Of a DNA stretch of 64,000 nucleotides, positions 1 to 64,000 are shown piece by piece. The notes under the pieces are model-generated. The model did no database searches and was not told the origin of the DNA. It saw only the letters and a program-made list of their open reading frames with translations. Source of the stretch: Euglena gracilis (lineage: Eukaryota); the NCBI GenBank assembly GCA_039621445.1, contig CP154954.1, positions 49,021,847 through 49,085,846 on the forward strand. The letters are read 5' to 3'. Both the position numbers and the translations under genes were made by a program. How positions within the stretch are numbered: position 1 is the first letter of the stretch; every line of letters starts with the position of its first letter.

Positions 1-11611: not shown

Positions 11612-13511
11612 AGACCCTGACAGGGACCCTGACAGTTTCCCGGGCAGCACTCTGACAGAATCTCGAGCATGATGGTTTCCCGGGGGGGGGGGGGTAAACA
11701 AAAGGTGCCAAAGGCACTGGGCAAATTTGCATAGTTGCAGGGTTGTTTGTCACATTGCACCACCTTGAATGCTCAAAAAAATGGAGCATGAATCTTCAGA
11801 ATAGCAATTTAGAGAGCAAAATGTGCAAAAAAAATGTTGAATTTCCCAAGATTCTCTTCAACAAATACCTTTTCTACAATTTGGATTCTGCAAAACTGCA
11901 AATGATGCTTCTTCCACATGCTCCCTGGCTACTGCAACGGTTGACAAGGGTGTTAAAGATGACGGAATGCAACACAGGGACCCCAAGCAGGCACCCTCTC
12001 AGCAACACGAGGATTGGTGTTGGCAAGAGGCCGATAGGGATAAGAGTCCGACCACTGAACCACAGTGGCACGGCTGACACGGCCAGCCCAAAGAGTTGAC
12101 CGTCTCCAAAAGAGACAAACAAACATCCAGCAACAGGATGAGCAGAACATTTCGTTGTTGTGCCAAGGGATCAAGAAATGCTGGAGGCTCAACGACGTGT
12201 CCCATTCATCCCAATGCAATGATGGATTGCCTGATCTTTCATGGATAACGGCATCCACCTCCAATAACTGGAAGATTTGGGCCGGCTGGCAATTTTATTT
12301 TGAAACATTCGGACGCTTTTGCTGCCTTGACTGCTTTTGGTCACAATCGTTTGACCAAGATTTCCGCCATTTCATAATTTTGGCCATGGTTAGTCATTTT
12401 CGGTCACTATTAATATCACTCCCGGCCACTCTTGCGTGCTTTATGCTGTTTTTGAGTGTTGTTGGTCTCTTCACCAACTTTTGGCCGCTTTTGCTGCTTT
12501 CGACTGCTTTTTGGCCTTTTTGCTGACGGTGTGGCCACTTTTGCTGCTTCCAGCTTGTTGCACACAGGGTTGTTGCAGACGACATGGATCTGTAGCATCA
12601 CAACTGCTGGCGATGTTGTCAACACATGAATCTCTGGTGCATAAATATTAACTCTGAGAATAGAAAAAAAACATCTGGGAAATAATACATTGGCGTTGGA
12701 AATGGTTGAATGTCATGAAAACTGCCCACATGCACCATTCCTTTAATACAATACCATCCAGAAAATAATTTCAACGAGATGTTGCCAATGCCAAGCTTCT
12801 TTTGATCTCTAATTAATTCTGCATGAAAAAAAAAAACAGGAAAACTTGACAACGTTTTGATTTTTTGGACTATCTCACGGTGATATTGATGGTGATCTCA
12901 ATGGTGATATTACATCCTTCCATCCAGAGTGGTGGGGTATCTGGCAAGAAGATAACAACGACAAACAACAAATAAACAAATCCCAAATGCGTATAGCACA
13001 TTGCCCCCCACCCAGGTTCTGAGCACTAGTATGGCTGGAATAATGCCAGCTCAATGCAGACCCTATGAAGGGGGGGGGTTGAAAAATTTGGGATACCAGC
13101 TGGCCAGGGTATTATTTAAGCCTGAAAACCCTTAAAAACCCTTAAAAACCATTGTAAAAGTTTTGGCCAAAATGCCCAAAAAACCTTTAAAAAAGTAAAG
13201 GGGGTAGGTTCAAAAACCACTCGATGCTGCCAGCAGATGTCCCTGTCACATCCTGAACGGCAGAAGGCACCGTTGGATACTGAACACCAAGCAAATTGGA
13301 CAGAGGCGCAGCGACTTGGAAAGCGAATGGGGCAGAAATGCTCGCATGGGTGCCTGTGGGCGTCACATTTTCAACACTCAGGGTCTGAGGGTGCTTGTAC
13401 AGCTACCGCCAGCGGGGGTTCTTTTTATTTGATTCAAAAACAACACTTTTCCATCGCACAGGCCCGTCTAATTAATAATAATAAAAAACGAAACCAAGCC
13501 GGAAAACCCTA

Positions 13512-13654
13512 CCCGCCCCCCCCGGGCAATTGTCGTGCGACAAATCGGGCAGCACGGAGGGGGGTGACAATTTCCAGGGGTGACAATTTGGCCGGCACAG
13601 CCAGGGGTGACAATTGCCTGGGGGTGTCAATTATCCGGGGGGGGGGGGGGCGGG
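13512..13654. mobile_element. TA-flanked MITE (Tc1/mariner-type TSD)
   Basis: TA|CCCGCCCCCCCCGGG..AATTG ... CAATT..CCGGGGGGGGGGGCGGG|TA. Confidence 0.8.
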
Positions 13655-16362
13655 TAAAAAGAAATCCGAGGAAGGATGCAGGCAGGAGCGCAATAAAAAA
13701 TGCCTTGGTTGGAAATTGGTCATCCGAGACCAGCCGCAGCCGCCCCAATTGCAACCACGCAAGGCCAAACCGTGGCTGCCAGTGAGGCCGGCCACGGTCG
13801 GCTTCAGCCAGACGGGAAAGCAGGAGGGCGAGCTCACCGCTTGCAATCGATGGGAAATTGGGGAATGCAGGGTGACGGCATCGAACGCGCCTGGGGAGTT
13901 TCCAAGCCGCTGCAGTGGTTGAAGAAGAGGAAGAAGAAGAAAAAGAAAGACGAGGCACCACACCCCCCAATAGGGGGGGGGGGACAAGGGGGGGGGGGGA
14001 GATGGTCAAGTAAGTGCAAGGGTAAACAATTTTCGATCCGGGGGGGATATGCAGAGACATGGGTGGCCATGCCGAATAGAAATCTGCAAAAGACTGGCTC
14101 CGTTGCCATCCATTGCAGCACAGAGGCCGCTGGAAAGAAGCAGTGTGGCGTACAAACCCGACCCCATCAAGGCGAGCAGCACATGAACACCCTGAAGCAG
14201 GATGGGTATCCTAATAAAAAAAAAATGAGTTAAAATTCACAACAATCCAACAAACTATGCCAACTATTGCCCCAGAAATGTGCTGTTGACAAGGGGGGGG
14301 GGGGGTGCCAACGGCACGATGGGTCTCAGACAAAAGACGTGTCAGACAAAATACGTTCAAAATGTGTCAAAAATGTGGCTTGTGATGAAAACACGCACAA
14401 AAATTGAATTGAATTTTGAAAAAAAAGGGTAAAAATATGAGAAGCACAGTCTGACCCCCCCATGGGGTCCTGGTTGTGTGGCGGGGTGGGTCGGTCATCG
14501 GTCCACATTTGTAAACCCCCCAAAATCCAAGACACCCTCTAAATAGACACACACCCTACATTCCAGGGACGAAGCGGCCAACAGGCACAAAACAAAAAAT
14601 GCAAAACGTTTACATTTTTTTTTAATAAAAAAATAAGGCAAAACGAGGCCACCCAAAAGATTGTCCCCCCCCACAAATGAAAACACCCCTAAAATTTTTT
14701 AAAACTGGGCTTTGGTTGCACCCTCAGGCGTTGACGTTTTTTTTTTTTTTTTAACAGTTTTTTTTAAAAAACAAAACATGTTTAAAAAAACGCAAAAAAA
14801 CATGTTTCTTTTTAAAAAAACAAAATTGAATTGAAAAAAAAAAAATTTGAATGGGGTAAAAGCAAAACCCCTTCTCTTCCGAGTCGCCGACATAAAAATA
14901 AAATTCAGGGAAGCGGGGGACACAAAATCTTAAACTGTTCCGGGCCACATTCCCATTCCGCCCCCATCACCCCCAAAAGTTCCATCCATCGGCTTTTTTC
15001 TTACCTGTCCTCCATCCACCCTTTTTGAGCAAAATTGTGAATGCCCTATCTCCTTGATGTTTCAGGGTCCGAGGGCGTCACAAACACCACATTTTCGGTG
15101 GGCCAAATAGGAATCACCGAAAACGAATTTTGGGGGGGGGAAAATCATTTTTTTGGCTCCAAAATTAAGGAATCCCCCAAACCCTAAAATTAGTATTTTG
15201 CAAATTAAGGACCATCGCCAGTCTAAATTTTTGCAAAATTGTGCCTCAAAATTAGGATTTTACCTGATAATATTTTGTCAAATTAGGCATCACCGGCAAA
15301 ATATTTTTCAAAAAACCATTGCAAAAAAATTTTCCGACAAAACCCTCCATGACGTTTTTTGAAAAAAAAAATCAATATTAATAAAAACATAAAAAAACAT
15401 ATTTTTAAAAAAACATGTTTTTTTTGTTTCAAAAAAAAGCCGTCAACCTTGTCTGCCCTATCTTTAAAAATCTTGTCGAGGATACAAATTTTTGCTAGTA
15501 AAGCCGATTTCCTATCAGAAATCGGGAAAAAACCCTGAGAGAAATTGCCCAAATTGCAAATTTTGAAAAAAAAGGCATATTGAAGTAAATTTGAAACAAA
15601 AATGCAAAAAAGCACCAGGTTTCCTTGTGAAAACGTTCAAAAAATGACTGGAACTCATTTCGCGCCTTTTATTTTCAGGTTCGTGAGGGAAAATTGGAGG
15701 AAAGGGAAAAAAAAAATTGTGGGAAAAAATTGCAAAATAATTACAGAAAAAAAATGTGGTCAAATCCCCCCTGCTTCTGTGCTTTGTGGCATGTTGACAG
15801 GGAATGTTTACCGTTGTCAAAACCTTCATCCCGAAATGTGATAAATATGCTGTGGCATTACGAAAGTCGTGACATTCAAGTATTGTGTGATTTGCCACCA
15901 ATATGACATAACTCCAAAAATACTCTCGGCTTCGGAAATAAAAACAACAAACCCAAAATACTCTCGCTTCGGAAAAAAAACGCTCTTGCAATGGCAGGTG
16001 TTCCTCTTTTGAAACAGAAAGGCTTTTACCAAGCTCGACCATTTTCTCATTCATGTTCGAAAAGATTAAATGATGAAATACCCAACCAAACCATATATAG
16101 AACCCCCACAAATTTTTAACCAGGCCGCCTTCATGGACAAAACTTAGCAAAGAAATCAACTCCATTCCCTTGAGTAACTGCAGCCAAAACAAGGTGTGAA
16201 GGAGGTGAACTTCTGGTTCCGGATTTGTAATATTTAAAAAAAGGTGGCTGCATTGATATTCTTCACTCTCGCTTCGCTCCACAACAGTCAACTGCCGCGG
16301 GGGGTCGAGGGGTATACAAGTCAGGAGTAGTGCGTGCCGGGGAACGCTGCTCAGCAAGGGGA

Positions 16363-16411
16363 GCTGTTTAGCGCGCGCAGCATGTCCAGCAGGCAGATGG
16401 GGAGGTCGGGC
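16363..16411 (-). CDS. Paralogue C, 3' part of the LLDMLRALN exon
   Basis: PDLPICLLDMLRALNS; homologous to 32850-32980, 46476-46610 and 63185-63226. Confidence 0.7.
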
Positions 16412-16664
16412 GCGGCCAGGGATGTACAGGAAAGACTGGTGGGGGGGGGGTTGGGGTTGACTGTCAGCCACCAAAGGAAAAAGGAATCATTTTTTAAGAC
16501 GCCTTAAAAAAAACCTTAAAATCCCTCAAAATTGCCTTAATCGTTGCTTTTGACCCCAAAAAAACGGCGCCGCCAGAAAAACGGGAAATCGTGGTGGGAT
16601 GGGGTTGGACCCCCCCCCAACCCACCACCCGTGGGGGTTCGGGGATTCCCGGACAGCCCGGACT
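16412..16664 (-). other. Putative non-conventional intron formed by a hAT-type MITE (253 nt), private to paralogue C
   Basis: GC|AGT CCGGGCTGTCCGGGAAT ... TTTCCTGTACATCCCTG GCCGC|G. TIR at +4 and -6; flanks GCCGCAGT / GCCGCGCC. Removal gives SAAPDLPICLLDM, the same length as SAELEDPHPLLDM in the uninterrupted paralogue. Confidence 0.8.
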
Positions 16665-16770
16665 GCGGCGGAGGGGGAGCGGCTGGTGGGGGATGGCAAG
16701 GCGCACGCCCGAAGGGTGTGGCGGGCTTGGGGGCAGCAGTGCCACCGGCGCCCCGGGAGGGGGTTCGCCC
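16665..16770 (-). CDS. Paralogue C, 5' part of the LLDMLRALN exon
   Basis: RRWHCCPQARHTLRACALPSPTSRSPSA aligns with RGRCRQARHALRGCALPSPADPFPSV; upstream boundary approximate. Confidence 0.7.
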
Positions 16771-19524
16771 ATCGTCGGGAGCCGAACGACACCCCCCGCG
16801 CCACTGGCAGTGTGGCGGATGGGGAGGACGCGGATGCGAATTCCGGGGAAGAGTCGAAATACCGAGGGCACAACAAACCAGGCAGAGCACAGACAAGACC
16901 AGACTTTCATTGAGCACCGCAGCGAACTATTCCGCGATGCAAAAGAAATTCTTGCCGCGGTGCACGTGGCGCACAGAAAGAAATCTTCCGCGGCGCAAGC
17001 AAACACAAAAAGTTTGGTGCCGCGGCGCAGAAAATTTTTTTCCGCGGCGCACTAAAATGAAAGTCAGGATTCTGGGGGCAATGTGATGCCCCTGATTCTG
17101 ATTCTCAATGTGCTCCCTCTTCAGGGTAAAGCCAGGTGGGGGGTGCTGTGGGGGGGGGGGAGCGGGAGACACCCACCTCGAACCCTGGCCCCTTCCAGAA
17201 TGATTTCTTCCAAGCCAGAATTGCAAACTAACAACAAACAGAATTACAACAAAAGGAGCGGGGCAATGGCATGTGTGGGGCGTTTTTCAACGACACAGAT
17301 TTTTGGGGGGCGAGATGACAGACAGGGCTGTGCGGAGAAGGGCCTGATGGGGGGGGGGGGTCGGGACCCCCCTCCAACCAGGATGGAGGATGGGGGGGGG
17401 GTTCGACCCCCAACCCACCATAAGGTTGTGGGTATTCCCATGCAGCCCTGGATGTCAGGGGGGGGATTGTGGGCGCCACGATGGGACCAGAATTAGTCGC
17501 CAAGCATTCAGGAGTTGGAGGCAAAAAAAAAAAAATGGGGAAAAAATTGGAGACGGCAAAAATTGGCTGTCCGAGCCAAAAGAGCAAGAAACATATTGGC
17601 AGGGTGTTCAGGCAAAAAAACAATTGGAAAAAATAGGAAAGGCAAACCAAAACAATGGCTGACCTCGCCCCGTGGTAGGGGTCCCAGGCTGGAGCTGGGC
17701 CCGGGGTCGAACCCGGGCACCAAAAAAATTGGAAATTTCAGAAAATATCAACAATATACAAAAAATCGATTTTTTGTTTTGACCCCAAATTTGTCTGGCC
17801 AGCACTTTTCTGACCCATTTTCGCCATTTTTGGCCCATTTTTGCACCCCGAAAGCAAACAAACAATCCGTTCCGTCCAGCTGCCCGAAGGGCAGCTGGAA
17901 AAAAGCAGAACTTGTTGATGGCTGCTGGTTGGCGTACCCCCCCCCCCCTGGGTGGGGGGGTCAAATCTTCTTTAGAAACTCCATGACCTCTGAAGATCAG
18001 ATAGCAACAGAAAGGCAGAGACCCTAAGACCTGAGCTGCTGAATGGCAGGATAACACATTTTTGTGCACACCAACCATGGGTGCCCAAACGGTGGCCCTG
18101 CTGGGCTGGGCTGGAGCTGGAGGTCGGCCCCGCGCCTGCAGAGCGGGAGGGGACCGGTTCAGCGCTCCTCGGGGGCGGGGCGGGGGGACGCCGGGGCCGG
18201 TGGGCCCAACCAGGGGACTCCTCCCCCTCCTGGGAAGTGGTGGTCGCCACAGCCCCATTCAGTATGCACAGTCCACGTGACAACTTCCCAGGTGGACAGC
18301 GTCAACCATATTGGGCGGGCAGGGTAGGAAATGAGTGGGGAGAGGGGGGGGGGGGTTGGGACCAGGCCCTGGTCGGCCCCTGGTTGGCAAAACAGTCGGA
18401 CATGGGTGGGGGGGGTCAGCAAATAAAAAAGAGGCACACACCCCGACCATGCAATACATTTTAAGCAGCACTTGTTGCCCACTGTTGGCCGTATTTTGCA
18501 TACTGTTCCTCACACTTGGCTATCTTTGGCCACTCTTATGGCGGCGATCTGCGCTGGTTTTTGCCCAATTTTGTGGCTGTGTGTTAGGCATTTTTCCCAC
18601 TTTTCGGCTGCTGTGAGCTTCTTTTGGTTGCTTTTAACCACCCTTGGTTAATTTTGCCACTTTGGCCACTTTCGGCTTTCTCGCCCATTTTTTTTTGGCC
18701 ACTGTTGCCTGCGTCTACTTCTTTTTGGCAACTTTTGGTCAATAGTGACTGCTTCTGGCCTCGTTTGGGCACTTTTGGCTGATTTGAGCCATCGGAAGCA
18801 ACTTTTGGCCACTTTGGAGCATTTTTTGCCCACTTAACGCGAATTGAGGCTTTTTGCTTCTGCTGTGCTTCTGCTCTGCTTTTTTTTTTTTTGCACTTTT
18901 GGTCCTCTTGGCCTCTTCACTTGCATCTTCCTTGAGTTGGTGGGAATGGGCAAAAAAATGGGCAAAGTGGGGCCAAAAGTGGATATAGAACGTGTAGGGG
19001 AGATGGGCAACAGTGGCAAAAATGCCCAAAAAAAAGACTGCAGGCCAGGAAGAAGAAACTTGTCCACCATTACCATGGAAATGATCGGCAAAAACAAATG
19101 GTAACATCGGCCCGAGTTGGCCCTAGTCGGCCCTCATCAGATCCCTCACAGTATGGGAGTCCTGAAAATCATGGTCACCCCTGGTCGAACCTGGTGGTCG
19201 GTTGGGAGGTGCTAGGTGTGCCCCCCCCCACCCCCATGAACAGTGGCTGTACAAAAAAAGGCCTGGTGATGGGGGGGGGGGGGGTCACCCCCACCCACCA
19301 TCACACCCAAATAAGGAAAATTTTGACCTAAAAATCGGCGCTCCCGGAAACAGGGGAATGCTAATGCGACATGTAGTTGCGAGGGGTTGGAGGGGGTTCG
19401 GACCCCCCCCTGCCACCAGAATGGGGTGGGGGGGTGGTTTTCGTCGGGGGTGGGGGTGGGGGGGTGGGGTGGTAGACCCCCACACACCACCCATGAAGAG
19501 GGGGGTCGGACCCCCCCCGGAAAT

Positions 19525-19652
19525 ATATTATTATATTTACTATATTATATTATTATATATATATATATATATATTATTAGATATATATATATTCTATATA
19601 CCACATACATATATAGATACCAATATATGTACATAATATATGATATATATAT
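19525..19652. repeat. AT-rich (TA)n/(TAT)n low-complexity tract
   Basis: Direct inspection. Confidence 0.9.
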
Positions 19653-21396
19653 GTTGTTGGCCCGTGTTTTTTTAAAAATAGTACGCAAAAACGCGATTTT
19701 CGGGCCTTGTCAAAGGCCCAAAAAATTTTTCACCGTACACCAAAAACTTCATCTCTGTACTTGGTTTCCGGGGAGTCCCCAGACCCCCTGGTCTGAAGGG
19801 GGGACCCCCCGTACAAAACCAGTGCTCACTGAATACCCTGCATGGGGTGACAAGCACTTATTTGGTTTTAAATCAAGGATGTTGGGGTACCACCGGGGAA
19901 AGGAAAAAAAAAAAAACAACCTTATCTTGGAGCAAAGTAAGTCGGAGAGGGATTTATTTGAGGGGGGGGGGGGTCCACATCGATAAGGGGGGTGGGTTGT
20001 AAACGAGGGGTTTGCTTGGGTGATTTACAACCTGAATAAACTGACTGAAATTGGCTGAGATTGGAATGGTTTTCCACCGGAAAACAACCCCTCCTTGGAG
20101 CAAGGCAAGCAAAATGAAAAAAAGATGTCCTGAGTGTGCAGCACTTTAGCAAGCAAACAGTTTCCAGTCGAAAAATGGCCTTATTTTTGCAAAAAAAAAT
20201 GTGTCAACTTTTAGAGAGAAAATGATTTCTGGATCCTTGGACATTTGCCCAGCCACCCAAAAAGTGTGTTTTGCGGCCTTTTATTTCTGGGCTCCGTTTG
20301 ACGCCCTTGGACAGACTAAGGCTGGCCCTTTGGCCCAAGGGTGGTTCTTACAGGGCAATACAATTTAAGAAAATCCCCGTCCCGTACACACCGCCTGGGG
20401 GTGATCAAAGAAAGCCCAAATCCAGCGGGACTTTGAGAAAGAGTCTTCAAAAATGGTAAAAATGGTTTAAAAAAATGGCGTTTCTTGTGGTTTTACCCAT
20501 GTTTTAGGTTAAAGAAATCCAATGTTTGTGGGCTCAGTGATCAGACTGTCCCATCGTTTCACCAGCGGACCCCTGGTGGGGAAGGGGGGGGGATCCGGCG
20601 TGAGAAGTCCCCTGGGCCCCACAGGGTTGGGGGCGGTGCGGGCGTACAGAGGGGTGACGTGGGCCGGGCAGGGCAAGGGGTTGACGGAAGAGGAGGGGGA
20701 GGGGGGGAGGGGAGCGCTAGACAGGCTCCCCAGGAAACAATGTCACATTTTGGGGGTCCCGGTGCAGGGTTGCTGTCCTGTGCGGTCAACGCCTGATTGT
20801 GGCACCGGCTCGGCCGCCCGCAGGGAGGGAGGCGGATCGGGAGCGCTCACCGCACCGTGCCCCTTCTGCGCGGCGGCGGACACGGGGATGAGGTGCGGGG
20901 CCAGTGGGGGGGCGGGGGACGGGAGCGCCCCACTGCAACGATGCATCCCTCGCATCTCCGCCATTGTTGCATGCGGTTCTCACTTTTACTCGCAGCACCC
21001 ACACAAAACACGATTGAAAACTGTTGAAGATCAGCGCAAAATGACAACGATCGGGGCCGGGGATTTGCGTATCCTCCGAATAATAATAAGCATGTCTCCG
21101 GGTCGCGATGAGGGTGGCAGGGCACCGTTTCGTAATCCGGCATCGGCTTCCTCCCGCAATCTTCCTCCCCCAGTCCAGGGCAGCGGGGCGGCCATGGAAG
21201 GGGGGATCCCCAACATTGGCAACGCTGGCTGGGCAATGACGTAGAGGGCAGGGGCCGCCAGCCACCGCACGAGTTGGCCAACGGGAGAAGACCGGTTTGC
21301 CTCGGGGGTGTTGTCCGTGGGGAGAGGCACGTTCCTCGCACGTCCCAGCCCCCAGGCTTTGGTTCAAACCACGTGGAGGAGTGTGCTCCCCATTTG

Positions 21397-22618
21397 CAAG
21401 CACCTATGACAGATTCCAAATTTTAGCCCGCGGTCGGCTGCGGTCGGCCGCGGTCGGCTGCGGTCGGATGCGGTCGGCTGCGGTCGGCCGCGGTCGGCTG
21501 TGGTCGGCTGCGGTCGGATGCGGTCGGCAGCGGTCGGCAAAGTAGTTGGCTGTAGGTGGGGGGCAGGCCAACAAAAAATGAGCATATATCACAATCACAC
21601 AATCCACTGTTGCCAACTTTTGGCCACTTTTTGATGCTTCTGGAGTGCTTTTGGCCACTGTTGCCGACTTTTGGTCGATTTTTGCTGCCTTTGCCCATTA
21701 TTTCCTGCCTTTTGCTTTGTTATGGTCACTTTTGTTGCTTTTGCCCACTTTTTTGCTGTGTTTTGGCTGCTTTTGGACAGCTTTTGCTTTACCTTGACCT
21801 CTTTTGACCACTTTTGGCCTCTTTAACCCACTTTTGACCACTTTTCTCTGCTTTTGGCCATTTTTACCTACTTCTGGCCACTTTCAGGCCACTTTAAACG
21901 TCGTTTTGTTGCCTTTGACATCAAGAGCAGTCAAACGTCACCTAAAAATGGCCTAAAAGTGGCAAAACATGGTTAAAATGGCCAAAAGTTCCAAAAGTAG
22001 GCAAAAATAACAAAAAAATGCCCAAAAATGGCCCAAAATGACCCTGCTTTTGGCCGATTTGGGTCACTTCAGCAGCTTTTGTTCACTTTTGGCAACAAAC
22101 TGGCACAAAATGCTCAAAATGGTCAAATTGGACCAAAAAGAGACAAAAAAAATGGGCAAAAATAACAAAAGAAATGGTCGAAAATGGCTTTAAATGGTTA
22201 AAAATGGCCCTAAATGGCCCAAAATGGCCCAAGAGCAGGACAAAATGGCCCAAAATTAACAGAAGTGGGCAAAAAGTGCCAAAAATGGTCAAAATAGGTC
22301 AAAATGGGTGAATTATGGTGGCAAAGGGGCCAAAAGGGGACAAAAGCGACCAAAAATGGCCAAAAGTGGCCAAAAGTAGCAACATGAGCCAGATGAGCCA
22401 GAAAAATCTCAACATCTGGGATAAAAATGAGCCCAATTCCTCATTCTCACTGAAAAATTGACATCAATTAGAAAAAAGTTGCGCGGTCGGCTGCGGTCGG
22501 CTGCGGTCGGCTGCGGTCGGCACCCCACCTATGACAGTCCTGAAACCCGTGGTCGGCCGCGGTCGGCTGCGGTCGGCTGCGGTCGGCTGCGGTCGGCTGC
22601 GGTCGGCATAGGTGCCTG
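21397..22618. mobile_element. hAT-type non-autonomous element, family A, copy 1
   Basis: TIR CA(A/G)GCACCTATG; perfect 8-bp TSD CCCATTTG; subterminal (GGTCGGCTGC)n arrays at both ends; closely similar copy at 44775-45959. Confidence 0.95.
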
Positions 22619-22941
22619 CCCATTTGGTCAAAGATGGAATGGGGGGGGGGGGTCACTCTCCCATCCTAAAATGAGCATAATCAAAACGGTTGACAATTTG
22701 CGAAGCCGAAAAAAAACCCTCAAAATCAACAAAAATGAATTTTGGAGAACTAGTTGGGAAAAAACGTCAAACAAAAAGACCGTCACAGCGCTGGAGGAAA
22801 ACTTCAATTCTTTTTTGGAATATCTGACGCATATTCATGGGATCCCTCTCTGGCTGCTATTTATTAAGGCTGCTATCAAATATATCACTCCCCACCTGAA
22901 TAGCAAACGAGAATGAGTGGTGTTCTTTTCATTGGGAGCCT

Positions 22942-23032
22942 CTGGCCGGGGTGCAGCTTGCTGCACTTCCCGCCGAACTTGCACTGCCCCGTCATGGCCC
23001 ACACCTCACACACCTGCCGACCGGCCTGGGCC
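22942..23032 (-). CDS. Paralogue C, CCCH zinc finger 2 exon
   Basis: AQAGRQVCEVWAMTGQCKFGGKCSKLHPGQ = C-x8-C-x5-C-x3-H; near-identical at 36474 and 51873. Confidence 0.9.
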
Positions 23033-24841
23033 TGCACCACACCATGGCTTCCTGTCCTGCCAGGGGTTACTTAACTTTCAACACACGACTCAGTTACTTC
23101 GACACTCCATCCCTCCTGGAGGGGGGGTTGGTGCCGCTACATAAGACCCAGAATTGATGCAGCATGACTGTTTTGTTCAGTAACTCAACGCCCTCATTGC
23201 CAGCTAAAAGCCACAATAACGCCCACTCCAGGGAGACCTAGAGGGGGCTCAGTGCAAATGTGAGAAAAACAACAAAACAAAACTAGTCAGTCAGTAAACC
23301 CCCCCCAAAAAATAAGACCCCCCCCCAAAATAAGACCCCCCCTGGGCCGATCGAGCAAAAATCCAAAAATAAGACCCCTCCCATAAATAAGACCCCCCTT
23401 GACGGCGCAAAGCGCCGGGGACGGTGAAAATCTTCCCTGAAAAATTACCAAAAACCCCAATTTCATACACAAAAATGATGAAATTTCAGAAAATTTCAGA
23501 TTTTTGAAGTGGAAAAAACATGGTAAATGTCAAATTACACCATTTTACACATGGCGCGAAGCGCCGAAGGAAAAATTTTAGCACTCTCGGGAACCTGAAA
23601 AATGGTGTTTTTTCGGGCCCGGGTCGGTCAAGAAAAAATCCAAAAATAAGACCCCCCCAAAAATAAGACCCCCCCTGGAGGCTTCCGGCAACGGACCCAA
23701 AAATAAGACCCGGGTCTTATTTTGGGGGGGGGGGTTTAGGGCGGGGGTACCTCGAAATATGCGATGCAAAAACGCAAAAAATGCAAATATAAGAAGACGT
23801 AAATCTCTTAAAATTTACAGTTTCTCCAAGACCCGGGTTGTGTTTTCTGTTGGAAAAAGCTTTACTCTCACCCCCCCCCCCCAAGCGCAATGAACACTAA
23901 AATGACAATCTGGACAGTCTTCGGAGAACACAGGGCAAAGGGGTTGGCTGACAGGCTTTCTTAAGGACCCCGGTCCACTGCTAAGCCATTTTGTTAGACA
24001 CTGGAAAAAATGGACCGGGTATTCCCCCTCCCCCCCCCCCAGGGTTGTATGGGAATCTCTGGGGGGGGGGGGGGGATCCCCCCTCCTACCTCCAGTTTTC
24101 GGTCGCCGAAAATTTCGGCCGCTTTTTGGGTAAAAAGATCGATTTTTTTGAAATTTCTCAAAAAATGGTGGGGAATCAAAAGAATGGGGGGGACACTGGA
24201 CTGGTAATGGCTAATTGTGAATAAAAAGCACATGGTGTGTGGTAATAATTTATTTTCCTTTGAAGGCTTGGTTAGACTGCTTCATTCACACGTGGACATG
24301 TGGACTTTGAAGACTGACTTGCACCAAGTTGCAATTGTAGGGGCACAATGTTCAGGCAAGAGCTCTGTCTTAGAGAGCCGAGTTGGGAGATATTTCCTGC
24401 CCTGAGTTTCGACATTCCAAAATTCCAAACGCCCCCTGTTCATTGCACAAGGGCGTTCATTGGATGTGGGGGGGGGTCAGGTAACTGAGTTATTTTAATT
24501 TCATAAAGCAAAACACTTTGAATAATCATTCGCAATCTTTTGAAGCCAAAAATGCATGATGAAAAGGGTGCCTTTCGTGTTTTTTAAAAAAAAACCAAAA
24601 AATGGGGAAAAAGACAGAGAAAAGCAGTGCAAACTTATCCTCGGGGTTTGTTGCGGAGTTGCATGGAATTATACTTCATTTCAAACAGCAACTCATTCAG
24701 ATCAACAAATCAACAAAAGCTTTCAAAGCATTGTTGAACCATTACAAAAACGCAGATTGCACAACTGGCATACCTCCCACCTGCAGTCAGCCAGCCATGT
24801 GCCCCCACCGCTTTGTGGGGACCCCAAGACGTGGTGTGGTC
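23033..24841 (-). other. Putative non-conventional intron formed by a TIR element (1809 nt), private to paralogue C
   Basis: GTGCA|GAC CACACCACGTCTT ... AAGCCATGGTGTG GTGCA|GGC. TIR 11/13; TSD GTGCAGAC / GTGCAGGC. Removal restores GTG CAG GCC CAG as in paralogues A and B. Confidence 0.85.
24262..24405 (+). pseudogene. Dynamin-family GTPase N-terminal/P-loop fragment
   Basis: TDLHQVAIVGAQCSGKSSVLESRVGRYFLP* versus dynamin LPQIAVVGxQSSGKSSVLExxVGRDFLPRG; TGA where Arg is expected; no further exons seen. Confidence 0.85.
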
Positions 24842-24900
24842 TGCACCGCGCCGGACAGCAGCTGGTAGTCCGAGAGGTCCGGGTGGGGGAACCGGCACCG
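24842..24900 (-). CDS. Paralogue C, 59-nt exon (end of zinc finger 1 plus linker)
   Basis: RCRFPHPDLSDYQLLSGAVQ; near-identical in paralogues A and B. Confidence 0.88.
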
Positions 24901-25470
24901 GGGGGACTGCCCCCGCCTCTGCCCAACCTCACACCCCCCCCCCCCAGGCACTTGGCCCGGGCCATGACTGAAAATCCAACTTTGCGGAGCCAAGTTCGCA
25001 TTTTAAGATTTTTTTGCAGGCCTGGGCATGATTGAAGGGAAGGCCAGGGGCCAACCTTTCGGCGCTAAACTTGCTGATGTTGAGAATTCTGGCGGCCATA
25101 TGGGCAAAGGCCGAACAGGGGCAGGCAAATGCCACTGGCACATTTACACAATTTCCCCCCCTTAATGTTCAAGGGTCAAATGTGGCATGTTTTCCTTCAA
25201 CATTTGACACATTTTTTCAAGTCCCCCTGCGCTTGCCCCCCCCCTGACTTTCATGCTATTTGTCCCTCTAACAGTTGGCCAGCAAGGGAGAACTCATTGG
25301 ACGAATGGGTTGTTGGTAAAAGCTCTATTCAAAACGGGGTTTTCAACGAAGATGGCAAACAACTGAAAGAACGCAAATGCACTGGGTTGATGAGCAAAAT
25401 GACCTGGGGCCAGAGAGAGAGAGAGGCAGATAGACAGAGAGAGAGTGAGAGAGAGAGGGAGAGAGGGAGA

Positions 25471-25504
<34 letters not shown>

Positions 25505-25677
25505 CAACTTCCCCTCCCCCTTTAATGGACACTGAAAGGACAACACGAGACATCATTGGGCGTGTGTTGTATGGCAGTTGTGTTGCTGAAAGGTGGCAAA
25601 CTAGACGGTCCTGACACCCGGTTCTTTAGACATGGGGGGGGGGTCTTAGGAAAGCCTGGCCAGGCGGGGGCAGGCTG
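24901..25677 (-). other. Shared non-GT-AG intron in zinc finger 1, paralogue C (777 nt)
   Basis: Ends pair CTGCCCCCGCCT / AGGCGGGGGCAG. Removal gives CLDYLKGRCVRRRCRFPH. Exact junction inferred. Confidence 0.75.
25411..25504. repeat. (GA)n microsatellite
   Basis: Direct inspection. Confidence 0.95.
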
Positions 25678-25850
25678 GCGACGCACGCAGCGGCCCTTCA
25701 GGTAGTCGAGGCACACGCGGGGGGGGCTGGCTTCGGCCTGGGCTGGCTTGGCCCGGTTGGCCGCGCGGGGCTGGGGGCCGCTGCCCCGCAGCACGCCGTC
25801 AGCGGGGGCCATCGTGGGGGAGGAGGACGAGTCGGACTGCATTTCTGGGG
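25678..25850 (-). CDS. Paralogue C, exon with first half of CCCH zinc finger 1
   Basis: ...AKPAQAEASPPRVCLDYLKGRCVRR; upstream boundary approximate. Confidence 0.82.
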
Positions 25851-26136
25851 AGGGGCCGGGGCAACCACCGCCCTGTACAGAGGTGGTCAACTTGCCCCCC
25901 CCCCCGTTCAGCGGGCGGAGCCGTGTGTGCAGTGTCTGTACCCCCCCTTGTCCAAGAGGTGCCAATGCTCAGGGAATGTGTCGTTGACACAGGCGGGTGG
26001 ACAACGGCATGGTGTGTTCAAAATGCCGTCACGGAGGACGTGTCAACAACACGGTGTGTTCGGGCAGGGGGGGGGGGCATCTCGCATCACCCGATGCTGG
26101 TGGCAATGAGAACTTAGGCGGCGCATCTCGCACTTA

Positions 26137-26308
26137 CCCCCCCCCCCTTGTCGTACGACCGGGTTCCTGCAACCTGTGACTGGGGGGGGGGGTGGTCATA
26201 AATGAGGGGGCGGTTGTAGGTAAGGTGGTGTTAAATTTTTCGCAACCTGCAACCTGTGACCGGGGGGTGGTCATAAATGAGGGGTGGTCGTACGACTAGG
26301 GGGGGGGG
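26137..26308. mobile_element. TA-flanked MITE, family C (GTCGTACGACC / CCTGCAACCTGTGAC)
   Basis: TA|C(n)TTGTCGTACGACC...GGTCGTACGACTAG(n)|TA; relatives at ~28101-28520, ~47861-48115 and ~61371-61488. Confidence 0.85.
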
Positions 26309-26534
26309 TAAGCGTTTTTGGTCGATGTTCGCATTTTCGCAAACCAACCGTAAACCACTTTGAGCACCAGAGTTACAAGGTGTGAGAGAGAGAGAGGCAG
26401 CAGGATTCAACAAAATACCTCCCCCCCCCAGGCACTTGGCCCGGGCCAGGATTAAGGGAAAGGAAAGGGGGCCAACCTTAGGGGGGCCAAGTTTGTATGT
26501 AAGAAGGAGGGGGCCCAAGTGCCCGGGGGGGAGT

Positions 26535-27042
26535 CAGGGTTGTATGGGAATCTCTGGGGGGGGACCCCCTTCCAAAACTAGGGGGGGGGGACCCCCTCCT
26601 ACCTCCATTTTTCGGTCGCCGAAAAATCCGGCCATTTTTGGGGGGGGGTCCAAAAAGCAATTTTTCTGAAATTTCCTGAAAATGATGGGGAATCAGAGGA
26701 AATGTCAAAAGATCAAATTGAAGCCCTTAAAATGCCCCATCTAACAGAGTTTTGATTACCACTCAACTCCCCACCAGTCCCGAGTTACGGCCATTTTTTT
26801 TGTCCATTTTGCCAAAATTTCATGTTATGCCTCAAAAAAGTACAAAAATACACACCCGGCGCGAAGCGCCGGAATTTTTTTTTTTGCTCCCGCAGAGGAG
26901 GGGAAGGGGGGTGGGCGGGGACCCCCCCTTCCGAAACTAGGGGGGGGTGGGGGGACCCCCCCCCTACCACCTTACCCCCCTACGGGGGGACCCCCCCCCC
27001 TACCACCTACCTCATGTCTGCGGAGCTTCCCATACAACCCTG
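26535..27042. mobile_element. hAT-type MITE
   Basis: TIR CAGGGTTGTATGGGAA; perfect 8-bp TSD GGGGGAGT; central GGCGCGAAGCGCC; related left end at 24040. Confidence 0.92.
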
Positions 27043-30000
27043 GGGGGAGTACGAGCGGTTTTTTGTTTTGGGGATCCTGGGAATTATTTTTTTGCTGATT
27101 GTTTGGAGTCGGAATGACACGAAAAACCCCGGACCTATCCCCCCAAAATGAAAAAAAGACCGACAAAAACACCAAAACCCCGGAACCGCCACCCCCCATT
27201 CCCTGTGTGAATACTGCCACCGCCAGATGGTGCTCTGGAGGTGGGGTGGCAGGTCCAGCCCTCTTGCTTTCTGAAGTTTTGCGGCACGTTGTGGAGGTTT
27301 TTGAAGTTGGTTTCAAAAAGGAGCGGAAATGCACATGCCACATAAAGAATGGAGTGTTCGAGAATTCTGCCACTGGGGGTTGATGAGGGGATGCAAAACA
27401 CAGGAAGACTGCTACCGATTACTAGTTGAGTTCAGTGGCAAGTTGTACATCAATGCCCCACTGAGGTTTAAGGCATGCCCCACTGATGTTTAAGGCTCCG
27501 TGGCACCCACACAAAATGACCGAAAAATCGCGAAAAGTGCTAAAATAGCACTTTTTCGGCGCCGAAAAATATATCCCACCCCCCTCCGGGGGACCCCCCC
27601 CAGGGGGGGGCTCGGCCGGACCCACCCACCCTACCCCCCCCCTCCCCCCCGGGGGTCCGCGACTAAAAAAACCCCCTGGTAACAACACTAATATTACCTC
27701 CCTTGTACTCATGTGGTATTGGACCCCCTCTGTTGAATGCTGCTGGTATGTTTGGGCGGTTGGTGTGCGCAAATGCGCACATCAACCATTAAAATGGTTG
27801 CTTTTCACAATTGTGCCAAGCCAATCAGTCACTTTACCCCCCCCCCCCGGGGGTCGGCCACTCAGGAAAACCAGTTCCTTTTTGACCTTTCAAGGCCATT
27901 TTTGGCCAAAATTTTCTCCAGCGCCTTCGGCGCCGGTTGGCCACTCAGCCACTTTTGGGTGATTTCGGGCCTACCCCACCCCCCCCCGGGGGGGGGGTCA
28001 CGGCCAAAAAACCAGTCAGTCACTCCGAAAAAACCAGTCAGTCACCCCCGGGGGGGGGGGACAGGTGTTAAGCAATGGTCTGGTTTCTAAATTAAAATTA
28101 CCCCCCCCCCCTGTCGTACGACCGGGTACCTGCAACCTGCGACCGGGGGGGGGGGTCATTAGACCCGCCCTAACCTGCAACCTGCAACCGGGGGGTGGTC
28201 GTTGTTCACAGCATTGACCGATACCAAAGGGGACCCGAACTACCGTCATGGGTGCTGCACACAGCAACAGCAAAGCAAGCAGCATGAGAATATGGGAGGG
28301 AAGTTGCCCTGACACCGGCAGCGGGGACATAGAAAATGGCTGGAAAAAGCGGCAAACATGGATGCATCTTCATGCAACCTCAAAAAAACCAGCCTCTCTT
28401 TTTGGTCCTGACCTGCAACCTGCGACCGGGGGGGGGGGGGCGTTAGACCCCCTAACCTGCAATCTGCAACCAGGGGGGGGGGGGTCGCTATAGTGGGGTG
28501 GTCGTACGACAAGGGGGGGAGGGCATGTAAAGGTATCTTTACTCCCAAATGACCCTTTTCAAATATGATGATGATTTTTTTTACCAACAATGATGTTGCC
28601 AATGATGCCACTTTTACCAAAATTTTGAAAGAAAAAATCTAATCACGGCAACACATGCTCGAACTGGCAAAGCACGTTGTCTGCCAGTATGCCACGCATG
28701 TTGGCACAGTCGTTTTGCCCAGTTGCATGAGCTTATGATTCATTATGCAACTGAAAAGGCAGAATTTATTTGAAAAAGTGATGCAACTTCAGGATACCTG
28801 GAGATTCTGGTAAAAGGGCAATCCCCATGCGATCGCCCTGAAATAAATCCTTGCAAAGATTGGGAGGTCAAAATACGCAAAAAAAATGCAAAAATGCACA
28901 GTTTCCCAGAAGTTTCATTCAAAAAAAGCAAATTTTCAAGATTCTGGTTCATGGATAATTGCAAATTATGTCTTGGCTCCAGCCGCAAAAAAAATGCAGG
29001 GCAGGCAAAAGAAGGGCCGAGGAAAGCATGCGCTGCGGTCCCAATTGTTGTCACCATCGTGGGGTGGACGTAGCTGGCACACCCTGCTGCCAGCCGCAGA
29101 CAGGCCGAATTCCATCCTTGGGGCGAGTCCATATGCCCGGTCAAAAATTATAGCCCGGTGAAAAGTGCCTGGGCCAAATGCCAAATGGCACGGGCATTCC
29201 TTGCCATTCAGCACTTCCCCGAGCGGAATTCGGACCTTGCTGATTCTCCCGCCTGCCTGGGGGGAGGTCCGCCTTAGAATTCAGTCTGGCCGCGTAGGGG
29301 CTCACACATGCCTCTGTGCCTCTTGCAGGCCGGCGGCCAGCAAGGTCCAGCAAAGGTGGGTTGAGGGCATGAACGGGGTCAACGCCCACAGGGCTCCAGT
29401 GGGGGGAACGAAACCGCGGCATCCCTGCCGGAGCCACAGCCGCGGCCGTAGCCCAGCAGGGATGCTCAGCGCCACTCGGCAACGCCAAGGGTGCGGGAAA
29501 GGGAAAGGGTCGCTCAGGGCTCGGAGGGGGGGGGTGGGCAGCCACACAGCTGCGGAAGGGAAGGCGCAACCAGAGAGGGCAAACCACTCCATTGCCAGCC
29601 CACCACTGGGTATGCGGCCGTGTGAATCGCGGGCTCGGTCGGAAGTTTGTGCCTTGGAGTGCCTGCCCAGGCAGGCACCCCCCCCCCTCCGGGGTGGGGT
29701 CGGCACCACCTGAAAAAAAAAAACAGCCTGGTGAGCACTGCGTGCACTGTGTGCATGAAGTGGAACATTCATTTTTGGCAGGAATGCTCTGAATCTGCGA
29801 ATTGAAACGCACCAAAACAAGCATGAATCCAGCTGGGTTGCAAATATTAACCAAAAAAATTACTTTGGGTCATTTTGACCCCCATTTCAATTTTCGGTTC
29901 AATCCTCAGAGGGAGGCCTGGCTGGGAGCTGCTGGTTGAAGGTCAAAAAGGGGTGCTGGTTGGCAGGGCTGGCTGGATGGAAGCAATCTTCCAAGATAGA

Positions 30001-30717
30001 AGCAGCCACCAGGAAAGAAAGTGGGCTATGGCGCACACAGGCACGGCAGGTTGGCGTCAAAAGACTCGTTTGCTGGTGTGCGCTGCAAGACGAACCTCCT
30101 CTCTGATGGTTGGATGAGCGGAGGGACGAGCGGCAAGAGGGGGCCGAGGCGGATTTGGCCGGCCTCGGAGGAAAGAACGGCCGAATGCGGCCTCCGGTGC
30201 AGCGGCATTGTTCCTTCGGTTGGAATTCATGGGACTGTCGACTAGGATTTCCACAAGCCAAATTTGGATTATGCAGTCCAGCCCCCCCCCCCGGGGGGGG
30301 TACTGCGAACCCTTGAGGAGAAGCCTGTAGCCAGATAACGCAGTGAATCTTCAACCTGAGTCCTCATCGGGGGGGTCTGTTGGCTGGGCTAGCTTGTGGG
30401 GAAAAAAATTCCAGTGATTTGTAAGACCCCCAGAACTGGCCAAAAAAATGCCCATTTTTGGCCAGCTTTGGGATTTTTTTGGAACAAAACCAGCCAAAAA
30501 TGCACTAAAATCAGTTCCTCCTCGGAGCCAGCGCTGGAGGAATTCCAGTCGGGGCCCCCGGACCCCCAAAACTTTTAAGGCACTTTTTTTAAAAGGTGTT
30601 TTAAGGCGCCTTAAAAAATACCCCCTGCCAGCCTGGGCTTCAATGGGGGAACTGTCAAACAGATGTATGGGGACAAATTCCGGGAATGGATTCCAATAAA
30701 ACCCAATCCCCAAATGA

Positions 30718-30908
<191 letters not shown>

Positions 30909-32849
30909 CCCCACTGAGGGTCCGACTTCGTTAATGCACCCCCCAACAACACCCCCCAACAACACAAATGTCACAGAGGCCTGTGCAGTTCTTCCACCTC
31001 CCCCGCACTGAAATCCAAGGGACCTATTTCTTTGTTATGATTGCCAATGTCGGATTGGGACAAGATGTAAGGTGTCATTAGTAGAAAAACCATCCTGGAT
31101 ACGGGTAAACCCCCACCCCCAGGGCAGGAGTGAGTGGTGGTTTTGCGGGGGGGGGGGGTCAGACCCCTCCTTCGGAGCGAGGGCCCAGGGGGAGGGGGGG
31201 TCCGAGAACCCCTCTCATTCAATACCCTGCCCCCCGGGGTGCTAGTTTTTTTGCCCGAAGTCCCATCCAGGGGGGGGGATTAACAACTGAATTTTTGCCG
31301 AAAAACAGCCAAAAAACTTGAGGTTGGAAAAGGTTCAAAAATAGCAATACCACAGATTTGAGATGAAGAATCCTTGAACACCTCTTGTGCATTTGACCAA
31401 CGTGAATATCTCAATAAAGCGTGAAGTGTCCAAAACCGATGAAGCTGATTTCTTTATTTGTCCCACCAACCCTGCAAAACATCATCTCCAAACCTGACGT
31501 TGCGAACGTATCTGCATGCATATGCCTGTGATGCCCATACAAATCACAAACCGCAAACACCAGGTCATCCCAAACGCGGTTTTAGTGGCACGCACTTGAG
31601 CATTAATGTATAGCACTCCTCAGAAAATTTTTTTGCAGCCCTTTGATGTCAACGTTGCAGAGAAAAGCCAACACAGATCAGTCTAAACAAATCCCCCCCC
31701 TCCTCTGTGACAACTCCGCCTCACTCTGTGTGGCGTGCAACTGCCAGCGTCGACGGAGTACCTCAGTTCTGACGCACCACTGCCCCATCCCTTTGTCCGC
31801 GTCCTCGTGCCCCCTCCCCTCCCCTGCAGTCGTCAGTCATCCAGCGGAGGTCATCCCTGTTGACGGTCCAGGCAAGCCACAATGCATGGGGGCCGGCCGG
31901 GATGAAGGGTGCGGCGTTGGAGCCACCGGCTTAGGCTACAGCGGAACCAACGCGCGCTGCCGGCCCAACGAACCGACAGCCTCCCCCAACCCCCAATGCA
32001 CCGGCCAGCGCTGCCCTGACCCTCCACATCAAACAGGAGCACAATAGCCCAGGCCAATGAATAAAACCAATGAACTCCTGGCGGTCACAAAGCGGTCGGG
32101 GGGGGGGGGTGGCTTTTGAGTCGGTTTCAGGAAAACTAATCTCAAGAACCAAAGGGATTTGACAAAAACTTTGCATTTTGAGGAGGACTTCCCCAAGACA
32201 GAAGGTTTTTGGGATTCTTTTCAAGAAAGGTCCTTTCTGAATTTTTTGGGCCAAGAAATGGGAATGACCAACTTCTCAAGTGGACTTGCCAACTTGTTAC
32301 GCAGGCCAAATGGTATGAGCAACTTCCCAACGGGAACGCGCAAGCACGCAGGTGAGGAATTTTCCTTTGTCGCTACTTGGGCTACACCACCTGAAAGAAG
32401 CTCTTGTGTCTGCATTTCTGTATTAATGGGGAAATCCATCAAGGCAGCCTTGGGACAAAAATGTGGAATGGGGAGGCAAACTGAGAAAGGAAACACCACA
32501 GGTTCGTGAGGCTTGCCTGAAGGGACCGGCACTCGAGCCATGATGCAGCTTGTTCTGGGTGGCAAGAACCATGCACGATGCACAAACACTGGTTGAAAGC
32601 AACAGGGTCGTCCCGTTCACGCTTATTTCAAATAGGAAAAAAATTTAAAAAAAATGTTCAAATTATTACAAAAAATATTGGTCAGAATACCTTAGCATGC
32701 CTTAAAAACCAACATGCAAAAAAAATCCTAAAAGAACTTTTTCCATCATGCCAGACAAATTGCTGGAAAAACCCCTTCTGCCATGTCGGTCCCTTGGACT
32801 TCTCATCTTCCTTCTGGACTTCTCATCAAACAGCGTGCATTTATGGGGC

Positions 32850-32980
32850 GACGTTCAGGGCCCGCAGCATGTCCAGCAGGGGGTGGGGGTCCTCCAGTTC
32901 AGCGGACGGGACGGGGTCAGTGGGAGAGGGCAGGGAACAGCCCCGGAGGGCGTGGCGGGCTTGGCGGCAGCGGCCTCGGT
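32850..32980 (-). CDS. Paralogue A, uninterrupted LLDMLRALNV exon (function unknown)
   Basis: RGRCRQARHALRGCSLPSPTDPVPSAELEDPHPLLDMLRALNV. Differences from 46476-46610 include five synonymous third-position changes in this frame. Confidence 0.8.
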
Positions 32981-33229
32981 CTCTCAGGCAGGAAAAACTT
33001 GTGGTTGAGACACATTGAGCACGTGCTGTTCCAATATCATTGGTCTGGTTCAAACATGGGATGTGGTGAACACCACAATACCTGTCTAAATGAAGTGTTC
33101 TCTGTTACAAAACAACTGGGGGCTTTCGCAATCCTTGACCAGCTGACAATCATATGGGACAATGCCCGCTCAGCCATGCTGTGAAATTATCGCCACAAAA
33201 CAGACACGGGGGGGGGGGGAGGGGGTCGG

Positions 33230-33440
33230 CGACCACTTGGGCTGGCTTGGCGAGGCTGAGGAGGCAACTGGGCTGGAGAGGTCCGCCTCCAGCGCCGCCC
33301 ACGCTGGCTGGGCGGGGGTGTCGCTCAATGGGGGCTGCGAGGCGGTGGGCTGGTCGGCCTGTGGGGCGCCGGCAGAGCCCCGGGGGTTGAATGGGGCGGC
33401 AGTGGGACGCAGGCGGAACGGGATGACATGGGCCGGGGCG
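33230..33440 (-). CDS. Paralogue A, probable Pro/Ala-rich exon
   Basis: PAHVIPF...AALEADLSSPVA is homologous to PAHTFPF...AALEADLSSPAA at ~46810-47015; boundaries approximate. Confidence 0.6.
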
Positions 33441-33856
33441 AGGGGTTGGGGGAGGGGGGGGTGGGGGTGTGCTGGAAACAGTTTGGGGGGAAACAAACAA
33501 ATCAGAAACCGCTCACATTAATTAACTACCGCTCGCCGGTGTCTAAGCACCGGAAAACGTGGGCATGAACCGGGACATGGTGTGGGCAGAAAAGGACCTT
33601 CAATGAAAAAAAAAAAAATTGGCACGCTGAAAAAGAAAGAAATGCTCAGGAACCTCTGCTCAACTTGAGGGCATTGGGTGGCAAAAATCAACAACATCTC
33701 ACCAAAATGAGCTTCAGAAAAATTTGGAATATCAAAACCTGACCCAGCTGACCCACCCTCGGCTGGAACTGGGCCCAACTGGGCCTCTTTCACCCCCTCA
33801 CTTGTACTTGAAAAAAAAAATACGGGGAAAATGCAATTGACGCAGAGTGTGTGTAA

Positions 33857-33883
33857 GAGGGGTTTTTTAAAGACCGGGGGGTC

Positions 33884-33918
<35 letters not shown>

Positions 33919-34096
33919 GGGGGGGGGGGGGGTCCCAGGGGACCCACTCAAAAATTGCGAAAAATTGCAAAAATAGCACCTTTTCAAAAATTTTCAGCGC
34001 CGAAAAGTATATCCCACTCCCCCGGGGAGAGAGGGGGGGGCTCGGCCAGACCCACCCACCCACCCCCCCGGGGGTCCACAACTAAAAAAACCCCTG
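33857..34096. mobile_element. hAT-type MITE with very long C/G homopolymer
   Basis: TIR (C/G)AGGGGTTTTTT; perfect 8-bp TSD GTGTGTAA; related right end at ~27520-27679. Confidence 0.88.
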
Positions 34097-36473
34097 GTGT
34101 GTAATGAACCATGGGACAGAGGGCATTTTGGGTACTGGAAAAATGCGGTTGGCAGCGCTGTACGGGAAAATGTGGTGGCATGGGGTGGTCAACTCCGCAT
34201 GTGAGAGGTGGGGGTCGACCATACCATTGCTTACCGACCACTTTCAACTTTCAAAAAATCAGTCAGTCACTTTTCAAAAACCAGTTGCCCACTCCCCCCC
34301 CCAGGGGGGGTCGGTCACTATGGCCACTCGGCCACTCAAAACCAATGGATTTTGGCCCAAAAACCGAAAAATTTTCCCCGTTGCCTCCAGCGCTGGGTGG
34401 CACTTTCACCAATCCTGACCGACCTCACCCCCAGGGGGTCCTGGCGCCAGAAACCAGTCAATCACTCCGGAAATAAAAAACCAGTCAGTCACCCCCGGGG
34501 GGCGGACACACTTTAACCCCACCCACCGTCGCACCGCCCAAAGAAAAACTCCTTCGTCGCTCAAGGCTCAAGATGCCGAAGGAAAATCGGCGTTCCCGGA
34601 AAATACGGGAAGGGGTGGATGGGGGGTCAGACCCCCCACCCACCAGGATGGTTGACCCCCCGGCCCCTGTTATTTGTGGGAATTCCCGTACAGCCCTGGA
34701 GTTCAACAAATTGAACCCGCTAAAATGCCCCAAAATGCCAATTATCCAAAAAAACAACGAATTTCGACTCCACACTTGCCCCTTCCAGCACTTTTCTGCG
34801 TCATTTCCCCCCATTTTGACTTATTTTTGCACCTCCAGCTCCCTCCCTCTTCCTCTGCGCACCTCCTTTTCCTGCCCAAAAGTGGAGCCCTTCCAGCTAC
34901 CCTCTCCCCCCCCTGGGGAGGGAGGGACCGGCTGCATCAACACCTGCGTGGCGGGGGGGCCACCACTCGGCAGGCGCGTGGGCCACCGGAGACTGCCCCG
35001 CCGCGGTTCCCGTGCCGGTGGCGGGAACCTCCCCGGCCGGGGGGTTCGGGCGCGTCTCACCCCCCGGGGCGACCTGCAAACCTCGTCACAGGCAACGTTG
35101 GACTCTCACCAGTGTCAGGATGACAATGCCAGGGTGATGCGAGGCCAAGCCCACTCTTGCAACATGACAAAGCAGCGAGTGCAGTGCCCGGGGGGGAACA
35201 CGAAAATTAGGGGCACGCGGATAGCCGGTGTGCCATGGCGCCCGTTAAAGTTTTTTTGTCGCCGCACAAACAACTTTGATTTCAGACCGCCTTGGACCAT
35301 TGCCAAAGCAGCCATAACATCAAAAAAAAGTTTTATTGTCCCGTTTTCAAACCCCATTCGAGCCCCGCTCTGACCCTCCGGCCAGAGCCCCGCTCTGGCC
35401 CTCCGGCCCAAGGCCCTCTTCGGGGCGATCCATGACAGGTGGTCCTTTGCAGAAAAACGGACATCCCTTGCGGACCGCCCTGGGAAAACCTCACAGGGTG
35501 TTACAGAATGTTCTAACTTCAAAAAATTCAATCAACTATTTTTTGACGACCAAACCGCAGATGCGCTCCTCCTGGCAATGCATTTCAAAGCTTTTGCAAA
35601 GCGCGCTGAAAATTTTGTGAATTTTAAAGAATGCCACAATATTTTGGACATGACTCAGTGGGTAAGCCTCAGGTGACATTTTCACAGCATGAACAATCAG
35701 TATGGGCCTCGCTGTTGTGGGAAAGGCGGCAACCTCACAGGGGTGACGATTCCGGGCAACAAATTTGAAAATGGGCTTTGTTGAAAATGGAAGGTGAGCA
35801 ATGAAATTACAAAGGAGGTCAGGGTGGACAAAAAGATTTGCACACATCCTGGACCGCACCTGGTAAACGTTTCAGCACAACTTCCAAAAACTTGTCTCTG
35901 CTGAGGGGCTGAGGGCCTATGAAAGGCGGCCAGACGGCCAGGGGTCGAGGGGATGCCGGCGGGGAAGGTTGGGAGATGACGTAGGGGGCAGGGGGGCCCT
36001 GCCATTGTTGGGGGATGAGGAGGGCTGAGGGCTCTGACAGCCAGCCCCACGTTGTTTGTTCTTGGACCTCCCCCTCTCTCGGCCCAGAGGGAGGGCTGAG
36101 GGGGTGGTGCGGTCCATGAGTTTTTTCTGGAGTGTTTTCTCAACAACCCGGGCGGGGGGACCCCAACCCACCCACCAACCCTTATTCAAAACCCACCCAC
36201 CCACGCACCCAAAAACCCACCCAAAATCTGCCAATCATTGAAAAAGATATCGGCCCTGGCTGAGGTGCCCTGAACCATGGCACACCCCACCCCTTAGGGG
36301 GGGGGGGTCCAGCGGCCGCACCCGCCTGCCCAGTCACCCTTGAGAACCCACCAACCCCCACCCCCCAGGGGTGGAACGTCATGCAGGCGTTAGTGAACCT
36401 ATGGTCCGGACTCCTCCCCATGTGCGAACGCTCATCTGGTGCCCTGGTATCGGCAGCCCTCATTGCTTGGGCC

Positions 36474-36626
36474 CCCCTGGCCGGGGTGCAGCTTGCTGCA
36501 CTTCCCGCCGAACTTGCACTGCCCCGTCATGGCCCACACCTCACACACCTGCCGGCCGGCCTGGGCCTGCACCGCCCCGGACAGCTGCCGGTAGTCCGAG
36601 AGGTCCGGGTGGGGGAACCGGCACCG
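36474..36626 (-). CDS. Paralogue A, exon with end of zinc finger 1 and all of zinc finger 2 (uninterrupted)
   Basis: RCRFPHPDLSDYRQLSGAVQAQAGRQVCEVWAMTGQCKFGGKCSKLHPGQG. Confidence 0.92.
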
Positions 36627-37267
36627 GGGAAACTGCCCCCGCCTCCGCCCACGAAGAGAAAGGCAAATGCCAGCATCCCTCACCCTGCCGGCCGTCTTTA
36701 AGCAGCTGCACAGAGGATACGGGTCAGGTGTCACTGCAAGTCTTAACATAAAATGCATTGCCTTTCGGAGTTTCGTGTCTGACAACAGGTTCTCTTTGAC
36801 ATTTCTCCCTGAAAAGAAGCACAAGAACCAAAATGCAAAGTCTGCGGGTTCTTATGGATTTTCCGGCTGCTGAAGGAATGCTGGGAGACCTGGCTGCAGC
36901 GTCGACGTGGGAAGAGAATGGGTCAGAGATTTGTTTAATGACTCTCCCCCCAAAGATTTTTTAGGACCCAGGGGGGGTCTTGTTGGGTGGAATGGGTTCA
37001 TCAAGGGAAAGTACTGAGCAGAAAAATCCCAGAAAGAGTTTCAAAACAAACCCAAATATAATGATGATGCTTGAAAACCAGGGGGTTGGGAGTGCAGGGA
37101 AGGGGATGCAGGGCTGCAAAAAGGCTGCTGGCCGGCTGGACCGCAACACTTTCCCTCCAGCTTGAGCGACGTTTGGGCCTTGGGCCGTAATTACGTTGCA
37201 AAGCGCCGTAAATCATGGCGACAGGAGCAGGGGGTCGGAACAAATACAGCGAGGCGGGGGCCGGTTG
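36627..37267 (-). other. Shared non-GT-AG intron in zinc finger 1, paralogue A (641 nt)
   Basis: Ends pair GCCCCCGCCTC / GAGGCGGGGGC; same position as in paralogues B and C. Confidence 0.75.
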
Positions 37268-37545
37268 CCGCCGCACGCAGCGGCCCTTCAGGTAGTCGAG
37301 GCACACCCGCGGCTTGTCCGGCTTGTCCTCCCGGGGTTGCTGTGGCGGCTTTGCCTCGAAGTATTCACTTGGCCCGTGTGCACACCTCGGGGGGAAACAA
37401 CTGGACTGGGGTGGCCGGCACACCACCGCTAAGTGAAGCCTGGGTCGTGCCCTTCGCCCCGACTAGCTGCATAGGAGTGCCCTCAGCCCTGACGCCTTCG
37501 AGGCCGGCCACGGAGGGGAGGGAGCAGGCCGGGATGCGCATCCTT
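37268..37545 (-). CDS. Paralogue A, exon(s) with first half of zinc finger 1
   Basis: RMRIPA...EAKPPQQPREDKPDKPRVCLDYLKGRCVRR. A frame change near 37370-37420 may be a small intron, a homopolymer error or decay. Confidence 0.75.
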
Positions 37546-39339
37546 CTGTACCAGGCTGCAGAGTGGGGGGGGGGGTGAGCACCACAGAGGCACAGCGCGG
37601 GATGGTCAACACCCTGGTGAGATGGCTGAAAGAAGAAATTACTTGAACCAAGGAAGAGGAAGGGGACAGACATTCAGCTGTACTTCAGAACAAATTCAAA
37701 GATTGTTTTGGAGTAGTCTGGGATCTTCCAAAGCATTCACCTGGGATGAATTTCCTCTGTTGCCAGGAACCCCCCGAGCGCTTGGCATGGGCTACGATTG
37801 AAGATAAAGCCAGGCTGGGCCAACCTTTGGGGGCCAAATTTGCATGTTAAGAATTTTGGCGCTCCATATGCGCAAAGAAAAAAAAACTCAAAAGCCTAAA
37901 AGTCAGGTGCCTAGATGCCTCCATCACGGTCCTTAAGGATTTTTTTTTAAAAAAACAAACTCCGCTGTCCAGCACATTCAGTGAAAAATACTACACCAAA
38001 ATGGACAAAGAAATTTGTCATTTTTCGGCAAGAATTGGTCGAAATCAGGAGGAAAAATTGATTACTCGCATCCTTGGACCACCGCCCATCCACCCAAAAC
38101 GTCAAAAATGTGTTTTTCACGTTTTTGATTCTCAACCCCGTTCAAACCCCAGTGCAGGTCTTGGCGGTCCCTTTGGCCCAAAGGGGGGGGGGGGCGGTCC
38201 TTAGGAAAAGGAGAAAAAAAACTGCCCCGAGGACCGTCCTGGCATCCATCCAATGGGCTTATCCAAACATGAAGTGGACGATGTTTGCTTAAGCCGCTGA
38301 ATTTGGAAATGTGCCTCAACATCTGGAATTGGCAAAATGCATTTTTAGTATTTCCCCCCGACCCATATGTTAAGCCCCTTTCATGAAACTTGGTCCCCGA
38401 AAAATGGCTTTCGGACCATTTCTCCCCTTCATGGGTCTTATAAGAAAGTCTGTAATGGTGTATTTTTTGGAAACCTCTTCTTCTGGTAAACTACCCCCAT
38501 TAGAATCCCCCCAGGTTTACACATGAGGTTTACATGAGAATGAATCCAACTTACTCCTAATGCTATTGAATTGTGTGGAATTAGAGGGGGCCAACTTCGG
38601 GGAGGGGGGGGGTCAAATTAGCCCAACAGCGGGGGGGTTGACGCACAAACCTCGGGGCTGACTGACCCAGGTTTATTCGACCAAATTCATTCGTTTGAGC
38701 TCGTTTGAGGAGGCTCGAGAGCCTCCAGCTCATTAGAGGAGGCTCCTCAAACCAACTCGAACATACTGTCGACTTTCGAAATAAAAAACATATTTCACCT
38801 AATTTCAAATCCCTTTTGTTGCTGATGCCGTTTGTGCGCAGCTGTCTGGAGCGCCTCAAAATAACAAAATCCCTTTTGTCAATTATGCCCAGTGTGCAAT
38901 TCCCCTTTGTTGTGCAAATCTCCTCGAGCTCATTCGAACTCGTTCGAGTCAACGTTGTTGGAGGTGGTTCGAGCAAGCTGTTTAAACCCCCCCTGAGAGG
39001 GGGGGGGGTGCTCAAAAAATGTTTGAGGCTCTGGCTTGAACGTTCGAGCTCAAGCCTCCTCTGATGGCAATCCCCGGGGTCCGGGAAGCTAGCAAAAAAG
39101 AGTTGAGGATTGAGGATTGACAATTTGTTGGGCTTTATCAGGGAGGTGCTTTGCTTGTGTTTGACTGGAAGAACAGTTAAACAAAGGCAAATGGAGGGCA
39201 GTGGTTAAGCCAAAACAGGGATGAGTGTTGCATCTTTGGTGCGGAGTGGCGTCGACCTGTCCAGCAAACGAGGGCCATCCTCACGTCACGTTGACGGGGG
39301 ACGCCCACTGGGAGGTTGGGAGGAGGCAAGGGTTGTGGT

Positions 39340-39520
39340 GGAGGTGGGGGCATCGACACCGTCACTGACACACCCCTGCCGCCGCAGCAGCGGGGGTGTG
39401 CCGTGAAGCCGGCAGCAGGGCCGGGGGGTTCCGCCGCCGCTGGAGGGCTCAGCGCCTCTCGGCAACGCCAAGGGCGTGGGAGGGGGTTGCCCGGAAGCAT
39501 GGCAACGATGAAAGCGTGTG
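39340..39520 (-). other. Conserved block of the tandem unit (possible first exon, MLPGNPLPRPWRCREAL...)
   Basis: Homologous to ~56268-56437 and more weakly to ~29400-29510; preceded on the minus strand by a pyrimidine-rich tract. Frame is not conserved between copies. Confidence 0.45.
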
Positions 39521-41010
39521 GGCAGGGGGGACGGGAAACAAGCAGAGAGGGGAGGGAAATGAAAACGGTTTTTCTGACACGAATTTTCCCACCCCCCAGG
39601 GGACCCGGGTGGTGGGTCCGGCAAACGCGTCCGCACCCCCTGGCGGGTGTAACCTTTCAACAATCCCTGTTTACGACATCACAGGACAGGAACAGCCATT
39701 ATCATCATCATCATCATTATCATCATCATCAGACGCCTTAATAATTCTTGAAAAAAAAATGTGTTAAAGAATGCCAAAATTTTTTTCCTTAAAGAACCTT
39801 AAAAAACCTTTAAAAAAAACCCTTAAAAAATCTCGTCCTGTAAACTGTTTCGAATTTTGAGCAAAAAAATAAAGTCGCAATGGTTGTCAGGCCCCCAGTA
39901 CCGGCCGACCTGTCAGGTGACAGTTTCCCACGGGTGGGGAGAGCGAGTGACCTTTGAAAAGGTGTCCTCTGATCGGGGCGGGGGGGGGGGGGGGGTTGTT
40001 TGACATAAGCGGGTCGCTGGACATAGGGGGGGGGTACGTATGGACACAGGGGGCATATGTGGATGCATACATACATGCATACTTCCTTTTTTTTGCGTCC
40101 TCCACCTTTGAGGGGAATCAAAACATTTACAAAACGGGAAACAGGAAACACTCAACCTCAACATCCCCTCCACCCCCTGGAGGATGGTCAACAACCAGTT
40201 TCTAAGATCTCATGCTAGCAGTGCATGCTGCAGCTGTTGTAGGATGAGGGGCATTGCAACCATGAGGAAAATGGGGATTAGAGGCGAGGCAGAGGCGGAT
40301 TGGACCAGCCTCCGAGACACAACCGTGGCTCTGCTGCTAACACCTTGGCAAAAGTTGAAACTTGTAAAACAGGTACCGGACGGAAAATCTTGGACAGCTT
40401 GACTCTGGGCAACCAGGGGATCCCCTTGGGGGGGGGGGGGGCATCCAGCTGGCTGGAAACACTGGTGCTGCTGGCTGGATAAACGGTACCCGGTTGGGTG
40501 GACCCCCCACAGGGTAGGGTCCCCTCTGGCTTAAGAATTTCCCAAGTTTTGCCAAAACCCATGGAACTGTCATCCACTAGCCACTGCCATCAAATTTACT
40601 TACCTTCACGGTTGGAAACCGTCTGGATCCCTTGACTTGCAGGTTGTGGTGCAAATGGTTTTCAATTCAGAAACAAAACCAGACAGCTTTTTTGGAGATC
40701 GACCCCAAATGCTGGAAACCGAAACCCTACTGCCCAACCGCACCAGCAGCAGCGCCGGACAGGGAAGGGGCAGCGCTGGAACCACCGGCTTAGGCTACAG
40801 CGGAACCAGCGCAGGCTGCCACCCAATGGGCACAACAGCCATATACAAATGGAATGAATTGGGGCCAGGGACGTTTGGGATAAGGGCGACCACCAGATGA
40901 GACTTAACCCCCACCCTGCCAGCTGACTGGAAAAAATAGCTGTTCAAATAACATGTCCCTTCCCTTCACGGAAAACAGCGGATAAGTGGTGTGCACAAAA
41001 AAAAACACTA

Positions 41011-42016
41011 CCTCCCCCCCCCCCTTTGTCCAACGACCACTAATGTTCGTCTCCGACCGGGGGGGGGGGGTCGTTAGACAAGGGGGGTAGGCCCCAGGTC
41101 GGCAATAAATTGGCCACATAGGGGGGGTATTTGGTCATTTTGGACAACTTTGGGCTATTTTCGGCATTTTTGGCGACTTCTGCCATTTTTTGGCCACTTT
41201 TGGCCATTGTTTGGCCACTCTTGGGATTATTTTGGGTCACTTTTGGCCATTTTTTGCCACGTTTGGTTTCATTTAGCCATTCTTGGCCACTTTTGGCCAT
41301 TTTTGGTTTCTTTAGCCATTTTTTTGACCACTTCTAGCCATTTTGGGCAACATTTGGCCACTTTTGGCAATTTTGGGCCACTTTTTGCCCCAAATTCAGA
41401 CCATTTTTGCCCATTTTTGCCCATTTTTGGCCAACTGGAATCAAATTTCAGCCGTTTGGAACAATCTCACACTTCCATAAACTTCAGTCATTTTGGGGTG
41501 ATGTGTTACCATTTTGGGGAGCTTTGGCCTTTTTTTGTGCCGTTTTGGCATTTTCTGCCATTTTAGGGTGGTAATCCCAAACAAATTGCAAAAAAAAGCA
41601 TCACTGGAACATGCAAACGCAACTAAACCGAAAATAAAATCACACAATTTTTTTCGCAGTACTGAACCAACATCGTATACAAAAAGATCGTCTCTGACCG
41701 GGGGGTCGTTAGCAGGCTTCTTTTTAAGACCCCCGGGGGGGGAGGGGGGGGTCCCCCCCCACCCACCCAGGGGGCGCGGGACCCCCCCCGGGGGGGGGGG
41801 GCGGGGACCCCCCAAAATCGGGCCCGCTAAAGGCAATTTTCAAAAATTTTCGCGCCGAAAAGGTATACCCGGCGCCTCCGGCGCGGGACCCCCCCCCCCG
41901 GGGGGTCCGGCCTGGACCCACCCACCCCCCCTCCCCCGGGGGGGGGGGGGGTCAGGTGACTTAAAAAGAAGCCTGGTCGTTAGACAAGCCCGGTCGTTGG
42001 ACAAGGGGGGGGGAGG
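41011..42016. mobile_element. TA-flanked element hosting a nested hAT MITE
   Basis: TA|CCTC(n)TTTGTCCAACGACC ... GGTCGTTGGACAAG(n)AGG|TA; uninterrupted right end at 48637-48702. Confidence 0.8.
41713..41975. mobile_element. hAT-type MITE
   Basis: TIR CAGGCTTCTTTTTAAG; perfect 8-bp TSD GTCGTTAG; the empty-site homologue at ~48660 has a single GTCGTTGG. Confidence 0.95.
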
Positions 42017-42550
42017 TATGCATCGGAAATGAATGATGAATGCGTTCTTTTTTGAGATTTTCAGCAAAAATAATAATAACAGCATTCAAAGCCAAAATTG
42101 CTTGGTATGGTTCGGATGGCTTGGTATTAGTATGGTTATTATGGTTATTATAAGAAAGGTGGGGAAAAAGGATCCACCTCCCATGTTGTTCAATGACCAC
42201 TAATATTCATCTCTGACTGGAGGGGTGTTGGACATGAGGGACAACAGAAAACTGGCCACTCGTGGGGATATATGACCATTTTTGCAGGGGACGATGCACA
42301 ACACCCCTCAAAATCTGCAATGCAGGTTCTCGGGCATGACAGTTTCCGGGGGGCGGGGGGGGTAGGGCCCCCGGACTGGTGCATATTTTTGCTGAAGAGG
42401 ACTTTTTCAACTCCTCCTTGGAAGAAAATGTGGTGCAAACTTGAAAATGACATGGTTGGTGGCCCAGAGCATACAATTTTTTACCGACCCCGGGGGGGGG
42501 GCGGGGGAGGGGGGGTCACTCCACTTTTTGAAAAACCAGTCAGTCACTAC

Positions 42551-43286
42551 CAGGCTTTTGCTTAAGGACCCCGGGGGGGGGGGGGTACTCGCTAGCCAAT
42601 CGGCTAGACACTGGAAAAAATGGACTAGCTAGACCCCCCTCCCCCCCCGGGGGGGTCCGGGGGTCCCCCAACTGGAAAAAAAAATTTCCTCCGGGGCTAT
42701 GCGCCGAGGTGGAAATGAGGTTTTTAATAGGTTTTTGGCTGATTTTGTTCCAAAATTTCCCAAATTGGCCAAAAACGGGCATTTTTGGCCATTTTTGGGG
42801 GTCCCAAAAATTTTTTCTGGCGCAGGTCCATGCTTGTGCTTACCAACCGGGGGGGGAGGGGGGGGGTGCTATAGGGTGCCTGCCCCTAGCAGGCACAACC
42901 CCCCCCCGGGGGGATAGGGGTCCGGGCCGGACCCAGAAAATTTTCATTGAAAATGGCCTTTTCCGGGCCCCCGGCGCCTTCGGCGCCGGGGTCGGAGGGG
43001 GGTGCCTGCTAGGGGTAGGCACCCCCCAAAACCTTACCACCCCCAGGGGGGGGGACGGATCGGGTGCTATGGGGTGCCTGCCCGTAGCACCCACCCCCCC
43101 CCCCGTGGGGTAGGCACCCGACTAAGCACAAGCCTGCGCCGGTCACTGGAAAAAAAATTCCACTAGCTAGCCCTGCTAGCAGACCCCCTGGGGGGGTCTG
43201 CTAGAAATCCCACTAGTCAAATTGGGACTAGCTGCAGTCCAGCCCCCCCCCACCCGGGGTACTGCAATCCCTTAAGCAAAAGCCTG
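42551..43286. mobile_element. hAT-type MITE
   Basis: TIR CAGGCTTTTGCTTAAGG; perfect 8-bp TSD GTCACTAC; relative at ~58400-58677. Confidence 0.93.
42829..43136. mobile_element. hAT-type MITE nested in 42551-43286
   Basis: TIR CA(T/G)GCTTGTGCTTA; TSD CGCAGGTC / CGCCGGTC; empty site CGCCGGTCACT at ~58594. Confidence 0.88.
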
Positions 43287-43664
43287 GTCACTACCCCCCA
43301 AGGGGGGGGGTCGGTCACTCTGGAATCCAAAGGAAATTTGACAAAAAAAAGCCAAAAAACTTTTTCCGGTGCCTTTGGCGCCGCGTCACTTCAGTGATTT
43401 TTTGCCGACCCCCCCCCCCGGGGGGTCCGGGCCAAAAACCAGTCACTCCAAAAAAACCAGTCACCCCCGGGGGGGGGGGTCGGCCAGTGCTTAAAAAATT
43501 GTCATGATTGTATGTCATGATGCAACTGCTGTCACTGTAAAATGCAATTTCCAGTTGTGTATTGTGAAGCAATCTGCCAGTGCAGTTGCCTTATAAAAGA
43601 AATACAAAAATGCAGTTTATGTTGCAAAATTTTCAGAATGCAGAACCTGCAAAAAAAGTATGCA

Positions 43665-43735
43665 AATGATAATGATAATGATAATGATAATGATAATGAT
43701 AATGATAATGATAATGATGACAACAATGACGACGA
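43665..43735. repeat. (GATAAT)n microsatellite
   Basis: Direct inspection. Confidence 0.9.
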
Positions 43736-44774
43736 CATAGCTGGCTTTTTTTTGTTTTTTTTAAAAAAAACGTTTTTTTTTTGTTTTTTATTAAAAAAAA
43801 CGGGAAAAAAAACGGCAAAAAAAACAAAAGGGAAAATGATGGTCAAATTTTGCCTTTAATCGCAAGGGTGAACCAATCTTAGCTCAAATGACTTGAAAAC
43901 CAATACTTTTGGTTGTCTTCAACAAGAATGGTCAAAATAGGGCATTTTTCTGCCATTTTGGGATGTTTCAACTTGAAACATCCCAAATTTGGTGTCTTTC
44001 TCTGACTGAGGATGGGCAAAAAAAGCTAAAATCAAAGACAAAAAAATTTTTGCCCTGGACCCTCAATGGCGTTTTTTTGTTTTTTTTAAAAAAAACATGT
44101 TTTTTTTTTAAAAAAACGTGTTTTTTTTGACTTCGTTTTAAACGAAGTGCCAGCTGTGGACGACGATGACGACAATAACAACAACAACAACAACAACAAT
44201 AATATAAATAATATAATATTATTATTAATTTTGATAATAATATATAATTAATTATAATATATATATAATTATAACATAATAATATTATTATTAATTAAGG
44301 AATTCAGATAGTGGCAGATAACGGCAGGCAGTGGAAGACAGTGGCAGACAGTGGCAGATAGTGGCATATGTCCTCACCCCCCCACCCGGGCTCCTTCAGA
44401 CCCCCAATTACTCAACTGGGGGGGAGGACCTCATCCCTAATGTTTTACCTGTGCAAAATTGGTCAAATTTTTGTGCATTCTTGGATTGGGCATGACTTTT
44501 TTTTATCTGAGAAATTTTGAAAATGTTGAAACGGACGTTTTTGGAGGATTTCTGAGCCTTCGTCTCGGTCTTGTCAAAATTGGCCGGTCTTGTCTCGGGG
44601 CCAATTAGCCAATTGGGGGGGGGGGGTCAAACAGGGGGTGTGAGGGTAGTGGCGGGCTAATGAGGACATTGCAAAATGTGAAAAAACTTTCTCCGTCAGA
44701 AAATCGAAAAAAAAATCGACAAACCATGCAATTTGAAGATGAAACCGCCAAGAAACACATTGGCTACCTGTCGT

Positions 44775-45959
44775 CAAGCACCTATGACAGATTCCAAATT
44801 TTATCCCGCGGTCGGCTGCGGTCGGCCGCGGTCGGCTGCGGTCGGCAGCGGTCGGCAAAATAGTTGGCTGTAGGTGGGGGGCAAGCCAACAAAAAATGAG
44901 CATATATCACAATCACACAATCCACTGTTGCCGACTTTTGGCCACTGTTCGCTGCTTTTGGCCAGTTTTTGATGCTTTTGGACTGCTTTTGGCCACCGTT
45001 GCCGACTTTTGGTCGATTTTTGCTGCCTTTGCCCATTATTTCCTGCCTTTTGCTTTCTTTTGGTCACTTTTGTTGCTTTTGCCCACTTTTTGCTGTGTTT
45101 TGGCTGCTTTTGGCCAGCTTTTGCTTTGCTTCGACCTCTTTTGACCATTTTTGGCCTCTTTAACCCACTTTTGACCACTTTTCTCTGCTTTTGGCCATTT
45201 TTACCCACTTCTGGCCACTTTCAGGCCACTTTAAGCGTCTTTTGTTGCTTTTGACATCAAGAAGACTAAAAATGGCCTAAAAGTGGCAAAACATGGTTAA
45301 AATGGCCAAAAGTTCCAAAAGCAGGCAAAAATAACAAAAAAAAAGCCCAAAAATGGCCCAAAATGACCCTGCTTTTGGCCGATTTGGGTCACTTCAGCAG
45401 CTTTTGTTCACGTTTGGCAACAAACTGGCGCAAAATGCTCAAAATGGTCAAAATTGGACCAAAAAGAGACCAAAAAATGGGCAAAAATAACAAAAGAAAA
45501 GGTCAAAAGTGGCTTTAAATGGTCAAAAATGGCCCTAAATGGCCCCAAAATGGCCCAAGAGCAGGACAAAATGGCCCAAAATTACAAAGAAGTGGGCAAA
45601 AAGTGGCCAAAAAAAGTCAAAATAGGTCAAAATGGGTGAATTATGATGACAAATGGGCCAAAATGGGGACAAAAGCGACCAAAAATGGCCAAAAAATGGC
45701 CAAAAGTGGCCAAAAGTGGCGACATGAGCCAGATGAGCCAGAAAAACCTCAACATCTGGGATAAAAATGAGCCTAATTCCTCATTCTCACTGAAAAATTG
45801 ACATCAATCAGAAAAAAAGTTGCGCGGTCGGCTGCGGTCGGCTGCGGTTGGCTGCGGTCGGCACCCCACCAGTGACAGTCCTGAAACCCGCGGTCGGCCG
45901 CGGTCGGCTGCAGTCGGCTGCGGTCGGCTGCGGTTGGCTGCGGTCGGCATAGGTGCCTG
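44775..45959. mobile_element. hAT-type non-autonomous element, family A, copy 2
   Basis: Same TIR as 21397-22618; a different perfect 8-bp TSD CCTGTCGT. Confidence 0.95.
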
Positions 45960-46475
45960 CCTGTCGTCTAAAAAAATAACAACTGGCTGCTGTTGCTTAA
46001 AGAGATTGCTGTTCTTTCACTCCCACCTTCCAACACCACCCTGCATGCAACCCTGAGGTTGGCCAACTGGAGGAGACCAGAAGAGAAGGAATACCAAGCT
46101 GTGAGGCCAGTTGAAATGGACTGACGCCAATGAGTTCTTGTGCTGTACAAATGTGATCGCAAAATTTTGCAAACACAAAGGCGAAATTACACCAGGGCCA
46201 CCCACATACAAATAAACACACTTATTAGGAGTGCCACATCGATTGCGTCGAGGACCAACTTCCGCACACACGAGGCGATTGACAACTGCTAAATTTCTGA
46301 GAAGACTTATGCGGCTTTGGAGCTGTTTTTGTTGGGACGAGGCACTTCCATGTGAGCATGGCATCGAAACAGTACATTGCAGGCAGGCAAACAGGGGCGA
46401 ATCCATCACACCGGCCCAGCCAACAATGGCGTCGGTCCCTGGGGCACGGCATTCCTCCGGTTGTTAGCAGGCCGC

Positions 46476-46610
46476 CACGTTCAGGGCCCGCAGCATGTCC
46501 AGCAGGGGTTGGGGGTCCTCCAGTTCGACGGAGGGGAAGGGGTCTGCGGGGGACGGCAGGGCGCAGCCCCGGAGGGCGTGGCGGGCTTGGCGGCAGCGGC
46601 CCCGGTGACC
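46476..46610 (-). CDS. Paralogue B, uninterrupted LLDMLRALNV exon
   Basis: GHRGRCRQARHALRGCALPSPADPFPSVELEDPQPLLDMLRALNV. Confidence 0.8.
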
Positions 46611-49600
46611 ATGGGGGGATTGGGGGGGGGGGGTCTGGGGTACGTTGGGGACGGCTGCTTCGCGGATTTCCGCGGGAACCTCGCAAGAGCATCGGGTCGA
46701 GTTGGAATTAATAGGAATGTTTGGGTGCGCCGGGAAAAATGGTTTAACATTTGCCTTGAGCCAATCAAACCCACCTCCCCGCCGCCAGTGCAGACCTTTG
46801 TTTCAGGCCAAAGGGGGCGGCTGGGCTGGAGAGGTCGGCTTCCAGCGCCGCCAACGCCACCGGGGTCGGAGGGTCGCTTTCCGGTTGTGGCGGGCCGGAA
46901 GGCGGGGTACCCGGGGTGTCCCGCTGGCCAGCGGAGGTGGCGCCGGGTGATTCCCAGAGGTCCGTCACGTTGGATGTTGTCCGCCGGCTGAAGGGAAAAG
47001 TGTGGGCCGGACGTGGCCAGGCATTGACTGACGAATTGCAGGCCCCCGCGGATGTCGGTGGAAAGACCCTGCCTATTATCAATAACACAAATGCTCTGAT
47101 TTTATGACCAAAAATGCCCTCAAACGCCAGAAAACGCCTTGAGAGAAATCTTAAAAAGGTCATTCTGAGAGAATTTTTCAAACAAAAATGGAAAGGCATG
47201 CCCGAAAGATCTCCCATGAAGAAGGGAGGGTCGGGAGGTCGACCCCCTCAACGTTCTTTCAATGGGCTGTGCATGGGCTTTGCAATCGCTTGAAAAATAT
47301 TCTTTTCAATGAGGACTACCTCGTTTTTTTTCTCTTTTCTGTCTCTCACACGTGGGGATTATTTTTAAGACAGGGGGAGGTGGACCCACTGCTTGGAGGT
47401 CAATTTCGGGCATTGCACCGGAAAAAAGGCCAAAAACCCAAAAATGGGCAAAACCCTGCCTCCGGCTGGGGACCCACCATGCTTTCAGGGGTGCCCCTGA
47501 AAGCATGGGGGCGGACCCACCCCCTCCCTCCCTTTTAACCGGGGTCCAAAAAAAAAATACCTGGTCCTGAGTCAGTCACAGGGCTGTTCGGGAAATCTGG
47601 TGGTGGTGGTGGGGGGGACCACACCCGGGGTCTCCTGGGGTGGTCGGCCATTCTAAAATCCAACCCATTTCCAGCGGATAAATTTTTTCCCATTTGGGGG
47701 GGACACTCTACCCCCCCCCCCGGAAACTGTCACCTGACAGGTTGGTCAGTACCGGGGACCCTGACAGTTTCCCGGGCGGGACCCTGACAGGTTCTCGGGC
47801 ATTACAATTTCCCCCGGGGGGGGGGGGTAGGAGGTCTAGCTAATGGCATTTTTCTAGCTACCCGCCCCCCCCCCCCTTGTCGTACGACCGGGTTCCTGTA
47901 ACCTGTGACGGGGGGGGGGGGTCGTAACACCCCCATGACCTGCAACCTGTGACCGGGGGGGTGGTCGTAAATGAGGGGGCAGTCGTAGGTAAGCTGGTGT
48001 TAAATTTTTCGCACCTGCAACCTGTGACCAGGGGGGGTGGTCATAACACCCCCATAACCTGCAACCTGTGGCTGGGGGGTGGTCGTAAATGAGGGGTGGT
48101 CGTACGACAAGGGGTTTCCCCCCAGGCCAGCACAACCCACAAACCCTGAATCCCCCCACTGTTTCTCATTGGCTGATGAGTTGGCTCCAGAACATACAAT
48201 TTTTTTACCGACCCGGGGGGGGGGGGTCACTCCACTTTTTAAAAACCAGTCAGTCACTCATTTTCGGAAAACCAGCCAGTCACTACCCCCCCCCCCGCCG
48301 CCAGGGGCTGACTGGTTTTTGGCCCGGACCCCCTCCCCCCCCCCCGGGGGGTCCACCAGGGGTGGGCAAAAATGGCTTGAGTGACCCTGCCGCCGAAGGC
48401 GCCGGAAAATTTTTTGGCCTAAACTGGCCTAAAGTGACTGAAAAGTGGCCACATATTATATCAGAGGTGCTTGCCCACAACGACACCTTCTGCAAGGTCA
48501 CCATCCGAGCGACGATAGAGAACACAACAACCCACTGGGTAGTGGTTCATCACAGAAGTCAGAGAAGCTGCAAAGAACAAAATCAAAAGAAAGAACATTA
48601 TCAAGTCTCACTTCCCCAAGATCGTATACGAAAAGATCGTCTCTGACCGGGGGGGGGGGGTCGTTGGACAAGCCCGGTCGTTGGACAAGGGGGGGGGAGG
48701 TAAGGAAAAAAATACCAGTGACCCGCAAAACCTGCCAAAACCGCCCATTTTTGGCAATATGGGAGGGGGGCTGCAGTTTCAGAACAAATTAACACCCAAA
48801 AAACACAGGGTAATACCCAATGAAAAAGGGAAAATAGACTAGAACCGTGAAAATGTTGCCCAAATTTTTTTCACAGCCTTCGCCATTGCCCTATTTTAGT
48901 GATTTTTTGCCAACCCCCCCCCCCCAGGGCCAAAACCCAATCAGTATTTTTGGTCCTATTTTGGGTTTTTGGCTGGGGGTGGGGGGGGGGGGGCTGAGTA
49001 ACTCACTAACCCATTGCCAAACCTCCCAAAAAAAAATAGCCTGGGTTGGGTTTGGATGATCCGCAGATTCATGTTCGACACGCCACAGGCGACACATGGG
49101 ACGAGAACTGTGAGGGGCTCTCGTCAATTCCTGGCTGGCGCGGCGATGAGAATGTTGCCAGATCGGCTGGGGTGGGCCCCCACAGGGGCGTCCCGGGGGC
49201 GTCAGGGGCAGGGGCAGGGGCGGGGCAGGGTGGCCGCTCTGGAGGGGCTGCCGGGCTCGGGCACACTCCGCTGCTCGGTGGAGGAGGGGGATCCCCCAAA
49301 AAATTCGTGGTTCACTTGTGGACACCAAAAGAAAAGTTGTGGTTCATTTGTGGACACCAAATCTTTGTTAGAAGTTTTTTGCGCAATTGTGCCAATTCTG
49401 AAAATATTTTTTGCACTCCATTTTGCGCTCCTAAAAACGAAAATCACCCTTTTGGGCGCCTTCAAAAACCTGGACTCCAGAGCTTTCACGGAACAAGAGA
49501 AATTTTTTGGTGTTTTCAGTGAACCACAAAATGGCAACCTTGGTGGACTACACTAAATGAATATCTGACCTGGACTGACGTTGTCTCTGCGACCGCCAAT

Positions 49601-51872
49601 GGAAAATGGACGCCTTAAAACTTTTTCAAAAAGTTTAAAAAAACCCTTAAAAACCGGTAAAGATTTTCAGAATTTTTGCCTTAAAAAAAATGCCGGGGCC
49701 TCCCTCCCCACCCAGCCCTGGGGGGTGAGTGTTGGCATTTCCCGAAATACCTCTTCCTTGCAATCCACATTGGCCCCGGACCCATGCACCCTCCCCAGGG
49801 AGTCTTCCGAGTCAAAGAGACGCCTAATCCCCCCGTCTAAGAAACAGAAAAGACGGGTAAGAACAGGGGGTGCTTGGAAAGGGGGTTGGTGAGTTCCATA
49901 GAAATGGTGCTGAGACAGGGGGTGGACTTGTCCGATGTGACCCACCCAGTTGTGACCCAGGCCCCAGTTGTGATGCTGTACCCTGCCAGAGGGAAAAAGG
50001 TTCGCGAATGCCACCCAATGGCTGGCCGAAAGACGGCAGCGGAGCGGTAGGCGCTGATTGGACAGGTTTCGTGATGATGTACCGGGCAGGGGCCCCCAAG
50101 CATGGGGGGTGGGTGGGCAGGGGGGGAGGGGGCGGGGGCAATGGCAACCGCCTCCCCCAGCCTCCGCTTCTCCGCTTCGACACCTTAAATGGTCCAAAAC
50201 TGGGGCCTTTGTCATGAACTGCAACTGCAGTGCAGATCATCTCGCTCCCCTCCCCAGACTAGTTCGGCACATACCCCCCCCCCCGGGTGCTTGGCATTGA
50301 AGGTAAGGCCAGGGGCCAAGTTTGCACGTTAAGCACCTTGGCAGCTTCTTTGTGAAAAAGGTCAAAGGCCAACTTTAAGGGGGGGGGCAAGTTTGCACGT
50401 AAGGGCCAAGAGGCCTGGGAGGGGGGGGTTGGAAGGTTCTCACAGGTCTGACCTCAGCATTGAAAGTTTGCTGAGACAGAGAGGGATTAGTGGTTAACCG
50501 TAGTCGGGGGTCAAATCCTTATCAATACTCATCAGTAAGTACCTGTATCGGTAGTTATCTGTGGTTGCTGACTGGGAATATCCATCCAGAAATGGCTGCA
50601 ACTAATGGGAACAGAAAGATTGATCATTTATGTTGCCTCAGAGATCCCGAGAATGAGGAAAATGAGGGGAAAAAATGCCAAAGGCAACCAGAAGTAGCCA
50701 AAAGTAACCAGAGGTCTCCAGAAATGGTCAAAAGCAGCCAAAACAGCCAGAAAGAGCCAGAACTGGCACACATGGGCCAAAAAAAAAACATGGCAAAAAA
50801 ACAGTCGGAAAAAGCCAAAAAAAATGACCAAAAGTGGCAAAAGGTGGATAAAGGTGCCCAAAAGATGCCAAAAGCACCCAAAAAGCAGCCAAAAACAGTT
50901 GAAACTAGACAAGGCAGCCCGAAACAGCACAAAAAGGAGCTAAAACTGGCAGAAGTGGCCTGAAGTGGGCAAAAAAATGCGTAAAGTTGGCGAAATTTTT
51001 TATTTGGGGGGAGGTCAGACATCTGGACCCAGCAGGGATTTGTGCATATTCTGAAATAGATAACTGCAGACAACTGACAAAAGACAACAGACAACCACAG
51101 ATGAATGCGGATAACTATGCATAACTACAGATAACTGTGATAAGCCAGAAATTTTGGCCAGTGAGGATGAGCTCATGAGCTCATGAGTCATGAAGCTCAC
51201 CTATTTTTGGTCACGCCTCTTTGGGTCCGTTGCTGAAAGTCCCGAGGGGGGGTTCTTATTTTTGGGGACGTACATTTTTGCATCTTTGCAGTATGCTTTG
51301 GCCGGAAAAAGCCTTCCTGCGGAAGGCTCCGAAAGTGGGTTCAAAAAAGGACGATTTTTGTCAATGAGCAAAAAAAAAACTGTTTCAAAACTGGCAAAAT
51401 GGGAAATTCAGGGTGAACTGAGTGCAACCGTGAACAATACACTATTACAATTTTTTTTAAAAAATGGTGAAATGGTGCAAAATCTGGCCCAATGCCAGAA
51501 GCAATTGCTGAGTGTGGAAATGGAACGGCAGTTAGATGAAAACACGAAGAAAGTGGAGGATGGAGGTTTTCAGGGGTTGAGGAAAACCGAGAGGGAATTT
51601 TCTCAGCTGTCGTTTTTGGAAAAATCTGTAGGAGAAATGAACGTGGCGGTACAGCAAATGGGGGAGAAGGAAAAACAGCCGGAGATTGCTGTTAATCAGG
51701 TCAAAAGGTGCAGGTTAAAGGTTAAAAGGTCAAAAGTGCAGCTGTTTTTCCACCCAATGAACCCAACATTGCTCTATGCGGCAGAAAAATAGAGGAGTCT
51801 AAACCAGGCACGCATATACTCACTCGTCAAAACTAACAAGTGGGGAGGCCTCTCTGCCCAGCACGACGGGGG

Positions 51873-52025
51873 CCCCTGGCCGGGGTGCAGCTTGCTGCAC
51901 TTCCCGCCGAACTTGCACTGCCCCGTCATGGCCCACACCTCACACACCTGCCGGCCGGCCTGGGCCTGCACCGCCCCGGACAGCTGCCGGTAGTCCGAGA
52001 GGTCCGGGTGGGGGAACCGGCACCG
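51873..52025 (-). CDS. Paralogue B, exon with end of zinc finger 1 and all of zinc finger 2 (uninterrupted)
   Basis: Same translation as 36474-36626. Confidence 0.92.
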
Positions 52026-53340
52026 GGGGGACTGCCCCCGCCTCTGTTACACATGGTTGGGCTGGAAAACCAAAATGCCATGCAAGCCGGCCCACCCAAC
52101 TCGCCGGCCAATCCACAGTTCAGCTGGCATGGAGACAACACAAACAGGATTGTACGGGCACACCTCACAAAAAAACGCGACGCAAATAGGCTGAATTTGA
52201 CCAACCTTCTGGGGGTGTTTTCAGAGTGCCCTGGAGGGCCTCGGCAGGCAGCCCTATCCCCCCCCCCCCGGGTGGGGGTTGGTGCCTGACTGGTGGCGGG
52301 CCAAAAAGTGCCCAAAATGTGCTTTTCTGGGCTTCCGGTGCCTTCGGCGCTGGTTGGTCCTTGGCCGAGTGCTCAGGCACTTTTGGTCATGCCCCCCCCC
52401 CCCGGGGGGGGTCGGATCTGGGTGCCTTGGAGTGCCTGCCAAGCACCTATAGTTGACCCCCAGATTTTCGCCATTTTCGGCCATTTTCGGCCATTTTCGG
52501 CCATTTTCGGCCATTTTTGGCCATTTTTTCCCCCATAGGTGGGGGTTAAAGCTGCCTCAAAATTCTTTCATACCAACAATGCATTTTGATCATTCAGTCA
52601 ACATGCAAACAGTCGTGACAAGCTAACGCATCCAAGGAGGTCCGTTCGGAATGGGTGCTCAGGAATTAACGAGGTCAAAGAGTTTTTTGTTGCATGTTGT
52701 TGTATGCAAATGCAAGGTTTTGGGAATAAGGTCCTTTATTCCTGCCAGAGAGGCTCTTGTCCACTTTGATATTTTTTGCTGGGGGTTCTTGGGACGCTTC
52801 ATGAGAGTGGTTGGCACATGACATATTAACCACAATGGTGGGTGGCGACGCCAAAACTGGTGCTTTTCTCTTCAAGCCTGTTGGCGTGGATGCTTTTCAC
52901 AAACAACTTCCCCTCACCTATTCCAACTTGATACCCCAAGCAACATTGTTTGATGATGGCACTGTTAGATCCCATCCACTTGTGTGCAATAAACCTAATG
53001 CAGGAATCACCCTATATCTATATCTATATAGAATATAGATATAGATATAGATCTGTATATATGTGTGTGTGTGTGTGTGTGTATGTGTATATATATAGAT
53101 AGATAGATAGGCACTGTTAGATCCCATCCACTTGTGTGAACCTAACGCAGGAATCACACCTTTAACAGAGAAAAAAACGCTTCACATACTTTGCCTGGTT
53201 GCACCTTGTCACCACAATTTTCTGAAATGTCATCAAACCCATCTTTGGCCCAAATAACCCATTTGGTGGTGGTTCACTGAGCAGCATGTGTTCCACGGTT
53301 AGGCATAACGGCAGGAGAAGAGAGGCATGACTTCAAAGAA

Positions 53341-53424
53341 GCCTTGATGTAAAATTTCATCCGTCATGTTGAGACGATCATCCGTCTGGATATGGCGAAA
53401 TTGGGAGAAAGTGCGCTCGGCTTG
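53341..53424 (-). pseudogene. hAT transposase C-terminal remnant (catalytic Glu / dimerisation domain)
   Basis: QAERTFSQFRHIQTDDRLNMTDEILHQG matches the hAT pattern ERxFSxxxxIxTxxRxx(L/M)xxExL. Confidence 0.8.
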
Positions 53425-53466
53425 AAATGTGTGCATCTTGCCCAATACCTGGATCTTGTCAAGATG

Positions 53467-53745
53467 TTAATCTTGTCCAGTACCTGCATCCACTGCATCT
53501 TCTCCAGCATCTGCATCTTGTCCAATATCTACATCTTGTCCAGCATCTGCATTTTGTACAGCATCTGCACCTTGTCCAGTGTCGACACCTTGTCCAGTGT
53601 CTGCATCTTGCCCAGTGTCCACATCTTGTCCAGTGTCTGCATCTTGTCCAGCATCTGCATCTTGTACAGCATCTGCATCTTGTCCAGTGTCGACATCTTG
53701 TCCAGTGTCTGCATCTTGTTCAGCATCTGCATCCATTGCATTGTG
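53467..53745. repeat. 18-bp minisatellite (ATCTGCATCTTGTCCAGC-like), about 15 units
   Basis: Direct inspection; explains the 6-aa periodic ORFs in several frames. Confidence 0.9.
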
Positions 53746-54732
53746 TCCAGAATCTGCAACCACTGCATCCGCTGGTTCCCAACCTAGCAAATTTTATACT
53801 CCGCCCATCTTCTCCTTTTCCCCGACCCCAGCCCGCCCATCCCACTCCGCAACACTAGCAAATACCAGTCACAGACCCCATCTGACCCTGACCGCAAAAG
53901 GCCCCCAAAAGCAACCAAAATGACCTAAAATGGCTTCAAATAACCTAAACTTGCCCAAAAACGCCAACAATGTCACAAAAAAATTGTTAAAAATTACCCA
54001 AAATCACCAAAATGGCGCAAAATGGCCAAAAATGCCATAAAGTATGCTCATATTGACCCAATTGGCCCAATATTTGCCAAATCAGTGCAAAATATCCCCA
54101 AAATTAGCAAAAATTGACCCAAAATGGCCCAGACGGGTGTAATGCTGGAGGTTTGTGGAGAAATTATCCCAAAAAAGGGTTTAATTCTTCAAAATATACA
54201 AAAAAAATGCCAGCATCACCCTTGTCACCAAAATTTTCTGAAATGCCATCAAAACGTTCAGCTTTGGTCCAAATAACCCTTTCGGAGGTGGTTCTTTGAG
54301 CAGCATGTGTTGCAGGGCCAGGCATAATAACAAAAGCAGAGAGGCTGCACAGAGACAAGAATCAGTCGCCAGGAAAAAAGAAACTGTTAGGCAAAAGAAC
54401 TCGAAAAAAAAATTGCACCAAATTTTTTCTCATTTTCGGCCATTTTCGGCCATTTTCGGCCATTTTCGGGACCCCCACCTATAGAGCCCAAAATTTCATT
54501 TTCGGCCATTTTCGGCCATTTTCGGCCATTTTACTGTAGGTGCTTGGTGCCTACCCAGACAGGCACACCCCCGGGGGATGGGGTCGGCACCTTGAAATTC
54601 AGCCTGGACACAAAAAGAACAGGAAAAAGAGCAAAAAGAAATGCTTTTGTTTGTCCCCCCCCCATGCAGGCTGTACAGGCAGGCCTCCAACCGCGAGATA
54701 ATTGTGGAGGTCAGCGAGGCGGGGCCAGGGCG

Positions 54733-54909
54733 CCGCCGCACGCAGCGGCCCTTCAAGTAATCGAGGCACACCCGGGGCTTGTCCGCCTTGTCCTCGCGGG
54801 CCGGCGGGGATGGGGGCTTCGCTGCCTTCGCCTCAGTGAACGAGCCGCCCAGCGGCCCATCGCTGGCGATGGGGCCCATGGCGGGGTTCGAGAAGGCCGG
54901 GATGCGCAT
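54733..54909 (-). CDS. Paralogue B, exon with first half of zinc finger 1
   Basis: MRIPAFSNPAMGPIASDGPLGGSFTEAKAAKPPSPPAREDKADKPRVCLDYLKGRCVRR; synonymous changes versus A and C (GAT/GAC, TTG/CTG). Confidence 0.85.
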
Positions 54910-55054
54910 CGCTCTGAGGCGTGGGCAGGGAGGGGGGGGCGTGTGGTTCTGGAACTGGATGGGCTGGTTGGAGCCCTTTTAAGACGCACCGTGCACTTGG
55001 ACGACTTGTCCACCAGGGAATGCGGGGACCGCATTCTGGGAATTCGGGGGCAAG

Positions 55055-55674
55055 CAGGGCAGAACGGGAAGGCCTGGTGGGGGGGGTCGACCCCCCACCC
55101 ACCAGAGCATTTTCACCGATTTTGGGAAAACGGAGATTTTGGCCAGAAAATTTTTTGAATTTTCTTTGAAAAATGAACCCAAAACACATGATTTTTTGAT
55201 GGAAACGTACATTTTCCCACAAAAAAAAATCTCAAAATTTCAGGGTTAAAAATTGGCAGTTTTTAGGATGGGGGTGAAAAAAACGAAGGTCAAAAACAAT
55301 AGACCAAATTTTGGCAGAGTCAAATTTTACTGACATTTTTTCTCTTTGAAATTTTTTGGACTTTCAATGGCATTTTTGCTTCAAAAACCTCTCAAAATCA
55401 AAATGAGAAAATGTTGAATTTTTGGAAGGTGTGAAAAAATGAGGGTTTGAGGGGTTTTTGGGGGGACCTCCCATATGGGTCCCAAAATGGGTCAAAAAAC
55501 ACCCGGCACCGAAAGCGCCAGAAAAATTTTTTCGGGTCCAAAAATTGGTGCACCCGGATATACAGGAAGAGGTGGTGGGGGGGGGGGGTGGACGCCCCCC
55601 CCCCCACCCACCATGCAGGGGGTGGGGGTGGGTCGACCCCGCCCCACCGTTTGGCCGATTCCCATTCTGCCCTG
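55055..55674. mobile_element. hAT-type MITE, family B, copy 2
   Basis: Same TIR as 5230-5856; TSD GGGGCAAG / GGGACAAG. Confidence 0.9.
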
Positions 55675-56621
55675 GGGACAAGTGTAAGCTTTGAGGAATT
55701 TCCAGGGAGTACCTCTCATTCGAACATCCGACCCAGAATTTCTCCTTTTCGTCTTTTTCTGGGAAGACGATACTTCACCATTTTTGTCTTCCAAAAAAAA
55801 AATGTAAATGGTCACCTTCCACAGTTGTAAATTGCCAAATATTTGTCCCAGGGCCATCTAGTCCAGCGTGGGTCCAAAAAATGTTCATATTTCCTGGAAA
55901 AACAACCCCGCCCATGAAATATACATCTTTGATTGGGTCCTGAAGCAAACCCCTCATTGAGACAATTGCTGGTTTTCAATTTTTCAATCTTTTTGCATCT
56001 TCAACAGAACAAAATTGCTATTTCAACTTTCGGATAATTCTTCACTGTTTTTTGGGAAATCTTCATTTTCATGCTCGCTCAGGAATCTTCGTGGCAAACT
56101 GAGGATCCCTGATGGAACTTGAGCAATGCAACGTGGCAAGAAAGACGGATCTGGGAACAAGATTGTGTCCTTGGCATCGCCAGGAATTGGGCCAAGACCA
56201 CAGCGTCGGTATGCTGCATGGTTTGGCACACACCCTGGGACGCAAGGCGAGGGGACGGGGTGGGGGCGGAGGTGGGGGCATCGACACCGTCACAGGCACA
56301 CCCCTGCCGCAGCAGCAGCAGCGAGGGTGTGCCGTGAAACCGGCAGCAGGGCCGAGGGGTCCCCAGCGCCTCTCGGCAACGCCAAGGGCGTGGGAGGGGG
56401 TCGACCGGAAGGAAGGCAGGGATGAAAGCGTGTGGGCTCGGGGATAAAGGGAGGAGGAGGAGCACTTGGGCAGAAAAGGGAGGGCAGTGGGAAGGAATGG
56501 AATGGAAATGGAAAAAGACCCCCTCAGCCCCTGGGGAGGTGCCACCCGACAGGTCAGCGGGCACACAGCAGGCGGGAAAAAAAACTTCCTGCCACCAGTC
56601 TGTGCTGAGAAACACACCCAA

Positions 56622-57067
56622 CAGGGGTTTACTTCAGACACCACGGGGGGGGGGGGGGCCACGGGCCGGCTTGAAAAAGCTGCTGGCTAGGGGTGGGGTG
56701 TCTGGAGGGGGGGGGGGGGGGCCGGTCGGCCGGTTGGTTGGGAGATGGACCCGGCGGGCACCCCAAAAAAAGCCCGAAAAAGCCCAAATCCAGCTGGGTT
56801 GGCATTTTTCAGCCAAAAAATAGGAGGCAAAAACCCAAAACCGGCCTCAAATGCCATTTTTTTTGACCATTTTTGACCCATTTCCCCAAAAATTTTGGCG
56901 CTTTGCGTCGAGAAATTTTTAGGTCCACCCGACTGGTCCGAACTTTATTTCAGCGGACCCGGGGGGGGGGTCCGCAGACCGGCTGGGAGGTGCTAGCTGG
57001 AAAAAAAGGAGCTGGCTGGCTGGATCCCCCCAGGGGACGGGTCCCCTCTGGCTTAAGGAAACCCCTG
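56622..57067. mobile_element. hAT-type MITE (older)
   Basis: TIR CAGGGGTTT(A/C)CTT; TSD ACACCCAA / ATACCCAG (6/8). Confidence 0.7.
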
Positions 57068-60000
57068 ATACCCAGACAATTTTTTCATTAGAGAGGAAAT
57101 AACTGGGGGGGATCACAACAAACATTTCCCCTCTCTGGTGGATGGCCAAGGGTCAATCTGTGCAGGCTCTCAGCACAATTTGCGGCTTTAGTGCACTGAT
57201 GAGTGGCGATGTGCGGGACAGAGGGTTGGAAGGGGTGGGCAGAGGCGGATGAGACCAGCCTGAGACAGTACAGCAGTGGCCTCCAGTGATAGTTCTTTGG
57301 ATGGACATTTAACTCAGCAGAATATTCAACAACGGAGTCTTTTGTGATGTTATCGTCATCCTGTTATACCATTACTTTCATTTGATGCTTGCGTGATCTG
57401 CAACGTTCCAAGTGCAGCAACAATCTGCCCAAAATGTCCCTCGATGTACCGGGGGGGGGGGGGAATTGAAGCTAGATAAAATTAGACCCGACAAAATTGG
57501 AAGCCGAAAAAATTGGTGCCAAACCTGAAAACGGTCCGGAAAAAATTGGCAGGTTTTGTTTGCAAGATGACTGGAAAACGGGTGATTTTGAAAATTTTGA
57601 GGCCGGATTTTCAAAAAAGGCCCGGAAAAATTTGGCAGGATTTCTGTACGCCAATTTTTTCCCAATCATTTTTTTCGGCATCCAATTCCCCCCCCCCCGG
57701 TACAATGTCTGTTGGGTTTGTTCGGACTGTAAGTGGCCTTTGTGTGGTTCATTTTCCTCTCCTAAGATCGACCCCCACGGGGGGACTCTTCCCCAAACCC
57801 AAACCCACCCACCCACGACCCCCCCCCCTTGGGGATCAACCACCCAACCACCAACCCAAAGTCCACCCCAAATCGGCAGAAGATCTTGGGGGAAAAACTT
57901 TTCCAGCCCGGACTTCTGCGGGCAAAAAGTTGACCCATGGCGCACCCCCCCCAGTTGCACTGTGGATTCTTGTCTGTTTATGACCGGCGCCAACTTCGCT
58001 TCTGGCTCAGTTTGTTGTGGGGAGTAGCCAGGGACCCCTGACACTAGTGTTGCTCTGCTGGCTGGGTGACTCTGGTGTAATGCCAGTGCTCAACAGACAT
58101 ACCCTCACCTTGTGTGGTTTGCACGGGAAGGCCTGTAGAGGGAGTGGTCGGACCCCCCACCCGGGAGGTGGGGGAGGGGGGGTCGAAAAACATTGCGGTC
58201 ACCAAACCTACGAGAAACCCTGAACTGGAAAGAGAAATGGACGCCTGGTGACTCCTTGTGTCGCCTCCTTGTGCACTGGAACCTGTGTGCAGGCTCAGCC
58301 ACTGCCTAAAGAGCTCTCACACCGCAGTCTGTGCCTGTCAAAGTTTATTCGTCGGTGTCTGGATGAACTTCCAGCAGGGTGGGGGTCCCAGAACCCAGAG
58401 CTAACCCAGAGCCGGGGGGGTCCGGGGTCCCCCCAACTGGAAAAAAATTTTCCTCCGGCGCTGCGCGCCAAGGTGGAAATAAGGTTTTAATGGGTTTTTG
58501 GCTGATTTTGATCCAAAAAAAATCCCAAAAATGGCCAAAAACGGGCATTTTTTTGGCCATTTTGGGGGGTCAAAAAAAATTTCCGGCGCTTCGCGCCGGT
58601 CACTAGAAAAAAAAATTTCCACTAGCTAGCCCTGCTCCCCCCCCGGTCCGGGGGGTAATCCCTTTTGCAGAAGCCTGGTTACCACTCTCCCAAAAACCAG
58701 TCAGTCACTTTTTCTGGAATACCATTCAGTCACCCCCCCCCCCAGATCGGGGTTGGCCACTCTGGAACCCAAGGAAATTTGACCATAAACGTGGAAAAAA
58801 GGATTAAAAAAAATACGGCGCGTTGGGGCCAAAATCACATAAGTGGATTTTTGCTGACCCCCCGCCCCAGGGGAAGGGTCCGGGCCAAAAACCAGTCAAT
58901 CACCCCCCAAAAAACCAGCCACCCAACGTTGGGAGGGGGCGGTGTCAACCGCACTTTTTCCGTACTCAAATCTATGTCCCATGGTGGGGTGCTTATGATA
59001 TGGCGTGTCCATGACGCCCCCACCCCATGCCAACCACATTTTCCCCATATTTTGGTGTGTCAAAGACGGGGGGGGGGGGGTCTGGTTCGGTCCAGTTTGC
59101 TCGTGGTGCCGAACTGAGCAGCGGAGGCCACACGAGATGTGGGATAAGGCACATTGGAACCGCCGGCTTAGGCTACAGCAGACCCAACGCGCGTCGCCGG
59201 TCAAACGGACCGACAACCCCCACGCCGTCGATGGGCAAGGAGCGCCTGGCGGGGAAAGAACCGGGCACGCGCACAAAAGAAATGCTAACAACAAAAACAT
59301 GAATGGTGATTTGCTCCCATGTTCTCATGGAATTGAAATCCCTGCAATTGTCCCAAATGAGGGTTTCATAAAAGACCTAAAGATGGATGCCATTCAGGGA
59401 GTTGTTCATTTTTTAAGACCTGGGGGGTACACGGCCGGCTGGAAAAAGGTGCTGGCTGGACCCCCTGGGTGGGGACCACGGACCCCTTTGCGAGAACTAA
59501 AAAGCACCCTTTTCGGTCTTTTTTGCACTTTTGCAAAAAGCTTCTTCGGTCTTTTGGCACTTTTTTCGGTTTTTTTTGCACTTTTTCGCAAAAAAATGGC
59601 ATTTTCGGAGACCACGTGGTCCACAAAATCCATTTTTGTTCATTTATTGTCATGAATTCTGGTCTTTTAACCACACTTTTGGGGATCGAAAACCGGGGTC
59701 GGTGGCCCAAAATTGGGTCTGTATTATTTTTTCAGTTGAAATCGGACAAAAAGGGGACAAAAAGCAAAAATATTCCAAAATCCAGCTGGACGCAATTTTG
59801 AGTCAGAAACAATTTTTGGGGGTGAACCTCCTCTAAAAACTGGCAAAAACGTCCATTTTTAACAATTTGTACCCTTTTCAAAAATTTTGATTTGGACTTT
59901 GTGCCAATTTTCTTTTCCCGGTCCAGGTGGTGGTCCCGGTGATCTGCTCATGTGGCCCCCACCTCCGGGTTCCCGGCCACATGATTGTGGAAGAATTCGA

Positions 60001-60115
60001 TCTGAGGCAAAACGATGACTTTGGCCACTTTTGGTGCTGCCACTTTTGGCCACATTTGCCCACTTTTGCAACTAAATCCAGTCTGGTCCAGCACGGTTTT
60101 CCAGCCAGCCTGCTG

Positions 60116-60569
60116 CAGGGGGGGGGGGAAAATGCAACTGGGCCCTTCAAATTATGCAAGTCAAAAAAATGCAAAAAAATGCAAAAAAATGCAAAAAAAT
60201 GCAAAAAAATGCAACTTGCATGAAAAACCTGAGAAAAAGCTGGAATATAACAGAGCTTTGCTGCCTAAGATCAAAAAAAATTTCCAGGGCAAAATATTTT
60301 ATGCAAAAAAAATGCAAAAAAATGCAAAAAAATCCATAAATATGGCAACCAACAACAAAATTTTTTTCCAGGGCAAAATATTTTATGTAGAAAATGCAAA
60401 AATATGCAAAAAAATTCAAAACATATGGCAACCAACTACAAAAAATTTTTCCGGGGAAAATATTTTATGCAAAAAAATGCAAAAAAATGCAAAAAAATGC
60501 AAATTTCGGGAAAAGCCGATTATGCAAAAAAATGCAAATTATGCAAGTTGCATTTTTCCCCCCCCCCTG
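60116..60569. mobile_element. hAT-type MITE with internal (AAAAAATGC)n repeats
   Basis: TIR CAGG(n)AAAATGCAACT; CCTGCTG duplicated on both sides (7 clear bp). Confidence 0.8.
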
Positions 60570-63184
60570 CCTGCTGGACCCCCCAAGGGGTCTGAAAAGA
60601 ATGCATGTTATGCAGGTCTTTGCGTTTTTTGGTGGCATTTCTTCAAAGGCTTCACAACTGTTCCTCGTTCACGACCAAGATGAAGTGCGACCCCCCCCCC
60701 TGCGCCCCCAACACCCCCAGAAGTGGCCAAAAGCAGTTAAAGGGAGCAAAAAGCAGCTAAAAATCAGACCAACTGACCAACCACGCTGAAATAACCCTCC
60801 AGTGTTTTTTGTGCATTGTTTTTTTACAAAATTTTCTTTCTCCAAGGCTGCGGGGAGGCATTGGGGAAAAAATTTGACAGAATTACAAAAGTGGCCAAAA
60901 TGGCTTGAAAGTGGCAAAATGTGGGGGAAATTGGCCAAAAGCAGCCAAAAAAAAGGCTTAACGTGGGCAAAAGTGGGAAATTATGGACAAAGTTTGGCAA
61001 TGCTTCCAACAAGTCACACATGGCTTCTGAGGTGCAGGCAAATATTTTTGGGTGGGCGCTTCCACAGCCCCGCTGGTGCAGGGAATCCTTTTTTTTAAAA
61101 AAAAGTCGTGCCGGTGCAAGAATTAATGATTCATTGTTGCATTCCCTTCTTTCACCAATTTCCAAAAGCGGGGGGGTCGCGGGGGGGTCGCGGGGGGAAA
61201 CGGGTTTTGCGGCAGGTCATGCATGACTTATGTGACGTCATTCTTTCCTCTACTTTTAGATCCCAATTTGGAATTTGCGTGCCATTTGGGTCCAAAAGTA
61301 GGTCCAATTAGGAATTTGGGACGAGTTTCTCGCACTTTTGATTCCTAATTGAGTGGCAGATTCCCATCCGCCCGCCCCTTGTCGTACGACCGGGTTCCTG
61401 CAACCTGTGACCGGGGGGGGGGTCGTAACACCCCAATAACCTGCAACCTGTGACCGGGGGTAAATGAGGGGTGGTCGTAGGGGGCGGGCAATTAATATAA
61501 ATTTTTTGTACTTTTTGGAATCTCGAATCGGTTTCAGAGTGGGGGCGCGGGGGGGGGGGGGTTGCGGAGGGGTCGCGGGGGGAACACCCCCTCTGTTGAC
61601 TGTTGGTGACTTTTTGGGGGGCGAGAGTGGGCAAAACTGGCCAAAACTGGACAAATGCAGTGAAAAGTGGCCACCACTCCCCCTGAGTGTTCAGCATTGG
61701 CCTCCCAGCAAGAGTCCCAAACATGGCCAATTGTGGTTTTACATTGGGAAGTTTGCAAAAATGGCCAACTGTGGCCAAAATTTGCCGTGTTGGGGGGGGG
61801 AGCAAGGTATTACAATGACAGATAATAAAAACAGAAAAATAACACTTCCGACACATAGCTTTTGGGGTAAAAAGCCACACCACACTTTGCTCTTTCTTCC
61901 CAAAACTGAAACCTGTCTTCACACATCATCCCCACTGCAGACAACCATCCCATTCTGCAACATCACAACTGCCTTCTGTGGCATCAACATTGCATCTCTG
62001 ATAATGCAATTCAATCAAGATATTTATTTCAACCAGCTGCTCGTCAATGCCAAGCTTCTCTTGATCTCAAAATCAATCAAATGAATTCTCTGTGGAAAAA
62101 GCAGGAAAACTTGACAACTTTTTGGTTGTTGTTTATTTACTGATGGCATTCCATTGCTGTACAAAAAGCACAAAAAAAAGCAAGGATCCAGGAAAATCAT
62201 TAATTACCAATTAGAAGAGTCCTTTTGGACAATTTTCTCCATCCTTTTGTCCGCAATCTATAAAACTTCAAAACTAAAAACATAAAGTCTTTGTGTGGAC
62301 AATTTTCTCCATCCTTTTGTCCGCAATCTATTCTTCCAAGAAATTTTGTTGTGTTGTCATGCGCCACACATTAGCCTTGAAGAGTTGGGAGTTTTTGGAG
62401 AATTTGTTTTTTCCTTCATTGTGACAGTTTCTCGAACTTCCATTTTTTGAGTTTATTTTTTTCGTATTTCGATCACAAACCCCAGGAATTTTGCCAGGTG
62501 TTTGGAACCCCTCCGGCAACAAATCCCAACAAAGTCCGACAAATCCCAACGAATCCTGGAAGGCGCCCCCCCCATCAGCTTTCCGAAGGATTGAGGGAGT
62601 GGAATAGCTCAGAGGGGAATGTAGCTCATGCACATCAGTTTGCCGGTGGATGTTACTCAAAATCCCTGCCACACTTCTTTCCTTCCATTCTGCCAGACAT
62701 TCCCTGGACACATACCGATACAAGGAAGCACTGGGTATGTGAGGCCAGTGGAAAGGGACCGACAAGACACTGATGCCCAGAAATGTGTGAACCACATGCC
62801 GATTCGTGTCCCGTTCCCTCCACCCCAACACCACATCCGTGCTCTCACCCAGGTGCATGCCACATGTGCACAAAATCCGTGTACAAATCTTGGGAGAGTC
62901 TTTTCAGAAATCAAACGGAGAAACAATCCGCCGCCATTGACCTTTTTTCAGGTGAGGTTGGCCCCCAAATTTCCTGGAGAAGAGTTGGTGGATTTTGAGC
63001 GTTGTGTTCAGTATTGTTAGCGGCGACGATACATTTATTATTCCTTGAGTCTACACAGGCAAGCAAATGTATTTTCAAACAAAGAGGAGGGAGGAGCGGG
63101 TTGTGTGAGTAAGACACCACACAGACGGTCTTCAAACAACCGTCGCCATTCCCCAGGCAGAACTCTCAGGGTTCAGTAGCTGGG

Positions 63185-63226
63185 GACGTTCAGGGCCCGC
63201 AGCAGGTCCAGCAGGGGGTGCGGGGC
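63185..63226 (-). CDS. Paralogue D, 3' part of the LLDML exon
   Basis: APHPLLDLLRALNV. Confidence 0.8.
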
Positions 63227-63731
63227 TTCTGCAGGCTTCTTTTTACCAACCCCCACCGGGGGGGAGGAGGGTGCCTTGTGCCAAGGGGTTCCTGCCCACA
63301 ACAGGCGGGTCGGTTTTGGAGCCCAGCAGTGCCTGTGACCAAGCAAATGTTCCCACAAAAAAAAATCCCTTAAAATTGCCATTTTCGGGCCCCGACACCT
63401 GCGTCACCGGGGGGGGGGGGGAGGTGCTTTAGCACTACCCACCCCAAAAACCCGACCCCCCAGGGCGGGTCGAAAATGCCCAACCCCCCTGCCTGTTACA
63501 GCATCCACCTGAGGGGGGCAAAACTCCTTACCTCCCCCCCCCCTTGTCGTTGACACGCCAATGTTCCACGAGAGTGTCGTTGACACGGGGGGTGTGTGTC
63601 AACGACACGCCATGTCAATGTCACTGAGATTCAATAGGTAGTGTTCCAGGAAAGTGTCGTTGACACGGAGGGTGTGTCAACGACACGCCGTGTCAACGAC
63701 AAGGGGGGGGGAGGTAACAAGAGGCCTGGGT
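63227..63731 (-). other. Putative non-conventional intron formed by a hAT MITE (505 nt), private to paralogue D
   Basis: GAG|ACC CAGGCCTCTTGTTA ... TAAAAAGAAGCCTG CAGAA|GCC. CAG at +4..+6 and CTG at -8..-6; TIR 12/14; TSD CAGAGACC / CAGAAGCC. Removal restores collinearity with A and B. Confidence 0.88.
63531..63714. mobile_element. TA-flanked MITE nested at the inner edge of the intron TIR
   Basis: TA|CCTC(n)TTGTCGTTGACACG ... TGTCAACGACAAG(n)AGG|TA; relative at ~25940-26077. Confidence 0.85.
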
Positions 63732-63830
63732 CTCTGGTTCGGCGGAGGGGAAGGGGTCTGCGGGGGACGGCAGGGCACAGCCCCGGAGGGCGTCGCGGGC
63801 TTGGCGGCAGCGACCCCCGTGTCCAGGGCG
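63732..63830 (-). CDS. Paralogue D, 5' part of the LLDML exon
   Basis: GHGGRCRQARDALRGCALPSPADPFPSAEPE. Confidence 0.8.
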
Positions 63831-64000
63831 GTCCTTAAGCAAATAAAAAAAAAAACTCCGCTGTCCCAACACACTCAGTGAAAAATATACCGGAAAATAG
63901 GCAAGAAATTTTGGCATTTTTCAGCGAGGACAGGTCGACATCAGGAAAAAAAATGATTCCTGGCACCCTTGGACCATCGTCCATTCACCCAAATCATCAA

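Follow-up and report, generated by a model that had tools for sequence, protein, structure and literature searches.

How the non-conventional introns of euglenids come into being has been called unclear in papers of 2024-2025, and the Euglena gracilis DNA studied here, a window of 64,000 nucleotides on contig CP154954.1 to which all positions below refer, raises the question of whether such introns are born from transposable elements. The splice geometry is asymmetric, a donor spacer of 3 nt and an acceptor spacer of 5-6 nt having been fixed by knock-ins (Nomura 2025 PMC12501133), and an 8-nt direct repeat has been reported at a strain-specific intron (Milanowski 2016 PMC4770533). No explanation of the asymmetric 3/5 spacers was found in the portions of the searched literature that were available. 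A preliminary description of this DNA had proposed that hAT MITEs generate these introns and that the two spacers together remove exactly one 8-bp TSD.

Gene family and RNA data

The window harbors four tandem CCCH zinc-finger paralogues (A-D), all on the minus strand. Paralogue A (16286-25830), delimited by RNA joints and loose ends, has exons at approximately 25830-25678, 24900-24842, 23032-22948, 21243-21194, 20920-20799, 20669-20618, 18205-18107, 16728-16665 and 16411-16286, followed by an exon from 14125 downwards; its reading frame is open across the first seven exon pieces, and the zf-CCCH domain (Pfam) was found on its homologues. Paralogues B (32847-37354) and C (46467-54909) are both empty at the three insertions discussed below, and the 3' exons of C match the transcript protein P0002 at 87-95%. 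Paralogue D is represented by its last coding exon (63150-63800), the upstream exons lying beyond the window.

Evidence of splicing was taken from the raw RNA runs X21 and X24, which belong to two studies and of each of which about 5-6% was read, and RNA reads were accepted only at 98% likeness to the window. The X11 contigs are RNA by guess only, while the X19 contigs served as a DNA control that spans the borders of insertion 1 and is fragmented around insertion 2; neither set spans the joint of insertion 2 in either form, so that they provide no control there. Tallies out of nine introns refer to the RNA-supported introns of paralogue A, and the data as a whole to one gene family in one window.

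Insertions spliced as introns

Three paralogue-specific insertions had been described beforehand, two in paralogue A and one in D, and their coordinates proved exact, with an empty site in other paralogues. Insertion 1 (16412-16664, minus strand) is a spliced non-conventional intron of 253 nt, composed of an element of 245 bp (16417-16661) and 8 nt more. The junction foreseen for it, 16665/16411, was found in the RNA of both studies in 5 reads (4 from X21 and 1 from X24) as well as in one X11 contig, and no joined form is listed in the X19 contigs, which span both borders. Insertion 2 (23033-24841, minus strand) is likewise a spliced non-conventional intron, with 1809 nt made up of an element of 1801 bp (23038-24838) plus 8. 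Its joint was observed at 23031/24841, sliding over 7 nt, in 16 reads from the two studies (11 from X21 and 5 from X24), so the predicted 24842/23032 lies within the slide, and RNA depth over its unique interior is 0-0.07. This interior holds nested repeats and a dynamin fragment. A fourth intron, absent from the preliminary description, was detected at 18206-20617 (minus strand, 2412 nt, an element of 2404 at 18211-20614 plus 8), with a joint at 18200/20613 (slide 7) in one X21 read, one X24 read and an X11 contig; at its site paralogue C displays an unbroken exon, which is poorly aligned. None of the nine RNA-supported introns of A (0/9) offers a GT/GC-AG option at any compatible position. 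Insertions 1 and 2 and the fourth intron are thus spliced, non-GT-AG introns, observed at low read numbers.

Insertion 3 (63227-63731, minus strand), in the last coding exon of D, is predicted from its sequence to be a non-conventional intron of 505 nt, that is, an element of 497 bp (63232-63728) plus 8. A protein search for the spliced D product, weak either way, returned P0002 alone (1 of 38 candidates) and no D transcript.

Removal of the element with 8 nt yields gap-free exon alignments, with B and C as the reference for insertion 2 and all three other paralogues for insertions 1 and 3, the empty site being clean for insertion 2 and of equal length within a diverged stretch for insertions 1 and 3. 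As had been claimed, exon length and frame are restored on removal, and retention brings stop codons in all three cases. Such restoration by an element plus one TSD holds for any TSD insertion and says nothing about splicing, which for insertions 1 and 2 is derived from the RNA joints instead. The 8-bp duplication announced for every insertion is recognizable at insertions 2 (7/8) and 3 (6/8), while at insertion 1, in a diverged stretch, only 5/8 positions agree; the fourth intron has flanking 8-mers identical at 7/8.

The ends of these insertions are less uniform than first described. Insertion 3 has CAG...CTG ends, and the fourth intron carries CAG...CTG at the 3+5 register. Insertion 1 displays CCG instead of CAG at +4..+6, with CTG at -8..-6, and insertion 2 terminates in CAC...GTG and has no relatives within the window (best z 2.1). 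The ends of two of the three insertions are shared with non-intron elements, those of insertion 1 with the family of 5230-5856 (z about 6.6) and those of insertion 3 with 41713-41975 (z about 5.8), in both cases over both arms and in the same orientation.

Cut register and age of the introns

The remaining six introns of A, all on the minus strand, bear on the register at which the cuts are made; apart from the 3' UTR intron they are regarded as older. The intron at 21244-22947, common to A, B and C (8 + 2 reads and an X11 contig), shows CAG...CTG at 3+5 with 8-mers identical at 4/8; that at 20921-21193 (3 reads and an X11 contig) has a CGC...GCG stem at 3+5 (3/8); and that at 20670-20798 (3 reads and an X11 contig), whose joint is unambiguous and does not slide, has its stem at the same register, with CAG at +4 and CTT at -8..-6 (3/8). 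CAG...CTG at 3+5 is also present at 16729-18106 (X11 contig only; 3/8), where a discrepancy between reads and window at 18114-18149 left the donor position to be inferred. The intron at 24901-25677, again common to A, B and C and marked by loose ends at 24900/24901, has 12 consecutive pairs and fits 3+5 only with an outermost C.T mismatch (4/8), and the 3' UTR intron at 14126-16285, with loose ends at 16286 (9 + 4 reads and X11), starts with GT, does not end in AG and has a stem one base off 3+5 (1/8).

Pairing inward from +4 and -6 was therefore found directly in seven of the nine introns of A, with a mismatched outer pair in one and one base off in one, and the duplexes of the intron ends range from -15 to -35 kcal/mol (without shuffle control). 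The unambiguous joint 20669/20799 and two joints with a one-base slide fit a stem from +4 to -6. Within the duplication, the RNA bounds on the cut are at most base 5 for insertion 1, at most 6 for insertion 2 and at least 3 for the fourth intron, which jointly place it after TSD base 3-5 if one register is common to the young introns; old introns and the published genetics suggest base 5.

Comparatively, flank identity at the 3+5 register reaches 19/24 in the three A-specific introns (4e-6 against exon 8-mers), a figure inflated by the fact that insertions 1-3 were picked partly for their repeats, and stands at 18/48, which is background (P 0.24), in the other six. Flank identity is lower in the older introns. 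The published code N3-CDG...CHG-N5-6|R fits the fourth intron and insertion 3, and fits neither insertion 1 (CCG) nor insertion 2 (CAC/GTG). This misfit is not exclusionary, as 61.2% of non-conventional introns conform to the code (Nomura 2025 PMC12501133). The same pyrimidine-purine consensus occurs at both junctions in 49-55 of 55 introns, and the last donor-exon base is dispensable for splicing (Nomura 2025 PMC12501133); together these would be accounted for if the junctions were two copies of one 8-mer.

Related elements outside the introns

The distribution of 8-bp duplications was investigated by a CA-anchored TSD scan of the window, with all 16 dinucleotide starts as controls. Among 831 CA-starting TIR pairs, 12 are flanked by an 8-bp duplication with no more than one mismatch, seven of them perfect; the permutation null has a mean of 0.57 and a maximum of 4, and none of 1000 permutations attains 12. 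No CA-starting pair in the window has a duplication of 7, 9, 10 or 11 bp, and GG-starting pairs give no 8-bp peak in the window scan. An initial scan that admitted all start bases and required an unpaired outer base had given 4 matches at 8 bp, equalled in 50 of 1000 permutations; being marginal and having lost most true elements, it was replaced by the CA-anchored scan. Within this window, duplicating 8 bp is a genuine and specific trait of CA-starting TIR elements. The count leaves out two 'perfect' pairs at 41410/41420-42779, which belong to a tandem repeat, and a CT-starting pair with a perfect TSD (10142-10219) falls outside the CA count.

As far as tested, ten of the 12 duplicated elements are not intron borders. 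The earlier claim of about ten free-standing elements is thus borne out in their 8-bp TSDs and CA starts, though not in all of them being free-standing, three being nested: 21397-22618 in an RNA-defined intron, 52440-54546 (7/8) in the first intron of C, and 42829-43136 (7/8) inside the element at 42551-43286, whose own TSD is perfect. No strand is assigned to any of these elements. Perfect 8-bp TSDs also flank 43736-44158 as well as 26535-27042 and 41713-41975, both of which have TIRs pairing at 14/14 and the latter of which is the closest to insertion 3. The element at 5230-5856 (perfect TSD) is 84% identical to 55055-55674 (7/8), which sits in a different target, and 21397-22618 is 91.5% identical to 44775-45959, these two being flanked by two different perfect 8-mers, as DNA transposition gives. 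At least five different TIR types are present, and their length, judged by eye, is about 11-17 bp.

Which superfamily mobilizes these elements is a separate matter. We consider it somewhat more likely than not that the mobilizer is a hAT transposase, since the TIRs of about 11-17 bp and 8-bp TSDs agree with the hAT description, whose TIRs measure 10-25 bp (PMC8961557). The window elements resemble hAT MITEs in their 8-bp TSDs, short TIRs, non-coding and multi-copy nature and asymmetric subterminal arms, and differ in that neither a transposase nor an autonomous partner was found among 103 of the 643 window frames (chosen for high complexity and searched with Pfam), so that membership is putative. 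In those frames, Pfam matched kinesin, dynamin and, weakly, one Cas4. Searches for the TIR patterns in contigs from metagenomes and viruses produced 0, 1, 3, 0 and 1 matches, attributed to chance, none extending much beyond the pattern. The same geometry could also be served by another 8-bp-TSD superfamily, or by several, a possibility that we entertain tentatively and with which the absence of a hAT transposase from the 103 frames and the variety of TIR types would agree. P elements have 7-8 bp TSDs and CA-starting ends. This very species is reported to contain two Merlin families that have 8-bp TSDs; their termini are described as 5'-GG-3' (PMC8101967), whereas the window elements begin with CA, and pairs starting with GG lack a peak at 8 bp.

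Proposed origin of the introns and rival explanations

We propose, with a probability of roughly 80%, that new non-conventional introns of Euglena arise from TIR elements with 8-bp TSDs, by a cut that spans one TSD. Cut-and-paste elements that are non-autonomous and bear short inverted repeats starting with CA would land in exons, duplicating 8 bp of target; at the pre-mRNA stage their TIRs would pair into a stem, and the non-conventional splicing activity would cut 3 nt before and 5 nt after it. Each TSD copy would then be cut between its bases 5 and 6, and ligation would rebuild the original 8-mer. Either orientation of insertion should work, because a TIR reads the same on both strands. Later on, the intronic halves of the TSD would drift to background and nested elements would lengthen the interior, the stem alone being kept. 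In favor of this proposal, the removed length equals the element plus 8 in the three spliced introns (253, 1809 and 2412); against it, two of the nine introns fit 3+5 poorly. By extension, the TIR-element route may account for most non-conventional introns.

The joined reads might be suspected of coming from paralogues or alleles that lack the insertions in their DNA, paralogue A being silent or a pseudogene. Cross-mapping does occur at insertion 2, where 25 of 33 X21 reads carry the B/C base at 23020 (A>G) and 12 loose ends of B/C type lie at 23038; three exon-end variants at 24900/24901 indicate that further paralogues exist, A itself shows RNA variants such as 16359 G>A, and the DNA contigs near insertion 2 are too fragmented to exclude an A-like copy with an empty site. 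Nevertheless, we regard such an artefact as highly improbable, because the last exon of A is only about 80% identical to those of the other paralogues while reads had to match at 98%, one X11 contig joins A-specific exons across both insertion 1 and the fourth intron, and the X19 contigs cross both borders of insertion 1 with no joined form listed. Moreover, the reads over the insertion-2 joint extend up to 61 nt into the side where three bases are particular to A, and joints specific to A are supported by comparable read numbers (3-8 in X21). It is very unlikely, too, that the direct repeats stem from the repair of double-strand breaks with staggered ends filled, the inverted repeats being splicing signals and not transposon ends. 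This is the published reading of the 8-nt repeat at a gapC intron (Milanowski 2016 PMC4770533), and insertion 2, with no family in the window and a captured gene piece, would suit it; yet break repair predicts no fixed length, whereas the duplications here are of 8 bp only, abut TIRs and accompany multi-copy families in different targets, and both arms of two introns are common to such families. Spread via RNA, by reverse splicing of excised circles with the non-intron copies as by-products, is less probable still: excised non-conventional introns have been reported as full-length circles (PMC11282704), but a reverse-spliced intron should carry its old 3+5 nt flanks and no new duplication, the copies at 21397-22618 and 44775-45959 have different perfect 8-mers, and no back-splice joint is among the joints listed at this low read depth.

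A further reading is compatible with the TIR-element origin and differs from it only in the direction of cause. The geometry would be older and set by the enzyme, and out of many types of insertion only those with a TSD as long as the two spacers together (8, or 9 with a spacer of 6 nt) would survive in exons; we give this somewhat less than an even chance. The acceptor spacer tolerates 6 nt and synthetic introns without any TSD splice well (both PMC12501133), a heterotrophic euglenid has putative non-conventional introns, and old introns work without a trace of duplication, all of which would agree with such a filter, while the CA-starting TIR elements with a detectable duplication all have 8 bp outside exons too, where the filter is absent. 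That the pathway is an RNA-level excision directed against transposons, with a 3 + 5 nt ruler evolved to match the 8-bp hAT-type stagger, is a possibility that we put forward with considerable doubt.

If the ruler did evolve in this way, essentially all introns handled by the pathway, which are about 70% of those in Euglena, would be domesticated TIR elements; pairing ends and an 8-bp TSD would suffice to make an element an intron from the moment of insertion, whichever way it points, and this tolerance would help explain the gigabase, MITE-filled genome. The TIR-element origin itself would add a route of intron gain without spliceosomal signals. The rule that 3 + 5 equals one TSD makes the general MITE hypothesis sharply testable on existing data, as it predicts a peak of flank identity at 8, 9-bp duplications at 3+6 introns, and a limit to junction sliding at about 5 nt on the upstream side and 3 nt on the downstream side. 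Introns could be dated by their flank identity, and the discarded 'slidable' introns are suggested to hold the signal of origin.

Comparison with known systems

The introns studied here agree with the euglenid non-conventional introns described previously (Milanowski 2014 PMC3935182, 2016 PMC4770533; Nomura 2025 PMC12501133; Mikina 2024 PMC11282704) in lacking GT-AG, in pairing from +4 and -6, and in having a purine as the first base of the intron and, in most cases, of the following exon, as well as in recent gains, a proposed MITE origin, TSD-like repeats and one 8-nt repeat. In the available parts of that literature, however, the spacers of 3 and 5 are not tied to TSD length, no superfamily is named, no non-intron relatives are described, and the derivation of the code left out introns flanked by direct repeats, as being 'slidable'; the 8-nt repeat was interpreted as a product of break repair (Milanowski 2016 PMC4770533). 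That code does not accommodate two of the introns found spliced here (CCG/CTG and CAC/GTG). The novelty hinted at beforehand accordingly narrows to the equation of 3+5 with one TSD, which was not found in the accessible portions of the literature searched, whereas a MITE origin, TSD-like repeats, an 8-nt repeat and 3/5-nt spacers have each been published. The two or three related copies per family seen here are too few for a family of introns.

Introners of Micromonas, stramenopiles, dinoflagellates, Fritillaria and Amoebophrya are likewise MITE-like, have TIRs and TSDs, become introns and are removed without a scar (PMC11282704), and TIRs and TSDs at intron borders were found in the present locus as well. 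Introners depend for their removal on the spliceosome, acting through splice-site dinucleotides that either come with the element or are co-opted from the TSD (PMC11282704); here, on the contrary, both cuts lie inside the TSD copies, their position is measured from the TIR stem, and no dinucleotide is required.

Gene family and inserted elements

Comparison of the window with itself disclosed four CCCH zinc-finger paralogues in tandem on the minus strand, namely A (about 16286-25830), B (32847-37354), C (46467-54909) and the last coding exon of D (63150-63800). A protein search with B's zinc-finger exon as query gave six of 42 candidates, four with EukProt 'EG_transcript' names, which we take to be Euglena gracilis, and two GGOE transcripts, presumably from E. 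longa. The transcript protein P0002 matched C exon by exon and carries two CCCH fingers; a separate protein search found no product of D. At the upstream exon end with loose ends at 24900/24901, three RNA variants were noticed, one of them missing from the window, so the family is larger than A-C.

The three minus-strand insertions of the preliminary description, 16412-16664 (insertion 1), 23033-24841 (insertion 2) and 63227-63731 (insertion 3), were located exactly as given, with elements of 245 bp, 1801 bp and 497 bp and flanking 8-mers identical at 5/8, 7/8 and 6/8 positions, respectively. As it had claimed, taking out the element plus 8 nt gave, for each of them, a gap-free exon alignment to the other paralogues with the frame kept. 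All three, when left in, brought stop codons. Such exons alone are not proof of splicing, since taking out any element along with one TSD restores its target. The empty site of insertion 2 is clean, the surrounding identity of B and C being 92-97%; insertions 1 and 3, whose sites lie 7 nt apart, are each empty in the other's paralogue, though the surrounding stretch has diverged. Insertion 2 also contains a stop-terminated fragment of a dynamin N-terminal domain (24208-24402, plus strand; Pfam E 7.6e-5, under the curated cut-off), a captured gene piece within the TIR element.

Elements with 8-bp duplications

We scanned the window for inverted repeats starting with CA, with at least 11/14 pairing and 60-3500 bp apart (n=831). 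In 12 of these 831 pairs the flanks showed an 8-bp duplication with no more than one mismatch, seven being perfect, as against a permutation mean of 0.57 and maximum of 4 (12 was reached in 0/1000). Among the 831 pairs, duplications of 7, 9, 10 and 11 bp were absent and those of 5 and 6 bp stayed at background level, and none of the remaining 15 dinucleotide starts gave a comparable peak at 8 in the same scan. A variant requiring an unpaired outer base yielded only four hits, which is marginal (50/1000 permutations). Two of the 12 are introns, and the other ten are not known to be, though a free-standing position is not shown for all of them.

Two families are each present in two copies at different targets: 21397-22618 with 44775-45959, which are 91.5% identical and flanked by perfect 8-mers that differ from each other, and 5230-5856 with 55055-55674. 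Insertion 1 is similar in both arms to 5230-5856 (z about 6.6), and insertion 3 likewise to 41713-41975 (z about 5.8), values that are rough because the elements' own ends sat in the null pool; for insertion 2 no relative was found within the window (z 2.1). Kinesin motor exon fragments lie at 3006-3554 (minus strand, Pfam E 8.9e-6) and about 6053-6418 (minus strand, no Pfam hit), and the element 5230-5856 between them may itself be an intron or sit inside one. A 78-bp element at 10142-10219 has inverted ends that start with CT and is flanked by a perfect, palindromic 8-bp duplication.

Splicing in RNA

Four sequencing runs from four studies were placed on 15800-25400 at 98% likeness: raw RNA of X21 (142 reads from about 5% of the run) and X24 (43 reads from about 6%), contigs of X11, guessed to be RNA, and contigs of the DNA-like X19. 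At least 15 joints were found. The predicted joint of insertion 1, 16411/16665 (253 nt), was displayed by 4 + 1 reads (X21 + X24) and an X11 contig; none of the joints listed for X19 matches it, and X19 contigs span both insertion borders. The joint of insertion 2, 23031/24841 (1809 nt), was recorded in 11 + 5 reads and, with a slide of 7, takes in the predicted site, and RNA depth in its unique interior was 0-0.07. These reads may come from an unseen A-like copy lacking the insertion, which is possible because paralogue reads cross-map here (the B/C base at 23020 occurs in 25/33 X21 reads, and 12 loose ends are B/C-like) and no contig of X11 or X19 crosses the joint; however, the joint reads reach up to 61 nt into the side bearing three A-specific bases, and A-specific joints are similar in count (3-8 in X21).

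A further intron of this kind in A, 18206-20617 (minus strand; below, the fourth intron), was detected through RNA, independent of its repeat, being defined by 1 + 1 reads and an X11 contig. It comprises a CAG...CTG element of 2404 bp and 8 further nt, the duplication being 7/8, and its exon is unbroken in C, where the alignment is poor.

Over 18114-18171 and 15863-16060 the window disagrees with the RNA reads (two single-base gaps, a stretch of 35 letters) and with the X19 contigs (several indels), reflecting assembly errors or another allele. RNA bases also differ from the window at 16359 (G>A in 8/12 X21 and 3/3 X24 reads), 20905, 22957 and 22970, representing alleles, strains or paralogues.

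Splice register and cut position

None of the nine RNA-supported introns of A has a GT/GC-AG option. Pairing runs from +4 and -6 (spacers of 3 nt and 5 nt outside the stem, the 3+5 register) in seven of them, including one whose joint, 20669/20799, is unambiguous and two whose joints can slide by a single base; one more fits 3+5 only if its outermost pair is a mismatch, and in the 3' UTR intron the pairing is one base off. This 3' UTR intron (14126-16285) begins with GT and does not end in AG, and may be of an intermediate type or reflect an assembly error of one base. The CAG/CTG ends previously described are not universal, as insertion 1 has CCG at +4 and insertion 2 has CAC/GTG, yet both are spliced, though outside the published code.

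At the 3+5 register, 8-mer identity was 19/24 (4e-6 against random exon 8-mers) in A's three paralogue-specific introns, two of which were picked partly for their repeats, and 18/48 (P 0.24) in A's six other, older introns. The cut lies at or before TSD base 5 in insertion 1, at or before base 6 in insertion 2, and at or after base 3 in the fourth intron; RNA gives only bounds in young introns, since the duplication itself hides the cut. Its placement after base 5 therefore comes from the older introns and from knock-in genetics, which require a donor spacer of 3 and an acceptor spacer of 5 or 6 (Nomura 2025, PMC12501133).

The intron 24901-25677 and its B and C homologues have a 12-pair stem in common with unrelated interiors, a comparison suggesting that the stem alone is under selection. 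The nested element 21397-22618 is readable as a minus-strand 3+5 intron with paired ends, and no joint excising it alone was among those listed; it is highly repeated, judging from an X19 word depth of 55,000-246,000, where unique bins have about 31.

Proposed mechanism and comparison with known systems

TIR elements with 8-bp TSDs are removed here together with 8 nt, restoring the frames; introns and non-intron copies share ends, and flank identity is lower in older introns. We propose that a cut-and-paste transposase whose stagger is 8 bp would insert the element, and that its TIRs would pair with each other once transcribed into pre-mRNA; cutting 3 nt ahead of the stem and 5 nt behind it would then hit the same bond in both TSD copies, so that ligation would be scarless in either orientation. 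Later, the intronic TSD halves would drift and nested elements would pile up. This model would account for the pyrimidine|purine pattern common to both junctions (49-55 of 55 introns; Milanowski 2016, PMC4770533), though the last donor-exon base is dispensable for splicing (Nomura 2025, PMC12501133). The splicing ruler may have evolved to fit the transposase stagger, or it may merely allow elements with 8-bp TSDs to survive.

The feature is real, supported by RNA, and is a concrete case of the hypothesis put forward in 2014, when a MITE origin was proposed (Milanowski 2014, PMC3935182). At a strain-specific gapC intron, the eight-nucleotide direct repeat was interpreted as break repair (Milanowski 2016, PMC4770533); the supplementary junction table of that paper would show the register. 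Mikina 2024 (PMC11282704) reported TIRs and repeats resembling TSDs and considered a MITE origin likely; 'hAT' is absent from its text, and the geometry may be shown in its Fig. 3D. Nomura 2025 (PMC12501133) defined the spacers, found direct repeats at 84.4% of introns and called the origin unclear, and its main text lacks 'TSD', 'duplication' and 'hAT'. In the accessible literature (outside subscription journals and theses), including passages of PMC11170887, PMC8101967, PMC12455990, PMC6221363, PMC12637253, PMC8961557 and PMC8219788, neither the equation of spacers with the TSD nor the naming of hAT for these introns was found. It is rather unlikely that the link between spacers and TSD is already in print; this one quantitative link is apparently new and could be put to the test right away with genomes already available.

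No transposase was found in the 103 of 643 window frames scanned, and matches to the TIR pattern in public contigs were chance hits only. Ends beginning with CA typify both hAT and P elements. The 8-bp TSD and short TIRs, the latter a hAT trait (PMC8961557), are compatible with hAT, to which, on these sequence traits, the elements of the window probably belong (probability about 0.6). The Merlin elements of E. gracilis have 8-bp TSDs as here, but their termini are GG (PMC8101967).

Follow-up and report, generated by a model that had tools for sequence, protein, structure and literature searches.

The window, by which we mean the whole 64-kb stretch of DNA analysed here, is nuclear DNA from Euglena gracilis or a very close relative of it. 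Small zinc-finger genes of the tandem-CCCH type are arrayed in tandem on its minus strand: the paralogues C, A and B and a partial D. BLAST searches with the flanks, together with alignments, revealed 1809 bp of extra DNA in C, situated in the linker between the two zinc fingers. Both flanks of C (22700-23032 and 24842-25300) are contiguous in A (36567/36568) and in B (51966/51967), and therefore exactly 1809 bp are extra in C. The parts of gene C concerned, and the corresponding sites in the other two genes, are the following:

24900..25676, minus strand: intron 1 of C, splitting zinc finger 1; CTG...CAG pairing; RNA joint seen in four X21 reads and one X16 contig
24842..24899, minus strand: exon piece 2a of C, comprising the last part of zinc finger 1 (CRFPH) and the linker up to ...SGAVQ; from the translation and the RNA joint 24899->25677
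23033..24841, minus strand: putative nonconventional intron of C, lacking in A and B; 5' gac-CAC-acc... ...ggt-GTG-gtgca 3', with G as the next exon base
22948..23032, minus strand: exon piece 2b of C, AQAGRQ and zinc finger 2 (CEVWAMTGQCKFGGKCSKLH); reads end at 22948, with loose ends
21244..22947, minus strand: predicted intron 3 of C, by homology to intron 35984-36482 of A; ggc-CAG...CTG-ccctc
36567..36568, minus strand: empty site of A, GGTGCAG/GCC, uninterrupted
51966..51967, minus strand: empty site of B, from the flank search and alignment

A sequence-only reading of this DNA had described a paralogue-specific insertion between intact and nearly identical flanking exons, and both statements hold. 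The filled site of C stands against exact empty sites in A and B, and the flanking exon of C differs from that of A at 4 of 144 nt (two synonymous and two not, counted by eye) with the reading frame open. It is highly improbable that the insert is an assembly artefact. The interior does consist of very high-copy repeats, able to mislead assemblers (X1 DNA depth reaches 370210 in the bin 23266-23881), but the right junction is crossed by a 743-nt X1 DNA contig (24155-24893) with four base differences, X1 possibly being the sample from which the window was assembled and hence not necessarily independent. In addition, a misjoin would not make the matched direct and inverted repeats found at the edges.

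Elsewhere gene C is well preserved. The N-terminal open reading frame is present, and exon 3, the C-terminal exon and the last exon keep their frame and motifs. Exon 1 is the least conserved exon, with C 89% identical to A and 86% to B, and in the linker-bearing exon A and B are 98.8% identical to each other. The proposed dN/dS check on the exons of C gave a pS of 0.19 and a pN of 0.025 against A and B over 243 nt, in line with the reading, with pN biased downwards by the choice of segments according to conserved peptide motifs and with both values spanning the whole C-A/B divergence and not the time since insertion. At the protein level, the A/B exon is 100% identical to EG_transcript_11334, and all 17 matches from the eukprot transcript sets, obtained at the longer search lengths, are named EG_transcript or GGOE01; searches at shorter or 'near' lengths gave no matches. 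EG we take to denote Euglena gracilis. The C residues DYQLLSGAVQ were not found among the 17 protein matches (13 sequences inspected; P0013-P0016 only 75-81% identical to the query).

The edges and the interior of the insert contain the following repeats:

24839..24846, minus strand: 5' copy of an 8-bp direct repeat, GTGCAGAC; five exonic and three intronic bases
23031..23038, minus strand: 3' copy of the 8-bp direct repeat, GTGCAGGC; five intronic and three exonic bases; A and B have the matching sequence once, at their empty sites
24819..24840, minus strand: 5' arm of the terminal inverted repeat, ACCACACCACGTCTT...
23036..23057, minus strand: 3' arm of the terminal inverted repeat, ...AAGCCATGGTGTGGT
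23296..23736, no strand: nested repeat with 25-nt inverted arms and AAAATAAGACCC units; very high copy in DNA reads
23874..24476, no strand: second nested repeat-like segment with 22-nt inverted arms (82%); partial copies elsewhere in the window

The two copies of the direct repeat, GTGCAGAC and GTGCAGGC, agree at seven of eight positions. Read differently, these bases form a perfect 7-bp repeat, GGTGCAG, which gives eight equivalent cut positions, or a 4-bp GCAG repeat accompanied by a longer inverted repeat. The inverted arms, 22 nt long, match at 77%, and their outer 15 nt, ACCACACCA(C/T)G(T/G)CTT, at 13 of 15 positions. When 1809-bp boundaries were placed at random in the window, 232 of 200000 had a direct repeat of at least 7 and 51 of 20000 a terminal inverted run of at least 9, while an 8-mer match of at least 7/8 had a frequency of 0.0012. 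The direct and inverted repeats at the insert edges are thus far above chance, and the target-site duplication and inverted termini claimed earlier are confirmed.

Terminal inverted repeats, a flanking target-site duplication and an empty homologous site, the features of a DNA transposon of the TIR type, are therefore all found at this locus. A second copy of the element was not found within the 64-kb window, and the length of the duplication is ambiguous (4, 7 or 8). The 15-nt terminal motif has two further matches with two mismatches in the window, both inside unrelated repeats and neither at an element end. No Pfam domain was detected in any of the four insert ORFs tested, and a search of the whole window against Rfam at the gathering threshold gave no matches.

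The ends of the insert are complementary in the register of the sequence-only reading, where +4..+6 reads CAC and -8..-6 reads GTG, and the pairing it proposed is therefore confirmed. They form a perfect 9-bp helix (+2..+10 with -12..-4), in the order of a 3-nt spacer, the paired triplet, a 5-nt spacer and an exon beginning with a purine (G). Folded as 10 nt + U7 + 10 nt, the ends reach -9.2 kcal/mol, a value of -9.2 or lower being obtained for only 1.55% of 2000 random boundaries. When RNA-supported introns were folded likewise, five of six lay between -2.6 and -11.8, and the sixth, intron 1 of C, gave 0.0. The borders at the eight equivalent cuts are GG..GT, GT..TG, TG..GG, GC..GT, CA..TG, AG..GC, GA..CA and AC..AG, none of which is GT/GC-AG.

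The splicing code described for Euglena nonconventional introns is 5'-N3-CDG ... CH'G-N5-6 followed by R, and 61.2% of such introns fit it (Nomura et al., 2025). The CAC/GTG pair fits in its spacers and in the purine but breaks the code at +6, which is C and not G, and at -8, which is G and not C. Among 240 candidate pairings there was no code-compliant pair restoring gene C; the best code-compliant alternative, with a 7-bp helix, was rejected, as it retains 84 nt of the insert and deletes most of zinc finger 2. In an earlier set of 55 introns, a purine was found at the intron 5' end in 51 and at the exon 5' end in all 55, and a pyrimidine ended the upstream exon in 49 and the intron in 49 (Milanowski et al., 2016). 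Two of these four preferences are present at the insert (G at the 5' end of the intron and G at the 5' end of the exon), whereas A is the last base of both the upstream exon and the intron. Within the window, 5 of 12 RNA-supported introns fit N3-CDG/CH'G-N5 on the minus strand, the 12 being 11 listed RNA joints and intron 3 of A, deduced from loose read ends. The non-slidable intron 32515-32798, with reads in X21, X24 and X16, has AAG/CTT in the same register and a 9-bp helix, and hence a non-CDG triplet at this geometry is spliced within the same window.

The broader proposal that pairing geometry is recognised, and not the CAG sequence, is not new. Recognition of pairing rather than sequence was concluded from the 55 introns (Milanowski et al., 2016), and the idea has been refined by mutagenesis (Nomura et al., 2025), which contradicts it in part. 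In the knock-in assay of the latter study single changes in CAG/CTG at any position abolished splicing, and of the second-position variants tested only CTG-CAG kept it, beside natural CGG-CCG/CGG-CTG introns. Nomura et al. (2025), in the sections drawn on here, describe no variant with the +6:-8 swap seen in the insert.

RNA evidence, including two raw-read RNA runs under the same species label, bears on the insert. Beside the joint 24899->25677, which connects exon 1 of C to exon 2a, the 'side' value is 59, corresponding to 24841-24899, a block whose end coincides with the insert edge. We read this value as a block length because it is also 59 at both joints of the 59-nt exon 32456-32514. A block of 59 nt is expected if the RNA leaves the genome at the junction of exact excision, whereas a GT-AG junction would give 54. 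X21 depth is roughly 9-10x on exons 2a and 2b and 0.4-0.6 in two insert bins, which are also high-copy repeats, so that RNA over the insert is about 20-fold below that of the flanking exons. One X21 read maps at 24779, within the right-hand portion of the insert, which is unique sequence, and thus the filled locus is transcribed. The joint 23032/24842, named earlier as the check to be made, is not among the 15 RNA joints listed, beyond which there are 136 further joints; the block stopping at the insert edge is nevertheless what it would leave behind. The claim that the insert is an intron is therefore supported only indirectly: the 59-nt block, the low depth over the insert and the otherwise intact gene speak for it, and the joint itself is missing from those 15.

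The reads ending at 22948 (14 of X21 and 3 of X24) complicate the picture. They run on into an exon translated as YVIPQPAQPA, which is not the exon that follows in C itself at 21243 (YVIAQPALP); when this downstream exon was sought in the window, only that of A was found. A close C-like paralogue must accordingly be expressed. It may supply part of the exon coverage, and splicing would be mimicked by any close copy of C that lacks the insert and lies elsewhere in the genome.

We consider it probable that a TIR transposon-like insertion in C is removed exactly, in the manner of a euglenid nonconventional intron. It is unlikely that the insert is instead an unspliced transposon which has recently disabled C, with the RNA reads coming from another locus of the genome, where a near-identical copy without the insert would lie; C would then yield zinc finger 1 only, followed by insert sequence and a stop. 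Read-through from exon 2a indeed reaches a stop by 24787, CAC/GTG violates the published code (Nomura et al., 2025), the expressed C-like paralogue outside the window certainly exists, and both a C-type transcript among the 17 protein matches and the 23032/24842 junction among the 15 joints are lacking. However, the reads joining exons 1 and 2a are at least 98% identical to C across exon 1, and a paralogue with a different exon 3 probably would not match so well. The retention of frame and motifs in the remainder of C also argues against disablement, as does the fact that the locus is transcribed in its filled form and yet the insert is so strongly under-covered relative to the exons.

Removal as a conventional GT-AG intron, from the GTGCAG at 24846 to the CAG ending at 23033, appears quite improbable. 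Both GT and AG are present in the duplicated GTGCAG and the product, shortened by 6 nt (Val-Gln), would stay in frame, but the block beside the 24899 joint is 59 and not 54 nt long. The last 30 nt are about 30% pyrimidine by our own count, as against the C-rich tract that, together with the 5' consensus GTGTG, has been described for conventional introns of E. gracilis. Furthermore, the stretch SGAVQAQAGRQ that would be shortened is conserved though not invariant, being intact in 6 of 13 family proteins (P0001-P0005 and P0017) and carrying one to three substitutions in the other seven.

Whether the difference between the paralogues arose by gain or by loss is a separate matter. We regard it as unlikely that an old intron was lost precisely in the common ancestor of A and B. 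Since these two are sister copies, as their identity in this exon indicates, one loss would be enough, and a single change among the eight intronic repeat bases would suit an insert about as old as the C-A/B split (pS about 0.19). Intron content varies in the family (in the C-terminal exon, C and D have in common an intron that is missing from A and B), and enough time has passed for nested repeats to lie within the insert. On the other hand, a target-site duplication abutting inverted termini is the signature of insertion, and the published surveys, in so far as they are covered here, report frequent gains of nonconventional introns, among them 15 in tubulin genes (Milanowski, 2014), the reported losses being those of conventional introns. 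The comparison rests on C, A and B, with the zinc-finger exons of D beyond the window and no outgroup.

Under the preferred reading of insertion and exact removal, a non-autonomous TIR element resembling a DNA transposon would have entered the linker of C between the zinc fingers, duplicating the target GTGCAGGC, in an event that would represent a gain in the C lineage, and would have acquired its high-copy nested repeats later or brought them along. Pairing of the inverted ends in the pre-mRNA (+2..+10 with -12..-4) would leave 3 nt between the 5' cut and the helix triplet and 5 nt between the triplet and the 3' cut, and these are the spacings of euglenid nonconventional introns. The cut would remove the element and 8 nt, that is, one copy of the target duplication, so as to restore ...SGAVQ/AQAGRQ... 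exactly. The machinery would then have to accept CAC:GTG, in which the +6:-8 pair is flipped from G:C to C:G, a combination absent from the mutagenesis descriptions of Nomura et al. (2025) considered here.

If splicing is exact in spite of CAC:GTG, it can be suggested, tentatively, that the machinery measures the position of the helix (3 nt and 5 nt from the paired triplet) and tolerates the flipped +6:-8 pair, and that nonconventional splicing exactly undoes, at the RNA level, the insertion of elements from a transposon family whose termini are CA(G/C)... and whose target-site duplications are 8 bp long. The two spacers together have 3 + 5 = 8 nucleotides, as many as a single copy of such a duplication, and from this it would follow that splicing reverses insertion exactly. 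Older introns of the window match at 6/8, 5/8 and 4/8 positions in the 8-mer, against a random mean of about 2, which hints in the same direction. Should the junction prove true, the locus would provide a natural test of the requirement for G:C at +6:-8.

The insert does not reveal a new kind of system, and its features are best seen against those already described. Introners of dinoflagellates are similar in that a transposon insertion creates an intron to which one copy of the target-site duplication contributes (Symbiodinium/Polarella; Amoebophrya), and those of Amoebophrya likewise have direct and inverted repeats with non-canonical borders (Farhat et al.). The Symbiodinium/Polarella introners, as described in a preprint (Roy et al.), supply or recruit G[TCA]...AG spliceosomal sites, and the insert is without them: with the duplication read as GCAG, the element ends in ...GGT and the intron would be GC..GT. 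A dinoflagellate introner was rejected, as the RNA-supported introns are not G[TCA]..AG, the proteins match the Euglena transcript set and the organism is a euglenid.

Similarly to euglenid nonconventional introns, which according to a review are excised as circular RNA after the conventional ones, the insert has non-GT/AG borders at every equivalent cut position, ends that pair and bring the junctions together with spacings of 3 nt on the 5' side and 5 nt on the 3' side, a purine-first downstream exon, a TSD-like direct repeat at its borders and a length inside the reported range of dozens to thousands of nucleotides. It differs from them in its CAC/GTG triplets, in place of CDG/CH'G (C:G instead of G:C at +6:-8), and in the A, instead of a pyrimidine, that ends both the upstream exon and the putative intron. 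Compared with MITEs the insert is long (1.8 kb) and carries nested repeats, and no second copy of it was found within the window; it resembles MITEs and other non-autonomous TIR DNA transposons in its inverted repeats of about 15-22 nt, target duplication, empty paralogous site and ORFs free of protein domains (4 of 4). The origin of Euglena nonconventional introns has been described as unclear, a MITE-like source being only proposed (Milanowski, 2014; Nomura et al., 2025). With a filled site beside two empty paralogous sites, and with an intact target duplication and inverted termini placed exactly in the splicing register, the locus offers a clean single-locus example of that proposal.

Small tandem-CCCH zinc-finger genes, at least four in number and here called A to D, follow one another in the window about 15 kb apart as a tandem array:

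16300-25900, minus strand: C, tandem-CCCH zinc-finger gene
32800-37550, minus strand: A, tandem-CCCH zinc-finger gene
46460-54910, minus strand: B, tandem-CCCH zinc-finger gene
63185-63830, minus strand: D (partial), tandem-CCCH zinc-finger gene

Searched against proteins, the A/B exon gave 17 matches, all in the eukprot transcript sets EG_transcript_* or GGOE01* (the best 100% identical), EG presumably standing for Euglena gracilis. Compared exon by exon with EG_transcript_11334, B is 100% identical in two exons and 69-95% in the others. The flanks 22700-23032 and 24842-25300 of C each have two further copies in the window by BLAST, which adjoin directly at 36567|36568 in A and 51966|51967 in B, and the A-B alignment together with a reading of C's edges puts the extra DNA of C at exactly 1809 bp (23033-24841). 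BLAST and alignment thus bear out the paralogue-specific insert proposed in the sequence-only reading, which is present in C at sites uninterrupted in A and B. The interrupted exon is on the minus strand in all three copies. Its coding sequence runs from the end of one CCCH zinc finger, CRFPH, through a linker with ...SGAVQ AQAGRQ... to another finger, CEVWAMTGQCKFGGKCSKLH; the insert lies in the linker directly after a CAG codon. A 743-nt contig of the DNA contig set X1 spans the right insert junction, which argues against misassembly.

On the minus strand the insert edges read ...GCG GTGCAG|ACCACACCACGTCTT... (5') and ...AAGCCATGGTGTGGTGCAG|GCCCAGG... (3'). The target-site duplication (TSD) and terminal inverted repeat claimed for them were both recovered: the 8-mers GTGCAGAC and GTGCAGGC are identical at 7/8 positions, and in an alternative reading of the edges a 4-bp GCAG repeat accompanies an outer 15-nt inverted repeat matching at 13/15. 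The same edge bases form a perfect 7-bp repeat, GGTGCAG, giving eight equivalent cut positions, and a repeat search returned 22-nt inverted arms at 23036-23057 and 24819-24840 (77%). Among random 1809-bp boundaries placed within the window, a direct repeat of at least 7 occurred in 232/200000 and a terminal inverted run of at least 9, approximately symmetric, in 51/20000. An 8-mer match of at least 7/8 has a frequency of 0.0012; therefore the repeat structure at the insert ends is not due to chance. The window also holds a 1.1-kb repeat (21488-22620 and 44806-45961, 91.5% identity) with GCGGTCGGCT tandem arrays, one copy inside C's intron 3, and poly-C/poly-G-bounded elements with AAAATAAGACCC units (23296-23736, 27560-27660, 33885-34090 and others). 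The X1 DNA word depth of the latter reaches 370210 vs about 100-300 in single-copy parts, so they are very abundant genome repeats.

The ends of euglenid nonconventional (NC) introns are described as pairing, the usual triplets being CAG (+4..+6) and CTG (-8..-6). Knock-in mutagenesis yielded the code 5'-N3-CDG ... CH'G-N5-6|R, covering 61.2% of E. agilis NC introns (Nomura et al., 2025). Cut as gac-CAC-accacg ... catggt-GTG-gtgca | G, the insert has spacers of 3 nt (5') and 5 nt (3'), a paired triplet and a purine-first downstream exon. The CAC/GTG pairing noticed earlier holds, the triplets being complementary and inside a perfect 9-bp helix (+2..+10 with -12..-4). The terminal fold is -9.2 kcal/mol, a value reached or surpassed by 1.55% of 2000 random boundaries; five of six RNA-supported introns folded likewise lie at -2.6 to -11.8 kcal/mol, and C's intron 1 at 0.0. 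The geometry of the insert is that of an NC intron, but its triplets break the published code (+6 is C, -8 is G). Near the insert edges 0/240 candidate code-compliant pairings restore gene C, and GT/GC-AG borders occur at 0/8 of the equivalent cut positions.

RNA evidence covered 22650-41100 and came from two raw-read runs (X21 and X24) and a contig set guessed to be RNA (X16), beside X1. The spliced joints listed for this region have ends that are not GT-AG on either strand, on which ground a dinoflagellate/introner reading of the window is rejected. Twelve RNA-supported joints were compared with the code (11 among those listed, and A's intron 3, inferred from loose read ends); five conform to it on the minus strand and seven fail the strict test, C's intron 1 included. 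A's intron after zinc finger 2 conforms (ggc-CAG-ggggggccc ... gggccccc-CTG-ccccc). C's intron 1 (24900-25676), which splits zinc finger 1, has a CTG...CAG helix, 11-bp G/C, its spacers measuring 3 and 7 nt. A's zinc-finger-1 intron (36628-37271) pairs in the same way; the X16 contig at its joint has 3 extra letters, so that the A in the window is not identical to the copy expressed. The non-slidable intron 32515-32798 (minus strand) has AAG/CTT in place of CDG/CH'G at +4..+6/-8..-6; its helix is 9 bp long and its borders are TC..GC. It is supported by 8+2 X21 reads, 4 X24 reads and one X16 contig, and off-code triplets are therefore spliced in this window. One X16 contig (32962 -> 36483) leaves out 3520 nt by joining the zinc-finger-2 exon straight to the C-terminal one, and could represent an alternative isoform or another paralogue.

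Beyond the interrupted exon, gene C comprises:

25684-25719, minus strand: N-terminal ORF, ..MAPADG...RVCLDYLKGRCV
22947-21244, minus strand: predicted code-compliant intron ggc-CAG...CTG-ccctc, with exon 3 behind it
16688-16726, minus strand: C-terminal exon, in frame, ARHTLRACALPSP
16366-16392, minus strand: last exon, ending LLDMLRALNSSPC-stop

Over 243 nt, C compared with A and B has pS 0.19 and pN 0.022-0.028, the segments having been picked for their conserved peptide motifs, a choice that biases pN downwards, and the values spanning the full C-A/B divergence, not the time since insertion. The dN/dS check proposed for C thus shows that it was not a long-dead copy, but does not demonstrate that the insert is tolerated. 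The joint 24899->25677 of C's intron 1 is carried by 4 X21 reads and one contig of X16, so C is transcribed and spliced upstream of the insert. Its exon 1 is 86% identical to B and 89% to A, so exon-1 reads matching at 98% or more should be C's own, and one X21 read at 24779, where the right end of the insert is unique, indicates that the filled locus is transcribed. Some of the exon coverage has another source: 14 X21 and 3 X24 reads stop at 22948 and continue into an exon translated YVIPQPAQPA, which is not C's next exon (YVIAQPALP at 21243) and was found nowhere in the window, so an expressed close paralogue adds to the coverage of the zinc-finger-2 exon, which is conserved. At 36483, 116 X21 reads likewise pass from the zinc-finger-2 exon into an exon outside the window; because reads leave at both positions, further expressed family members lie elsewhere in the genome. 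The C-type protein (DYQLLSGAVQ) is absent among the 17 protein matches, and a shorter-length search gave 0 matches.

The joint 23032->24842 itself is absent among the 15 joints listed from RNA reads in 22650-41100 (136 more exist). X21 depth is roughly 9-10x on the exon pieces beside the insert (24842-24899 and 22948-23032) and 0.4-0.6 in two bins inside the insert; in DNA these bins are also repeats of very high copy number (X1 depth 370210 and 37033). The 'side' value of joint 24899->25677 is 59, the length of 24841-24899, and is read as a block length because the 59-nt exon 32456-32514 gives 59 for both its joints. Exact excision predicts such a block, the 58-nt exon piece plus one ambiguous base, and retention one of up to 75. 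The sole conventional option, GT-AG removal that starts with GTGCAG (24846) and finishes with the CAG whose last base is 23033, would delete Val-Gln and keep the frame, but has neither a pyrimidine tract nor the GTGTG 5' consensus and predicts a block of 54. Block length, depth and the intact C speak indirectly for a putative exact removal of the insert from RNA; the expressed close paralogue and the absence of a C-type protein among the matches speak against it.

As to its origin, a duplication directly beside inverted termini points to insertion, and surveys report frequent NC-intron gains. The 'intron gain' of the sequence-only reading agrees with this signature, but one precise loss in the sister copies A and B would also fit. 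These are 98.8% identical, so a single loss is enough; the one base changed among the 8 repeat bases of the intron would suit an age close to the C-A/B split; and intron content turns over in the family, C (~16393-16661) and D (~63230-63731) having a common C-terminal-exon intron, between ...PSAA/PSAE and ...LLDMLRALN, that is missing in A and B. The gain/loss comparison for the insert covers C, A and B, as D's zinc-finger exons fall outside the window.

That pairing geometry rather than CAG is recognised is not new, having been concluded expressly by Milanowski et al. (2016), whereas splicing is lost when a single base of CAG or CTG is substituted (Nomura et al., 2025). Among the second-position variants tested, splicing was kept only by CTG-CAG, besides natural CGG-CCG and CGG-CTG introns, and the Results and Discussion describe no compensated +6:-8 swap (Nomura et al., 2025). 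The 3- and 5-nt spacers of the insert sum to 8, one copy of the 8-bp duplication, and excision in this register would exactly reverse an 8-bp-TSD insertion. In older introns the same 8-mer comparison gives 6/8, 5/8, 4/8, 4/8, 2/8 and 0/8 (random mean near 2), five independent values since A's intron 3 (5/8) and C's intron 3 (one of the 4/8) share an ancestral intron; this residual identity is no more than suggestive of an 8-bp-TSD origin.

The evidence partly supports the insert as a putative euglenid NC intron, and thus of a known kind, whose origin is transposon-like and whose triplet pair is off-code. It is like euglenid NC introns in its 3-/5-nt spacers, paired triplet and purine-first exon, and unlike the code-compliant ones (Nomura et al., 2025) in having CAC/GTG, not CDG/CH'G.

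Follow-up and report, generated by a model that had tools for sequence, protein, structure and literature searches.

The nonconventional introns of euglenids obey a splicing code that has been defined genetically as 5'-N3-CDG/CH'G-N5-6|R(exon)-3' (Nomura et al. 2025, PMC12501133). In that study, the 5' spacer must be exactly 3 nt long and the 3' spacer 5 nt, with +1 on the 3' side as the sole tolerated change, and introns of this kind make up about 72% of those in E. agilis (PMC12501133). Their excision follows that of the conventional introns and releases a full-length circle (PMC11282704). A MITE-like origin was proposed for them in 2014, at a time when, according to the proposal, euglenid genomes had yielded no identified transposable element (Milanowski et al. 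2014, PMC3935182). The idea was restated in 2016, 2018, 2024 and 2025 and is still termed unclear or hypothetical (PMC12501133, in its available part; PMC11170887; PMC11282704; PMC12621601).

One similar case is intron 4 of gapC in E. agilis ACOI 323, a nonconventional intron that was recently gained in one strain and carries eight-nucleotide direct repeats at its junctions; the available portion of the report puts the gain down to possible double-strand-break repair (Milanowski et al. 2016, PMC4770533). In the open-access PMC and bioRxiv literature, we came across no report in which these introns are assigned to a named transposon family, in which free-standing copies are shown to have TSDs, or in which the 3- and 5-nt spacers are equated with a TSD.

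Introners, as Huff et al. reportedly described in 2016, are MITE-derived spliceosomal introns in Micromonas and Aureococcus, and Ds is said, on the authority of Giroux et al. in 1994, to be spliced from maize transcripts. The removal of Ds uses cryptic spliceosomal sites and is usually imprecise. Ds aside, hAT transposons are recognised by 8-bp TSDs and short TIRs that begin with CAG, and the terminal motif of their TIRs is YARNG. Introners have GT-AG borders, are removed by the spliceosome and have one splice site made from the TSD (PMC11282704). Merlin is the one DNA transposon superfamily with 8-bp TSDs that we found described from E. gracilis, and its TIRs have a terminal 5'-GG and read GGTACTTGT... 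in supplementary alignments (PMC8101967).

Here, we analysed a window of 64,000 nucleotides of E. gracilis DNA, about 51% G+C and with abundant G and C runs. We conclude that the 505 nt at 63227-63731 are probably a spliced nonconventional intron derived from a transposon.

Results

An insertion in one zinc-finger paralogue

The minus strand of the window carries paralogous CCCH zinc-finger genes, seen as Pfam zf-CCCH matches at 36435-36851 and 37004-37462 and as exons that are repeated in a self-BLAST comparison. There are at least four paralogues in tandem, spaced about 14 to 17 kb apart, at 16600-25850 (D), 32847-37541 (A), 46467-54909 (C) and 63173-64000 (B). Two EukProt transcriptome-derived proteins match these genes, namely, P0001 (EG_transcript_11334) and P0002 (EG_transcript_18867; 145 aa), with the prefix EG_transcript presumably standing for the Euglena gracilis transcriptome. 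P0001 is 100% identical to paralogue C in one exon and 71% identical in exon 1, and closer copies therefore exist outside the window. For gene A, the protein search returned P0001 and five new proteins (P0003 to P0007), none of which corresponds to A.

In paralogue B, the penultimate coding segment (63732..63805, minus; ending in ...ARDALRGCALPSPADPFPSAEPE) was located by tblastn with P0002 residues 105 to 128. The last coding segment with its stop codon (63173..63226, minus; APHPLLDLLRALNVPSY) was located with residues 128 to 145 at 100% identity. These two segments are separated by the 505 nt. At the homologous site, the alignment shows an uninterrupted last exon in paralogue A (32847..32988, minus; GAACTGGAGGACCCCCAC) and in paralogue C (46467..46589, minus, or 46467-46617 in the colinear comparison). 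Both are colinear with B across the site at 83 to 90% identity and lack the 505 nt.

The insertion is composed of a 497-bp element at 63232..63728, delimited by its TIR arms, and 8 additional nucleotides, 3 on the 5' side and 5 on the 3' side. On the gene strand, its borders read ...CCAGAG|ACCCAGGCC...GCCTGCAGAA|GCCCCG, and the sequence across the intron, set out in codons, is ...GAA CCA GAG|ACC CAGGCCTCTTGTTA...TAAAAAGAAGCCTG CAGAA|GCC CCG CAC.... Its two arms agree at 12 of 14 positions (16 of 20 by the scan described below), and the arm at 63728-63715 on the minus strand, CAGGCCTCTTGTTA, has 2 mismatches in 14 relative to the plus-strand arm at 63232, CAGGCTTCTTTTTA.

The element is flanked by octamers that are identical at 6 of 8 positions, consistent with a decayed 8-bp TSD. 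By our own arithmetic, the probability of at least 6 of 8 matches is about 0.004, and an offset control gave at least 6 matches in 2 of 165 pairs. The left copy, GGCTTCTG (63224..63231, plus; CAGAAGCC on the gene strand), contributes its first 5 nt, CAGAA, to the intron and its last 3 nt, GCC, to the exon, and the right copy, GGTCTCTG (63729..63736, plus; CAGAGACC on the gene strand), contributes its first 5 nt, CAGAG, to the exon and its last 3 nt, ACC, to the intron. Since the flanks form an 8-bp TSD, the intron amounts to the element and 8 further nucleotides. The two differences between the octamers both lie within the spliced-out parts of the copies, and the original target may have been CAGAGGCC, each copy having since acquired a single neutral change. 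Compared with paralogues A and C, the target octamer has 3 to 4 positions that are different.

The present length of the element includes a second, nested MITE of 184 bp (63531..63714; TIR CCTCCCCCCCCCCTTGTCGTTGACACG...), which is flanked by TA at 63529-30 and 63715-16 and has inverted repeats that are 100% complementary over arms of 23 to 30 nt. It splits the second arm of the intron element after base 14, some 12 to 14 nt from the element end. With the nested MITE removed by coordinates, the second arm reads CTTAACAAGAGGCCTG.

Other paralogues have irregularities of their own. Exon 1 of gene A (37442-37349, minus) has about 90 extra nucleotides relative to C and D; this piece starts with CAGGCTTCACTTAG, a TIR pattern like that of the B element family, and it lacks a CTG on its 3' side (...AAGTGAATACTTCGAGG), which puts it outside the nonconventional code. 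Gene A may be a pseudogene. In the diverged paralogue D (16420-16640, minus), a separate insertion of about 220 nt lies a few nucleotides downstream of the site used in B. This insertion holds the core motif AAGGCAATTTTGAGGGATTTT, which is common to the B element and the reference MITE described below, and no fit to CAG/CTG was found at its borders.

Probable splicing of the insertion

To the two B exons, P0002 aligns by tblastn as ...ARDALRGCALPSPADPFPSAEPE at 63803-63732 (23 of 24 residues) and as (E)APHPLLDLLRALNVPSY* at 63229-63176 (18 of 18 residues), and the sole mismatch falls at the upstream exon border. The C terminus of the protein, ...PSAEPEAPHPLLDLLRALNVPSY / ...KARDALRGCALPSPADPFPSAEPEAPHPLLDLLRALNVPSY, corresponds to the two exons joined exactly, as the initial annotation had predicted for the spliced product, although the nucleotide junction itself is deduced from the peptide. 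As a transcriptome protein carries the joined exons, removal of the B intron from the mature mRNA is supported at the protein level, with P0002 presumably originating from the B locus. The alanine that follows Glu-Pro-Glu needs the GCC of the downstream octamer, so the intron has to include 3 nt or more upstream of CAG. The exact junction is most plausibly GAG|GCC, which is the 3/5 register; GAA-GCC would encode the same protein.

In this register, the intron (63227..63731, minus) reads 5'-ACC CAGG...CCTG CAGAA-3', and the exon after it begins with G. The intron starts with AC and ends with AA, has CAG at +4 to +6 and CTG at -8 to -6, and is followed by a purine (GCCCCG). The earlier reading of the gene strand as ACCCAGG..., the euglenid consensus, was thus confirmed as ACC-CAG...CTG-CAGAA|G. 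GT/GC-AG borders were found in none of the protein-compatible registers, which makes the intron nonconventional.

The B intron directly upstream of the 63732..63805 segment is also nonconventional and ends in CTG CCGCC|A. It lies 74 nt from the insertion and is common to A, B and C. This intron follows the N3-CAG/CTG-N5 code, as do three of the five introns in paralogue C. For the other two C introns (50027..49237 and 54729..52023), the registers that P0001 permits match neither GT-AG nor N3-CAG/CTG-N5; P0001 is 69 to 71% identical there, and one of the two may use CTG...CAG with unusual spacers. The older C introns retain no residual TSD, judging by eye (2 of 8 for 46826..46589, 4 of 8 for 49136..47013, and 3 of 8 for 51881..50082).

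The terminal 45-nt ends of the B intron can form a duplex of -31.2 kcal/mol. The minimum free energy fold of a 535-nt pre-mRNA stretch (-262.5 kcal/mol) lacks this terminal stem, and forcing it gives -252.8 kcal/mol, which is 9.7 kcal/mol worse. From the literature, TIR pairing would drive excision; in silico, this pairing is feasible, yet it lies off the global optimum.

A shared TIR

The reference for comparison is a 263-bp MITE at 41713..41975 with the TIR CAGGCTTCTTTTTAAG. Its TIRs match at 18 of 20 positions, and it is flanked by perfect copies of the 8-bp TSD GTCGTTAG at 41705-41712 and 41976-41983. The flanks of this MITE are repeated on the plus strand at 48616-48654 (94.9%) and 48659-48702 (97.7%), where the element is absent and the octamer GTCGTTGG occurs once. 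This empty-site homologue (48616..48702) lies inside a 2.1-kb intron of paralogue C. The perfect TSD and the empty site that had been claimed for this MITE were both reproduced. Its description as free-standing needs to be qualified. The MITE lies about 4.2 kb upstream of the gene A start codon and outside any recognisable exon, as that term implies, but it also sits inside a copy of another repeat. The filled site and the empty site are both copies of that repeat, so the reference MITE represents an insertion nested within repeat DNA. The surrounding sequence is a fragment of a second MITE family, TA-flanked and Tc1/mariner- or Stowaway-like, with the ends CCTCCCCCCCC(C)TTGTC.... The MITE nested in the intron element (63531-63714) is a copy of this second family, and ends of the family also occur at 41009-41089, 42000-42018, 48684-48702, 26135-26152 and 25939-25952.

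Exact matches to CAGGCTTCTTTTTA occur at three positions in the window, 41713 (plus), 41975 (minus) and 63232 (plus). When up to 2 mismatches are allowed, there are 6 matches against a mean of 0.83 in dinucleotide shuffles, and none of 100 shuffles reached 6. The 14-of-14 identity between the arm at 63232 and the reference MITE, as first noted in the initial annotation, therefore holds. With the nested MITE removed, the second arm also matches the reference MITE end, CTTAAAAAGAAGCCTG, at 14 of 16 positions. The interiors of the two elements align globally with z-scores of 5.3 and 6.1 (200 interior shuffles), values that were computed on low-complexity sequence rich in G/C runs, which inflates such scores. 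A short core like AAGGCAATTTT is common to both, and the window has 13 matches to it, compared with 0.96 expected from shuffles. The homology between the B element and the reference MITE thus comprises the TIRs, a short core and weak interior similarity. Because similarity beyond the TIRs is weak, sequence comparison supports assigning both to a common TIR family or superfamily, rather than regarding them as near-identical copies. The proposed link between intron and transposon family holds in the former sense and not in the latter.

CAG...CTG elements across the window

We scanned the 64-kb window for CAG...CTG pairs that lie 40 to 3,000 bp apart with a TIR match of at least 10 of 12 and obtained 165 pairs. 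Adjacent octamers were identical at 6 or more of 8 positions in 11 pairs (2 in the control) and at all 8 positions in 4 pairs (0 in the control). Besides the B element, the window contains eight further CAGG...CCTG elements, four of them with perfect 8-bp TSDs (5230-5856, 26535-27042, 41713-41975 and 42551-43286). TSDs identical at 7 of 8 positions flank the elements at 18211-20614 and 55055-55674, and those identical at 6 of 8 flank 29101-29288, 56622-57067 and the B element. Of the two other pairs with 6 of 8, one seems to be a shadow of the 5230 element and the other a chance pair with weak TIRs. The element at 55055-55674 is an 84% identical copy of the one at 5230-5856 with a different TSD. 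Apart from the B and 41713 copies, the seven elements measure 188 to 2,404 bp, and none of these seven could be placed in an exon.

When all 64 end trinucleotides were compared, CAG was an outlier, with flanks identical at 7 or more of 8 positions in 6 of 153 pairs, against 7 of 2,226 for CCC and 5 of 1,425 for AAA. GCG...CGC pairs with flanks identical at 8 of 8 positions were rejected as a tandem-repeat artefact. Units of GGTCGGCT GCGGTCGGCCGC are repeated at 21440-21491 and 44818-45901, and 21488-22620 matches 44806-45961 at 91.5%; this 1.1-kb duplicated block is a tandem or segmental repeat and not a TSD.

The TIR families in the window all begin with CAGG: CAGGGCAGAAYGGGAA, CAGGGTTGTATGGGAA, CAGGGGTTT... 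and CAGGCTT..(C)TTAAG. The pattern CAGGCTT...CTTA(A)G is also present in the element at 42551-43286 and in the extra piece of gene A exon 1. As the CA/TG ends are inverted, CA/TG is part of the TIR of the B element. The end CAGGC of the B element family agrees with YARNG at 4 of 5 positions (the fifth base is C, not G), and the CAGGG of other families in the window agrees at all 5. By its 8-bp TSD and short CAG-initial TIRs, the B element would be hAT-like. Pfam detected no transposase among the 132 ORFs of at least 125 aa in the window, and no Rfam families were found in the window.

Elsewhere in the window, a kinesin motor domain exon was recognised at 3006-3554 (minus; Pfam positions 42 to 84 of 327; E value of 8.9e-6, below the gathering score). 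A Pfam search of 147 minus-strand ORFs in 1-13400 yielded no other kinesin exons and no exons split by TSD elements.

Discussion

Taken together, the results favor a course in which a non-autonomous transposon of about 310 bp, with the termini CAGGCTTCTTTTTAAG...CTTAAAAAGAAGCCTG, would have inserted in the last coding exon of B and duplicated 8 bp. A later insertion of the 184-bp TA-flanked MITE would have enlarged it to the present 497 bp. Once transcribed into pre-mRNA, the inverted ends would pair at 12 of 14 positions, and they set CAG at +4 to +6 and CTG at -8 to -6. The nonconventional machinery would cut 3 nt ahead of CAG and 5 nt after CTG, taking out 497 + 8 = 505 nt, and the reading frame would be restored as ...SAEPE|APHPLLD... 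in an mRNA that reads ...GAACCAGAG|GCCCCGCAC. Because the 3 + 5 nt beyond CAG and CTG amount to one 8-bp TSD, splicing of this kind would erase the insertion exactly, and as the TIR ends are inverted, the splicing code would be present in either orientation of the element.

The same observations could in principle be read differently. The copy of B in this window might be an unspliced pseudogene disrupted by a transposon, with EG_transcript_18867 deriving from an element-free allele or a recent duplicate. The support for splicing is at the protein level, and the gene family has close members beyond the window, as the identity of P0001 to C shows (100% in one exon and 71% in exon 1), both of which speak for such a scenario. 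We nevertheless consider it improbable. The B element agrees with the nonconventional code at every point tested, and, in the available part of the genetic study, introns with this code are spliced even at foreign knock-in sites (PMC12501133). The element has also had time to collect 2 changes in each of the TIR arms and in the TSD and to receive a nested MITE. All of the flanking codons (41 of 41) nevertheless agree with P0002, and both differences between the TSD copies fall in the parts that the 3/5 register removes.

Precise intron loss through recombination with reverse-transcribed mRNA occurs in eukaryotes. The intron could accordingly be ancestral to the paralogue family and have been lost from A and C by this recognised process, and its upstream neighbour is indeed shared by A, B and C. 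This would take one or two exact losses, with the intron 74 nt upstream left in place; the diverged paralogue D also has no insertion at the exact B site, and the architecture of TIRs and TSD, along with the TIR identity with a mobile copy, points to insertion. We therefore regard an ancestral intron as very unlikely. We give even less credence to a coincidental or convergent TIR identity, in which the introns themselves would require CAGG...CCTG and the other 10 nt would agree by chance. Weak interior similarity and the occurrence of CAGG ends on many unrelated-looking elements in the window are what such an explanation would lead one to expect. However, the match is 14 of 14, with the observed count reached in none of the 100 shuffles, and it lies exactly at the boundary that the paralogue alignment sets independently. 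The 14-of-16 agreement of the second arm after removal of the nested MITE also argues against chance, as does the presence of CAGGCTT...CTTA(A)G in 42551-43286 and in the exon 1 piece of gene A.

With insertion of a transposon as the preferred reading, the locus supplies an intron with full-length TIRs and a TSD, its absence from paralogues, and a non-exonic sister copy whose TSD is perfect and whose empty site is present in the window. The B element and a nearby mobile copy that share their end sequence would tie the nonconventional intron class to a real transposon family. As the 3- and 5-nt spacers sum to the length of the TSD, they would find an explanation, and we tentatively raise the possibility that the nonconventional splicing code mirrors the integration of one transposon superfamily with CAG...CTG ends and 8-bp TSDs (3 + 5 = 8). 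Extending this to the whole intron class draws on the B intron, the elements in the window, the published spacers and the gapC report, and the introns of paralogue C keep no TSD. If the generalization is true, most nonconventional introns would be fossil hAT-like MITEs, and the direct repeats that blur their borders would be decayed TSDs. Every CAG...CTG insertion, in either orientation, would be erased from transcripts to the nucleotide, and the machinery that splices them may have arisen out of the transposon's own system for recognising its ends, or in defence against it. The hypothesis of a MITE origin can now be put to a genome-wide count, with TSD identity in the -3/+5 register set against TIR divergence.

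Several known systems resemble this locus in part. Merlin shares the 8-bp TSD, but the TIR of the B element starts with CA and not GG; this CAGG start, as opposed to GGTACTTGT..., does not fit Merlin. The hAT MITEs are like the B element family in having an 8-bp TSD and short CAG(G) TIRs and in being non-autonomous. Like the B element, maize Ds is removed from pre-mRNA, but its removal is spliceosomal and usually imprecise. Introners are likewise non-autonomous DNA transposons in exons, with splicing that removes the element and the equivalent of one TSD. The B intron differs from them in its AC...AA boundaries and its CAG/CTG ruler and lacks the GT/GC-AG borders of spliceosomal introns.

The locus also resembles the nonconventional introns of euglenids themselves. 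As far as the available portions of the published descriptions go, these introns share with the B intron the non-GT-AG borders, the positions of CAG and CTG, the 3- and 5-nt spacers and the downstream purine, as well as inverted repeats at both ends, junctional direct repeats and a paralogue-specific position. In gapC intron 4, the junction repeats have the same length of 8 as the TSD observed here; the accessible text on that intron differs in reporting no transposon family or free-standing copy. What sets the B intron apart from the cases in these partial sources is that its inverted repeats are the full 14- to 16-nt TIRs of an identifiable transposon family that also includes a non-genic copy, for which both a TSD and an empty site are seen.
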